Notes under the pieces: model-generated
Databases searched by the model: none
What the model was told of the DNA's origin: nothing
What the model saw: the letters and a program-made list of their open reading frames with translations, nothing else
In this document: positions 1 through 64,000 of the stretch, one piece after another
Position numbering within the stretch: position 1 is the stretch's first letter
Layout of the letters: every line of letters begins with the position of its first letter
Position numbers and translations under genes: made by a program
Assembly: GCA_951406725.2 (NCBI GenBank)
Contig: OX597824.1
Coordinates: forward strand, 85,808,001 to 85,872,000
Length of the DNA: 64,000 nucleotides
From: Octopus vulgaris
Lineage: Eukaryota
Direction of reading: 5' to 3'

Positions 1-847
1 TTGCTTGATCTGCTAGAAACACCAGCTAAGTCTCCCTCCAAACTACACCACTCTCTTACTGAAAAAAAAAGGACACGTTGGATAATGTAGTCCAGAGTAT
101 TTCTATTGCTGAAAGAGAAAAGGGAGAGGTGTTATGGTCATTCTTGGAATACCTGTGAACATAGATCTGCTTGACCAAGTCTGACCTTGGTTAAACAACA
201 ACAATACCACAAGGAACCATGTTAGTTAATTCCATCTTCCTTTGCTCCATTCCTGGCCGTATTTTATCCCCAGTTAGTAACCTGTCTGCAACGGTTATTT
301 CACTCACCCCTATCCAGTCATCCCACCCTCTCTTTCACACACACCATCATTCGCAGACACTCACAAAATCCAGATCTTTTTTCTGCTGATTTGTTACATT
401 TTCATTTTCTGGTTACCTAGTCAGCTGATCATATGCACCAAATTTAGAAGATATCTTTCTGTGGTTTAACCTAGGGTCACTTTTAAGGTGGGACCCATTA
501 CTAACTGTGCCAGTTGGATGTCAGAGGGTCAAAGCTACGCCAATGGTGGGCAGCCACCAATTGCTCAGTAAACTGTCAGACTAATACCACCAAAACACTA
601 AATGGTTTATATCCTACAGCTGTTCAATGTTTATAGTTACAACTAAATTTGCTCAGTCCATCTAGCTGTAAAATGGTACCATGGCATTAATACAGCACCC
701 AAAAATCAATATTTTACATATTAAACTTCTCCCTCCATTTATTCTTCCTTTAAGCCAATTTCCTTAAGTTGACTGGCATCTCATATCTCATTCACTTAAT
801 CTGTAGAATTATTCTGGTAGATCTAAGACTTCATTTTTATCTCAAAA

Positions 848-1917
848 CTAGCAGTATAATCCGGGATTGAGTTAGGATTAAGCTAATCAAGTTCTTTATT
901 TCAAACCAAACTAAGTAACGTCGACGTCAAATTTGGGCGAAATCCGTTGAATTTGGTAAACATTTGGCTGAAAATGAGTCGCAGATAACTTGATTGGGTA
1001 ATCCCATAAGGAATTGGTTTATCGATTTTTCCTACTCATCGATTATTTATTTTTTTTTTTCGTTTTTGGAGAACTTAGAGCATTCAAAGATCCCATGAGT
1101 CCTAAGTAATGCTGGCATCAAGTTTGAACAAAATACATCAAAATTGGTATAAGTTATGGTTGAAAATGGGGTGTAGCCAATTTTATTAGGAAATCCTACA
1201 CGGAATCGGTTTATCGATTTTTTTTTTTTATCCTGATTAAATGGAAAACCCCATAAGGAATCAGTTTATTGATTTTTCACCCCAAATAGGACCTAACCAA
1301 ACACAATATTACTGATTCAAAAGCATTTATATTTATACTTTAAAGTTGGTTTTCACACCCAACCCAGTTCTGCAGAATCAGTGTTGTGACGGGAGCGCAT
1401 GGGTTGGGAGTTTGATTGGCAGAGGTGATCAGGTTGCACATGCCAGCCCTTTGAAAACACCACCCCCATCATCTAACTCCCATTTGCCCATGGGTTGGGA
1501 ACCCTTCCAGCAAGGAAAATAGAATGCCCAAAAGGGCTCCTGATCCTCTGTCAGAAGCGGTTATGTTCAGATCACAACTAAGTCTTTATATATATACATA
1601 TATGGGCAACACACTCATACACACACACACGTACGTATGTACACCTATTGCATACATGTTTTTCGTATGCATACATGTTCGTGTGTGTGTGTGTGTTGCC
1701 CATATATCAACAAAGCACTTTTTTCTTCGATGGAAAAAAAAGACAACAAAACTCTTAAAAACTTACTCGTCACTAGAAGGGGACTTAACTCCTGTTTGCA
1801 AACAATGGTGATTTCTCCGACTTGAAAATTGTTAAAAGTTTTGATTGAAAATTTATTTTTACTGCTATTCGCTGGTGCCTCTGGGAAAAATAAGTTGACG
1901 AAAATACAGCTAGGGTC
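848..1917. mobile_element. Repeat element (Helentron/DINE-like?) flanked by a 27-bp direct repeat
   Basis: 1585-1918 is near-identical to 34885-35253. Internal degenerate repeats (ataaggaatcggtttatcgatttt). Flanked by atctaagacttcatttttatctcaaaa at 821-847 and 1918-1944. Confidence 0.55.
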
Positions 1918-2529
1918 ATCTAAGACTTCATTTTTATCTCAAAATGTTACAAGCCTTCATTGCTTGTTTCTTTAAAAAAAAAATAAAGTTTTGTGTCTGA
2001 TTTTGCAGCCATGTGATCAGAAGACAACCATGTGCCTCCTCAGTCACAGACTTGTGCCTCAACAAAGGTAGCTAGTATTCTGTGGTAAACTCCTATATGC
2101 CTGGTCTGAAAACTAGTTTCAATAAGGAAGCCGCTATGCAGTCACTTACCCTCTAGAAATAGCTAGCAAAATCTTCCTCATAGGACATCCCAGTGTCTTA
2201 AAAACAAAATTCATTGCACAGTAACATATAAAAAGAATGGATGGTCATAACTAGTTTGTCTTTGATCATAGATCTACTTGATCAAAGCTACCTAGGGCTA
2301 AACAATGACTAGTTTCAGTTTCATTCTTGTACATTTGTCTGTGAATCTTTTATGGCTGTATAAGACATCATTATCTGTACTGAAGGCTATACAGTGCTGG
2401 ATTAGATGCTGCTTTCCACCATTCTAGTTCTCCATATTCAGAGTTTTAATTCAACTGGAAGGTTTAGAATTTTGTTTGCTCTTCTTCACTGCCTTGATGT
2501 CAATAAAAATACTAAAAGTTTTGATGATA

Positions 2530-3190
2530 TTATAATAATAATAATGATGATGAAATTATTGTATACAGTGCTCAGGTGCACCACAACTTGTCAAAAGTGT
2601 GTATAAAGCATATGCAGTAATGTACAAATGTCTGGAAAGTGAACAGTGTATGAGTCAGATACATGCTTGCGTATGTATGGAGGGAGAAAATCAGGTGTAG
2701 TGTTGGCGAATCTCAGGAAGCATGGAAGTTTTGAAGGATGCAGTGCTCCGACAACTAACAACTGATGCCGGCAGTTTGTTCCATACTTCAGCAACTCTTA
2801 GCAAGAAAAAATGTTTCCGAAAGTCATGGGAGCTGTGCTGTTTTCTGACTTTGTAAACATGTCAATGGGTGTTAGGCGGGTGGAGTTTGAAAAGGCGCTA
2901 AGAGTTATTGCTTGTAAGATGGTTAATAATTTTATGGGTGTCTGCCAAGTCAGCTGCCAAACGTCAGAGTTTCAATGTATCCATGCCCAGGGAAGTAAGG
3001 CGCTCAGAATATGGCAAATGCCTGATGGAGGGTATTCTCTTGGTTGCACGTCGCTGAACAGCTTCCAGACGATTAATATCCTGGGCAAGATAGGGGTTCC
3101 AGACCGGTGATGCAAATTCCAGGTGAGGTCGTACCATAGCTATATAAAGCTGCAGATAGATAGCCGGAGTGTGGCTCACAAAGGACTTGG
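2530..3190 (-). mobile_element. CR1/L2-type LINE 3' fragment
   Basis: The minus ORF LYIAMVRPHLEFASPVWNPY..INRLEAVQRRATKRI..LPYSERL is the typical CR1-clade post-RT segment. (ATA)n/(ATG)n tail at about 2530-2552. Confidence 0.85.
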
Positions 3191-4284
3191 TGGCTAATTA
3201 TTATGACTAATAATAGTGACGGCATCATTCATTTTAAGACAAATTCTCCTTGTTAAAGTGGAATTGACATCATAAAACTCCATGCGTATCTTCTCTCATC
3301 ATGGTTTTTCTCTGTGAGGCAATATTTTTTACAGTCAGATACATTTCCTATTGTCTACTCCAATTGCTTCTTAAAACACAAGGGTATAGTGTTCAATATC
3401 CCTGTAGGTTGTAACAGAACACTAAAAAGTGTTGTATTCTAAAACCACGATAACATTCATGTCCGAAACTTAATTCCATTAAAGACATTCCCCACTACCA
3501 CCTCTGCCTCCCTGACAAAAAATGTATGACTTGTGCCTCTCTAACAAATTATGGAATCACATGCAGACTGGACAAAGACATCAACTTCACATACCCAGCT
3601 GTAAACAAGTACAATCTGCTTGTTGACAGTGGGAGCACTTTACAGCTAACAAGTGTTTTTGTCAGTTTCTAGTATTGAATTCAAGTCATCTTTAGAGAGT
3701 CTTTAGTAGACAGTTAAACCTTATCCAGGGTATGCGGGGTGTCTTCAAATGGTTATGAAGTGTACAGAATCCCTGAAACAGAACTTCAAATACTTGTTTT
3801 TCATTTGAAATTTATATTTTGTATATTTTTATTTGTTGAATCATAAAAAAATGTTGAAACTGGGTACTGCTGCTGCCTTCGAGAAAACCACTCAATGCTG
3901 AGCTTTTATATCATCACAAGTTCTTTCTTTAATTCTTTTTGATAGTTTTAAAACTGGAAGTGTTTCAGACTGTCTTTATACCATGATACATTTAGAGGAA
4001 TGTTCAATGCAATAACCACTTTGTAAATTAGTTTTAGACAAGCCATGAGAATTCTGTAGCTTCACTTCTTCATAGTGTATGCCACATCGCTCTTAGACAT
4101 TGATGCCCTCTCCCACCAACTTGTGAGCAAATTTCCCTCTGGGCTGTACAAGATGACATTGTATGTACCAGCTGTGAGACAGTGCATAGTTCTTTGTTTT
4201 GCATAAGCTCATGGATATACGTCATGTTGGCCTGACTTACGGGGTTATAGAAGAAAAGTGCAGTGACAGGTTTGACAGAAACAG

Positions 4285-4515
4285 GCGGCGAGCTGGTAGA
4301 AACATTAGCACGCCGAGCAAAAAGCTTAGCAGTATTTCGTCTGCCACTATGTTCTGAGTTCAAATTCTGCTAAGGTCGACTTTGCCTTTCATCCTTTCGG
4401 GGGCGATTAAATAAGTACCAGTTATACACTGGGGTCGTAATAATTGACTTAATCCATTTGTCTGTTCTTGTTTGTCCCTTCTGTGTTTAGCTCTTTGTGG
4501 GCAGTAAAGAAATAA
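4285..4515 (+). mobile_element. SINE family 1 (tRNA-like head GGCGGCGAGCTGGCAGAA, tail shared with the Tx1 LINE); representative copy
   Basis: Other copies at about 8407-8602(-), 9085-9221(-), 17170-17386(+), 18560-18897(-, two), 20766-20997(+), 31957-32186(-), 42640-42850(-), 54010-54240(-), 55711-55935(+) and 60820-61028(-). Confidence 0.85.
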
Positions 4516-5514
4516 GAAACAGTGTCCTGCAAAATTTTAGCCATCTCTGATTGTCTGGCTGACAAGTGGCAGAGGATTGATACAGCAACTTGTTTGATAT
4601 ATGGTCAGCTTAAGAACTGTTAAAAGCCTTGCGCAGAAGTCAAGTATACATACCATCTAGTGTGCATTGTTGGGCCACTGTAAGAGACCAGCATTCAGAG
4701 ATGTAGAGAAGAACAAATTCTACTGTAGCATGAACACAGCTGTAGAACAATTGTATTGAAATTACAGATAAGAAAACTTTCACTCTCTCTGTCTTCAGTT
4801 CTTGGAAACCAGTGATAGTACAAAATATTTAAAATAAAACATACTAAAAATATGTGATGTTTTGGGCAGGGACCTTCACAAAAATCACTAATAATTCTTC
4901 TCCTTATTGGCTAACCTCAAACCTTAAATCACATTTACAGTCTGTTCCTCCACCTACACACAGAATTCTGGAGGACTTTTTATGTATGGCCTGGAATTGG
5001 CCAGACTCATTTAATCATCAATGTGTCATTTCAGCCAATCTTAATGAAGAATCAGTTGAAATGCTGACACTCTCAAAATTTGGCTCTTTGTTATTACCCT
5101 GCATTTCAAAATGGGAACAATCATCATCATCGTTTAATGTCCACTTTCCTCCATGCTAGCATGGGTTGGATGATTTCACTGAGGTTTGGCAAACCAGATG
5201 GCTGCATCAGACTCCAATCTGATCTGGCAGAGTTTCTACAGCTGGATGCCCTTCCTAACGCCAATGTCTCAATTATTTATTCCAATTTTAATTTATTTTC
5301 TTAAAGAATTCTTTCTGATGGATATTTATTTGCAATATCATCATCACCATAAATTCCCACCATCCCTGCAATTTTACCTTGGTTCACTCATTTCAGGACC
5401 ACCTAGTCAATGGGACAACAAGGATTTTCTTTAAAATGCTATTTTGTGGTCACTATCCTCAGTTTCCAAACAAATTCTCCAAAATTAACCTCAAATTCTT
5501 TTTCTTTTCTTTTA

Positions 5515-5912
5515 TTCTTTTACTTGTGTCAGTCATTTGACTGCGGCCATGCTGGAGCACCGCCTTTAGTCGAGCAACTCGACCCCGGGACTTATTCCTT
5601 TGTAAGCCCAGTACTTATTCTATCGGTCTCTTTTGCCGAACCGCTAAGTAACGGGGACATAAGCACACCAGCATCGGTTGTCAAGCAATGCTAGGGGGAC
5701 AAACACAGACACACAAATACACACTCGCAAACATATATATACATATATACGACGGGCTTCTTTCAGTTTCCATCTACCAAATCGACTCACAAGGCTTTGG
5801 TCGGCCCGAGGCTATAGTAGAAGACACTTGCCCAAGGTGCCACGCAGTGGGACTGAACCCGCAACCATGTGGTTGGTAGACAAGCTACTTACCATACAAC
5901 CACTCCTGCGCC
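5515..5912 (-). mobile_element. SINE family 2 (tRNA head, CORE-like TTGGGCAAGT box, internal microsatellite, CAGTCAAATGACTGAAAC tail); representative copy
   Basis: Other copies at about 22926-23337(-), 40425-40765(+), 42209-42625(+), 47575-47935(+), 50385-50840(-), 52112-52430(+) and 62930-63345(-). Confidence 0.85.
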
Positions 5913-6745
5913 TATTTTTTGACTATTTTTTGTCACAATGAAAGGGTCAGCAAACAAAATAACACAAGGTGCGGGTTAATAATGAACAAATGCCCAAAGT
6001 CTTGATATTCCAAAGAATGTTTCTATTCTACAAATTTGATTTTAGTCAAGTCTTTACATCATTTTGTAGTGTAAAGGCCTGACAAAAAAAAAATAAATAA
6101 AATATAGAAACAAATAAATTGAATGACCCAGTTGTCAGGATTGGGAAATAATGTGAAATGATTGAAAAAAGATCCCATGTGACCCTTTTTAGGAGTGACT
6201 CAAATTCTTCACAATTAGTTCTGATCTATTTTTTTTTTTAGCTACATCATCTAAAATGGGGGCTCATTTTATCATTTTTTTTTTTTATCTGCTGGCATGT
6301 GGAAGTTGTCTTGACCTTGGCTGCAAAGTTAAAGCTTCTAAGCTTTCAATACAGGTTAATATTTATGGCTTTTTATATTTCAACATCTGTTGTTTTTTTT
6401 TTCCAATATTTAATAAAGAAATATGTAAATGAAAACTATAAAATTCAAATATGCTACATTTTCAATAAAAGTTCTAATTTTTTATGTGTTTTTGTTTTGC
6501 AATGTCCAAAGCCCAAGTACAAACTATTGGATGCCTTTAGGTTAAATGTTTTTGATTTTTAAAAAAATGTTAGAATTTTCCAGGCTGTTAAAGTCATCCT
6601 CATATCTCCATGTTGGCAGAGGGTGGACTGTATCAGGAATGGCCCAAGTCAGGTCTTATTTGGAGTTATTGCTCTGCTAAGTGGGTTGGAAAATACATCT
6701 CACTGATACATTCTCACTTTTAGCATGGTTTGGTTTACCCCTTAA

Positions 6746-6963
6746 CCCTTTAGTTACTGTATTTATATTGAGATGCTCTGTGTTTCTTTCAATTATTTTA
6801 AACATAAAGAATTTAGTAAATTAACTTAGTTATCATTAAGCTAGTGTTAGGAACATAAATTGTGATTAAGGTTTGATGGGAGATTTTAATTCAGAACTTA
6901 TGAAAACAAGACATTTGTACTACAGAGTCAGAGCCGGTATTGGCCAGGTTGGTAACGAAAGGG
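6746..6963. mobile_element. piggyBac-like MITE
   Basis: TTAA|CCCTTTAGTTAC ... GTAACGAAAGGG|TTAA, i.e. a TTAA TSD with CCCT termini. Confidence 0.7.
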
Positions 6964-7054
6964 TTAAGCTCCATCTTGAGCTGCAACTGAGAAAAAGTGG
7001 TGTTGCAGCTGCCTGCCAAAGATAGCTAGAAGTGTTTCATCATTGAGAGGGGAG

Positions 7055-7325
7055 ATCATCATCATCATAATCATCGTTTAACGTCCGCTTTCCATGCTAG
7101 CATGGGTTGGACGGTTCAACTGGGGTCTGGGAAGCCCGAAGGCTGCACCAGGCCAGTCAGATCTGGTGGTGTTTCTACAGCTGGATGCCTTTCCTAACAC
7201 CAACCACTCCGTGAGTGTAGTGGGTGCTTTTTATGTGCCACCGACACAGGTGCCAGACGAGGCTGGCGAACGGCCACGCTCGGATGGTGTTTTTTACGTG
7301 TCACTGGCACGGCCACGATCGGATG
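7055..7325 (-). mobile_element. Repeat family 4 with an RTE-like (ATG)n tail; representative copy
   Basis: catcatcgtttaacgtccgctttccatgctagcatgggttgg...ctggatgcc. Other copies at about 5120-5265, 60180-60440 and 61630-61998 (opposite strand). Confidence 0.75.
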
Positions 7326-8004
7326 TGACAAAACATCTGGACTGATAGATGGACAGGACAAAACAAGGATGGGTCATTCGTGGCCGTCTTTCTTCAGTCA
7401 AGTTTCCAGATTATTCTTACATTCGAGCCTGTTCAAATCTGGCTGGCCCCCAAAATCTAAGCTAAGATCATTGAATATTTTGGGAAAAAACAAGCGAATG
7501 TGTACGACAACAAAGACAAAAAACAATATATATATATGTGTGTGTGTGTGTATGTTTGTGTTTGTTTCCACTACCATTGTTTGACAACCGATGTGGTTGT
7601 ATTTACGTCCCTGTAACTTAGCGGTGCGGCAAAAGATAGACACCGATAGAATAAGTGCTAGGCTTACAAAAGTATGTCCTGGTGTTGATTTATTCAACTA
7701 AAACCCTTTAAGGGGGTGCTCCAGCATGGCTGCAGTCAAATGACTAGAATGTGTGTGTGTGTGTGGAGGCGCGTGGCTTAGTGGTTAGGGTGTCAGCATC
7801 ATGATCGTAAGAATGTGGTTTCGATTCCTGGACCGGCCGATGCATTGTGTTCTTGAGCAAAACACTTCATTTCACGTTACTCCAGTCCACTCAGCTGGCA
7901 AAAATGGGTAACGCTGCAATGGACTTGCGTCCCGTCCAGCTGGGGAACACGCCATAGAAACCGGGCCCATGAGCCTGGCTAGTCTTTAAAAGGGCGCATT
8001 TATT

Positions 8005-8040
<36 letters not shown>

Positions 8041-9240
8041 ACAGATTAAGATTATTTTTTATCGGTTGAAATTGAGTTTGTTACTGTTGTGATTGATTTG
8101 TTTCGATTGAAATAGATTTGTAAACAATAATATGATAAACGATAGTTGATACACAGTAGGATAGAATGTCGGCGTCGTAATTAGTTTGTAAAGATTGGTT
8201 CTTCGTTGATTACCATTATGTAAAGCAAAAAGAGCAGTGATTGAAGTTGTAAAGAAAATATTTATGCTTACCGTTACATTATACAATACCTTGCCTCGAC
8301 GGGCAGGTGATAAAATCCTAGAGCATGGGAAGTAAAAACAAGTTAATTTCGATCTGCATGTTCTTATTGTAGTAGTAGACCATAGACAGAGATATGGTAA
8401 TGTGCAGGGGACAAACAAAGACAGACATATGTATTAAGTCGATTATATCGACCCCAGTGCGTAACTGGTACTTAATTTATCGACCCCGAAAGGATGAAAG
8501 GCAAAGTCGACCTCGGCGGAATTTGAACTCACAACGTAACGACAGACGAAACACGGCTACGCATTCCGCTCGGCGTGCTAACGTTTCTGCCAGCTCGCCG
8601 CCTAAATATACCACATATACCTGTCTCCAAAATGGATACAGTTATAGTCAATTATATCAACCTGTAGTATCTCACTATTATTTTATTTTTCGACCACAGA
8701 AAAATGAAAAGCAAAGTTGACCTCGGCGAGATTTGAACGTAGAACGTAAACGACCGTAATTAAATATCGCATCGTCTTAATGAATCTCGTCATCCACTGC
8801 CTGAATACCAGGATTGATTGGACGCAAATTTGCTTCTGCCCCGCCAGTAAGACACCAATAATAATTAAAATAGCTAGTCCACCCCTCCCAAAGTGAATTT
8901 AAAATAGAAAGAAAACATATACATGGCCATAAAGGCCTCAAATAATAGACTGGTCAACCGTTTGGCAGTTATCCCAACTGCCAAACGAGTTGAAAAAACG
9001 ACTTCAAAAGACTTTCATATCTACAGGATAATAAATGGTGGTATGCTCTCAAGCGGGCCATTAAATTCGAGTCTATTAGATATATATTTCTTTACTACCC
9101 ACAAGGGGCCAAACACAGAGGGGACAAACAAGGACAGACAAAGCGATTAAGTAGATTCCATCAATCCCAGTGCGTAACTGGTACTTAATTTATCGACCCT
9201 GAAAGGATGAAAGGCAAAGTCTAGATATAGCATATGATTA

Positions 9241-11963
9241 GTGGCTAGAGAGGCTATGAGGGGATCAACTCTAGTTAAGGAATTAGAGGAAGCCATGAAA
9301 ACTGGCTCTACGGCTCAAGTGACGGCCAAGAGACTGGCGTTAAACCAGCACCTCGAGGCCAAACACATGGGCTGTATTGTCAGGGCTAGGATCCGCGCAG
9401 TGGGTTGTGAGGGAATGAAGGCCGCAGGATGGGCCCGAGTGGTGGAGGCTAAACGTGGTAATGATGCCACAATTCGATCTTTGACGAACCAACAAGGTAA
9501 GTTGATAGACGAACCCGAGGAGATGTGTGAAGCCTTTCAGGAGCACTTCGCTCAGCTTTTCGGTGGGGGCGACGGACCGGACAGTAGGAGGGACTTTACG
9601 GACCTCCTCGACGGGCTGCCGCGCCTATCGGGGCGAGACGCGGAGAGCTGTGAAGGGCCGATCACGCCTGAGGAGGTGGAAGAGGCTATGGCGGACTACG
9701 GCGCGGGTAAGGCGCCAGGTCTGGATGGTCTACCCTATGAGTTATATAATAGCATGCCAGACTTGTTCGGGCACCTACTGGCGGATGTCTACACGAACTG
9801 GCAGCAGAACGGGTTTATTCCCATATCTGTGCACCGGGGAGTAGTGACGCTTGTCAGAAAGGACCCGAACAAGGGGGATTGTATTGATAATTTCCGGCCC
9901 ATCACTCTGCTAAACACAGAGTTACAGATTTTGGCCAAAGTGTTATCGAAAAGATTGGCGCGTGTCGCGGATGGTCTGATCGGGGAGGCACAGACATGTG
10001 CCGTTCCTGGCAGAACCATTCAGGATAATCTCCATCTTATGCGGTACACTTTAGAGGGGTTTAATAGTGATTCTGGCAAGGATGGGGCACTGGTCCATTT
10101 AGACCTATCTAAAGCTTTTGGTAGGGTTGACCATCGCTACCTGGTGTCCGTTCTGGCACAGTTCGGCCTGGGCCTTGGCTTCCTCAGGTGGATCATTCAG
10201 ATTTATGACAACATCGACTCGGTAGTTCGGGTGAACGGTTTCTTTTCGAAGTCGTTCAACATCAAACGCTTGGTTCGTCAAGGGTGTCCGCTCTCCCCGC
10301 TTTTGTACGTGATGGCTCTTGAGCCATTACTGCGAAAATTGAGCGGCATCCCGAGACAGCCAGGTTGTGGAAAATCGGTGTCAGACTACGTAACCGAAAT
10401 GGATCACCTACAGAGGGTAGGCAAGGCCATAGAGGTTTACGAGACGTTGGCAGGAACAAAAGTTAATCGTGAAAAGTCAGTCGGCTTGCAGCTCGGCACC
10501 TGGAGAGGCAAGTCGATGCCTCCCGACAGCGTCGTGGGACGTTGGACGGAGAGTCCGATTAAGTTGCTAGGGGTTTGGTTTGGACCAGACCTCCAAATAG
10601 AGAAGAACTGGGCCGAGGTATCGGGCAGGGTGGCTGCAGTAGTCGAGACCTGGTCTTGGCGGTGGCTATCCCTGGAAGGAAGGGCGGAGGTAGCCAATGT
10701 GTTTATCGCATCGGTCATTACCTACCGCCTATCCGTCGTTCCTTGCCCTGATTCGTGGTTGACCAAGCTGGAAAGACAGCTCTTTCACTTTTTGTGGAGG
10801 GGCTGGAAACCGCTTGTGAAACGCTCTACTTACTGTCAACAACCGTTAAAGGGTGGGCTAGGGATGCCTTGGCTGTTGATGCGCTGACATGCACTGAGGT
10901 TGAGGCATCTGTGGCTCTACCTGGATGGTGAACGGGTGTGGTCTCTGCTAGCTAAACTGATGTTTTCCAAGTTCACTAGTTTCGGTGGACGGGAAGCCTG
11001 GTTGAATCGAAGATCGAAACTGGGCACATGGTTTACGGAGTGTCGCAAGGCTCTCCTGCTATTCCGTCGCTCGGGCAACGCCTGCGGTGGGGGTTCCACC
11101 ACATTCTTCTATAGAGGGCTGGTAGAGGCGAAATGTGAAGATACTTTAGTGGAAACCCTAGGTCTCGACGATAATCAGTTGGCCAGTCTGTTCCGACGTA
11201 CATTCAGGCCGAAGACCCTGGACAACTTTCAGAAGTCTCTGGCATGGCAGTGTTACAGAGGAGCCTTACCTGTTCGGGACAAACTCGTAAGGCATGGTGG
11301 CCGAGGCAATCCGACATGTCCAAGATGCGAGCGGGATAGGGAAACCGTCTCGCACGCTATTGTTCAATGTCCGGAGGTGTCAGAGGTATGGGTTTATGCC
11401 GAACAACCGTTGACAAACACACGAAGAGTACAGCTGTCGACTGAGTCTATTATAAAAATTGACCCTCCGGATTTCCTCTTGAAAGAAGGTAAGAATTGTT
11501 TTCTCAGTGTAGTTGCAATTGCGAGAGAGGTGATTTGGAAGACGAGGCTGAAAGGTATAGAGTCAGGCAATTTCATCTTTGGCCCTGGATTGATGAATTA
11601 CTTCATCTTCCACCTGAAAAGGAAAATAGGGCTGGAGAGAAAATGCCTGACTGAGAAAGGGTTCAAAAAACGATGGAAGTATGTAGCACAGATGTTGCGT
11701 ATGAATGGTACCACATGAATGTGGGACAGGATGAAACCAAGGTATCAGTGGCGAGGGAGGGGGGACTCGTGAGGTCCGAGCTAAACCCGCCCCCTCACTC
11801 CATCCGTAATGTCTTCCGGTCTCACCTCTCATCCGATTTTTTCGATTTTATTGTATTAAAATTTTTAATTTCATCATATATGTAAAATCATCCGATAGTC
11901 TGACCCCAAATCAGATTGTGTTGTCCCTTCTTTGTTCGCCCCTTGTGGGTAATAAAAAAATCA
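9241..11963 (+). mobile_element. 5'-truncated Tx1/L1-clade LINE, ORF2 RT plus zf-RVT, inactive
   Basis: ORFs 9241-10887 and 10900-11718 lie in the same frame, separated by a TGA. RT motifs KAPGLDGLP, NFRPITLLN, LDLSKAF and RQGCPLSPLLY; C-terminal CPRC..HAIVQC. YADD is deleted and no endonuclease is present. A-rich 3' end. Confidence 0.92.
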
Positions 11964-12076
11964 ACCAATAATAATTAAAATAGCTGTTAAGTGGAATTGA
12001 ACACACGGCCTTAGTAACTATAATTTTTACTTATAGAATTAGATTTCGTACGAGTTAAATAGCATTAAAAATGGAC

Positions 12077-12128
12077 GAAACTATTTTCAAATGGTACCTT
12101 TCCAAATCTGCATTGGCCTATATATAAA
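12077..12128 (+). promoter_or_regulatory. Promoter of paralogue A: octamer variant ATCTGCAT plus TATATAAA
   Basis: ATCTGCAT at 12106-12113 and TATATAAA at 12121-12128, 40 nt before the ATG at 12168. The block aligns with the B and C upstream sequences. Confidence 0.6.
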
Positions 12129-12167
12129 CCATGTTAGATGGTGTGCAAAATAGCGAAACCAAGCAGC

Positions 12168-14361
12168 ATGGGATTATCACTGTCGTGTAACGCAAGCGCC
12201 CCACGTGACATTGGCTCTGAAGCTAGCCCAGGGCTTCTGCCTGTAACTGATCTAATCGGTAAACGTTATCCATTCACAAACCTTGTCTTCGAAGGATGCG
12301 GTGTTAAAGGCTATGCTTTTGTTGGAACTCTGAAGGTATTTTCCCCCAACATCTTTGGTATTTCTCTAAAAAAAAAAAAAAATTGTTATTAAGTTTATTG
12401 ATTTCGCTGGTCCTGATCCTGTCTAAAGGCATTTTCAGCTGTATTACAAACTGTATAAAAGAACTGTAAAATGAAACTGCGAGCTTTGGGGTGCCTCGTA
12501 AGCCATTCCCTTTCTCCATTACAAATAACTCATTTCATATTAATCATTCATTAAATGTACCCTAAATTTTGTGTTGTATGTACTTGTAATGTCCACTTTG
12601 TGTTTTCAGGCTATATGCCTATAATAAAGAGATATAAAGGTGTTTTCGGCCTTTATTGTAAGTTTTTAAAGAAATATTTTTCAATATAAAAATTAAATTT
12701 TGCAGTTCCATCTCTTCGTGTATCGTCTTAAGTTTCTTCCTTTCACAATCCAACAGGTCCTCGAAAAAGTCGGTATTCTCTATAATATTAAGCGATTCGC
12801 AGGAATGGGTAGCGGTGCTATCGTAGCTTGCCTCTTGGCTATTGGTTATGATGCAAATTCTGTGCAGTCTCTACTTGATATGCACCTGCAAAGCTTGACT
12901 GTCGGTAAGCTTTTTTTTCTTCTTTCCTTTTCAGTTGACGAATTACATTTCGTTAATCTCATTCACCGTTGATTAGAAATTTTACTGTTCGGAATGTACG
13001 AAATTTAGACCTTCTTGACTAACTTACTAACGGGCTCCGAAGTCTACAAATCAAGTTTCTGATTGCTATGAATGAACTGTGTATCGTACACCGTGGATAA
13101 TTGACTGAAAATGATGATTGTGTATATTCTAGGACTGAATATTTCGTATCGAATTTCCAGCCTTCTAATTTCCATTTCAGATCTTCAATATACCCCCAAT
13201 GTTAGCCACGAAGAGGCGCTTGGGTGGAAAGACGGCCGTAGATTTCATGATTGGTTAGGAGAAATTTTGACACATAGGTTTCAAGACGCTGACATTTCCT
13301 TTCAGCAGGTGAGAGCATGGTTTTTAATCTGGCGCAAGGTTGTTTTTCACCCCTCACCGCATTCTCTCTTACCGTGGTGAGTCTGCTGTGAAGATTTTTT
13401 TCCGTTTTTAAAATGGAACTCTTTTGATTCCAATTAATTTTCTTTTCATTATTTCAGTTATACGACAAAATTGGTCATGAGCTGTGTATTCCGGTCATGA
13501 ATTTAAATCAAAATAAAATGGAATATTTCCACCCGAAGACTACTCCCGACTTTGTCATCCGACGGGCAGTTTCCTTAGCCATGTCTATCCCGGGTAATTT
13601 TTTTCTTTTAATTTGTTTCGGTCATTAGACAGCGGTAGTGGTAGGGCACCGCCTTGAATTTTTAGTCGAATAAGCTTACTCAGGTGCTGATTCTGTTAGT
13701 CTCTGTTATCGAATCGCTAAATTATGGGACGTAAATGCACAACGCCGGTTGTAAAGTGGTGAAAACACACACCATACACACGACGGTGGCCTTTTTTCAG
13801 CTCTTTCAAATCTTCGCTAGGATTTTGTCCCATTTGGTAATGTTCCTTTTGCAGCAGTTGAACTGTTAAGTGATTTACTAATTATATTTAATGCAATTTT
13901 CGGTTAAAATTGGTTCTCACTTGTATTGATTGAAGGCGCGTAGTATAATGGTTAGGGTAATCGGTTCACGATTGTAAGGCCGCGAGTTAGATTCCTAGTT
14001 GCGAGTTGTGTCCTTGAGAAAAATACTTTATTTCACGTAGCCCCAATCCACTCAGCTGGCAAAAAGGAAGTTGTACCTGTTATGCAAAGGACTAGTATTG
14101 TCCCACTATTGTGCTGAATCTCCCCGAGAACTGCGTTAATAGTATTCATGTTTGTGGAGTACTCGGCCACATGCGCATTCATTTCACGAGCAAGCTGTTC
14201 CTTTGATCGGATCAACTGAAGCTTTCGTCGTTGTAACCGTGTGCCAGTTTTGTATTGAATAGATTTTTCCTAGCGAATTCGCCTGCCTCAACTTCACTTG
14301 CTTCCAGGAAAATCTCTTGGTTGAATTCGCGTAATTTTTTCTTATCTTTTAAATGATTAAA

Positions 14362-14393
<32 letters not shown>

Positions 14394-17300
14394 ACATCTG
14401 AATTCTTATTTTGTGACTTTCGATTAATTCTATTTTCTCTACAATTTAAGCTAGTTCTGCATAGCTTCCAACTTAATTTCTCGCTGATTTAGTTGTAAAT
14501 GTACTTTCCCCCGTTGTACTTCAGTGAAATTTTTTTTTTTTTTTTTTTTTAATTTTAACAGAAAATTTTTAGTTCACAAAATATTGTAACCTGACTAATA
14601 TTTAGTTGTCAAGACTAATTGGCTAAATTATTCGAACTCGACCCGTTATTCTTTTAATATAGGTATATACCGTCCCCGCAAATTAAGTCTGGGTGAGTCC
14701 TCCGGAGATTTCTACATGGATGGTGGGATTATCTGCAACTATCCAATTCACTGCTTTGATGGTATGTGCAGCAACTTTTTTTTTTTTTTTTTTTTCTAGA
14801 AAAAAAAAATTGTCGCAGATCTCATGAGCTTTGAAATTCTTTTGTAGGATGGTGGCTATCGATGGAGCCCGGTGACCGCTTTCTTCGCAAATGTCAACCG
14901 TCTGTTAACTTGAGTTCTTTGGAGCTTGACTGTTTCTTTGGATTTAACCACATGAGTCTTGGCATTATGACGGTAAAGTGATTTTTTTTTTCTTCATAAA
15001 TGTTAATCATTTTAATGTATTTCGTTGGTTAAATCTACAAGTTGAAAGTTTTTTTAATCCTATTTGCTCCTTAAATGTTTGATTAAAACTTTTTCATAAG
15101 TGCCTGTAGTCTCTTAAATTTCAATAGCATCCGTCAAATCTGTTTGATGCAACTTTTTTTTTTTTCCAGTTTGACGATTATCACAACGATGAGATATACG
15201 ATATAATGAAACGGCGACTTGACCAAACCGGAGGCGTTGTCCCTATGCCAGCAACCGAACTTAGCATGTAAGTATTTTCTTTCTCACTGACTTTTCAATA
15301 ACGTTCTAAATCTGTATTAAAATGATCTCGAGGTCATCGGTGGCAATATTTAGTGTAATGCACTTTTCTGAATTTATTTTTATTCTAAGGAAATGGAAAG
15401 AGGCCAGAGAAAAGCTGCAACAGATGCAACTAATGTGTACGGGCTTTGAAGAAGCCTATGAAAAACTAAGACATGTGAGTGTCCTCCTCCCGCTTCTAAA
15501 TTAGATCTTAAATTCAAGATTAAGTTTTTGTCTAGCCCAGTGCAACCCTGGTGAATTAGAGCTATGATAAAAGGCTTACATAATTATTCATTTTTATGTA
15601 TCTTGGATATGCATGCTTCTCTCTAATGAAATAGTGGGATTTAATAAGAATTTGACCCTTTTCTCTATCAGTATTCTTAAACTTGATAAAAGGCGGCGGG
15701 TTGGAAGAATAATTAGAACGTAATGACGGGCAAAATCCAAAGCATTTTGCTCAGCGTGGTGAGTTCAAAGGATCGACTTGCCTTTTTTCATCTTTCATCT
15801 TTTTAGGTTCAAGTACCAGTTGAGCACTGGGGTCGATGTAATCGACTTAGCCCCGCCCCTTAAACTGCTGGTCATATGCCAAAGTTTGAAACATATTTTA
15901 GACTCGATAGCTTTTACCTTTTTAATACTTGGTTATGTAACTTTTCAGATTTTGGAGACACTTAAGGGAACTGACAACTTAGTATCCATAGTTAACTTGG
16001 TAGGAGAAGTGACCAAAGGCGTGAGTAAATTATTTTTCGTATGTAATCCATACCATTATAATCCATACCATTATATACGTAAACGATTAGTCTGCAATCA
16101 TAAGGATTTTTTGTTTCAAATGCATTTATGTAGCTTTCATTTCTTTTTTCCTAGAATAATTTCAGTACGGCTGAAATCAATGTATTATTTGGAGTGGGTA
16201 ACAACGCAAGAGAATGTTACGAATTGCTTCGAGCATATGCCAACAGTGATGATAGGGTAGGTTGTCAAGCTTGAATTTATTTTGCCTCTAAATAATTGTC
16301 TGCAAGATAGATTAACCTAGCATTTTAAACTTTTACAAACCGGCCAGAGCCAGCTTAACGTGTCGTACAATGTTTTCTTTTTTAAAAAATAAGTCATATT
16401 ACCGAAATCTAAAAACTGAGATGATGCATGATTAGTTTGAAACCACGTGAATGATATTTGATTGAGTAATCCGAATGCTAAAAGGTGATCTTCCTATATT
16501 GTCTTTTAGATGCCAGCTTTCAAGGTGGTGTCTTTTGTCGAGAGAAGACACTGGCAGTCTTTCTACGACTACAGCCAGATAACACCAAAGTTTGCAGTGA
16601 ATAATTTGTCTTCATTTTGGGGAGCGGTTAATAGTGTATCGAACGAAAAGAACAAAGCAGTTACGGTAAGTGCAGCTTTTTCTATATTTGTTTTTATATC
16701 AATTTTCCAAGTAATTAAGAATTGTTAAAGACATCGAATTTAAGTACTTTTCGTTTCCTGAATTTTTGTTTTTAATTATATTGTCATTTTGTGTTGATTT
16801 TTAAATTTAATTTTGTGTATTTATCATTCGTAAGTCTGACACCAAATCAGATTGTAGTGTCCCCTCTATGTTCGCCCCTTGTGGGTAATAAAAAATCTAA
16901 ACAGAGCTAGGACCACTAGCGGTGTCGAATGAGGACGGCACTTTGGGGTCTGTAAGCAATGTGCTGCTTGTGGGATCCGGGGGTGGTAAATGGATGGGCT
17001 GCCCCGGGCGGCACATATTCTAGCTACGCTAGTTGGCTAAGGCATTATCTTCAGGTACCTGGTTTCAAAATAATTAAAATCCACATTATTTTGCCAGATT
17101 TGATATAATTTAAACGAGGGCCACCTTAAATCTTAACTTGGGTTGCCCCTCACCGGTATTGTCATAACGAACTGGCAGAAACGTTAGCACGCCGGACGAA
17201 ATGCTTAGCAGTATTTCGTCTGCCGCTACGTTCTGAGTTCAAATTCCGCCGAGGTCGACTTTGCCTTTCATCCTTTCGGGGTCGGTTAAAGAAGTACCAG

Positions 17301-17933
17301 TTACACACTGGGGTCGATATAATCGACTTGATCTGTTTATCTGTCCTCTCTCTCTGTGTTTAGCCCCTTGTGGGTAGTAAAGAAATAGGTATTGTAATGA
17401 GTTGTGCCGAACTACGTCAGTAACAAATGTCAGCACGGAATTTTGTCAGTGAACTGGTCGCAGTCTCTAAGCGACGAAAATATTTTGACAAATTAAATTT
17501 AAATGAAGTGAATCTAACGGATTTTGTTTCTTAAATGGCTTATAAACACCTTCCACACTGCAATTATTTTAAATTATATAAATTCACAATTTGACGACAG
17601 TTTAGAAACTTTCAAGTTTTACTTTTGATATCTAACCTCCAGAAAACCGATTTGTTCCGCACTGTTGGCATCTACACTGGTCACGTTACCAATAATGATG
17701 ATAGCCTGCATGAAGCCGACGCAGCCTACCTGTATCAGGTGAGTTTATATATTTCTATTCTAAGACCGCCATTCTCACCAAGAATGTCTTGTGTAATTTC
17801 AACTTTATTATTTTTTTTTCTTTAGCATGGTTGGAACTGCGCTGTGGCATTCTTGCGAGATATCACCCAGATGTCCATGCCTTCCACGTCAGGAGTGAAA
17901 AGCCTGCTATCTAGTAGTTCAGATACTTCCTGA
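12168..17933 (+). CDS. Patatin-like (ExoU/VipD-type) pseudo-phospholipase paralogue A, 13 exons, 506 aa
   Basis: GT-AG exons 12168-12335, 12757-12904, 13181-13308, 13458-13593, 14663-14761, 14848-14972, 15170-15267, 15390-15474, 15949-16020, 16155-16256, 16510-16665, 17643-17738 and 17826-17933 join in frame (1521 nt). Motifs: NLVFEGCGVKG, FAGMGSGA, AMSIPG, YMDGGIICNYPIHCFDGWWLSM, RTVGIYTG. AATAAA at 18086-18091. Confidence 0.9.
16800..16897 (+). mobile_element. Very short 3' tip of the Tx1/L1 LINE in intron 11 of paralogue A
   Basis: tctgacaccaaatcagattgtagtgtcccctctatgttcgccccttgtgggtaataaaaaatc is nearly identical to 11898-11962. Confidence 0.75.
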
Positions 17934-19289
17934 ATCCGAGGACGAATCCCTTTAAACGAATTTTGCATCAACAATGGCTACGAATACCCGAAAATCTTTG
18001 ATCAATTTGAACTCGTCTAAAATTTGCAGTTTTTTTGTTTGTTTCAACGAAATAGTTTATGGCTTTAATGAATTGTTGTTATCGAAATAAAGTTTTACAA
18101 CGAATGTATGTGGTTATATTTTTTGTTCACAATATATAATCGCTTCAATAGAAGCTAAATGTTAAGATGACTACGAAGTATTAATATTTATTATGCATAA
18201 ACACCGTGTATTAAATATACAAAACTACATTTAAGACCAGTGATGTAATCGGTAGAAAAATGACTGTCCTTTGCAGACGGTTTCGACTTCAAAACAAACT
18301 TCATCGGATTACTGAATAATCGACGTACAATCTTCACTTTACCTAAAATAGTTATTCTTTTAGTCCCTTTTCTATATTAACCCGCATAAAACGCCGTCTA
18401 TTCAACAGGACCTGATAGATACGGCAATCACTTTCCCTCGAATCGCAACCAATTTCCTCTACCTAAGACGATCACGACTTTGAATAAGAATGTGTTACCA
18501 GGAATTATCTCCTTCATTAACACGAGCTCAATGGAGATAAATCAACATATACTCTTGGATTGACTTTTATCGACCCAGAAAGTATGAACTGCAAAGTCGA
18601 CCACGGCAGAATTTGAACTCAGAACGTAGACAAACGAAATACTGCTAAGCATTTCGCCTGGCGTGCTAACGTTTCTTATTTCTTTATTGCCCACAAGGGA
18701 CTACACATAGAGGGGACAAACAAGGACAAAGTGATTAAGTCGATTATATCGACCCCAGTGCATAACTAGTACTCATTTAATCGACCCCGAAAGGATGAAA
18801 GGCAAAGTTGACCTCGGTGGAATTTGAACTCAGAACGCAGCGGCTGACGAAATACCGCTAAGCATTTCGCCCGGCGTGCTAACGTGTCTGCCAGCTTGTT
18901 GCTTATATAGCGGAGTAACTCAATTTCTGTAAGTGGGGGGAATAACATCGTTTTGCCACCATCATACTGCTTAAATTATTTCCTAGCTATTAACCATCTG
19001 GTGTTGAAGTGACGTGACACAAACTGAAATATATCGGAAATAATCCTTCCAATGACGCTATTTTAATATTTCAGCCAGTACAGGCGGCGAGCTGCCAGGA
19101 TCGTGAGCACGCCGGGTAAAGTGTTAAGAATTTCGTCTGTGTTTTAGTCGTTTAAATTCCATCGATGCCGGCTTTACTTTTCGGAGTCGATAAAATAAGG
19201 ACAAATTGAACATTAGGAGCAATGTAATAGCCTAATCTCCTATCCTCAAGCTTACTGGCCTTGTCAATTTAAAATCAATTTCAGCTAGT

Positions 19290-19500
19290 CGTTGGCACCA
19301 ATCGTGTTTTGTTCATCGGGTGCCTCAATGATGCTTAAACCTGACGTGGTTTAGAAAGCCAAGTCGGGAATGGAACGGTCTTGGGCATTGACTGCATGGC
19401 AGGGCGGCTGGTGGTCTTGGCTGGAGTTCTGGGCCTTGCGTTGCCTTTTTGCTGCTGCTTTAATCTTTATCTTCGCGAAAGTGGAACTGCTGGAAACAAT
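19290..19500 (-). mobile_element. RTE-like LINE 3' fragment with C-terminal C2H2-like motif
   Basis: The minus strand encodes KIKAAAKRQRK and CPRPFHSRLGFLNHVRFKH, typical of RTE/BovB ORF2 ends. Confidence 0.55.
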
Positions 19501-22373
19501 TCGATATTTCAGAAAATTCAGGAGGCAATTTCGTTCAGAATTTTGACGTTTATCGCGGAAACGTCTCCACTACTTCCTGAAACTAAATCGTTAGTCAAGA
19601 CTTTAGTTCTCTCCACAATTTGAGGACTGCGTCAGAGTAATCACTATTTACAACCTGGAACATTGTCTTTTACTTCGCAGTGCTGGTCGCCAGTGATTGA
19701 CAGAGCTGTAGACATTTGGGGGGGGGGAGCTACGTAAGGATGCGATCTACATTAATACATCGAATCCTTTGGTGAAACAATTAGTTCTCGCAGTGCAGAA
19801 TGCTCTTGCTGTATTCATTCTCTTCAGACATTGTGCTCAAACTGCATGGAGCATATAGGAAATGTTCTCCAGTTTCTCTGATTGTCATGATTCTATGCCT
19901 AGTTCCATGCTATGTAGAGATGATTGCCAGGTAGCTGAATTGAAGTGAAATATTAAAAATAATGCATATCTTCTGATTTGTAACGGGTAAGATTGATTAA
20001 ACATTATTATGTCAGTTGTCACGATAAAAATTTGTTATTGTATGTTGTAGGATGTGAAAGATGAACAATGCATGAAGTTTTTATTTACCGTTACCTTACA
20101 AATACTTTGCCTCGACAGGCAGGTTATGATAAAGCTGAAAGCATGCGAAGTAAAGTTTGTGTTTGTGTCCTCTTCATTGTTTAGTAGTAATTACAGAGAG
20201 ATAGAATGATGTTTTAAGAGAACAGAATTAGAGCTAGTAAGAGTTGTATGGTGTGGGACGTTGTCTCACAGTTGCTGACAGTAAACTTCATTTCTCCCTC
20301 TGACCAAGGTTCTAGCTTGTCAACCAGACTTCGTCGTCACTGAAGTGACTACTTGGTTGATGATTTTTTTATTACCCACAAGGGGCCAACAAAGAAGGGA
20401 CAAATATATCACTGAGAACAATAGATTTAGTTGGTGGTCTTGTTATCTCTATTCTAGCTTTTGGTGAAGTAGAAGAGGTTAGAAAGAGTAAAGTGGTGAA
20501 GACATTATTTCGGCCTAGCTAAAGGCATCTGGAAAATGTAAAACTGCTGCCAGAGAAAAAACATTGTTCCATCGTGGAGAAAAGTTCTGTTGCAGTGTTA
20601 ATTTAAATTTGGCTATGGTGGATCGAATCCACTTCATGCATGCAAGATCCACTAGATTCATCATATAGACTATTAGCAGAAAGTCACTGGAATATATTTT
20701 TTTCCGCGAGACTAAATTTCTCTAGATGGAAACATCAACTGTAACGATAAATAGCTTACCATTGAAGGCAGCGAGCTGGCAGAATCGTTAGCACGCCGGG
20801 CGAAATGCGTAGCCGTATTTCGCCTGCCATTACGTTCTAAGTTCAAATTCCGCCGAGGTCGACTTTGCCTTTTATCCTTTCGGAGTCGATAAATTAAGTA
20901 CCAGTTACGCACTGGGGTCGATGTAATCGACTCAATTCCGTTTGTCTGTCCTTATTTGTTCCTTCTATGTTTAGGCCCTTGTGGGCAATAAAGAAACAGA
21001 TAAATAGCTTACCATTCAATGAAAGTATTTTCTTAGCATGATAAATATTTACTATGCAAAGGGCATACAACCCTGTAGCCATTTAATCTGCCTGGACTGT
21101 CTTAATGTATGGGAACACTGAGCAATTGTCTAAGGGGTTCAATTCTGATCCGTTTTGGATTGCTGCAAATAGATAGTATAGGTGCCCAGTGCATTGATTT
21201 GCCCTAGAACATATACTAAGACAGTCCTGCAATCTGCACCACCTTTCGGAACGGGGTGAGAGGAAGGGTCACTGCACATACAGTGAACGTAAGTTATTTT
21301 TTCGAGTTAGTCATTTTGGTTTTCGTAACTTTCTCATTCTGTACGCTAATTGGTCAAAGATTTGTATCGTTTGTGTGTCTGTGTTTGTCCCCCTAGCATT
21401 CCTTGACAACCGATGCTGGTGTGTTTACGTCCCGGTCACTTAGCGGTTCGGCAAAAGAGACCGATAGAATAAGTACTGGGCTTACAAAAGAATAAGTCCC
21501 GGGGTCGATTTGCTCGACTAAAGGCGGTGCTCCAGCATGGCCGCAGTCAAATGACTGAAACAAGTAAAAAGAGAGAGAGAGAGAGAGAGCAGAGAGATAT
21601 TTGGGGTATTCATATTTTGATAAATTCGATCTATCTGTAACGGCGGCTTTCTAATTAATCAATAAAATCCCTAATCGACTGAGATCGGGCGTTGATGTAT
21701 GAAATACTGAGATATGAAGTAAAATAATTTTCTAAATCAATAGATTTCAGTTGATATTGGACGAAAAGTTAATCCTTTTCAATTCATGAGGATAGATGAG
21801 GTATGTGTGTACACGCGGGCCTAGCAGTGTAGCAAGTTAGTTCCCCCAACCACATGGTTTCGGTTTCAGTCCACTCTGTGACACCTTCAGCAAGAGTCGT
21901 CTACCATAGTTTGTCCCCTACCGACCCTCGAAAACCGGTGCTGGTGCAATTACGTCCCCGTAACTTAGCGGTTCGGCAAAGGAAACTGCTTGAATAAGTA
22001 CCAGGCTCTAAAAATGCAGGGATCGATTCGTTCGACAAAAATTCAATGCGGCGCTCCAGAATGGCCGCAGTCAAATGACTGAAACGAATGAACACCACTC
22101 AATATTTGTAAGATGTCAAGAGAATGTAAGAAATCGTCGCGTGAGTAAAACAGGCAAAGTACTTTCCCAGAATATTCGAAAGAACCTTCATTTATATGAC
22201 CAAGTGTTAAGCTTCCGTATAAATAAAGATTACGGGATGAAGCAAAATTACGGAGAATATTACAACTGTGAGCTTGAAAAAGAAAATAGAAATTGATGTT
22301 TAAAAAGGGTAGAAGATAAGTCGAATAAAACTAGTTAATATACTGACGTTCAGAGAAGTATACTCTTTACTCT

Positions 22374-22925
22374 TGTAGTGACGCTATACAGCGGCGCGCG
22401 CGCGCACCGTCCATTCCTGTTTCGCGCGTGCGGGTTGGTACTTTCACCACCGGAAGTAGGAATTTGCTGACGTGGCGTTTGGCTTGTATGGCGAAGGGAA
22501 GGTGAACCTTAAAAGGGGTCCGGAGTGATAGTAGCAGCAGGCAGTGACTTGAGACATGGCTATCGAAGGTACAACACGTATATTCTCTCTGTCCAGCTTT
22601 GATAGCAGTCGGCCGAAGGTTTTTACCAAATTGTTGCGGACAACATCATCTTCCTTTCTCCGGACGCCATCTTTGACAAGTGTCGTTTTGCATTTGAACA
22701 CTTTCTTATTTTACAGCGATAAGGTTCAGCTGAGACATATCAATACCAAAGGGATGCCAGATACACCAATTATCTGTTACCACATAAGAGAATAAAGTAT
22801 ATCTATTTTTTACGTCTGCGTTTTGTGTTTCTTTGACTGGTAGAATCTGGATTATCAAAGCAACGGAAAGTGATTGCTTCTCGCACCCGCAAAAGGTCCA
22901 GAGAAGATATTCACATTTCCTTACA
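22374..22925 (+). mobile_element. Solo LTR (Gypsy-like)
   Basis: TGTA...TACA termini with a 4-bp TSD CTCT on both sides. CpG-rich U3, TTAAAAG at about 22509 and AATAAA at about 22790. Confidence 0.7.
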
Positions 22926-23126
22926 CTCTTTTACTTGTTTCAGTCATTTGACTGTGGCCATGCTGGAGCACCACCTTTAGTCGAGCAAATCGACCCCGGG
23001 ACTTATTCTTTGTAAGCCCAGTACTTATTCTATCGGTCTCTTTTGCCGAACCGCTAAGTTACGGAGACGTAAACACACCAGCATTGGTTGTCAAGCAATG
23101 CTAGGGGGACAAACACAGACACACAA

Positions 23127-23188
<62 letters not shown>

Positions 23189-23794
23189 CGACAGGCTTCT
23201 TTCAGTTTCCGTCTACCAAATCCACTCACAAGGCATTGGTCAGCCCGGGGCTATAGCAGAAGACACTTGCCCAAGATGCCACGCAGTGGGACTGAACCCG
23301 GAACCATGTGGTTGGTTAGCAAGCTACATACCACACATCAATGAAATTAATTAAAAAGCAGAATTTGTCGCGTCTGTAAAATCGTGCAATGAACATAGTC
23401 GATGTTTATTCATCTTCAGTTGCAGTGAATTATTCAGAACCGAGGAGCGTGGGTTCAAATTTCAACTTGTCGATAGTTTTTGATTTCAGTCTGATGGAAA
23501 TGTCAAACAATAGAAACTCGGTGGAATGCAAGAGAAGCTGCAGCAGATAAGTTTCTCATAGCTGCACACACTTTAAAACTGTTAACAGGCGAATTAAAGA
23601 CTTACTGGTGTGCGCTGCTTGATCGTCGCAAAAGCTTCATTTTGGTTCCCCCACAATCATGTCCTTTTGCTTACGATGATCCACTTAAAAAAAAAATAGT
23701 GACAGACTAAAATATAAAGTTGTGGCTTCGAAAGCATTTCTCAGTTGAAAACAGGTGTGTTATGAGGCAGTAACAGGCAGTAATCTATAGACTG

Positions 23795-24206
23795 GAGTCA
23801 GGCAATTTCATCTCTGGCCCTGGATTGGTGAATTACTTCATCTTCCACCTGAAAAGGAAAATAGGGCTGGAGAGAAAATGCCTGACTGAGAAAGTGTTTG
23901 AAAATCGATGGAAGAGTGAAGCACGGATGTTGCGTGTGGATGGAACCGCATGAATGCAAAACAGGACGAAACCCAGGTATCAGTGGCGAGGCGGGGGGGC
24001 TCCGAGCTAAACCCGCCCCCCACTCCATCCATAATGTCTTCCGGTTTGTCTTAGCATTTGATTTCTCCGATTTCATTATATGTTTGTAATTATGTGTAAA
24101 TTTCCAATTTCATTCTTTGTGTAAAATCATTCTTGAATCTGACCCCAAATCAGGTTGTATTGTCCCCTTTGTGGGTAATAAAACAAAAAAAAAAAAAAAA
24201 AAAAAA
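23795..24206 (+). mobile_element. 5'-truncated 3' end of the same Tx1/L1 LINE family with poly(A)
   Basis: High similarity to 11560-11955 (gagtcaggcaatttcatc...ctgaccccaaatcag...tgtgggtaataaaa), followed by an A-tail. Confidence 0.88.
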
Positions 24207-26134
24207 GAACAAGTAACCTATAGATTGAACATCAGAGTCGATATAAGAAAGAAACAGTTGGCAAAGGATGCCAAGATGAACTGGTTAAGCAATAGCATTT
24301 CGAGCGCTCCATGAAGTTAATTCTATATTCGAGAAAACTAGCATTTTATTGCTGTCGCCGCTACGCCTTGGACAAAGAGACGTGAAAGACCTGTGTGAAC
24401 TTTTACAGTTTATAAATTTGGGGTGACTGTACCGAATATCGGGATACTGCGAATTTATCGCAATTGCTATTTACTAGCTGAAGCAGATTAAAGATCTAAG
24501 TGCACTTTGCTATTGGAGAAAGATTATGCAACAATTAAGTCGAACTAGTGTTATCGAAGATTTTGCTCAATGTCTTGTAGAATGAATGACCTAATGTAGT
24601 TTGTCTTAAGTTTCGTAATATCGCTTTTGTTAGTCTTTGGTCGTAGAGTTACCAAACTACATCTGTGCTGTGATGTGGTTACTATATTGATTGTCATACT
24701 GCCACTACTTTTTGAGGGGGGGGTGCAGGTATGAATATCGTTCATATTAACTAGCATAAGTTTATGGCCTCTAAACGGAAATAAATTATATGGTGGGTTG
24801 GAGGGAACTATTATTTTGGGAACAAGACGATTGGCTACAGAAATCAGAAAATAGGCAAGGTGCAAGAGTCACGAATAAAATTCAAATGTGTGAGAGCTGA
24901 TGCTAAGTTACTGCTTATAAAGTCACAAAATCCAATTTTACTTAAGCAAATTTTAATCAAGGATATTAAGCGAAAAATTCCTCTTAAGAATCAGATTCCG
25001 AACTTAGAAAGCTGAGAAATTTAACTTGATAATTTTCCAGTTAGCGGAGGAGAAAAATGAACACGATTTCCTGGCTGTACCAAGTACAAAAAGAAAACTG
25101 GTTTATAGAACAATTTATAATACTATTGGCATTTATTAGAAAAGATAAAAGTTGTAATGGAGTGAAGTAGTGAAGTAACTATTGAAATGAGTTCAATATT
25201 TGTCAGTCATATGAAAACTTGCTTAAGCAATGTCAGAGTTTCCCCACCTCAGGTCTTGCTAAAATGAAAAACTAAATTGGTAGATAAAAGATCAGATGCC
25301 TCCATTATACCAAATTATTGCTATTGCGACTTGGATTAGAAAAGTTCTGCTCGAAATTTAACGATATCTAATATGAAACAAATTTAAAACTTGGATTCAT
25401 TAAGTATAAAATAAAAGCTAAATTTTCGAGCAGAAAAGGAATCTTGGCAAGGCATTGAAAGTAAGATTAAATTTTAGGAAATACAAGCTGAATAAAATAC
25501 AGTATACTTTTTATACTTCTCGAAAGATTTAGGTAATTTTTCTTCAGTTTTTATTTCCTAAAACAATCTTACAATGCATTACCAAGATCGATTTTTTTTT
25601 TTTTAATGAAGGCCAACCTATCAATTTCTTAGTGACCATCGTTTTCAGCACGAGCCAGGGTTATGGTGCTATCAATAGCTACTTGCGTCAAAAGTTTTAA
25701 AGTCATTTAACGGACACTTCCAGTTGAAAGATCTCAACGTTGGGCAATTGGCCTTGTCTCGAATTCCTTTGAATTGTCCCGAGATCAACCACTTTTCATC
25801 TTTTCAGAGTTCGATTAAAAGCTCACCTAACATCAGCGGAACTGTTAGAGTCGAACCAGATACTTTGCGGCATCTATAACCGGCTGTTTACGTTCTGACG
25901 TCAAAACCTGCGCCCACATTGGTAACAACTTTGAACACGAGGAGCTGCTAGTCTTCAAGAGCTTTTAGTTTTTACGCACGTCGTATGGTCAAGTTACACC
26001 ATCGACCTTAAATTTTAAGTGAAATAGTAAAGTCGAAAATATTTTAAAGAATTATTTTATTTCTAGAAATCAAAAACGAGGCCAAAAATGAAGCGGTAAC
26101 AAATCAAGATTCCAGGTGCATATAAATTTTAAAG

Positions 26135-29100
26135 TCAATCTTCAAGGTCCGTGGTTTTCGATTCAGTTGTCTGTTCCGTTGTTGTTTCGAGCTCTTGGTC
26201 TGGTTCATCTGGCGGTGCCTGGGTACTGATAGATACCATTTCTTCTGGTGTTATAATCGATAGGGCGCCGAATTGTCGCAAGAAGGCCACTGTGCAGTTC
26301 CAGCCATGCTACAAATTAGAAAGTTGCAGTTATAGAAGACAAAGAATTTGACGGAGAAACGAGTCAAAGAAATCGAGGACTTACTTGAAATAAATAGATT
26401 TCGTCGGCTTCATCCAGGTCAATATCATTATTGGTGATATGACCAGTGTAAATACCAACAGTACGGGTCAAGTCGGCTTCCTGGAAGATAAACAGGAGGA
26501 GTAAGTTCAACCATCTTATATATGCTGATGTTGTTACGTCAACTATATACAACGATACTTACCGAAGTCAGTTTATTGGTTTCATGGATAGCGTTATTAA
26601 TTGTCCCCCAGAATGAGGATAAATTGGTTATATTCGACCTTGCTGACAATTTACTATAGTTGTAAAAATTGCGAGAGGTTCTTTTCTCAATAAAACTTAT
26701 AATTTCAGTAACTGGAAGCTGAAAGAAATAAGAGTGAAAAGTTTACCAAAAAAATCCAATACAAGTTTAGGTATATCTAAGGCCAACCAACTCACCATCT
26801 CCTTGGCATCAAAATGCTTTTGGAAAAAAGCAAGGCACTCATTTTCATTATTTTCAACTCCAAATAACGACCGAATTTCTATCGCAGAGAAAGATTCCTA
26901 TAAACAGAAAAGTGACCAAACCCATTTTCAAATGTCCGTGTATCAAAGTGAACGATAAATACGATTTAGAAGAATTTAGTTTCAACGCTTACTTGGTTGG
27001 TTATCTCCTTTGTCAAGTCAGAAACCGATGCCAAATTGTTGCAGTCTTTGATTTTCTCCAAAACCTGTTTATGGACAGGAATTCAGTTATATTTAAAACC
27101 ATTTGCATCATCAGGATTAAGCTAACTTTATTATAGCCACAAGGGCTCAAAAGGATTAAGCTCAATAGACAGATTTAAATTTGAAAATTTGTAACTTACC
27201 CCACAAAGCTTTGTCATGGCCTCTGGAAACTCCTCAAATAGCATTTTCATCTGCTTAATATTTTGACAGACCTCTTTGTATTTCCTTTAAAAGAAATACA
27301 ATTTAGTTGAAACTAAATGCCATCAGTTATAAAAGTTAAGTTCGTATTTAAATAAAGATTAAATTATCTGAAGTTATAGTCTACGCCCACTCCGTAGAAT
27401 TGGTTTACTACTCAGCTTGCCATACAGCATATGTACTCGTAAAATACTTACTTGCCAAGGTCGCTTTCGGGTATGGCGATAGCAGCTTCAGTAAGATCCA
27501 GGCGTTCCTTCATTGTTTTATATGTCTTAGCGGTGTGGTAATCGTCGAACTGGATTTAAACGAGAATACAAATTTAATGCGCTGAGAAACATGAAGTCAA
27601 AATTCAAATTTTTTTTGAACGATAGGCTTTAGTGTGAACAATTTCGTAGTTCTTGGAAATTCTTACAGAAACTACACAGTAACTTACGTTATTCCATTTT
27701 TGTAAATTATTCCTGTTTACTGGTATTCGTTAATAAACAAGGATAGCTCGTGATTAACTGGGACATCTTTATAAACCAGGATACAAAACTGAACGCAGTG
27801 GACTGCAGTACTGAAACGAATATAAAAGTGGGGAAACAAACTTACCATGATAAATCCGAGGCTTTGGGAATTGACGCCAGAGAAACGTTCTCGATGCAGC
27901 GTTCTAATATCAGGAGTTGGACATTTCTGAAGAAATGAGTTATAGGATTCCATCGATAGCCACCAACCATCGAAGCAATGAATGGGGTAGTTGCAAAGTA
28001 TCCCACCATCCAGGTAGTAGCTTTCGGGGGAATCAGCGACACTAAATTTCACAGGCTGGGACAAACCTATTAATAAATTTATGAGTGATAAGTATTCAAA
28101 AACGGGTTTCCAACGGTCATGGGAAGAACAGAAACGATTTTATGGAAATTAAGAGTCAAGCTAGGTTTTCAAAATATAGAATTGGATTCGAAGACAAAAT
28201 GAAGCAAAATAGTTAGGGCAAGAGGATAAAAAAATTTTCTAAGTGGGCAAATTTACAAATTATCAGGTAATATAGGCTAAAAGCTACATTGAGTTGGTCA
28301 AACGTCTAACTTAAAAACATTAATTTTTAAATGTTGGAACAAGACAGCAAACCATTAGGTTACCGATGAGGAAAATTGAACTGTAGATTGCATAATTACC
28401 GGGAACAGAGATGGTCATAAGGACTGCAAGACGAACAACGACATCAGGTGTTGTTTTGGGGTGGAAATATTCTTCCTTCATTCGGTTTACGTTCACAACA
28501 ACAATACACAATTCCTTGCCAGTCTTTTTGTAAAGCTGAAAGTATGAACAGCAATTAGTGTTAGAATTGTTCTCCCAGTACATATTCTTTGTAATAAAGA
28601 CATGCATTGTGTACTTACCTCTTGAAATGTTATGTCAGCGTTTCCACACTTTTGCGTTAGAACATTGCCGAACCAGTCAAAGAATTTTTGGCCAGAATTC
28701 CAACCGAATTTCTCGAACACCTCATCTTGGGTAACCTCATTAGTGCATTGGTTGTCTGAAAAGGGTAAAAAAATTTGTTCTAGATTAAGCTTAGTTGCCA
28801 CACAGGGATTTAGTTTTTTTTGCCGTGACTTCCGAATGCCAATAAATGTAGATCTAACAACAATTACCAAGAGTTAAACGAAAGATATCGAATCCTAAAA
28901 CTGCAATTTTAACGATGCTGGAATCAGTTATAAACACTAATCTCTCTATATATATATTATATGTATATATATAAAGCTGAAATTGTCTGTGTATGGCAGC
29001 CTTCAACTAACACTATATCCTCCGAGACCCTGCGGCAAAAGTTGACCAAAATTGAGAGTACGATAGAAGGCTTGCTCTTCCTTCCGTAGAAGGAAAAGAG

Positions 29101-30063
29101 AAAGAAAGAAAAAAAAAAAAAAAAAATCAAATCGGACCATGTTAACACCAAAAAGGTGCTTTTTTTCCTATGAAAATCCCTATTTTTTAACGATTTTTTG
29201 ACTGTGTCGTCATTTTTCGGTATATTGCAACCAGAAAAATGTTCACTTAAAAGAGAATAACAAGCTACAGGATGCAAAATTTTTACTTTTCAAAAATTAT
29301 AATTCTAAAGGGTCGAAACAAACCATAGCAACGCCGGGCGATACTGTTAGTTACGTATACAACAATACTATTTATTAATTGCAGTGGAGACACCTATTCG
29401 AGTAGGTAAGCAATAAGTTTTCTATGCAAAATTATCGAGGGAGAGAGTGACAGTATTAACGAATATCAAAAACTTTTCTTACCAATCAAAAGTTTTTCCA
29501 GATGTTCACTGACAGTCTGTTGTAGAGAATTGCAACTGAAACCAGCGGCCAAAAGACAGGCTACGATAGCACCAGTTCCAACACCACTAAATCGTTTGAT
29601 ATTAGAGAGAATGCCAGTTTTCTCGAGGACCTGCAAGATTTCCAGAAGTTTAAAAGAGAAGTGTTTATTTGAACAAAATGTGGCTAAAGAGTTTATGAGA
29701 ACGAGGCTTCCGATTGCGATTAATGTAAGAAGCTTCAAGTTTAAAAAGATATAAAACTACAGTCAGTAGATGAAAAAAAGATACGATAGCTTTAAACTGT
29801 ATATTTAAGTACTAATATATTTATCAGAGTAATTTAAAAGAAGACAGCGTTTGCGTATTTTAGAAATAGAACTATTGAATAAAAGAAAAGGGGGAAGATA
29901 AAAATAAACTTACTTTTAATGCTCCGGCATAAGCAAATGCTTTGGCACCACATCCTTCAAAGATTAGATTTTCAAATGGGTACTGCTTTTTCTTAAGGGA
30001 TGTTAGAGGCAGAAGTCCTGGGCTCGATTCAGATCCGAGGTTACGTGAACTTTGGTTTCCCAT
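26135..30063 (-). CDS. Patatin-like pseudo-phospholipase paralogue B, 12 exons, 524 aa
   Basis: Minus-strand exons 30063-29914, 29630-29483, 28755-28619, 28535-28400, 28066-27846, 27549-27452, 27284-27200, 27064-26993, 26897-26796, 26718-26563, 26480-26385 and 26308-26135 join in frame (1575 nt). Motifs: FENLIFEGCGAKA, FSGVGTGA, YLDGGILCNYPIHCFDGWWLSM. Acidic, Thr-rich C-terminal tail. Confidence 0.9.
28940..29351 (+). mobile_element. Helitron-like element in intron 2 of paralogue B
   Basis: Shares the 3' end caacgccgggcgatactgttagt with 59135-59156 and has a TA-rich 5' end. Confidence 0.55.
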
Positions 30064-30100
30064 GTTGCTGGCGTCAGTCCTCGTTGAGCTCTGACAATCA

Positions 30101-30160
30101 ATATTTATAGCTTGTTTAAGACCTATGCAAATTTGAGTAGATTCCATTTGAAATTGTTCC
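30101..30160 (-). promoter_or_regulatory. Promoter of paralogue B: octamer ATTTGCAT plus TATAAAT
   Basis: ATGCAAAT at 30125-30132 (+) and TATAAAT on the minus strand at 30103-30109. ATG at 30063. Confidence 0.6.
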
Positions 30161-30454
30161 GCCCGTTTTTATTTTACGTGACCAGGTGAAGTGAAAATTA
30201 CCTCCGTGAATTGCAATTATATTACTGAAAGTTTTAAGTTCAGTTCCTGCCCGTTCTATTAAAGTAATGCGTAAAACAAGTAAAATTTGTGGATAAAATT
30301 TTTCATCTGCTTTCTTTTCTATTTTCCATCTGTTTTCTTATCACATGACATGTATTGGGTTACCGATTTATAGTAGCTAACCTTTCGACTTATTTTAGAA
30401 CATAATTGAGTTCATAAAATAGGATTTGACAACACCTCCATTTAGAGCACAATT

Positions 30455-30904
30455 TAAGCTTTTCGTGGAAGAAGGTTCATGTTCCTATAACCTGTATTAA
30501 TTCTGTAACCCTTTAAAAATGGAAGATAATAAAGTTCATTTTCGGCACTTGATGCTTTGGGAACCAGACAAAAATTGCTGCAGCTTGGCTGGGATGTGTT
30601 ACCCCACCCTCCATATTCACCAGATATTGCTCCTTCGGATTTCCACTTATTCAAGTCTCTGCAGAATAGTCTTAATGGTAAAAATTTCAATTCCTTCGAT
30701 GACATAAAAAGATACCTTGATGAATTCTTTGCCATGAAACTACCTCAATTCTTGGAAGAGGGTATTTTCAAGTTAAAGGAAAGATGGAGATGTGTTGTGC
30801 AACCAAATTGGTCATATTTGGTTGATTAAAAATGTAATGGCAAGTATTTATAGACCTTTTTCTTTCCTTTAAAAATCTGCACGACCTTTCCGGACAACCC
30901 AATA
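30455..30904 (+). mobile_element. Internally deleted mariner element
   Basis: The N-terminus MEDNKVHFRHLMLW is fused directly to the C-terminus LGWDVLPHPPYSPDIAPSDFHLF (mariner YSPDLAPSD motif). TIR-like end ...ttccggacaacccaata. Confidence 0.85.
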
Positions 30905-31267
30905 TTTCATCTTACGATACTTTCACCGCATCTTTCCTTCCACTGGCTATTTAAGCCAAGCATGGGCAACCTTTGTCGAGAAGCGGATCGCATTAGACAT
31001 AGCGCATCACCAGGTGGACCGCACAGCTAAACATTTTTGGAAGGTAGTTTTTGTTAGGCGGGCCTTCCAGAAAATCCCATGGGCTGTAGGCTGCCCATAA
31101 CTGATTTAAGTCAATGTTTATTCATATCATTTGACATATCTCTATAAGGTATCGAGTCGTACCCGTCCAATCACAGACTAGTTGGAGTTGACACCCCTTT
31201 TCTTTATTGCCCACAAGGGTCCAACACAGAGAGGATAACACAAAGACATGTGGGGATACATAACAAA

Positions 31268-31782
31268 TATCGTAAATCCTCGAGTATAATCCACCCTTGA
31301 GTATAATACGCAGGGGATTTTTAGGGAGCTGTACCTCTGAAAAACCTAAAACGTGTGTACAATAAGCACCCCTTCTCTAACTTGAGTAAGGAGATCTATC
31401 TAACGTCCTTGGTTTGTAAAAATGTATACGGTAACATCTTTTATTATTATAGTATATATAACATAATGCAAACGTGTATCTTTTTTGTGCATTTTGTTTG
31501 CAGAAAATAAAGAAATAACAGTAATAACGTTTAATAAATGTTGCTTACTGCAAGCTATGGATGATTCTTTTATGACTTCATTGCTTTCAGGCTTAGCTTA
31601 AGGTATTTTCGCGCCCTTCATCACAAAATGCATCTGAATAAACATTGCTGGACAGCAAATAGACACTCGGACATTGCTTAGAAAATAATTTTCATTTTTA
31701 ACCTCGTATATAGTACGCACTAGGGATTTTGACCTTTAAATTTTGCGGGGAAAATGCGGATTATACTCGAGGATTTACGGTA
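31268..31782. mobile_element. pogo/Tigger-type MITE
   Basis: Terminal inverted repeats ta(t)cgtaaatcctcgagtataatcc ... ggattatactcgaggatttacggta. Confidence 0.8.
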
Positions 31783-32199
31783 AAAGAAAAGAGAAGTGTG
31801 TGTTATAATGAATGATAAGATGAAGATGAGAAATGGAATAAAGTTTCCTCAGCCCCACCTCTGAGCTTCTACATTTTTACCTCCTTTTTGAACCCGGAGC
31901 CTTCTAAAATATCTACTCCGTACTCCTTCAGAAGAAACGTGGCAGTCTAATAACTGTTTCTTTATTATCCACAAGGGGCTAAATATAGAGGGGACAAACA
32001 AGGACAGACAAACGGATTAAGTCGATTACATCGACCCCAGTGCGTAACTGGTACTTAATTTATCGACCCCGGAAGGATGAAAGGCAAAGTCGACCTCGGC
32101 GGAATTTGAATTCAGAACGTAACAGTAGACGAAATACGGCTACGCATTTCGCCCGGCGTGCTAACGGTTCTGCCAGCTCGCTGCCTTATGGCAGTCTAA

Positions 32200-34626
32200 T
32201 AACGCGTCGATGTCTCCCGTGGTCATGTCTGCAAAGCCGTCACCTCCAATGATCGCAGCCAACTGCAAAGCTTTCTGTACTGCGGAGTGTTGGATTTCGG
32301 CAGGTGTAAATCCTTTGTTGTCCTAAATAACCTCGGGCCGCAAATTTTTCCAGCTCGCGTTAATGGTGGCAGGTTTCATTTCTTGCAATGCCTTCTGGAT
32401 GTTTTGAAGGCAGTTGCAATTGTGTAATGCCGCCATTATGCCTTCAAATCAAAATTTTCGTCTTCGTCTTCTTGGGCGGCATCCACAGAAGCAACCAGGT
32501 CCGCCAGGACATTCCTCGTGTATAGGGCCTTGAACGTCCTGATAACCCCCTGATCCACTGGTTGAATAAGTGACGTAGTGTTGTAGGGCGGCAGGAACTC
32601 AATATGAATGCCTTCATGCGACAGATCAGTAGCGTGGCCACCAGCTTTATCCATAAGGAGAATCATTTCGAATGGCAAGCCCTTCTCTAATAGATACACC
32701 TTGACTTGCGGGATAAAACACTGGTGGAACCAGTCGGAGGTCAGCATCTTCGTTATCCACGCCTTTGGATTGTGCAGCCAATGTACAGGTAGCAGATTCT
32801 TGTTTTTGTTTTTTAAAGCCCTTGGGTTTTTAGACTTGTAAATAAGTCCTGGCTTTAAACAAAATCCCGCAGCAATGCCCCACATCACGAGGGTCACACG
32901 ATCTTTGTATGCTAAAGCCATAGGTTTTGCTTCCTCTTTGAACAGGAAAGTTCGGGACGGCATTCTTTTCCAAAACAAACCCGTCTCGTCCATATTAAAA
33001 ACATGTTCGAGCTTATATCCACCTTCGGAGATAATCTTCTTGAAAGTTTCATTCACTTATGTTTCAGCAGCGCTCGTGTCAGCAGAAGTGGCAGTGGAGG
33101 CGCAATGGCCCAGTGATTAGGGCAGCGGACTCGCGGTCGGAGGATCGCGGTTTCGATTCCCTGACCGGGCGTTGTGTGTGGTTATTGAGCGAAAACACCT
33201 AAAGCTCCACTCGACTCCGGCAGGGAGTGGTGGCGATCCCTGTTGTACTCTTTCGCTCAATTTTTTCTCACTCTTTCTTCCTGTTTCTTGTCCCCGACTT
33301 CCTACGCAACAGCTGAGCCTGGATGCGCATTCATCCATCCGTCGATGCTCTCGGTGTCGGGGGGGGGGTGTTTACCTACTCTCTCTTCTGCGGGTCTTAC
33401 GAATAGCAAAAGGACCACGTTTCGGACTTCTCCCATCTTGCGAGCTCTGGGACGAAGACCGTTCGCTCAACAGCAACTGCAGAAGCAGCCTCGCCATGCA
33501 GGAAAACGCTTTTTAGGCGGAAGCGTTTCTGAAACTTAACAAACCACCCTTTTCTAGCAGAAAAAGGACGTTTTTTAGATTGTGAATCACTGGACGTCCC
33601 TGGTTACGGATCTTCTACGTCGTCTTTGTCTTCTTCCTCTTCTTCGTGGTCGCCACTGTCGTCCTCAGGTTCCTTAGCGGCGAAAGTTTCGTACAGGCTC
33701 CTAGCCTTTGCTTAGATGATGTTCGTATCCAAGGCTATGTTCTTCTTTCGGCAGTCGGCTATCCATACGGCCAAAGCAGCTTCCATGCGGATGATAGTTT
33801 TATTACAAGCCGTAACCACTCTCTTTGCCGACTTCTTAAATGTGATGGCAGCCGTCTTCCTAATGTTAGCCTCGTCCTTCTTGATGTAGCGAACGGTGGA
33901 TTCGTTCACGCTAAAATGGCGGGCTACGGCAGAGAAAGTTCTCCCTTCCTTTAACACATCCAGAAGTTTCACCTTCTCAGCGATCGTCATTATTCTTCGT
34001 TTGCGTTTAGGCTCAGTACCAGCCTTGGAAGAAGCAGCACGCTTGGGAGCCATTGCAGGGGATTTTTAGGAGCCTGTACTTCTGAAAAACCTAAACCTCG
34101 TGTATAATACGCACCCTTTCTCTAACTTGAGTCAAGGAAGTCTATATAACGTCCTTGGTTTGTAAAAATGTATACGGTAACGTCCTTTATTATTATAGAC
34201 GCAAAGTTCAACGCAAAGAAACAAAAAAATCACACACAGCACAGCGTAAAGTAGTACAGTAAACCACTCGGTGAGAAAGCTTGAAGCGAAATGGCCGCGA
34301 GAGAGAGACAAGGAATGATGCTGCGGATCTGAGCATCAGTCAAGGAACCAATCACAGGCCAGAAAACAAAATAAAAAGCTGTGATTCGTCGTCTGTCTCC
34401 ATTGCACTAATCACAGCCTGTCTTAAGTTCAAATACCCCTATATATGCTTTTTTGCTATTTTACGCTTGTTTTGTTGTTCCTAGACCAGGAAATAATGTT
34501 TATTATTAATATTTTAATGGATTTAATGAAAAATTTTAGGTGTTCATATATATATATATATGTTTTAAAAATCTCCGAAGTTGTGAATCCGTGATAGTTG
34601 AACCGCGAATTAGCGAGGGATCACTG
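32200..34626 (-). mobile_element. Tigger/pogo-family DNA transposon with a disrupted transposase, containing a nested SINE
   Basis: ORF 34053-33712 encodes a CENP-B-like HTH (MTIAEKVKLL..VARHFSVNESTVRYI). ORF 33056-32436 encodes the DDE region (VFNMDETGLFWK, LLMDKAGGH, QPVDQGVI). Terminus TA|CAGTGATCCCTCG at 34626. SINE inserted at about 33094-33510. Confidence 0.88.
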
Positions 34627-34883
34627 TATAAAGCACAACAGCCCAAAGTGCATGCTGTTGGGCGTTAGATGCCAATCTCGAGAGGCTTAGAGCCCCCTTG
34701 AATCGATAAAAAATCACTCTTCTCACCATATCAACCGCAGCTTTCCAGATGGCAAGTTTTAACCTACTCAGTTCTCTGCCTCATCACGCCTTCTATACCT
34801 GTGTCAATTTTCAGCTCCATCCGACCACTGGCCGCCAACCTCTGACATAGCAAAAGGTGCGCACAATTTTGACCCAAAGCCTC

Positions 34884-34884
<1 letters not shown>

Positions 34885-34931
<47 letters not shown>

Positions 34932-35405
34932 GCAACACACACACACACACACACACATACTCACACGTACATACGTACGCCTATTGCATACATGTTTTTT
35001 GTTCGCATACATGTTCGTGTGTGTGTGTGTTGCCCGTATATCAACAAAGCACTTTTTCCTCTATGGAAAAAACCCCAACAAAAGTCTTAGCAAAAACTTG
35101 CTCGTCGCTAAAAGGGGATATAACTCCTGTTTGCAAAGAATGGTGATTTCTCCGACTTGAAAATTGTTAAAAGTTTTGGTTGAAAATTTATTTTTACTGC
35201 TATTCGCTGGTGCCTCTGGGAAAAATAAGTTGACAAAAATACAGCCAGGATCATGACGAATATCCTCCTAAAATTGGAGCGACATGTGTGCTAATTTGTG
35301 GACGTGCATAAATTACATTCCGTATACATACACACACACACACACACACCCTGCCTTATATATACACAGACTAACTTAAGGTGACCCGCTCTACGCGCGG
35401 GTGAG
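34885..35405. repeat. Second copy of the 1585-1918 element, with (TA)n/(CA)n and an internal hairpin
   Basis: Direct sequence match. tatgggcaacacac...gtgtgttgcccgta forms an inverted repeat. Confidence 0.7.
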
Positions 35406-35692
35406 GGTGTGGTTGTTACTTTCTGTTGTTTCCTTTCTGTTTCTTATCGCCAAATTCTCCCTCTTTGTTTCTCTCTCCTTTCTTTCTCACTTTCCCACTC
35501 TCTTACTCTTCCTTTCTCTCGGACTCTCCCTCGCTTTCTCTTACTCTCTACCTTTCTCAATCTATTTCTCTTCCATTTATAAAAAGATTAGATTTCCGCG
35601 CTTAAATTACTAATCCGCTTCGAATTTACCATGTTGAAAAGTAGATTGAAATCGGGCAAAAGGTGTCCAATCTTAAAATGACTTAGCAGTTC

Positions 35693-35896
35693 GAGATCGA
35701 TAAAATAACTTAGCGGTACGTCAATCGAGATCGATAAAATAACTTACCGGTTCGCCCAAGGAGATCGATAAAATAACTTAGCATTTCGCCAGAGGATATC
35801 GATAAAATAACTTAGCGGTTCACAAAAGGAGATCGATAAAATAACTTAGCGTTTCGCCAATCGAGAGCGATAAAATACCTTCGCGGTTCGGCAAAG
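35693..35896 (+). repeat. 34-bp minisatellite (6 units) derived from a SINE segment
   Basis: Units start at 35693, 35727, 35761, 35795, 35829 and 35863. Consensus gagatcgataaaataacttagcggttcgccaaag, close to the SINE segment acttagcggttcggcaaaagagaccgatagaata. Confidence 0.85.
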
Positions 35897-36334
35897 GTAT
35901 GTCTTATGGTGATTCATACTAACTGTTTTTCCATTTAATAACACGCACTTGGACAGCCAACGGCAGCCGCTATACCCTCAAAACCACTGTATTTTCCAGC
36001 ATGCAAGTCGAATTTTACAGATTAAACTTTAAAAAGAAGAGAAAAAAGGTAGGTCGACTTGGAGAACCAAAAATTCCATGCGAAATACATCGCTCTATGT
36101 TTTTTTAGTTTCTTTTTAATGTGACAAAAACCTGCCGCCAACTGGTAGAACGTTATCTGATAACTTTCAAAACCAAAGCACATCATGTTTGTTCCATGGA
36201 CGACTCTTGATACTAGTCTTCTGCAATTTCTGTCTGGTTCCCAAAGCATCAAGTGCCGAAAATGAACTTCCATTTTAAAGGGTTACAGAATTAATACAGG
36301 TTATAGGAACATGAACCTTCTTCCACGAAAAGTT

Positions 36335-37214
36335 CTTTGAAAGATGAATTAGTTGATGAGGATTTAACTACATATCGCAGCTATTCACAATCATTGCACG
36401 ATGACATGGTGGAGCGATTTCAAGATGTTATTGCGCCGAATATTTCAAATTGGTATAGCAATCCGTTTGAGGTTAATGCAGTCGATTGCAAGGAAGACGT
36501 TCAGGAGGAATTGATAGCATTACAAAATGACAATGAAGCCACAATGCGATATCGCCATTATAGCAAAGGTTTGTAGTAGCATCAAAGTAGATTGAATTCC
36601 TACCTCAATCAGCGGTAACATCTGAAATTACTTTTGCTTGCCTTCCCTACTTCGCACCTGGTTGAATCTAGTTTTAGACATATTGGAACTTTACTTTCCC
36701 AGAATAGAATTGGACTGGATGTGACACAATGAGAAGACTGGCGTCTAAAGTTGACAAGTTTGAAACCGAATGTATCGCACCAGACACATGGTTCTCATTA
36801 AAGAGTTTTATTCTTTTTCTTTATAATACAATCATTAATTATTTCTGCATCGGTAGTTCTGATCAATGATTCATTTGGGGAAAATGAAAATCAGTGTAAA
36901 AGAAAGCGCAAGTTTCCAGAAGTTAATCTGGTTGCATAATATAGAACAAACGTTAGAATTTTATTTACATTAATGGCAAAACTAAACCCACAATAAGGGA
37001 TTTTTAAACTATGCATATTTAATTCAAACAGGGCAACGAGTCTACGACGTAGTGTGTGTGTCAAATGATAGGTGGGGTTCTCCTAGGGGATTTAGTGATG
37101 GTGAGGGATTTAGTGTCAGGTTTGTTTGTTTTTTACACAGGTTGGCTATGGAGCATTTTTTGGCCGATAGGTGGACGATATCGCAATTTGGCGCAAAAGG
37201 TTTGGGAAACACTG
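36335..37214 (+). mobile_element. hAT (Charlie/Buster-like) transposase C-terminal relic with right terminus
   Basis: SLHDDMVERFQD..NPF..VQEELIALQND and LLAFPTSHLVESSF..NRIGLDV..RLKL (hAT dimerisation region). Ends aaaaggtttgggaaacactg. Confidence 0.75.
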
Positions 37215-40200
37215 TCCTAAATAAAAGATGGCTATGCTTTCAAACGTGGAGGCACATAGCTTAGTGGTTAGAGCAGCGGACTCGTGGTCGAGAGATCGCA
37301 GGTTCGAATCTCAGACCGGGCGATGTGTGTGTTTATGAGCGAAACACCTAAGCTCCACGCGGTTCCGGCAGAAGGTAATGGCAAACTTCTGCTGACTCTT
37401 TCGCCACAACTTCCTCACTCTTTCCTCCTGCATCTTGCAGCTCACCTGCGACGGACCGGCGTCCCGTTCAGGTGGGGAACCTAAACGCCAAGGAAACCGG
37501 GAAACCGGCCCTGATGAGCCAGGCATGGCTCGAGAAGGAACAAACATGCTTTCAAACAATGTTTTTTTCGTATTTGTACAGTATAATTTTTTGCAATAGA
37601 TTCTTATAAATATGCAGTCAACTGACGAGAAAGTACCTTACCTGCATGTTTGATGTAAAACTGGTGCCTTAAAAAAAATGTGGCTTTCATGTTTGCATTG
37701 AAATATATTCTAATTAACCATCTAAAGTATGTTCTGTTTGTGGTCTGGCGTTGAAAGGTTTCTATAGCTTTTGTAATATAGTTACTGTTCACAACTAGAT
37801 GTTATTCAGGTGTTCCACGAATTTGATAAAATATAGGGCGTATATGGTTCCAATGGCTCAGGAACGAAATTTGCCTAGGGGAAGCCTTTTTTTTTATATA
37901 CACAAAAAGGTCTTATTTTTTATCTATTTATTTTTGTACTTTGAGAAGAGACCTAATTTCGAACTACTTTTTACAAATCACTTTTTACGCATCGTTTTGT
38001 AAACACGAGAAAACTAAGTAGGGACCTAAGTTTTGATTTTGCACTCCCCTAAAAGTTTTAGGTGCTTTTGCACCCCCTGTTCTTGGGGCCATATAATCCA
38101 TGCATATGGTTTTGTTTTTTCCTTGAGTGATATGTTAGGTGAATTTTATTTGTTCTGCAGCTTCGATTGGCTTTTATTTGTTTGAATGCGGCCATACTGG
38201 AGCACCGCCTTGAATTTTTAGTCAGATGAATCGAACTCTGTACTTATTTTTTAAGCTTGGTATTTATTCTATCGATCATTTTTGCCGAGCCTATAAGTTA
38301 CGGAGGACGTAAGCTACACCGACACAGGTTGTCAAACGGTGAGAGGAAACAGACACACATCTACAAGCTTTTCAGCTTCCGTCTAGCAAATACATCCTCA
38401 AGGCTTGGTCGGTACGAGACTATAGTAGATGACACTTGCCGAAGGTGCCACTCAGTGAGACTGAACCCGGAACCACGTTGTTTGGAAGTAAGCTAAATGG
38501 ATACTTGCTCGATGTACCCACTGAATACCGTTTGCTATATTTATAAAGTGTGAACGGGAATATAAAGTAACAGACTTTTTATACAAATCAAAGGTTATCC
38601 ATTCGTACAGAAATTTGTGGCTTTTATTTTACCCTGATGGACGAAATGAATTACTCTTATATTTTAACATTAAGAAAATTATGAATCTCCGTTCAAAGTT
38701 TAACATTCGTTTTCCTGTTAAATTTAAGCTTACTTTTTTTTTTCAATACTAATGTAGTCAGCTATATGTTGCTTTCAGACGAGCAAATCTGTTGCTGGTT
38801 CAAATTACAGGATGATCAAAGTCGAGACGTTTTCAAAAAACGAAAATAGGTGACAGCTAAATTTACATATTAATATCAAATTTCTTTATATTTAGTTTTG
38901 TTGTGCGTTTCAGACAGCAATAAGTGTAATTTTAAGTGGTATTTGTGGACATCCCATAAGAATTGCGTATGAATCGATGAAATTTTAACATTATTCCGGG
39001 CAAAAGAGTTTCCAAATTTTGTCACAAGGTCAATTTCGGACAAAGTGGTAAGTCGATTACATCGACTTAAGTGTTCAAGTAGTACTCATTTTATCGACCC
39101 CGAAGAAGTTTGAAAGCAAAGTCGACCTCGGCAGAATTTGAACCCAAGGACGGGCGAAAAGCCGCTAAGCATTTTACCCGGCGAGCTAACTATGCTGCCT
39201 GTTCGCCACTTTCACTAATAAATTAAAACGTTTAAATGCAGATTCCTTTTAGTGTTGGGAATTCATTTTAAACTCAAAGAGCAATTTCATCGCAGATTAA
39301 GCTGTAATACTAAACGAAAAGGTTTTACAAAAACGGTCGGAGGATCGCGGTTTCGATTCCCAGACCGGGCGTTGTGTGTGCTTATTGAACGAAAACACCT
39401 AAAGCTCCACGATGCTCCGGCAGGGGGCGACCCCTGTTGTATTCTTTCGCCCTAACTTTCTCACTGATTCTTGAGTAACGCCCGTCCAGCTGGGGCGACC
39501 ACATACGCTACAGAAACCGGGCCCATGAGCCTGCTAAGCTTGAAAAGGGTGCATAAAAGAATCCTGCATAGAGATTAAAAGTATGCAAAGTTTTCATTAT
39601 CGGAAAAATTACAACTAGCGGGAAATGATTTACCAAAATCTATGAATTTCTTACCGAAAATTCGAAGCACTACGATCACTTAAACGTGAAATACTATTTC
39701 GAAGAAATATTTCTTAGCTAAATGCAGGAAGACGAGAAAAAAAATTTTTTTTCCTCTACTTCCTCTGCAAGTACATGACCGACTTAGAGCGTGGAAATTG
39801 ACCGCTTACAGAAAACCAAACTAGCTTTCGTCATTTGTAATACTCACCTTGCTTTAAGATCAGTCAACGACCGATTCTGTTAAAACCCATACCTAAATAA
39901 GTGAACATCTGTTTTAAAAAGCTAAAAACAGCAACAATGAAGGTTCCTTAAATCTGGTTTTCATCAGATTACGCCTTTGTAAAGCGAAAAAGTAAATTTC
40001 AGTTTACCCTGTAGCTAATTCGGAAGCTAAATGCTAATTCCTGCCATATGCACATCGATGGAATATTATTGTATTTTTCATAATGCCAAAGGAGTTCAAT
40101 CGAAAGCCTTCAATTTTAGTGTCATGTTACGAGTAAATTAGCCAAAACATCCGTTCTACAAAGGCTGTTCAATAGTTAAATTGGTGTCCAACCTGTACTA

Positions 40201-41218
40201 GAAAAGTCAACTAGTCAGGTGTTTAAATGTGAAGTGCTAGCTAGTGAATAAATGCCACAGTTGGCTAACATGGCCGTTATTTGCTATCAACTAAAATTTC
40301 ACATCTAGTCTTAAGACAGGAACTCGCTGTACCGTAATATCGCAGTTGACTATTTAATTTTACGTAGATTCCTCCGTAAAGCTTTGCATTTATAAAAAAC
40401 ATATATATATATATATATATGGTATAGGAGTGGCTGTGTGGTAAGCAGCTTGCTTACCAGTCACATGGTTCAGTCCCACTGCGTGGCACCTTGGGCAAGT
40501 GTCATCTATAACCTTGGGCCGACCAAGGTCTTGTGAGTGGATTTGGTAAACGAAAACCGAGATAAGCCCGTAGTGTGTGTCCCACAACAAACATTGCTTG
40601 ACAACCGATGCTGGTGTGTTTATGTCCGTCACTTAGCGGTTGGGCCAAAGAGATCAATAGAATAAGTACTATGCTTACAAAAAGTCCTGGAGCCGATTTG
40701 CTCCACTAAAAAGGTGGTGTTCCAGCAAGGCTACAGTCAAATGACTGAAACAAGTAGAAGAGAAAAAGAGCAGGTTTCTACTTCGTAGATTTTTTTCATC
40801 TATCGCGGTGGGGTTTTGGAACGTAGCACCGGAAATAGTCGAGGGATTATTGTATCAAAACTACAATATGGTATAACGTTCGACTAATATTTACACGCCA
40901 TTTATAGACTTGCGCTTCGAGTTCAGCCAAAATTTGCTTAAATGAACCAAAAGGAGTCAAACGTGAGAACTAAATTCACTAATTCTAAACTTTAGATTTT
41001 CCAAATTGTGGGCATTTAAAGAATCGACTTGACGAATAATAGCAATTCAGAAGCTTTATTTCAATAAAAGTAAAAGAAACGAGCAAAAGCGATAACATCC
41101 AAAAAGGTAAAGCGAGCAAAAATCTTGCAAAAATTCACATTCCAATAGACGAATTCGTGTTCCGGGAGTAGTCGATCGATTAGGCATAGCCGTTGCCAAT
41201 TCTGTAATTAACGCGGTA

Positions 41219-44200
41219 CTATTGCTTCTGTAGTTGACGCAAGAAAGCCACTGTACTGTTCCATCCTTGCTGAAGAAAGAAATTTGCAATTACAGAAATA
41301 CTATAAGGATACGATATAGAATTGGTAGTAAACGATAAAATGTGAAGACCTTACCTGAAAAAGGTAAGTTTCGTCAGCTTCCTCAAGTTTGACATAATTA
41401 CCAGTTACATGACCAGTGTAAATACCAACGGTACGTTTCAAGTTGTCTTTCTGTAGGTGAGAAAAATAAGCCAAAGCTTTTAATGTCATTCGACTATTTA
41501 CAAAAGGAAAATAAAAGCGGTTAATAGGTACAGAAATGTTTGTGTGACAAAGAAATTCTTTGCCACCACAGGTACCCCAGGTTGTCCTGTGGAACCTACT
41601 AAAATACCAGGTCAACTGGTGCTTTACGAGTAGTTTCGGTAGAAGGAAACTGGTAGTACGTCAGCTGAATGTCCACCGTTTGACAACCGCTGACAGTTTA
41701 TTCACGTCCATATCGTCTAGCGATTTCGACAAGAGACAGAACAAGCCTTAAGACCTGGATTGACTTGTTCTACTAAATAAAGGCGGTACCCCAGCATGGC
41801 TGCAGTCTAACGACAAAGAAAATATAGGAGATATGCTTACCAATAATTTACCGTTTCCGTGCGCAACACCGTTGATTGCACTCCAGAATGAAAGTATATT
41901 CGTCACTTCAGTTCTTGATGTACGCTTGTTGGACTTGTAGAGAAAGCGACTGGTCTGATCAAGAAAATACAGCAGGTCAATAATTGCGATCTGTAAGAAG
42001 AACAAGACCTTTTAGCCTTCACATAGCCCCAATGAAACTAAGAATAAGAACAACCCTACTCACCATCTCTTTGGTACTGACATTCTTCAGTAGTTTCGAA
42101 CACTGGTCTTCGTTCTTTTCAATGCCAAACAATGCTTCGATGTCAGTTTGAGTGAAATTAGATTCCTGCAGAAATTAAGGTGGGTTAATTAATATATATA
42201 TATCGATAGACGTAGGAGTGGCTGTGTGGTAAGTAGCATGCTTACGAACCGCATGGTTCCGGGTTCAGTGCCACTGCGTGGCACCTTGGGCAAATGTCTT
42301 CTACTATAGCCTCGGGCCGACCAAAGCCTTGTGAGTGGATTTGGTAGACGGAAACTGAAAGAAACCTGTCGTATATATGTATATATATGTCTGCGCGTGT
42401 ATATGTCTGCGCGTGCGTGTATATGTTTGTGTGCGTTTGTCCCTCTAGTATTGCTTGACAATCGATGCTGGTGTGTTTACGTCCGTCACTTAGCGGTTCG
42501 GCAAAAGAGACCGATAGAATAAGTTCTGGGCTTACAAAAGAATAAGTACCGGAGTCGAGTTGCTCGATTAAAGGCGGTGCTCCAGCATGGCCGCAGTCAA
42601 ATGACTGAAACAAGTAAAAAGAGTAAGATATATATATATATTTCTTTACTACCCACAAGGGGCTAAACACAAGGGACAAACAAGGACAGACAAACGGATT
42701 AAGTCGATTACATCTAACCCAGTGCGTAACTGGTACTTAAATTATCGACCCGAAAGGATGAAAGGCAAAGTCGACCTCGGCGGAATTTGAACACAGAAAT
42801 ACCGCTAAGCATTTCGCCTTGCGTGCCAACGTTTCTGCCAGCTCGCCGCCCTTACAAGGTGGGTTAATATAGTTAAATGAAATTGTGCCAACGATATTTG
42901 TTATAAGCCACTGGTGAAGGCAAAACAAAGTTGTTTTTTTTTTTTTATATTTACCTTCCCGGTCAATGTCTTTACCAATTGAACAACCGACACTAGATTA
43001 CTATCACTTTTTTTGATTTTCAACAAAGCCTGAAAGTATAAATAAAGTGTTACTATACTGAAGCAGCCGTATGCTAAAAGAGATCGAATCGGCGATGGAA
43101 ATATCTTAAAAGAAATAAGTAGCCATTTTGGTACGAACAGCTTCAAGCTTTTTGGTAGCTTCTGGAAGGCTCTTGAACAAGTCTTTCAATTTATCCTCAT
43201 TTTCCACGTCAGCTTTGTATTTTCTGGAAGAAAAAAAAAAAGTGGGGAAAATATTGTTAATATTTGTGAAAAATGCTGTAAGAACAGAAATCAGTCTAGA
43301 AAGTAACCTCGTTATGTCTACACCACAAAATAAGAGGCAGATCTTTTCGGTTTGAACGGCAGTTTTTTCTAGTGGCGTCATGAAATTGTCACCCGTAATT
43401 ATGACCCTAGAATTGATCTATTGCATTTCAATCCGTTTTAGGGCATCTTTTCTTCTTCACAAATATAAATAAACCCAATCGGCTTCTTAAACGAGGGACA
43501 TTCATACGGCACAATGCTTTTTTACTCAATAGACGTCAGTGATTGGTTGAAATTGCAGAAATTTAAGAAAACAATCTACAAACTAGAATTTTCTCAATAA
43601 AGCCAAGAGATGTTTTATAAACACATTCTACCAGTATACGAAGTTAAAATTTTTTTAGTTATCTAGAAATGTTAAAAACTGCAATTCAAGCCGAAAAGAT
43701 CCGAAATATGTAACTAAGCCCCGGCTTATAAAAGTAGCAATAAAAAAAAAAAAAAAAAAAAAAAATTAAAAAAAATCGATGCGTATGAAACCTTAGCCGT
43801 GCTGCACATGGTTAATGAAATTAAGGATAAGCAAGATCTAAGATTTTTATTGCGAAGTCTCGGCTACTGAATTACTATTAGAATTCTTACCTGCCAAGTT
43901 TGGTTGTCGGTATAGGGACCACTGCTTTATTTTGATGTAGTCTCAGTTTCATTTCAATGTCCACTTCACCATGGCTGTGGGAATCGTCAAACTATTGTAG
44001 AAAAAACATTTTAACGACCAAGATTTCAATTGGGATCAGTTAAGTAGGTGATCAAATATTTTTTAAGATCGATGTAAAAATTACGCTTAATTTATTGTTT
44101 TACTTATAAACCTTACCAGCGCGAATCCAATGGTTTTCGAGTTGTAACTAGAGAAGCGTTCTCGAATCAGAGTCTTTAAGTCAGAAGTTGGTTGATATTT

Positions 44201-47200
44201 GTGAGGGACTTTTTTTCCGGGTTCCATTGAAAGCCACCAACCTACAAGGAGTTTTAAAACCAATTAAACAGTACTAAAGATTTAAATCCTAAAAAAAAAA
44301 AAAAAAAAAAAAAACTTACCATCAAAACAATGGATGGGGTAATTGCAGAGAATTCCACCATCTAAGTAATAGTTTTTGCGCGATTTTCCTGTGTTGAATT
44401 GAAAGGGTTGAAAAAGACCTGAAAGATACAAAGTGAGGAACCCCATTATTATGGTATGAATGTTCTGTTGCATAATGATCATGCAGAAGTAGGGGCCAAC
44501 ATCATAAGGGCTAGCACCTATGCATTTGGGGTTTAGGCAGGATAAATCAAGAACCAATAGTAGGAGCACTCCGTCGGTTGCGACGAGGAGGGTCCCAGCT
44601 GATACTATCAACGGAACAGCTTGCTCGTGATGTTAACGTGCAAGTGGCTGAGCACTCTACAGACACGTGTACCCTTAACGTAGCTCTCGAGGAGATTCAG
44701 CGTGACACAGAGTGTGACAAGGCTGGCCCTTTGAAATACAGGTACAAGAGAAACAGGAAGAAAGAGCGAGAGAAAGTTGTGGTGAAAGAGTACAGCAGGA
44801 TTCACCACCACCACCACCACCACCACCCCCTGCCGGAGCCTCGTGGAGCTTTAGGTGTTTTCGCTCAATAAACACCCACAATGCCCGGTCTGGGAATCGA
44901 AACCGCGATCCTCCGACCGCGAGTCCGCTGCCCTAACCACTGGGCCATAGCATCTCCACCAAGAACAAATATACAGTAGGACACCAGCTAGATTTAAGAC
45001 AAGACAATTAGAAATAAATTTTAATAGCTTAAATTTTTGATAAGGCTCAAGGCCGGGTTAGAAAAGTTTCTAGAAAAACAATCGCCGACAGTGATAGGAA
45101 AATTAAGTGAGTTTTACCATTAATAGATGCGTTTGTTTCAATTAATCGAGATTCAGTGTGAATGCTAGTTTGGTGATAGTTTCAAAATGTTGGCACGAGG
45201 CCAGCAGTTTCGGGAACGTCGACCCCAGTACTCAACCGGTTCTTATTTTATCGGCTTAGGATTAAAAAGGCAAAGTCAACATCAGATTCTGTACTTGGAA
45301 CGTAGTGGCAGTCGAAATGTCGCTAAGCATTCAACCCGGCGTACTAACGATTCTGCTAGCTCATCGTCTTTGTTCTGTGATGTTGACTACCAATCCACTT
45401 ACACAGAACTATTGTTTATAAGCTCAATCCGTTTCTTAAACGAGGGGCATTTTCATACGGCACTGAATGTTTTCACCTCAATAGACGTCATTGATTGGTT
45501 GAAAGTGCAGAAATTGAAGAAAAAACAAATATCTTACAAACTATAGAATTTTCTCAAAGCCAAGAGAAAAAGATGTTTTATAAACACATTCTATGTTAAA
45601 CAAGCAAACGAGAAACAATCGATAAAAGTTACCAGGAATACTTATGGACATCTCAACTGCCCGACGGATAGCGGTAGTCGGTGTGGTCTTGCAGTGAAAG
45701 TACTCTTCTCGCCTACGGTTTAGATTCAGAACTACGATGCACAACTCCTTGCCGGTTTTCTCATACAGCTGGAAAAAAAAAAGTGAAAGATTTAGAACAG
45801 ATTTAAGCTACTAAAGTGGCGACTAGGAAATATCAGTCAATGTCTATCAGGGTTGACGATACCAAGTACTCACCTCTCGGAACGTTATATCGGCGTCTTC
45901 GTATTTCTCCTTTAGAAGAGTCCCTAACCAATCAAGGAATTTATTGCCGGAATTCCAACCAAACTTATTAAGCAATTCATTCACTTGACCCTTTTTGTTG
46001 TAGTGGTTGGCTGAAAACAATACAAACGACAAGTTTCAAAAGTTATAGCTTTCTCTCCGCTACCGTCGACAAAATCTAAAAGTACGCTAGATCCTGCATT
46101 AAAGGCATTTTGGTGTGTAGAGAAAATAGTTGTAGGTTTCTACTATAAAGTAGAAAGGGATGCATTAGACCAGAGATATTAGATTTCTTAAAGCAAGCTG
46201 TTTAATGCATTCATTCAGGACCTGTAAAGCAACTCGCGTTAACAAAAATACTTCAGCAGTAAAGCAAAATATGGAAAGCAAGACATCGACCGTTTCGGAT
46301 CTTTTCGGTTTGAACGGCAGTTTTTTTTTTAATAATTTCCACGTAACTAAACACTTTTAAACTTAGTATACTGGTAGAATGTGTTTATAAAACCTCTTTT
46401 TCTCTTGGATTTATTGAGAAGATTCTATAGTTTGTAAGATTTGTTTTTTTTTCCTTCAATTTCTGCATTTTCAACCAATCAATGACGTCTATTGAGGTGA
46501 AAACATTCAGTGCCGTATGAAAATGTCCCTCGTTTAAGAAACAGATTGGGCTTACTTACATTTGTGAAGAAAAAAAGATACCCTTCCACCCACCCCTAAA
46601 ACAGATTGAAATGCAATAGATCGATACTAGGGTCATAATTATGGTTGACAATTTCATAGGACACCGCTAGTAAAAACTGCTGTTTAAACCGAAAAGATCC
46701 GTGTGTGTACGAAAGCTGTGCAAGCTATAAATTAACAATGGAAAGCCACGAGCACAGCCAAGGACATTTTTAGTAGCATTATAAGACTTCGAAACTTCAA
46801 GCAAAGCAATGCACCGTGGCTTATAATACTTATTGATTGCAAGTTACAGAAGTGGGTATTCTCTAGCCTCGTGGACCCCACAATCAGCTACCCAGGTGTG
46901 CAAGACAATATTGACACTGTCCGTTCCTGCGCAGAGAATTGTTCTGTTAACGACAAATAAGATTCAAACAATCCTGAGGAGTTTTTTTTTTTTTTATAAG
47001 TCTTAAGGTAAACTTTGTAAAGACAAAGGCTTTAGTATCTAAGAAAGACAGGAACCCCAGGACTTTCAAGCAGATGACACGAGAACACTGAAATGAAATG
47101 AAGCCAGTATGCTCCGTTAGATTTACAATGTAAGTGCGCATGAACGACATAGTCCAAATATGTCGAGAGAGAAAAAACTGTAGAAGTCATAAAAACCTCA

Positions 47201-47935
47201 GGAGTTCTTTTTTTTTTTTTTACCCTTGTTCGTATAGAAGTGACATGCTTACCAGTAAGTACATTTTCCAAGTGTTGTTTGAGCGAGTCTCGCAGAGCGT
47301 AGCAGTCGAAGCCTGCAGCCAAGAGACACGCTACAACAGCACCAGTGCCGACACCAGCAAATCGCTTGATTTTAGGAAGAGCATCAATCTTTTCGAGGAC
47401 CTGTCGAATTACAATAGTAACAAAATTAAGTTTGAATTGAAAGACAACGGAGATTAATCAAAGCAACAAATGTCGATTCGACATTTTAAAGATGGAAAAA
47501 AAAAATGGGGTTAATATCGACCATAAGTAAAATTACGACATTGAATGCGTTCGAAGAGCGTCATAATTGATATCGTTTGTGGTAAGTAGCTTGTTTACCA
47601 ACCACATGGTTCCGGGTTCAGTCCCACTGCGTGGCACCTTGGGCAAGTGTCTACTATTATAGCCTCGGGCCGATCAAAGCCTTGTGAGTGGATTTGGTAG
47701 ACGGAAACTGAAAGAAGCCCGTCGTATATATGTATGTGTGTTTGTGTCTGTCCCCCTAGCATTGCTTGACAACCGATGCTGGTGTGTTTACGTCCCCGTA
47801 ACTTAGCGGTTCGGCAAAAAAACGATAGAATAAGTACTGGGCTTACAAAAGAATAAGTCCCGGGGTCGAGTTGCTCGATTTAAGGTGGTGCTCCAGCATG
47901 GCCGCAGTCAAATGACTGAAACAAGTAAAAGAGTA

Positions 47936-47970
<35 letters not shown>

Positions 47971-48148
47971 AAAGCATTACCTTAATGGCTCCAACGTAAG
48001 CTAATGCTTTGGTCCCGCATCCTTCAAAAACGAGGTTTTCAATCGGATATTGTTCATTCATGAGATCTGAAAGAAGTAAAAGTCCTGGGTTTGATTCTGA
48101 ACCGGAATTATCCGTTGATTGCGAGTCTGTTGACTGTCCGCTGCCCAT
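41219..48148 (-). CDS. Patatin-like pseudo-phospholipase paralogue C, 13 exons, 490 aa
   Basis: Minus-strand exons 48148-47981, 47400-47253, 46010-45874, 45768-45633, 44418-44320, 44241-44117, 43991-43891, 43223-43139, 43029-42955, 42165-42064, 41990-41841, 41450-41355 and 41269-41219 join in frame (1473 nt). Motifs: IENLVFEGCGTKA, FAGVGTGA, YLDGGILCNYPIHCFDG. Intron phases match A. The exon 8 donor (GTTCGT) is weak. Confidence 0.88.
43339..43702 (+). mobile_element. ~400-bp MITE (TIR GGATCTTTTCGGTTTGAACGGCAG), intron 7 of C
   Basis: Inverted termini gatcttttcggtttgaacggcagtttt / aaaactgcaattcaagccgaaaagatcc. Other copies at 46297-46700, 56797-57203 and (partial) 45420-45593. Confidence 0.8.
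46297..46700 (-). mobile_element. Same MITE family in opposite orientation, intron 2 of C
   Basis: Same TIRs; the internal sequence is the reverse complement of 43339-43702. Confidence 0.82.
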
Positions 48149-48193
48149 GGTGTCGTCTTTGAGTTTGACTTTTGCGTTTGCAGCCTGCCAATC

Positions 48194-48258
48194 TATTTTT
48201 ATCGTCTCTTTCTGAGACTTATGCAAATTTAGACAAACTACATTCAAAACAGTTTCGT
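48194..48258 (-). promoter_or_regulatory. Promoter of paralogue C: octamer ATTTGCAT plus GATAAAAA (TATA-like)
   Basis: ATGCAAAT at 48221-48228 (+) and GATAAAAATA on the minus strand at about 48194-48203. ATG at 48148. Confidence 0.55.
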
Positions 48259-48481
48259 GGGTTTTCTTTTTTTCTTTTTTTTTTTTTTTTTCAAAGTGTA
48301 AAATGATGTTTCATTGTCTTAAGCAACTATGTTCCCGAGTAATCGAATGTTCAATTCCCACTCGTACCTTTATAACAGTTTATAAATCTAGCTATTGAAA
48401 ATCTCAATTGATAAATTATATTTCAACTGCAATCAGCAAAAGTAATTTGTAACCGTTGTTTTCTTCCTTTCTCTCTCTGTT

Positions 48482-48566
<85 letters not shown>

Positions 48567-49436
48567 AGGCGCAATGTCCCAGTGGTTAGGGCATCGGACT
48601 CGCGGTTGTAGGATCGCGGTTTCGATTCCCAGACCGGCCGTTGTGAGTGTTTATTGAGCGAAAACACCTAAAGCTCCACGAGGCTCCGGCATGGGGGGGG
48701 GGATGGCGATCTCTGCTGTACCCTTTCGCCACAACTTTCTCACACTCTTTCTTCTGTTGGCCTGCTCGCTTAGCCAGCGAGGTGCCGTCATTTGAAGGCT
48801 AAAACAAAGCGAAGCGCATTGTGACCAGCGATGTGTAGCAACATCTGATAGCCTGGTCGGTCACGGTGATATATATATATATATATATATTAAAAATGGG
48901 GAAGGCCAGTTTGTGGGATTACCTTAGGTGTCCTGTCCAAAAAGGGTTTTGCTTTATGGCGTATCGTTAGATCCAAAAAAACCTATTGGCCCATGACTCC
49001 GAAACTCGGAGTTTTATCATGGCTACCGAATAATTGTAATATATATATATATATGTATATATATATACATATAGATATATATGTGTATGTATGTATGTAT
49101 GTATGTATGTATATACAGCATATAATCTTTATTTCTCTCTCTTCTTCCCTTCCAGTTGTTGTTTGACTTAGTCAGCCATATTAGAGGAGACCAATTAAAG
49201 ATATTCTAGCCGTTACCATCATGTCAAAAAAGAAGGAATGGTCACGTCCAGAATACTACATTATTCTATTCGTCTTCGCATTTTTCTTTTCTTTTTAAAG
49301 ACTGTCGAATGTGATTTGAAAAATTCGGCTGCAACGTCAGGCGCCCTCAAAAGATACTCTCTCTCTATCTCTCTCTCACTCTCTATTTATCTATTTATCT
49401 ATCTATGTGCAGCCCTGTGTGGCTAATAAAGAAACA

Positions 49437-49497
<61 letters not shown>

Positions 49498-50244
49498 CTG
49501 TTTCCCTCCCAGTAAATGTTATGACCATTTTGTGGTTTAGACTCACATGGCACCCATCAAATCAACAGTTCTCAGCTCTTGTAGCCAGCTGTTTATTAAT
49601 GTCTTTTATTTCAGCCGTATTTCGTTGTGTACCGTCTAGTGGTAAACCAAAGCTTGGGATGAGGGGAGCAATTGACTACGAGCGCAAGGTGTGAAGGGGT
49701 TAAAACTTTCTCTTGCTTACCATGCATGTTAATAAAGGATATTTACCTGTCACTGGTACCATCACCTCCCTCGAGAGGTACTCGTCGAAACAACAGAAGG
49801 GATGTCAGAAGTTTTAATTCAAAGAAAAGCTTTGGTGCTCGTGTTTCTCCTCTCTACTAAAATGATGCAGAGTTCACAAGGAAAACTTTCTTCCCAAGTC
49901 GAGACGATTCTTCGCGTTGAGGGGTCACAGCTCCGGTTCTACAGACATGTGGTTAGAATGTCGCTGGAAAGGCTCGCAAGACATATTCTGCAAGCAGAGG
50001 CAACTGGCAAGAGATTTAGGGGTAAACCAAGAACAAGAGGGTTAAGGTTAACCACTAGGCCATGTGCCTCCACTATAAGAAAATTGCATCCGTGGCACAT
50101 TTTCCGGACACGAAACCAAACTGCATCTCACCTAAGTCTACCCTGTCACGAATCAATTTCGCTAAGACTCTGTCTGTGACCTTCTTAACCTGATCTAGTA
50201 ATTTGATTCTTCTAGAGTTGTTTCTCTCTTAGGCATCTCTTAGG

Positions 50245-52760
50245 AAGAAATCCACGCACGCCTTGCAACGTTTGAACCAGAAGCGTGAGATGTTCAGGAT
50301 CGCGAAACAACTTGAGAGAGAGAACCGAGATGTCATTAGTGAGAAGTGTATTCAAAATGAAAATAACTCTTTACTCTTTTCTCTTTTACTCTTTTACTTG
50401 TTTCAGTCATTTGACTGCGGCCATGCTGGAGCACCGCCTTTAGTCGAGCAAATCGACCCCGGGACTTATTCTTTGTAAGCCCAGTACTTATTCTATCGGT
50501 CTCTTTTGTAGAACCGCTAAGTTGTCAAGCGATGTTGGGGGGACAAACACAGACACACAAACATATACACACACATACAGTGTTAAAAATGCACAGTAAG
50601 GTGAGTCAATGGGGGAGACAACTGACGTGGCCAGTGCTTCCCGGCCTAGTTTCCTTGAGAAGAGTATACATATATACGACAGGCTTCTTTCAGTTTCCGT
50701 CTACCAAATCCACTCACAAGGCTTTGGTCGGCCCGAGGCTTATAGCAGAAGACACTTGCCCAAGATTCCACGCAGTGGGACTGAACCTGGAACCATGTGG
50801 TTGGTTAGCAAGCTACCTACCACACATCCACTTCTGCGCCTATAAATATAGAAAGCATAGATGTGGAAGCCAAGAAAATTGCGTAGAAGTGCTTTTTATG
50901 AGAAGCTGTTGAGTGTGGAGAACTCATGGGATAAAGTAGGGTTATCTCATGTTGACGCTACAAAGAGGCCAGCAATTGAAGTTGACAGCAGTGTAGTAGA
51001 TAAGGTAATGAGGAGCATGACGAGAGGGAACGCTGTAGGTCCATCAGGGATAGTTGTGGAGATGCTGACAATATCTGGTGTGGTAGGGACATCATTACCA
51101 TTCGAACAGTTAATCAAGGTATACAAGATGTTATACCAAATGACTGACATAACAGTATCATCGGAAACTACTACAAAAGCAAAAGAGATGCCTAAGAGAG
51201 AAGCAACTCTAGAAGAATCAAATTACTAGATCGGGTTAAGAAGGTCACAGACAGAGTCTTGGCGAAATTGATTCGTGACAGGGTAGACTTAGGTGAGATG
51301 CAGTTTGGTTTCGTGTCCGGAAAATGTGCTACGGATGCAATTTTCTTATAGTGGAGGCACATGGCCTAGTGGTTAGAGCAGCGGACTCGCGGTCGAGGGA
51401 TCGCGGGTTCGAATCTCAGACCGGACGATGTGTGTGTTTATGAGCGAAACACCTAAGCTCCACGCGGCTCCGGCAGAAGGTAATGGGCGAACTTCTGCTG
51501 ACTCTTTTGCCACAACTTTCTCTCACTCTTTCCTCCTGCGTCTTACAGCTCACCTGCGATGGACTGGCGTCCTGTCCAGGTGGGGAACCTATACGCCAAG
51601 AAACCGGGAAACCGGCCCTGATAAGCCATGCATAGCTAGAGAAGGAACAAAACAAAACAAATGTTCTTACTGAGGTAAGTGGAAGGAAAATGCTTGGTTA
51701 AGAGTAAACTATTATTCCCGACACTCGTTGACTTAGAAAAGCCATTTGACATACAGTTATCTGGTGGTCACTCAAGAAACTATGTATTGACGAATAGCTT
51801 GTAATGGCTGTAGAAGCCATATATAAAAAATTCAGTAAAGTTTGAATCAACAACGACTTTAGTGATAAATTTAGTATGAGGGTTGAAGGCCATCAAAGCT
51901 CAATCTTAGTCTTCAATCTCTTCTGGTGCATCAGAGTCTCGCAGGCCATCCACGATGGAATTTAAAACTGAATCTCCATGGGAACCCCTACATCCTTATG
52001 ATCTACTCCTTGTAGTCGAATCTATAGGGAAATTAGAGAAGTTCCAAGCATTGAAGCTAAATCTAAATTCGAGAGGTCTTAAGGTAAACTTTGTAAAGAC
52101 AAAGTGTACACAGGCGCAGGAGTGGCTGTGTGGTAAGTAGCTTGTTTACCAACCACATGGTTCCGGGTTCAGTCCCACTGCGTGGCACCTTGGGCAAGTG
52201 TCTTCTACTATAGCCTCGGGCCGACCAAAGCCTTGTGAGTTGATTTGGTAGACGGAAACTGAAAGAAGCCCGTCGTATATATGTATATATATATATATGC
52301 GTGTGTGTGTTTGTGTGTCTGTGTTTGTCCACCTAGGCTTACAAAGAATAAGTCCTGGGGTCGATTTGCTCGACTAAAGGCGGTGCTCCAGCATGGCCGC
52401 AGTCAAATGACTGAAACAAGTAAAAGAGTATCCCTGCTCTTACTCTCGTCAAGGAAACTAGGCCGGGAGGCACTGGCCACGTCAATTGTCTCCCCCATTG
52501 ACTCACCTTACTGTGCATTTTTAATCCGAGATGCTATTTCTTCAAAGTCCTCTATGGTGGACACGGGAGTCAGCATGAGTATCTGGCCTTGAAAGTTTAC
52601 TTCCACCAATCCTGGTCTAAGAAAGAAGACAGGAACCCCAGGATATTTCAACAAGCAGATGACACGAGAACACTGGAATGAAATGAAGCCAGTATGCTCC
52701 GTTAGATTTACAATGTAAGTGCGCATGAACGACATAGTCCAAATGTGTTGAGAGAAAAGA
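50245..52760 (+). mobile_element. Degraded RTE-like LINE ORF2, interrupted by three SINEs
   Basis: Frameshifted pieces: MFRIAKQLERENRDV, GNAVGPSGIVVEML, DLGEMQFGFVSGKCATDAIF, LVDLEKPFD, PWE..DLLL, RGLKVNFVKTK. Confidence 0.75.
51352..51650 (+). mobile_element. SINE family 3 (tRNA-derived head GGAGGCRCATGGC.TAGTGGTTAG...GTTCGAATC); representative copy
   Basis: Pol III A and B boxes. Other copies at about 7763-8000, 33094-33510, 37246-37545, 44550-44958(-), 48563-48870, 56150-56390(-) and 59709-59960. Confidence 0.8.
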
Positions 52761-53277
52761 ACTGGAACCAGATGTAGTGTGCAAGAGAGAAAACACTTCA
52801 TTATCACTGTTTTATCTCTTTCCAGCTCCAACCAGATAATTTTCACCCTCTCTTCTAAATGTGAGGGGCCATGTGGTTCCTTTGCAGCAATAAACTTGCT
52901 CTTCCTCTTTTTTCGTACTTCAAACCCCACCATCTCTTCGCAGAGAGCAGCACCATCCCGCCCCGGTTCTCGGAGTTCGTAATCTTCCAAGTTGAAAAAA
53001 GCCTGTACATACGAAATGATCGGCGTAGAGGAAAGGAATCCAGAAGCAGGAACCACGCCAGAGTAGACACTTGAAAGATACTATAACCGAAAGAACTGCA
53101 CAGAAATGGTTTTCCAATTCACATCTCTCCACTTTCTGACTTAGAGATCTTAGTGTTTGTCACTGGCATTTGTTATCCATGATGTGTCTGAGAAAAATAC
53201 AATTTTCCATTCGAGCCATCAGATGTTTCATTTGTAGGTGCAGTTACCTCCCTTGACGGCGGCTGTTTAAAATAGCT

Positions 53278-53292
53278 CGCCACTAGATGGCG
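53278..53292 (+). promoter_or_regulatory. Candidate CTCF site (CGCCACTAGATGGCG)
   Basis: Matches the CTCF core CCACYAGRKGGCR, in a CpG-richer unique segment between the patatin cluster and RNASEK. Confidence 0.45.
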
Positions 53293-53904
53293 AAACCAGC
53301 ACTAAACTTCAGACACTCCCTCTTTCGTATCGGGACGCCCGAGAGCAAAGACATGACCTAGCTATCTCTCGCACATGAGGTTACGCAGAAGATGAACGTA
53401 GCCCTTCGCTTACGAACTCTTTCCTTTATCATTCAACTTGTGTATATTTGAGACCGAGAGTAAAGGTATTTGAAATTACAGCTTTGTTCTATGAATTCAT
53501 TGTACCGTGATCCTTTATCAAATGATATTACAGCCTTCCGAACAGAATCGTCATTAGATGACTTTACAACCTGAGAACACTACCATTGAAACATTATATT
53601 TCATGATCACACTACTCCAGTTATTGATAAAATACACACGGAGTGTGAATGTGTGGTCAAGAAGCTTGCTTTCCAGCCATGCATGTGGTCTTGGGTTCAG
53701 TCCCATTGCAAGACACCTTAGACAGGTGCCTTCGACTATATAGCCCCGGGCTGACCAAAGCATTGAGTGGATTTGATAGATGAAAGCTGAGACCAAATTT
53801 AAGCTGTTGACATAGGTTTAACATTTCGTTGTTTGACAAAAACTTCCTTGTTTAATCCTCCTCTATTTTTCAGGTATAGAGCAAACTGATTCGACAGCAG
53901 AAAT

Positions 53905-55040
53905 TCATGGAACAACAGAATCGTTCCGCCATTGTTGTTTTGCGCGCGCCGGACACCCTGCCATTAAAATTGTTTAGTTGACGAAACTTCCAAAAGCATC
54001 AGTTTATCTGTTTCTTTATTACCCACAAGGGGCTAAACACAGAGGGGACAAACAAGGACAGACAAACGGATTAAGTCGATTACATCGACCCCAGTGCGTA
54101 ACTGGTACTTAATTTATCGACCCCGAAAAGATAAAAGGCAAAGTCGACCTCGGCAGAATTTGAACTCAGAACTTAACGGCAGACGAAATACGGCTACGCA
54201 TTTCGCCCGGCGTGCTAACGTTTCTGCCAGCTCGCCGCCTTCTGTGTAAACAATTTAACGAAGAGAAAAAGATTGATAGAAAAGAACACAAGACTCGAAG
54301 TGATTCCCAGTTTCTCGCTGGCCTCAAACGCTCGATTAAAGCCAACCCATTCACATCCATGGCAAAGAAACGCAACGTGTCCCTTTCCACGGCGTCCAGA
54401 GCTGTGAACAGGAACCTTGGCATGACTAGCTGTGTTCGACGACGCTATCACCTAACAGCCAAGGCCGAAGCAATCAGAGCCGAGAGATGCCCAAAGCTTC
54501 TGTCATTCACCAAGCATCAAGGTGGGCGAGAAGTTCACTGTGGACACTGAGGTGAATCACAGAAATTCTCGAGTGATTGCATACAACCCTTTTGACGTCC
54601 CTCCTACGTTTGAGGCTAAGAATCTTACCTCTCTGATGGTATTTGGAGCTGTGGCGAGTGATGGAAGTCATGGACCCACACTTCATTAAATCTGGCTTGA
54701 AGATTGGCACAAAGGGGTATCTGGACATCCTGAAGAGCTCTTACCTTGGATGGAGCAGAATTTTGGGTTTGACAATGTGGTGTTTATTCAGGTTTCTACA
54801 CCATGCCATAGGTCAAAAGCAACACGGGCCTTCTTTGGTGGGGTGCTATTTTTTTTGTGGGCCAACATCAGGTCCAGTAATAGCCCAGATTTCGACCTTC
54901 CCCATTACTTTTTATGGAGCATACTTTAAGCAAGCACTTGAGTGTCAACAGTTTGAAGACCTACATCGTGCGTGTGACAAGTAAAATCAAAGAAGGCAGC
55001 GGGTGTGGCAGCTGCAAAAAATTTTGTTCTCATATATAGG
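53905..55040 (+). mobile_element. Degraded Tc1/mariner-superfamily (maT-like) transposase with a nested SINE
   Basis: Pieces LKRSIKANP..MAKKRNVSLSTASRAV, VASDG, GLKIGTKGYLDIL and NSPDF..YFLWSIL. SINE at 54010-54240. Confidence 0.65.
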
Positions 55041-56796
55041 CAGTAATTTCCCAAAAGGGCAGCCACGATGAGTGGTAAATGTTTCTGTTATAATAATTGG
55101 AAGAAGAGAAGGGAGGTGGGAGAGAGGGGGAGGACAGAGATGTGGGGAGAGGGGGAGGAGAGAGAGAAGGGGGACAGAGATGTGGGGAGAGATGAGAGAG
55201 AAGGGGAGAGAGAGAGCTACTCCAGCACTTGGTTCATACTCATTAGAGCCGAGAACATTGGGACAACATGAAATGAAGTGCACTGCTGAAGGACATAAAG
55301 CAGTGCCCAGTCCAGGAACGGAACCCAGGATCTGATGATCAAAAGCTCTAACCACCAGGCCATGCACCTTCACAAACTCTCATAAAGTCTGGATAATATG
55401 AAGACTCATAAAAGTGGTGAGTTGGCAGAATCATTACCACGCCGGGCAAAATGTTTGCAGGCATTTCATTCATCCTTATGTCCTGAGTTCAAATCCTGCT
55501 GAGGTTGACTTTGCATTATATTTTTTGGGGGTCGATACAATAAGTACCAGTTGAGCACCAGGGTCGACATAATTGGCTGAACCCTTCTGCTGAAGTATCT
55601 CACCTTGTACCAAAATTTAGAACCAATATGAAGACTCACAGGAAATAGATTGTTGGGGTTTTGTAGTCTGTGGCATATATTAAGGAGTGAGTTAGAGCTG
55701 TAAGAACGTAAGGTGGCAAGCTGGCAGAAATGTTAGCACGACGGGCGAAATGCTTAGCAGTATTTCGTCTGCCGTTACATTCTGAGTTCAAATTCCGCTG
55801 AGGTCGACTTTGCCTTTCATCCTTTCGGGGTCGATAAATTAAGTACCATTTACACACTGGGGTCGATTTAATCCTTTTGTCTGTACTTGTTTGTCCCCTC
55901 TATGTTTAGCCCCTTCTGGGCAATAAAGAAATAAGAGCTGTAAGAACATAGGAGAAGATAGCTTGTTGGGTATTTTTCTCAAATTCTCTGCATTCTTAGT
56001 TCAAAACTTACTGTGGACTCTAAGATCAATATCGATGATTTTATTTACAAAAACAAAAGGTGTTCAATAACCAATACAAGCCCTGCTAATAGTTCCCAGG
56101 ATAGGGGTGAACTCCATTGCTGTACTTTTACACGTCAGTTTCGGTATTCTGTTCCTTCTCAAGCCATGCCAGGCTCATAAGGGCCGGTTTCAGTGGCATA
56201 GAAATTCCCCACCTGGACGGGATGCCAGTCCATCGCAGTGTTACTCATTTTTACCAGCTGAGTGGACTGGAGCAACGTGAAATGAAGTGTTTTGCTCAAG
56301 AACACAACGCATCACCTGGTCCAGGAATTGAAACCACAACCTTACAATCATGAGTTCAACACCCTAACCACTAAGCCACGCACCTCCACAGTTTGGGTAT
56401 ATCAAGACTACTTTTCAGCATCTCCTTTTGAGAGGAGTTACGGACTAGGGTGGTCAAGATGGAGAGAATCTCCAAGGGAAAGGAAATTCCAATTTGAAAT
56501 CTTGGACAGATGGAGCTTATAAGTGTGAGCAGCAAGGCAATCATATAAGGGGAGACAACTCCAATAGAAAACCAGCTCAATTTTTTTGTGTCTGGGGAGA
56601 GTCATTTTCTTTTTGTGCCTTATAATGTAACACACTCACCAGTAAAATTTCCACTTGTTTCTTATTTTCTATTTAACATTAGGCTAATCACCTGGTCCTG
56701 AAAAAAATTCAGATTACAAACACTTCAAACACAGAAGAATAAAGAAACCAGAACACTGGAGAGGCAGTGGTTCATAATCTGTAAAGAGGAAGAAGG

Positions 56797-57203
56797 GAAC
56801 TTTTCGGTTTGAACGGCAGTTTTTTCTAGTGGTGTCATATGAAATTGTCACCCATAATTATGACCATAGTATCGATCTATTGCATTTCAATCTGTTTTAG
56901 GGTTAGGGGTGGGGGGAAGGGTATCTTTTTTTCTTCACAAATGTAAATAAACCCAATCTGTTTCTTAAACGAGAGACATATTCATATGGCACAGAATGTT
57001 TTCACCTCAATAGATGTCATTGATTGGTTGAAATCACAGAAATTAAAGAAAAAAAACAACAAATATCTTACAAACTATATAATTTTTTGAATAAAGCCAA
57101 GAGAAAAAAATGTTTTATAAACACATTCTACCAGTATACGAAGTTTAGAAGTGTTTAGTTACGTGGAAATTATTTTTAAAAACTGCCGTTCAAACCGAAA
57201 GAA
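56797..57203 (+). mobile_element. Same MITE family, downstream of RNASEK
   Basis: cttttcggtttgaacggcagtttt ... aaaactgccgttcaaaccgaaa. Confidence 0.8.
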
Positions 57204-57975
57204 GAAATAAAGAGATAGGCCAATAGTTGAGAAATGTGGAACTATGTGTGAGGTGCAACATGGAGAGAGAGAATGGAAGCTTTATGTTCCAGCTGGCTTG
57301 AAGTGGAAAGAAGGACCAATATAAGTGTGGTATGATAAATTTCAACAAATTTTATTTCAATATTAACAGGATCTCACTCCAAACAACAATTACAGAGAAA
57401 AATAAAATAACAGCATACACCCCCAGAGAAACAAAATATATATATATAAAGTAAAAAGGGGTTTGGGGTTACAAAAAATGCATTAAAATAATGCAAGGAA
57501 TGTTTGTGTTTTTTTTTTTATTATCTTCTTTCAAATCCGTTTTTACTAAAAATATTTCCATACTGAACAAAAAGAAAAGGGGGGGAAAGAAATCATTTCT
57601 ATTGCTCAATTTCAGTTTATTCAATTATCCCACGGTAATTAATCCATTCATTTGAATTAAACAATTCAGCTACCAGTTTAAATTTACAGCTAAAACTTTT
57701 CTTGACTATGAAGAAAAAACAAAAATCTGTCACACCCATACACACACACATCTAAAAATTGGGCAAGCCTTGTTGCTTATCAACATTTTACTCGGTTTGT
57801 TTTCAAGAAAATCATTTTTCCATGACTGACACAGCACAATTTTTATACACATTCTGTTTTTAAACACCATTTTCTAGTTTACAGCTTTGGTTTCCTTCAA
57901 AAGCAACCAATTCGCGAGAGGCAGGCCCAACTATTTTGTGCTCGACATCATGTAAGCTCATCGGATTTTTTTTCA

Positions 57976-58197
57976 TTAGGAGAGGACGTAACTGGCTCTG
58001 GCATTCTGTCGTTGTTGAATTACCGAGAAGATCAGCACTGCTACATAAAGTCCAGCTGCGATGAAACAATTCACGGATGCCTGCGAGTACATATTGTTGA
58101 TATAATCAGGTTTGTACTCATGAGACTCCCATTCAGAAATAGGTAGATCCTCAAAGAAGGCTGGACTTCGAATGTGTAAAAATACACCCATTAAGGA
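57976..58197 (-). CDS. RNASEK: Ribonuclease kappa (V-ATPase subunit f), last coding exon; upstream exons not found in this window
   Basis: An acceptor (tttttcag) precedes SLMGVFLHIRSPAFFEDLP...YSQASVNCFIAAGLYVAVLIFSVIQ...YVLS*, which matches the RNase K pattern (LGxF..xS..L.EDLP, NCFIAAxLY, C-terminal TM). Minus-strand AATAAA signals occur downstream, e.g. 57351-57356. Confidence 0.88.
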   Translation of the reverse strand, partial: SLMGVFLHIRSPAFFEDLPISEWESHEYKPDYINNMYSQASVNCFIAAGLYVAVLIFSVIQQRQNARASYVLS

Positions 58198-58259
58198 CTG
58201 AAAAAAATAAAAGTATAAAGATGAAACAGAAATTTATAACATCTTCCACAGACAACATA

Positions 58260-58772
58260 TCTATATACATAAAACTGTAGTTGTGTGAGTGTCTGTCCCC
58301 TTCGATTTAGATTCCTAACTATTCCCACATTTTGCGGTGCAGTTTAACCAAATTCGGGTATCTTATAGTCGTGATTCATATCGAGCCCGTCTGAGTATTA
58401 GCGCGCGTCTACGATGAGTCTACGATTTTAAAAATAATTTAACATAATTTTTTATTCCATTTTAATGCATAATTTTTCGTGTGTCGATGGCGGCGGAGTT
58501 GGCGTCCATGGTCACACCTGCACCTGTTTGCTTCTCCCCCTTCTTCCCTCTCTCGTGAAGCTGTGGGGAAGGGAGTGTAAGGAAATCAACGGCGTAAAGC
58601 GTTGTCAAGGAGACCAGCGTTCTTTTAGAACAACGACTTCATGGCTTGAAGACACCAAAACAGAAATGGCTAAGAAAGCCCGAATTGGCATCTATAAGGG
58701 AAGTAACTCTCTAAAAATGCTTATATAGTTATTTCCCTTACAAACCCGAGCAACGCTGGGCGATACTGCTAG
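58260..58772 (+). mobile_element. Non-autonomous Helitron, copy 1
   Basis: A|TC start, subterminal hairpin cccgagcaacgctggg, CTAG end. Confidence 0.75.
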
Positions 58773-59155
58773 TCTTTATATATAAAACTGTAGTTGTGTG
58801 AGTGTCTGTCCCCTTCGATTTAGATTCCTAACTACTCCCACATTTTGCGGTGCAGTTTAACCAAAACCGGGTATCTTATAGTCGTGATTCATATCGAGCC
58901 CTTCTGGGTATTAGCGCGCGTCTACGATTTTAAAAATAATTTACCATCATTTTTTTCCATTTTCATGCATATTTTTTTAAAGGGAAGTAACTCTCTAAAA
59001 ATGTCTACGATGAGTCAACGATTTTTAAAAAAATTTACCATCATATTTTTTCCATTTTTAATGCATTTTTTTGCTATATTTTGGCTATAACTCTCTTAAA
59101 ATGATGTATAGTTATTTCCCTTACAAACCCGAGCAACGCCGGGCGATACTGCTAG
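58773..59155 (+). mobile_element. Non-autonomous Helitron, copy 2 (head-to-tail with copy 1)
   Basis: TC start immediately after the copy 1 CTAG, the same 5' ~150 bp, hairpin cccgagcaacgccggg, CTAG|T end. Confidence 0.75.
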
Positions 59156-59235
59156 TATAATAATATATCTCATGCTTTTTTGCAATTTGGCAGTCCTTAC
59201 AGGGCATTTTTATATTTCTTCTTTTTTTGACCCAT

Positions 59236-59316
59236 AGCCCTGAAGAGGCTCGTATACATAGATAAGAATTTTTTATAAATTCACTACTGCATGTAAGTCG
59301 AAACAAATTGTTGGCT
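59236..59316 (+). ncRNA. Candidate type I hammerhead ribozyme (Penelope-like terminal repeat)
   Basis: AGCC-CUGAAGA-GGCU...AGUC-GAAA-CAAAUUG-UU-GGCU. Stems I, II and III pair around the conserved core. Confidence 0.5.
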
Positions 59317-59400
59317 TTATATGTGTCTTTTAAAGATTTATGTTCTCTTATAAAAAAATTTTTAGTTCATCAATTGTATTTCTCTATTTCATTTAATATT

Positions 59401-59436
<36 letters not shown>

Positions 59437-59661
59437 TATATATAGTTAGTTAATCCAAACATGAAAGCACAGAAAAACACAACAACGCAAGGACATGGAA
59501 CAACTATAGTATTATTGGACGCTCAGGAAAGAAGGAGGGTTTAACATTTCGTGCGGTGCTCTTCATCGGAAACATAGGAGAAGGAAAGATCCAGAGAAGG
59601 GAAGACAGAGGAAAAAAAAAAAAATCGACAATGGTACACACGCGGCCACATTTTGAATCCA

Positions 59662-59695
<34 letters not shown>

Positions 59696-61183
59696 TAGAT
59701 ATATCTGTGTGGAGGCGCATGGCTTAGTGGTTTGGGTGTCGGGCACCATGATCGTAAGATTGTGGTTTCAGTTCCTGGACCGGGTGGCGCGTTGTGTTCT
59801 TGAGCAAAGCACTTCATTTCATGTTGATCCAGTCCACTCAGCTGGCAAAAATGAGTAACGCTGTGATGGACTGGCGTCCCATTCAGCGGGGGAACACATA
59901 TGCCATTGAAACCGGGAAAACTGGGCCCATGAGTCTGGCTAGGCATTAAAAAGGGCACATTTATTTTTTATATATATCTGTGGCTTTGTCTCCCTCATCA
60001 CCACTCAACAACCAGTGTTGGTGTGTTTATGTCCCTATAACTTAGCAGTTCAGCAAAAGACACTGCTCTAATAAATACCACTTCTTAAAAAAAAAAAAAT
60101 GGCATACTGGGGTCGATTCCTTTGACTAAATTTTTAACACGGTGCCCCAGCATGGCCACAATCTAGTGACTGAAACAAATCATCGCTTAATGTCCGCTTT
60201 CCATGCTAGCATGGGTTAGACGAATGACTGAGGGCTGGAGAACTAGATGGCTGCACCAGGTTTCAATCTTGATCTGGCAGTTTCTACAGCTGGATGCCCT
60301 TCCTAACACCAACCACCCCGAAAGTATAGTGGGTGCTTTTACGTGCCACCGGCATGGGGCCAGTCAGGCGGTACTGGCAATGACCTCACTCGAATCTTTT
60401 ACACATGCCACCGGCACAGGTGCCAGTAAGGCGATACTGGTGTGCGTGGCATAATCGCTAGAGTATTTGGCTCATCATTGTATGGTTGTGAGTTCAATTC
60501 CTGATCGTGTGTTCTATCCTTGAGCAAGATACTTTACTTCTTGTGGCTCTAGTCAACTCAGCTGGCAAAAATGAGCATCTGTATTCAATTTGAGTACCCA
60601 GAACACAAGTACTTAAAAACGAGTACCTATATTAAAACCTGGTACTTATTCTGAAGGTCTCTTCTGCCAAACTACTAACCTATGGGGGATGTAAACACAC
60701 CAACATGATTCTCAAACAGTGTAGTGGGTGACAAACACAGACACAAACACAAGCACAGACACACATATATGACAGGCTTTCTTCAGTTTCCACCTACCAA
60801 ATCCATTCACAAGTCTTAGTTCTTTACTGCCTACAAGGAGCTACACACAAAGGGGACAAACAAGGACAGGCAAATGGATTAAGTGCGTAACTGGTACTTA
60901 TTTAATCGACCCCGAAAGGATGAAAGGCAAAGTCGATCTCGGTGGAATTTGAACTCAGAAAGTAGTGGCAGACAAAATATAGCTAAGCATTTCGCCCAGC
61001 GTGCTAACGTTTCTGCCAACTCACCGCCGTGCCATTCACAAATCTTAGTTGGCCCAAGGCTATAGCAGAACACATCTGCCAAAGTGTCACACACTGGGAT
61101 TGAACCCGAGACCGTGTGGGGGGAGAGCAAGTTTCTTACCCCACAGCTATGCCTGCATCTATATATATATATATATATATATA

Positions 61184-61455
61184 ATTGCAGCATGGGAGGT
61201 GTTTATAAGCCATTTAAGAAATACACAAACTCCGTTCGATACACTTCAACATTTAAGTTTAATTTCTCAAAATATTTTCATTGCTTTGAGACCGCGACCT
61301 GTTCACTGACAATTTTTCACGGAATTTTGTCAGTGAATAGGTCACGGTCTTAAAGCGACGAAAATATTTTGACAAATTAAATTTAAATGTTGAAGTGAAT
61401 CTAACGGATTTTGTGTGTTTCTTAAATGGCTTATAAACACCTTCCATGCTGCAAT
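61184..61455. repeat. ~270-bp fold-back palindrome flanked by (TA)n; one arm also at 17435-17563
   Basis: attgcagcatgggaggtgtttataagccatttaagaaa ... tttcttaaatggcttataaacaccttccatgctgcaat, centred near 61318. Confidence 0.85.
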
Positions 61456-64000
61456 AGTTTTTGTACCAGCACACAATCTCAGATCAGGTAGCTTGCTATG
61501 CAAGTACATCTCCATAATATATATATATATAACATACATGCATATATATATATATATATATATACATGCATACATACATATACATGCATATGTAGAGATA
61601 CATACATATACATGCATGTTCTCTTACATACCACCGGTAAGAGAACCATCCGAACGTGGCCATTGCCAGCGCCGCACCGACTGGCCTTGTGCCGGTGGCA
61701 TGTAAAAAGCACCATCCGATTGTGGCCGTTGCCAGCCTCGCCTGGCCCCCGTGCTGGTGGTACGTAAAAAGTACTCTCTGATTGTAGCCATTTGCCAGCC
61801 TCGTCTAGTACCTGTGCTGGTGGCACGTAAAAAGCACCCACTACACTCACGGTGTGGTTGGCGTTAGGAAGGGCATCCAGCTGTAGAAACACTGCCAGAT
61901 CAAGACTGGGCCTGGTGCAGCCTTCTGGCTTCCCAGACCCCAGTTGAACCGTCCAACCCATGCTAGCATGGAAAGCGGACGCTAAACGAAGATGATGATG
62001 AAGATGGTACATATTTGAGAGTGTGCAAACGTAAGTAATGGTGCATGCATATACTCAAAGTTGTACAAGACTTAGTGAATGGTTCGTCAATGCTGTATGT
62101 ATGTATGTGTCTGTGAAAAAATGTGAGACACAACAAGCATGCATATCCATGAGAATCTAATGCATTTGTGGCTGTGGGGTGAAATAACTCCTGGACTAAG
62201 TATGAATCAACAGAAAAAGAACAATGACAGTGAAAAGTGAGTAAATATCTTAATGTGTTTATACGAAGAACTTAAAGAGGAGCAGGTGTTCAACAATGGA
62301 GCCAGTAATCTCATGTGAATATTACAGATGATATGAGCACCAATGAGGAGTCTGTATATGGTAGGTCAACTTACTAGAAAGAACTGCTAATGTCTCCCTC
62401 TAAATCACACTTTACTGTCGTAATAAAGCAAGGGAATATTGGATAATGTACTCTGAGATGTACTACGTTTGAAGAAAAATTGTGCGATGGTCAGGGATGG
62501 AATGTCTTTTATCATATAGTGCGGGGATGGCTGTGTGGTTAAGAAACTTACTTTGCAACCATGTCGTTTTGGGTTCTACTATAGCCTTGGGCTAAACCCC
62601 TACCCCCCTTGTGAGTAAATATGGTAAATGGAAACTGTAAGAAGCCCATCATGTGTGTGTTGTGTGTTTGGCTCCCACTTTATTTGATACCAAGTGTTGG
62701 TTTGTTTACTTTCCCATGACTTAGCGTTCAAGAAACATCTACAGAACACCAAGCTTACAAAAATATAAGTACTGGAGCATAATTTGTTCTACTAAACCTT
62801 TCAATGCAGTGCCCCAGAATGGCCACAATCTGATGGCCGAAATAATAGACAATGGGGGGGGGTCGTCCAATTGACTGACAACAGAACTGATCTTGCACCC
62901 AGTTTCCCCCACCAAAAACAAATACTCTTATTTGTTTCAGTCATTTGACTGTGGCCATGCTGGAGCACCGCCTTTAGTCGAGCAAATTGACTTCAGGACT
63001 TAATCTTTGTAAGCCTAGTACTTATTCTATTGGACTCTTTTGCCGAGCCACTAAGTTACGGGGACATAACACACCAGCGTCGGCTGTCAAGCGATGTTGG
63101 GAGGACAAACACAGACACATAAATGTATACACACACACACACATATATATATATATCATCATCATATATATATATATATGTATATACACGATGGGCTTCT
63201 TTCAGTTTGTCTACCAAATCCACTCACAAGGCTTTGGTCGGCCTGAGGCTATAGTAGAAGACATTTGCCCAAGGTGCCACGCAGTGGGACTGAACCCAGA
63301 ACCATGTGGTTGTTAAGCAAGCTACTTACCACACAGCCACTTCTACACCTATCAATATTATGATTATATAAAATATTTTGCAGGGCCTACATTTTAAGCA
63401 AACCAAGTCCTTGTATCTATGTAAAGAGTCAGATGTTTTGGAATAGTAAAAATTAGTCTAAAGGCAGAAATAGGAGAGTTCAAATACTGCTGCCAAGATC
63501 AACTTTGGTTTTTCTCCTTTCAGAGTAGAAAAGAAAAAAAAAAAAGAGTACCTCTTATGTAACTCAAAACTTTGGTTTCTTAGACATGCTGCCTTGATAT
63601 TCACTGTCTTCTCTATTGCAGCTACAGTGGCCTCTGCTTCTCAGAGCTTGCTGATCTTATGCAATTCCCACTCAAGCACCCCGACCCACCTAACACATAT
63701 ACCTATACTCTTCTCCTCACCTGTGTTGTATGTGTCCCCTACAGGCACTATCTTAATCACTTTTCTTCATCCTTCCTCCAAGAACGTCAGCATCCTAGAA
63801 TCTGCTCCACGTCCACATCATTCTGCTTAATCTTGCAGAACCTACAAAGGCCATGGGTACAGCTCTTTCCTCTTCTCCTCACTATCCATTCTCTTTTCTT
63901 ATAAAGAAAAGCAAGGTCAGTGTATAACAAGTATGGAACGTTAGGGGTCACTTAATGATTCCTCTGCAAGACATACCAGTTGTAGGAGTTTATAGAATTA

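Follow-up and report, generated by a model that had tools for sequence, protein, structure and literature searches.

Three selected octopus patatin genes without the catalytic serine and their invertebrate patatin–EF-hand relatives

Introduction

What becomes of a patatin when the serine of its nucleophile elbow is lost and the gene stays intact? This question is raised by a 64,000 nt stretch of Octopus vulgaris DNA (the whole stretch analyzed here, hereafter the window), in which an initial annotation made from the letters alone had described three patatin genes with glycine in place of that serine. It had also stated that patatins need the Ser–Asp dyad. All nine human PNPLAs have this dyad according to the available excerpts of the literature, but the statement is too strict as a rule: plant pPLAIII proteins carry GxGxG, lack the Ser and often the Asp too, and yet are reported, in the portions of the sources at hand, to hydrolyze acyl lipids (PMC7031755, PMC4623698). 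The Toxoplasma protein TgPL1 is likewise a Ser-less patatin and is described in its source extract as inactive. With pPLAIII and TgPL1, Ser-less patatins are a kind already known from these partial sources; a description of an animal Ser-less patatin was not found in the literature searched.

Results

Gene models and transcripts

Models built from coordinates gave three intact spliced patatin genes in the window, with open frames and GT–AG borders at all introns. Gene A (12168..17933, plus strand, 506 aa) has 13 coding exons (12168-12335, 12757-12904, 13181-13308, 13458-13593, 14663-14761, 14848-14972, 15170-15267, 15390-15474, 15949-16020, 16155-16256, 16510-16665, 17643-17738, 17826-17933). 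Gene B (26135..30063, minus strand, 524 aa) has 12 (30063-29914, 29630-29483, 28755-28619, 28535-28400, 28066-27846, 27549-27452, 27284-27200, 27064-26993, 26897-26796, 26718-26563, 26480-26385, 26308-26135), and gene C (41219..48148, minus strand, 490 aa) again has 13 (48148-47981, 47400-47253, 46010-45874, 45768-45633, 44418-44320, 44241-44117, 43991-43891, 43223-43139, 43029-42955, 42165-42064, 41990-41841, 41450-41355, 41269-41219); translation of A starts at position 12168 and that of C at 48148. These two are letter-for-letter the NCBI Octopus vulgaris proteins P0124 (A) and P0004 (C), and B shares 99.4% identity with P0001 of O. sinensis. The full-length frames and matching intron phases of the initial annotation were borne out with one exception: the intron splitting CFDG/WWLS in A and C is absent from B. 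Pairwise protein identity among the three is 45–54%. A recent segmental duplication was not seen, the DNA likeness of A, B and C being confined to exons (67–79%) and shared repeats, and no further copies or remnants were found in the window and 10 kb on each side.

Splicing was analyzed in runs that are RNA-like by our guess, none being on record as RNA, and these were used for spliced joints only. We observed all 11 introns of B spliced in each of four runs from four studies, and two introns of A spliced in one run, X2. In X2 the 5′ ends of A and B are sharp and lie ∼30 nt below a TATA box. For A, a TATA-like box at 12119-12126 (plus strand) precedes a transcript 5′ end at 12152, where the contig ends in a tail that we take to be the template-switch adaptor. 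For B, the box lies at 30109-30102 (minus strand) and the 5′ end at 30080; the other three runs show longer 5′ ends, to 30217-30296.

Catalytic residues

All three genes carry Gly at the elbow, namely GMGSG in A (12802..12816, plus strand; Gly74 codon GGT at 12808-12810, replacing Ser), GVGTG in B (29571..29585, minus strand; Gly68 codon GGA at 29579-29577) and GVGTG in C (47341..47355, minus strand; Gly74 codon GGC at 47349-47347). The Gly-rich oxyanion loop is altered, reading EGCGVKG in A (12291..12311, plus strand), EGCGAKA in B and EGCGTKA in C. DGG (A, 14719..14727, plus strand; B, 28002..28010, minus strand; C, 44354..44362, minus strand, with Asp216) and NYPIHCFDGWWLSM are present in each. 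The motifs first read from the letters were thereby confirmed from the gene models: among the features of active patatins, the Ser of GxSxG and the GGGxK/R loop (here GCGxK) are absent, and the Asp of DGG is present.

Every one of the 18 coleoid rows has the elbow Gly, which falls in exactly the column where 98 of the 122 aligned family rows have Ser. The Gly codons in A, B, C and a fourth Ser-less copy, D, are GGT, GGA, GGC and GGA, so that Gly has been held while the silent site drifted. The dyad Asp (Asp216) occurs in 8/9 octopod rows versus 1/9 cuttlefish-type rows and is thus lost in 9/18 rows of the clade. All 98 Ser rows have the second loop Gly, and all nine octopod rows have Cys or Asn there. 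The loop Cys had been called invariant, but it is Asn in D and Gly in 8/9 cuttlefish-type rows, which rules it out as an alternative nucleophile. Taken together, the loss of Asp from most cuttlefish-type rows and the variable Cys argue for pseudo-enzymes. Restoration of the Ser by RNA editing was rejected on established knowledge, because A-to-I editing makes an A read as G, the opposite of what turning GGN into AGY would take.

The residue following the elbow (+1) is Thr or Ser in 18/18 coleoid rows and 3/4 annelid-type Ser-less rows, versus 3/98 Ser rows, and its fixation leaves room for residual chemistry. A, B and C could thus be weak or altered acyl hydrolases, similar to plant pPLAIII, that would work through this +1 hydroxyl (or water) and Asp216; the retention of DGG and of the loop Lys in all four copies A, B, C and D and the activity reported for pPLAIII in the cited extracts favor such a reading. 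However, the Asp is missing from most rows that have the +1 hydroxyl (8/9 cuttlefish-type rows; the four annelid-type rows, with Gly in its place in three and Glu in one; the Argonauta orthologue of A). Furthermore, residue 75 in the predicted structure of C opens the helix and does not lie at the elbow, which would fit a helix-cap role, and the coupling rests on two or three evolutionary events only. We consider hydrolysis of this type rather unlikely.

Fold, EF-hands and N-terminus

A comparison with the Pfam Patatin profile (PF01734), which the initial annotation had proposed, gave 68.8 bits for A, 88.6 for C and 77.2 for the O. sinensis orthologue of B, all above the cut-off of 27.7. The model of C (pLDDT 91.9, pTM 0.90) has the full patatin alpha/beta fold with Gly74 at the elbow, between strand 69-72 and helix 75-84. 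It superimposes on CapE (Z 25.0, rmsd 3.2, 268 aligned) and on patatin 1oxw (Z 22.9, rmsd 3.7, 279 aligned). Among solved structures, VipD, ExoU, PlpD, CapE and CapV come nearest in sequence (VipD, E 4e-28) and in fold (Z 18–25), but their identity is 13–22%, and unlike the window genes they have the Ser–Asp dyad and activator domains of their own.

Exons 8-10 of gene C (42064..43223, minus strand) encode most of a helical insert (about residues 310-410) with a degenerate EF-hand pair, and the same exons occur in A and B. The insert of C is EF-hand-like in the modeled fold (Z 6–7.7), and showed no Pfam EF-hand hit and no canonical loop. Counted with the canonical EF-hand loop pattern, such a loop is present in 0/18 coleoid Ser-less rows versus 69/98 Ser rows; Pfam EF hits were obtained for 3/3 Ser proteins and 0/7 Ser-less proteins among those scanned. 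The N-terminus keeps an MG motif and fits a myristoylation-like pattern in 13/18 coleoid rows.

Origin of the Ser-less copies

A genome-wide search with exon 4 yielded at least six loci (6/6 candidates): A, B and C and, outside the window, the Ser-less copy D and, on C9, two Ser-intact paralogs. Intron positions and phases of a Ser-intact paralog match those of the window genes with one exception, and both share a C-terminal GWN motif. The parent family consists of invertebrate patatin–EF-hand proteins (PF01734 plus EF-hand), which are 30–39% identical to the window genes over nearly the full length with the same motifs (hhalign probability 100, 460 columns) and, among the matches listed, occur in molluscs, annelids, echinoderms, hemichordates, amphioxus and Trichoplax. 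The parent has GxSxG, GGGxK, DGG and, in most cases, a canonical EF loop, whereas the window genes have lost the Ser, the EF loops and also one Gly of the oxyanion loop. The Ser-less coleoid clade derives from this uncharacterized family. The ESM Atlas returned family-level matches only, and none when searched with the insert.

The tree unites the Ser-less sequences from Octopus, Argonauta and Sepia in a single clade (support 100/100) with separate expansions in octopods and in cuttlefish-type rows, and their nearest kin are animal proteins (in trees without plant sequences). The Ser loss precedes the duplications, as the initial annotation had supposed, and is at least as old as the octopod/cuttlefish split. 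Nautilus and named squid sequences were absent among the matches listed. The coleoid and annelid-type Ser losses are apart in the careful tree, although an AU test did not reject their union (p 0.42); a sister relation with the octopus Ser-intact paralog was not rejected either (p 0.54) and is absent from the careful tree.

Selection

A, B and C are under purifying selection, with dN/dS of ∼0.30 (2ΔlnL 142 against a ratio of 1; range 0.22–0.30); for most pairs that include D or the Ser copy, dS by NG86 had reached saturation. The initial annotation had regarded the genes as intact and selected, and a ratio near 1 would have spoken against it; the open frames, the splicing of A and B and the low ratio agree with its view. 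Decaying pseudogenes or an assembly artefact are extremely improbable. Change between orthologues is fairly fast (B and C are 84–88% identical to O. bimaculoides), but the Ser-intact paralog is conserved no better (83%), four octopod species and Sepia have the same elbow Gly, and splicing, dN/dS and the family alignment refute decay.

The patatin core has dN/dS of 0.13–0.20, and HxKTTP and NYPIHCFDGW, the motifs flanking the pocket, have been retained. Judged from such sequence features, the proteins might be lone sensors or carriers of lipids or second messengers that leave the parent lipase untouched, and CapE and CapV, the closest matches in fold, are activated by ligands according to the accessible part of their descriptions. 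Residues of the oxyanion loop are free to vary among the copies, however, and we regard this reading as improbable.

S-crystallins are enzyme-derived bulk or structural proteins, and by analogy A, B and C might be such proteins of one tissue. The TATA boxes above sharp 5′ ends, the separate expansions and the relaxed insert (dN/dS 0.40–0.53) would be compatible with this. Against it, B is present in runs from four studies, the membrane-anchor-like N-terminus is kept, and contig depth is unfit for ranking genes by expression. Moreover, no literature naming these genes was found by gene ids, accessions, title/abstract or the supplements covered; expression tables in further supplements (PMC9712504, bioRxiv) may name them. 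A structural role of this kind seems slightly less probable still than a lone sensor.

Discussion

Our findings suggest that canonical catalysis has probably been lost in A, B and C, and given that loss a regulatory partner role is somewhat favored. As a whole, we give about even chances to the reading that they are coleoid patatins without catalytic Ser and EF loops that serve as non-catalytic, membrane-tethered, phospholipid-holding regulators and pair with patatin-fold partners, probably among them the Ser-bearing parent enzyme. In an ancestral coleoid patatin–EF-hand copy, a single AGY-to-GGY transition would have removed the Ser, whose codon in the intact paralog is AGT. Once the chemistry was gone, oxyanion loop, Asp and EF loops would have degenerated in ways that differ from lineage to lineage, the core fold and the MG at the N-terminus being kept, and the product may be a calcium-insensitive binder that damps or positions lipase activity. 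A–D all retain the +1 Thr/Ser, DGG and the Lys of the loop, which a shifted nucleophile would need; this counts against a regulator, as does the activity reported for plant GxGxG patatins in the excerpts cited above.

A predicted complex of C with the Ser-intact protein P0075 scored 0.45 versus 0.00 for the best control, with at least 50% of contacts agreeing between runs and a partner pLDDT of at least 73. This lends weak support to pairing: the mark is reached by 116/157 solved versus 2/215 mismatched pairs, and at ≤0.60 by 18/157 and both mismatches. The two proteins are paralogs with overlapping alignments, and the result may mirror likeness to solved patatin oligomers such as CapV and CapE. 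More specifically, and only tentatively, calcium-blind Ser-less coleoid pseudo-lipase subunits may form assemblies with a calcium-regulated patatin lipase whose output they set, with separate octopod and cuttlefish expansions and the same Ser-to-Gly change plus +1 Thr/Ser arising again in annelids.

The window genes resemble plant pPLAIII, as far as the available text describes it, in the Ser-to-Gly change at the esterase box, the variably kept DGG and the expanded subfamily. They differ in that A, B and C carry EGCGxK, where pPLAIII has a DGGGxxG/N anion box and reported activity, and in the EF-hand insert, which these portions do not mention for pPLAIII. TgPL1, likened by description only, is a lone parasite gene, and its source extract places its action at the vacuole and the cyst wall. 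NDRG, neuroligin, gliotactin and thyroglobulin keep a hydrolase fold with replaced catalytic residues and are assigned scaffold or interaction roles in the accessible part of PMC7022630, but they belong to another fold superfamily (alpha/beta-hydrolase), and the likeness is by analogy only.

The coleoid genes represent an old, selected, multi-copy animal Ser-less patatin whose intact parent in the same genome is a built-in positive control. If the proposed reading is true, the stepwise natural series Ser+Asp, Gly+Thr+Asp and Gly+Thr+Asn would allow a direct test of Ser-free lipid hydrolysis by GxGxG patatins such as plant pPLAIII, and it bears on the question of whether these are enzymes or binders. 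The coleoid genes also open up an uncharacterized calcium-linked invertebrate lipase family. The parent family with its EF-hands and likely myristoylated N-terminus, the loss of the EF loops and the two Ser-intact paralogs in the genome go beyond the initial annotation.

Intact patatin genes without the nucleophile serine

Genes A, B and C are real members of an old, selected Ser-less patatin family of coleoid cephalopods. We modelled them by a six-frame motif scan and subsequent exon-by-exon assembly from coordinates, and each has an uninterrupted frame: A at 12168-17933 (+ strand, 13 exons, 506 aa), B at 30063-26135 (- strand, 12 exons, 524 aa) and C at 48148-41219 (- strand, 13 exons, 490 aa). 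Every intron has GT-AG boundaries, and the proteins are 45-54% identical. The intron phases agree as described in the initial annotation, except that intron 5 is absent from B. Where the three proteins carry Gly in place of the nucleophile Ser, as first read, the aligned position is Ser in 98 of 122 relatives. A Pfam scan agreed with the patatin identity, with only Patatin passing the cut-off in A and C. In sequence, A equals P0124 and C equals P0004, both of them NCBI proteins of Octopus vulgaris. These two and P0003, the protein of a fourth Ser-less copy (D), are publicly labelled 'NHL repeat-containing 2-like', a name that looks wrong because a Pfam scan of the three gave Patatin above the cut-off and no NHL repeat.

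In the surrounding 2.8 Gb octopus genome, D lies at C1:115866345-115886476, with GVGTS at the elbow, EGNNVKS in the oxyanion loop and the 13-exon phases of A and C; it is the copy best conserved against O. bimaculoides (92.8%). Two Ser-intact patatin-EF-hand genes (GASAG, EGGGNKG, DGG) stand in tandem at C9:86461290-86509286 and 86548160-86584735. One was mapped in full and has every intron position but one in common; the second was detected by tblastn only. The elbow Gly codons are GGT, GGA, GGC and GGA in A, B, C and D, and the Ser codon of the mapped paralog is AGT, one A-to-G step away from Gly, so that A-to-I editing could in principle switch this gene off.

Expression and selection

Four presumed-RNA runs from four studies were mapped to 11800-30500, which spans A and B. 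All 11 introns of B were skipped exactly in each of the four, and in one run (X2) A has at least two joints, 15474/15949 and 16020/16155, with pieces covering its first and last exons. Six of the seven coding differences listed are synonymous. The 5' ends in X2, at 12152 (A) and 30080 (B), each lie about 30 nt downstream of a TATA-like box, and therefore the frames made there are the short ones that start with MG; in the remaining three runs the 5' end of B lies further upstream. Alternative 5' ends occur at 30080-30296 (B) and 12138-12152 (A). Longer B transcripts carry an upstream in-frame ATG, as in its O. sinensis match P0001, which would bury the MG start that the TATA-driven start exposes; A has a comparable upstream ATG at 12138.

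Codon models gave a dN/dS of 0.30 for A, B and C (2dlnL 142 against 1; 0.25 and 0.35 inside the 95% profile, 0.20 and 0.40 outside), 0.22 when D is joined, 0.13-0.20 for the patatin core and 0.40-0.53 for the helical insert, all rough values because they derive from paralog comparisons at dS 1.1-1.8. The ratio is not near 1, and that these genes are pseudogenes is hardly credible.

Date of the serine loss

Homologue searches revealed a large uncharacterised patatin + EF-hand family in molluscs, annelids, echinoderms, hemichordates, amphioxus and Trichoplax, from which 122 near-full-length rows (98 Ser, 22 Gly, 2 Asn) were selected out of about 290. In a 43-row tree, 11 Ser-less rows (Octopus, Argonauta, Sepia pharaonis P0265 and ENA records) form a single clade (100/100); the bootstrap was not fully settled, and the clade was recovered in two further trees. 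Within it, the octopod rows (100/99) and the cuttlefish-type rows (100/98, so named only from their position beside P0265) form two branches, with a separate expansion in each, and Argonauta has orthologues of both A and C. Because one Ser-less clade spans both branches, the tree places the loss before the duplications, as had been proposed, and also before the octopod/cuttlefish split.

A further Ser-to-Gly set, in which Helobdella is the sole named member, nests in a 100/100 clade with a Ser row and an Asn Paralvinella row, which suggests a separate loss; joining the two sets was not rejected by the AU test (p 0.42). The annelid-type set (P0157, P0168, P0179, P0189 from Helobdella, P0210, P0184 and P0294) has the elbow GSG[ST]G, has mostly lost DGG and shares a C-terminal DD..SEI motif among full-length members. 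In P0231 an intact patatin domain precedes a Ser-less one (GTGTG), the elbow of P0218 is likewise Gly, and Asn occupies the elbow in P0180 (Lottia) and P0008 (Paralvinella).

Residues and predicted structure

We compared 18 coleoid Ser-less rows (9 octopod, 9 cuttlefish-type) with the 98 Ser rows. Other catalytic residues are dispensable in parts of the clade: the DGG Asp is retained in 8/9 octopod rows and 1/9 cuttlefish-type rows, and the second loop Gly is replaced by Cys or Asn in 9/9 octopod rows and remains Gly in 8/9 cuttlefish-type rows. A canonical EF loop, as defined by a regular expression, occurs in 0/18 coleoid rows versus 69/98 Ser rows, and a myristoylation-like N-terminal start, likewise defined by a pattern, in 13/18 versus 54/98. 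Structural residues such as G53, R69, G72, E159, P181, P224, D229, G230, G268, R448 and D468 are retained in all 18.

The AlphaFold2 model of C (pLDDT 91.9, pTM 0.90 with the 122-row alignment; pLDDT 68.1 with 9 rows only) predicts that no other Ser takes the place at the elbow, since strand 69-72 runs into Gly74 at the turn and then into helix 75-84. The fold matches CapE (Z 25.0, rmsd 3.2, 268 aligned), VipD (24.3, 2.8, 252), PlpD (23.7, 3.0, 245) and patatin (22.9, 3.7, 279). Residues about 310-410 give a middling match to EF-hand lobes (Z 6-7.7), to which the EF-hand rows among the aligned sequences may have contributed.

With the fold kept, the nucleophile and calcium loops gone and the genes selected, canonical catalysis has probably been lost, and the family belongs within the patatin domain family, outside the canonical active phospholipases. 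Thr or Ser at elbow+1 speaks against a simple loss: this gain is found in 18/18 coleoid and 3/4 annelid-type rows and in only 3/98 Ser rows (43/45 versus 7/192 in an alignment-free count of 292 sequences, in which a small number of lineages are counted many times). Residual hydrolysis through this shifted residue is unlikely.

Ser-less patatins in general are already known. Plant pPLAIII proteins carry the same Ser-to-Gly change to GxGxG and reportedly keep acyl-hydrolysing activity (PMC7284883, PMC4204433, PMC7031755, PMC4623698), a likeness that does not show the coleoid family to be assignable to pPLAIII. Toxoplasma TgPL1 likewise lacks the serine and is inactive, according to a review (PMC10513453). 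In humans the dyad is present in each of the nine PNPLAs (PMC7365478); PNPLA8 is the only PNPLA mentioned in PMC10329180. Searches for these genes by identifier and for the family by topic led to no paper within a coverage largely outside subscription journals, and supplements of PMC9712504, PMC9068888, PMC13218726 and PMC7656900 gave no match.

A possible mode of action

We favour, at about even chances, a reading in which a predicted myristoyl group anchors the Ser-less proteins to membranes, the former active-site pocket binds lipid, and pairing with patatin-fold partners would dampen or localise the parent enzyme, which is calcium-regulated. Non-enzymatic hydrolase-fold scaffolds offer a general precedent (PMC7022630). 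When C was modelled together with the Ser-intact P0075, the predicted complex scored 0.45 against 0.00 for the best control, with at least 50% of contacts agreeing between runs and a partner pLDDT of at least 73. The mark used is attained by 116/157 solved and 2/215 mismatched pairs, and scores of 0.60 or less at the mark comprise only 18 of the 157 solved pairs and both mismatches. This hints that C may pair with P0075; the signal may also be mere likeness, because C and P0075 are paralogs and solved structures of patatin oligomers exist. A sensor or carrier acting alone is improbable, and a bulk structural protein quite improbable.

Neighbouring elements

An exon at 57976-58233 (- strand) had no match in a Pfam scan; we take it to resemble ribonuclease kappa / V-ATPase subunit f. 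A non-LTR retrotransposon (9238-11718, + strand; Pfam RVT_1, zf-RVT) lies directly upstream of A, and a related 3' fragment near 23800-24100 lies between A and B. Between B and C we found a broken Tigger/pogo-like transposon (32436-34065, - strand; Pfam DDE_1, CENP-B_N).

Follow-up and report, generated by a model that had tools for sequence, protein, structure and literature searches.

An inherited N-terminal myristoylation signal in three octopus patatin-like proteins with glycine in place of the catalytic serine

The window analysed here, a stretch of 64,000 nucleotides of intron-rich animal DNA from Octopus vulgaris, carries three intact spliced genes that we call A, B and C (Table 1). Exon-by-exon models built by hand have GT-AG at all junctions and no internal stops. 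The product of gene C is 100% identical to the O. vulgaris record P0004, and the products of genes A and B differ from the O. sinensis records P0011 and P0001 at 5 of 506 and 3 of 524 residues, respectively. The three genes are tandem paralogues with a mutual identity of 45-53%; a tblastn search of the 64-kb window returned neither a fourth paralogue nor a remnant of one, and Rfam gave no match in the window at gathering score. Pairwise dN/dS among the three lies at 0.25-0.31, values that are rough because dS, at about 1.4, is near saturation, and the reading frames are evidently under purifying selection. Intron positions and phases agree across the three genes except for one intron, present in A (14762-14847, +) and in C (44242-44319, -) and missing from B (region 27846-28066, -), which sits within the FDG-WWLS motif; its loss in B is the simplest reading of the difference. 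The protein encoded by B ends in an acidic tail of about 45 residues rich in Thr, Glu and Pro (26135-26260, -) that is conserved in O. bimaculoides P0002, C has no such tail, and the tail of A is shorter and Ser-rich.

Table 1 Features of the three patatin-like genes in the window (positions within the 64,000-nt stretch).
Feature	Gene	Position	Strand	Remarks
Gene	A	12168..17933	+	13 coding exons, 506 aa; Ser-less patatin with degenerate EF-hand
Gene	B	26135..30063	-	12 coding exons, 524 aa
Gene	C	41219..48148	-	13 coding exons, 490 aa
Upstream block	A	12072..12126	+	octamer-like ATCTGCAT (-62), TATA (-49/-47)
Upstream block	B	30103..30165	-	ATTTGCAT (-69), TATAAAT (-46)
Upstream block	C	48196..48262	-	ATTTGCAT (-80), TATA-like GATAAAAA (-55)
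Putative myristoylation signal MGLSLS plus Cys7	A	12168..12188	+	Cys7 is a candidate palmitoylation site
Putative myristoylation signal MGNQSSR	B	30043..30063	-	full motif match including K/R at position 7
Putative myristoylation signal MGSGQST	C	48128..48148	-	no second membrane signal; 0 K/R and 3 D/E in residues 1-20
GSEASPGLL	A	12213-12239	+	begins at residue 16
GSESSPGLL	B	30010..30036	-	begins at residue 10; end of flexible tail, start of folded domain
GSESNPGLL	C	48077-48103	-	begins at residue 16
Nucleophile elbow GMGSG	A	12802..12816	+	Gly74 replaces catalytic Ser
Nucleophile elbow GVGTG	B	29571..29585	-	Gly68 replaces catalytic Ser
Nucleophile elbow GVGTG	C	47341..47355	-	Gly74 replaces catalytic Ser
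Degenerate EF-hand pair	A	15949-16256	+	
Degenerate EF-hand pair	B	26796..27064	-	exons 8-9
Degenerate EF-hand pair	C	42064-43029	-	model still shows helix-loop-helix form

An exact 21-bp direct repeat (8855-8875 and 11965-11985, +; two matches, none expected) flanks about 3.1 kb containing a short interspersed repeat, a LINE-like reverse-transcriptase ORF (9256-10887, PF00078) and a second ORF (10960-11718). The repeat looks like the target-site duplication left by an element that inserted just outside the conserved promoter block, about 180 nt before the ATG of A. A second copy of the LINE 3' end, 81% identical, lies at 23795-24172 (+), with shorter 3' tails at 16823-16895 and 20361-20403. 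Between B and C we found the remnant of a Pogo/Tigger-like DNA transposon (32436-34053, -) with a CENP-B N-terminal ORF (33712-34053) and a DDE_1 ORF (32436-32993). Between A and B, a CpG-rich, promoter-like stretch at about 22380-22620, with a CpG observed/expected ratio of 1.2-1.5, is unique in the window and carries CCGGAAGT and TGACGTGG motifs.

When Pfam was run on single exons all patatin matches were sub-threshold, and for the complete proteins PF01734 lies above its curated cut-off of 27.7 bits in P0004 (88.6), P0001 (77.2) and P0011 (68.8), with an E-value of 7.9e-25 for C. The AlphaFold model of C (pLDDT 87.8) retrieved CapV, CapE, VipD and patatin in Foldseek with E about 1e-9; by fold the nearest solved relatives are CapV and CapE, whereas by sequence ExoU and VipD come closest, at phmmer E-values between 1e-7 and 1e-8. 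Scores of the octopus proteins against the NCBIfam models for VpdC, CBASS lipase and RssA were far under the respective cut-offs. The label 'NHL repeat-containing 2-like' on P0003 and P0004 is a misannotation, as Pfam at or above cut-off gives patatin only, and a ThiS-like match on exon 11 of B and on P0001 fell below cut-off and was rejected. The three octopus proteins share the fold and the motif order (Gly-rich box, elbow, DGG) of PF01734 phospholipases and differ from them in a Gly at the nucleophile position, a GCG box, an EF-hand-derived insertion and an N-terminal signal for N-myristoyltransferase (NMT).

Full-length relatives at about 31-37% identity come from a sponge, cnidarians, molluscs, annelids, a brachiopod, a bryozoan, echinoderms, hemichordates and amphioxus, and most of these animal relatives carry EF-hand annotations in records that are uncharacterised or called 'YqhO-like'. 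A, B and C are placed inside the animal clade of this patatin plus EF-hand family, with which they share full-length homology, the FDGWWLS motif, an N-terminal MGxxxS and the architecture (Atlas clusters 0.96-0.97). A bacterial-like group has the same architecture, its two named members belonging to Myxococcota and Actinomycetota; these proteins (P0172-P0196, about 490-530 aa) combine patatin, EF-hand and FDGWWLS motif, lack the NMT signal, and hint that the gene was transferred long ago between bacteria and eukaryotes, in one direction or the other. Within the main texts of the open-licence PMC and bioRxiv literature we found no paper on the family, PMC10329180 and PMC10164948 mentioning patatin once each in unrelated contexts.

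At the nucleophile elbow all three proteins have Gly where the catalytic Ser would be expected, and in the model of C this Gly lies between a strand (69-72) and a helix starting at Thr75. The Asp of the DGG motif is intact (Asp213 in A, Asp210 in B, Asp216 in C), and the Gly-rich oxyanion box GGGxK/R reads GCGxK in each, one Gly having changed to Cys with the Lys kept. The EF-hand pair lacks a canonical Ca-binding loop in all three proteins, and in the model of C it retains its paired form with short strands (345-347 and 392-394); Pfam EF-hand gave no match at E 0.05 in P0004, P0001 and P0011, in contrast to P0058 and P0009, in which it is present. To place these changes in the family we compared Ser-less (n=30) with Ser-containing (n=225) proteins of 450-950 aa. 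Typical members combine GxSxG with at least one canonical EF loop (148/225), neither of which is found in A, B or C, and a canonical loop occurs in none of the 30 Ser-less proteins. The DGG Asp is kept in 16/30 Ser-less versus 222/225 Ser-containing proteins and the GGG box in 4/30 versus 218/225, indicating that the remaining catalytic features decay across the clade. The replacing Gly is invariant (17/17 clade members), and the residue right after it is Thr or Ser in 28/30 Ser-less versus 23/225 Ser-containing proteins, with Thr alone accounting for 21/30 versus 1/225. This hydroxyl residue might cap the following helix, or it might represent a hydroxyl shifted by one residue.

The initial annotation had described the three proteins as catalytically dead, and the replacement of the nucleophile Ser by Gly in all of them makes this likely. 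Two observations keep the word 'dead' a prediction, namely the intact DGG Asp and the reported retention of acyl-hydrolase (lipase) activity by plant pPLAIIIs, which have the same Ser-to-Gly change to GxGxG in the esterase box, according to PMC7031755 and PMC4623698. An unlikely alternative is that A, B and C are myristoylated and not dead at all, working like pPLAIII as non-canonical acyl hydrolases or thioesterases, possibly with the Thr/Ser at +1 and the DGG Asp. The near-constant hydroxyl residue behind an invariant Gly fits such a proposal, as do the pPLAIII activity and the preserved Asp of the three octopus proteins; yet 14/30 Ser-less proteins have lost the Asp, among them the relative of A in Argonauta, which has NGG, and 26/30 have lost the GGG box. 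Moreover, Thr75 is the first residue of the post-elbow helix so that helix capping could explain its presence, and, the Ser-less proteins being related to each other, the counts stand for one or a few events. The pPLAIIIs form a separate patatin lineage, set apart by description, in which activity is reported and many members lose the Asp that A, B and C retain. The named hits of the homologue searches include no plants, and the GxGxG common to pPLAIIIs and the octopus proteins is probably convergent.

Whether A, B and C can carry myristate depends on the start codon. In-frame upstream codons open to the start are present at -30 in A (ATG, 12138), at -84 in B (ATG, 30145-30147) and at -99 and -78 in C (both TTG), and the initial annotation had considered them probably unused, a view that the upstream sequence, the Kozak contexts and the orthologue starts support and that the O. 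sinensis records contradict. A block of about 60 nt is common to the three genes and ends in an octamer-like element, AT(T/C)TGCAT, followed 46-55 nt before the MG ATG by a presumed TATA or TATA-like element, which is non-canonical in C. The pairwise local scores of the upstream regions were matched by 0, 1 and 0 of 1000 shuffles; a control with random windows, in which 4, 8 and 7 of 2000 draws equalled or exceeded the score, was discarded because the promoters themselves are among the draws. The block contains the -84 ATG of B, whose counterparts at -77 in A and -95 in C lie in a different frame and are closed. The -30 ATG of A lies between TATA and start and, given the TATA-to-TSS spacing of about 30 nt, falls roughly 10 nt upstream of the estimated TSS. 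The Kozak context of each MG start is strong, with A at -3 and G at +4, as compared with T or C at -3 for the upstream in-frame ATGs. The 120 nt preceding each start contain no splice-acceptor-like pattern and hence give no sign of a coding exon close by; a distant non-coding exon may exist. Farther upstream, all three genes have a GGAA(T/C)TGAAC element (11990-12126, +; 30103-30250, -; 48196-48370, -), which suggests common regulation.

Records from related species bear on the same question. Those that begin at MG are P0002, P0005, P0006 and P0012 from O. bimaculoides and Argonauta and P0003 and P0004 from O. vulgaris, and the O. sinensis records P0001 and P0011 begin 28 and 10 residues earlier, at the -84 and -30 ATGs. 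It is quite improbable, in our judgement, that A and B start mostly or partly at these upstream ATGs, which would make their products non-myristoylated and leave the MG start to C or to a minor isoform. Such a scenario would agree with the two O. sinensis records, with frames that are open to the main start in both genes and with predicted 5' UTRs of the MG starts that would be very short (about 15-25 nt); however, the extensions of A and B are mutually unrelated and C has none, the upstream ATG of B belongs to a stretch of non-coding sequence and its homologues in A and C are not in frame, the upstream ATGs stand in weaker contexts, the orthologous O. bimaculoides and Argonauta records start at MG, and the choice of the longest ORF adds extensions to other family records as well, an NMT-like motif being found at a later Met in 13/159 animal-like records. 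The MG ATG is thus likely the start codon used in all three genes.

Starting from this Met, the exon models of A, B and C bear out the previously noted starts MGLSLS, MGNQSS and MGSGQS with invariant Gly2 and Ser6, as well as the shared GSE(A/S)xPGLL that follows them. Residues 1-6 of all three fit the NMT motif, given for positions 2-6 as G[^DEFRWY]X[^DEKR][ACGST] in PMC9018777, where K/R at position 7 is preferred and not obligatory. Position 7 is Arg in B, Cys in A and Thr in C, K/R thus being found only in B and Cys7 only in A. The N-terminus of C is flexible in its model, with pLDDT <50 for residues 1-17 and 93 for residues 21-30, and on this model the PGLL end of the shared motif is the start of the folded domain rather than a component of the lipidation signal.

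Since A, B and C are paralogues, their signals are not three independent events, and the real test is a family-wide count. We collected 196 proteins and set apart 23 bacterial-like ones, of which two are from named bacteria, five grouped at 100 in a tree and the others were assigned by similarity. Because of incomplete N-termini, 14 animal-like and 3 bacterial-like proteins were excluded. Among the 159 animal-like records, 111 start with MG and 84 with MGxxx[S/T]. Dereplicating them at 70% identity leaves 102 records, 72 with MG and 58 with MGxxx[S/T], and the 72 MG starts have Ser at position 6 in 53 cases and Lys at position 7 in 27. By subtraction (72 MG, 5 with a later motif), 25-26 of the 102 start without MG and also lack an NMT-like motif further along, ahead of the domain. 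The bacterial-like proteins, by comparison, have MG in 1/13 and MGxxx[S/T] in 0/13, and to our knowledge bacteria lack NMT; at internal Met residues of family proteins the background is 67/2009 for MG and 8/2009 (0.4%) for MGxxx[S/T]. These counts indicate that the signal is real, family-wide and confined to the eukaryote-like members, and it is also present in Ser-containing enzymes from sponge to amphioxus. To judge from the sequences, the myristoylation motif of A, B and C is therefore genuine yet ordinary and inherited, and we consider it highly likely that the three proteins are myristoylated at their MG start. Of the proposal that the starts reflect selection for membrane tethering of this trio, the NMT signal itself holds up; its specificity does not, as the signal is inherited throughout the family and shared with Ser-containing enzymes.

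Within the Ser-less cephalopod-like clade (n=15, at most 64% identical, with the later MG used for P0015), Gly2 is kept in 14/15 and Ser6 in 10/15, and positions 4 and 8-12 vary freely; the exceptions include P0124, which lacks Gly2, and P0197, which has Val6. It is very improbable that the signal is a leftover of an enzymatic ancestor, no longer needed by proteins that would be soluble scaffolds: this would suit the missing second signal of C, the two exceptions and the Ser-less annelid-like records P0232, P0233 and P0238 without MG, but Gly2 and Ser6 have persisted next to freely varying positions and, in A, B and C, despite synonymous sites near saturation.

In PMC9018777, membrane binding by myristate alone is described as weak. 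The tail of C is net acidic, and its first 20 residues include neither a Cys nor a basic residue, so that stable tethering of C is doubtful, which limits the membrane tethering that the initial annotation had proposed for all three proteins. Cys7 of A, put forward in the same annotation as a possible second lipid site, is supported as a candidate by its presence in the Argonauta relative P0012. Among the more distant clade members, most carry 3-7 basic residues within positions 1-20. Taken together, A, B and C may differ in membrane affinity in a paralogue-specific manner.

A comparable arrangement of a myristoyl group plus a second signal is known from G-alpha o/i and plant CDPKs, and the octopus paralogues likewise have MGxxxS on an unstructured tail with, in some, Cys or basic residues; the Cys lies at positions 3-5 in G-alpha o/i and CDPK-type proteins and at position 7 in A. 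Recoverin combines myristoyl group and EF-hands in a Ca sensor, and a Ca-myristoyl switch of this type is unlikely in A, B and C because their EF-hands lack canonical ligands.

The Ser-less genes of Octopus and Argonauta form one clade together with several relatives, with support of 99-100 in three trees (all trees being quick SH-aLRT trees), and A, B and C each have relatives in O. bimaculoides or Argonauta. Outside the window there are also a fourth Ser-less paralogue, represented by P0003 and P0013, and a copy with the Ser, represented by P0058 and P0099, so that octopuses have at least four Ser-less paralogues alongside a Ser-containing one. A second Ser-less group surrounds a record from the annelid Paralvinella and has GxG[T/S]G in most members. 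Its relation to the cephalopod-like group depends on the tree: with motif columns and without an outgroup the two are joined, weakly, at 79; without motif and EF columns and with a bacterial outgroup they are apart, the cephalopod-like clade standing beside the active octopus copies at 95; and in another tree without motif columns they are again apart, with starred branches that force at least two changes and a sister group that is not fixed. An AU test did not reject a single Ser-less clade (p 0.161).

From these observations we derive a mechanism which, taken as a whole, we hold to be evenly balanced between right and wrong. Transcription would start downstream of the shared block of octamer-like and TATA elements and translation at the MG ATG, after which Met1 would be removed and Gly2 on the flexible tail myristoylated by NMT; we regard these first steps as strong. 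The myristate would then provide a weak and reversible membrane contact, tuned by a second signal that differs between paralogues: in A it could be palmitoylation of Cys7, in B it would be one Arg, C would have none, and clade members further away would use stretches of basic residues. The sequences themselves show that the clade has exchanged the catalytic Ser for Gly and lost the canonical Ca-binding loops, and that it has kept fold, reading frames and lipidation signal through these losses; A, B and C did not invent the signal but received it from the active ancestor and retained it. With neither nucleophile nor Ca-binding loops, a constitutive regulator or lipid binder is the most likely role, and A, B and C might be pseudo-lipases that act independently of Ca at the membrane. 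The most plausible route would be oligomerisation with the Ser-containing P0058, which they might position or restrain. This role and this route are the weakest steps of the mechanism.

A predicted complex of C with P0058 lends weak support to this route, with a score of 0.58 against 0.00 for the best of three controls, a contact overlap between runs of at least 48% and a partner pLDDT of at least 75. The mark used for such complexes was reached by 116/157 solved versus 2/215 mismatched microbial pairs, and on eukaryotes by 39/65 novel solved and 2/126 unrelated pairs; the range at or below 0.60 holds only 18 of the 157 solved microbial pairs but both mismatches. Because the two chains are paralogues and related patatins have been solved as oligomers, CapV and CapE as dimers and filaments, the score may reflect only a family surface for self-association or the likeness of the chains. 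The record of P0058 itself lacks an MG start, owing either to a truncated gene model or to a real loss, and its Argonauta counterpart P0099 has a longer N-terminus starting MGNIVKC. If the loss is real, a myristoylated partner would be more useful to P0058.

We also entertain a wider reading, distinctly unlikely in our estimate, in which EF-ligand-losing GxG[T/S]G forms arose twice, in cephalopods and in annelids, from an undescribed animal family of Ca-sensing, myristoylated patatin phospholipases whose close bacterial relatives lack the signal, to work either through the shifted hydroxyl or as membrane-anchored heteromers that regulate the active enzyme, with the octopus paralogues sorted to different membranes by their second signals.

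The main interest of the locus lies in a patatin plus EF-hand family that is apparently uncharacterised, and in the octopus branch of it that lacks the Ser and has degenerate EF-hands. Work on patatin-like lipases centred on vertebrates seems not to cover a myristoylated patatin plus EF-hand protein with a range from sponges to amphioxus plus bacteria. The Ser-less and Ser-containing paralogues of octopus offer a natural series for how GxGxG patatins function without the serine, and they also bear on the regulation of active sisters by pseudo-lipases. Should the changes in cephalopods and in annelids have occurred independently, the recurrent replacement of Ser by Gly followed by Thr/Ser would point to a selected structural or functional solution and not to decay.
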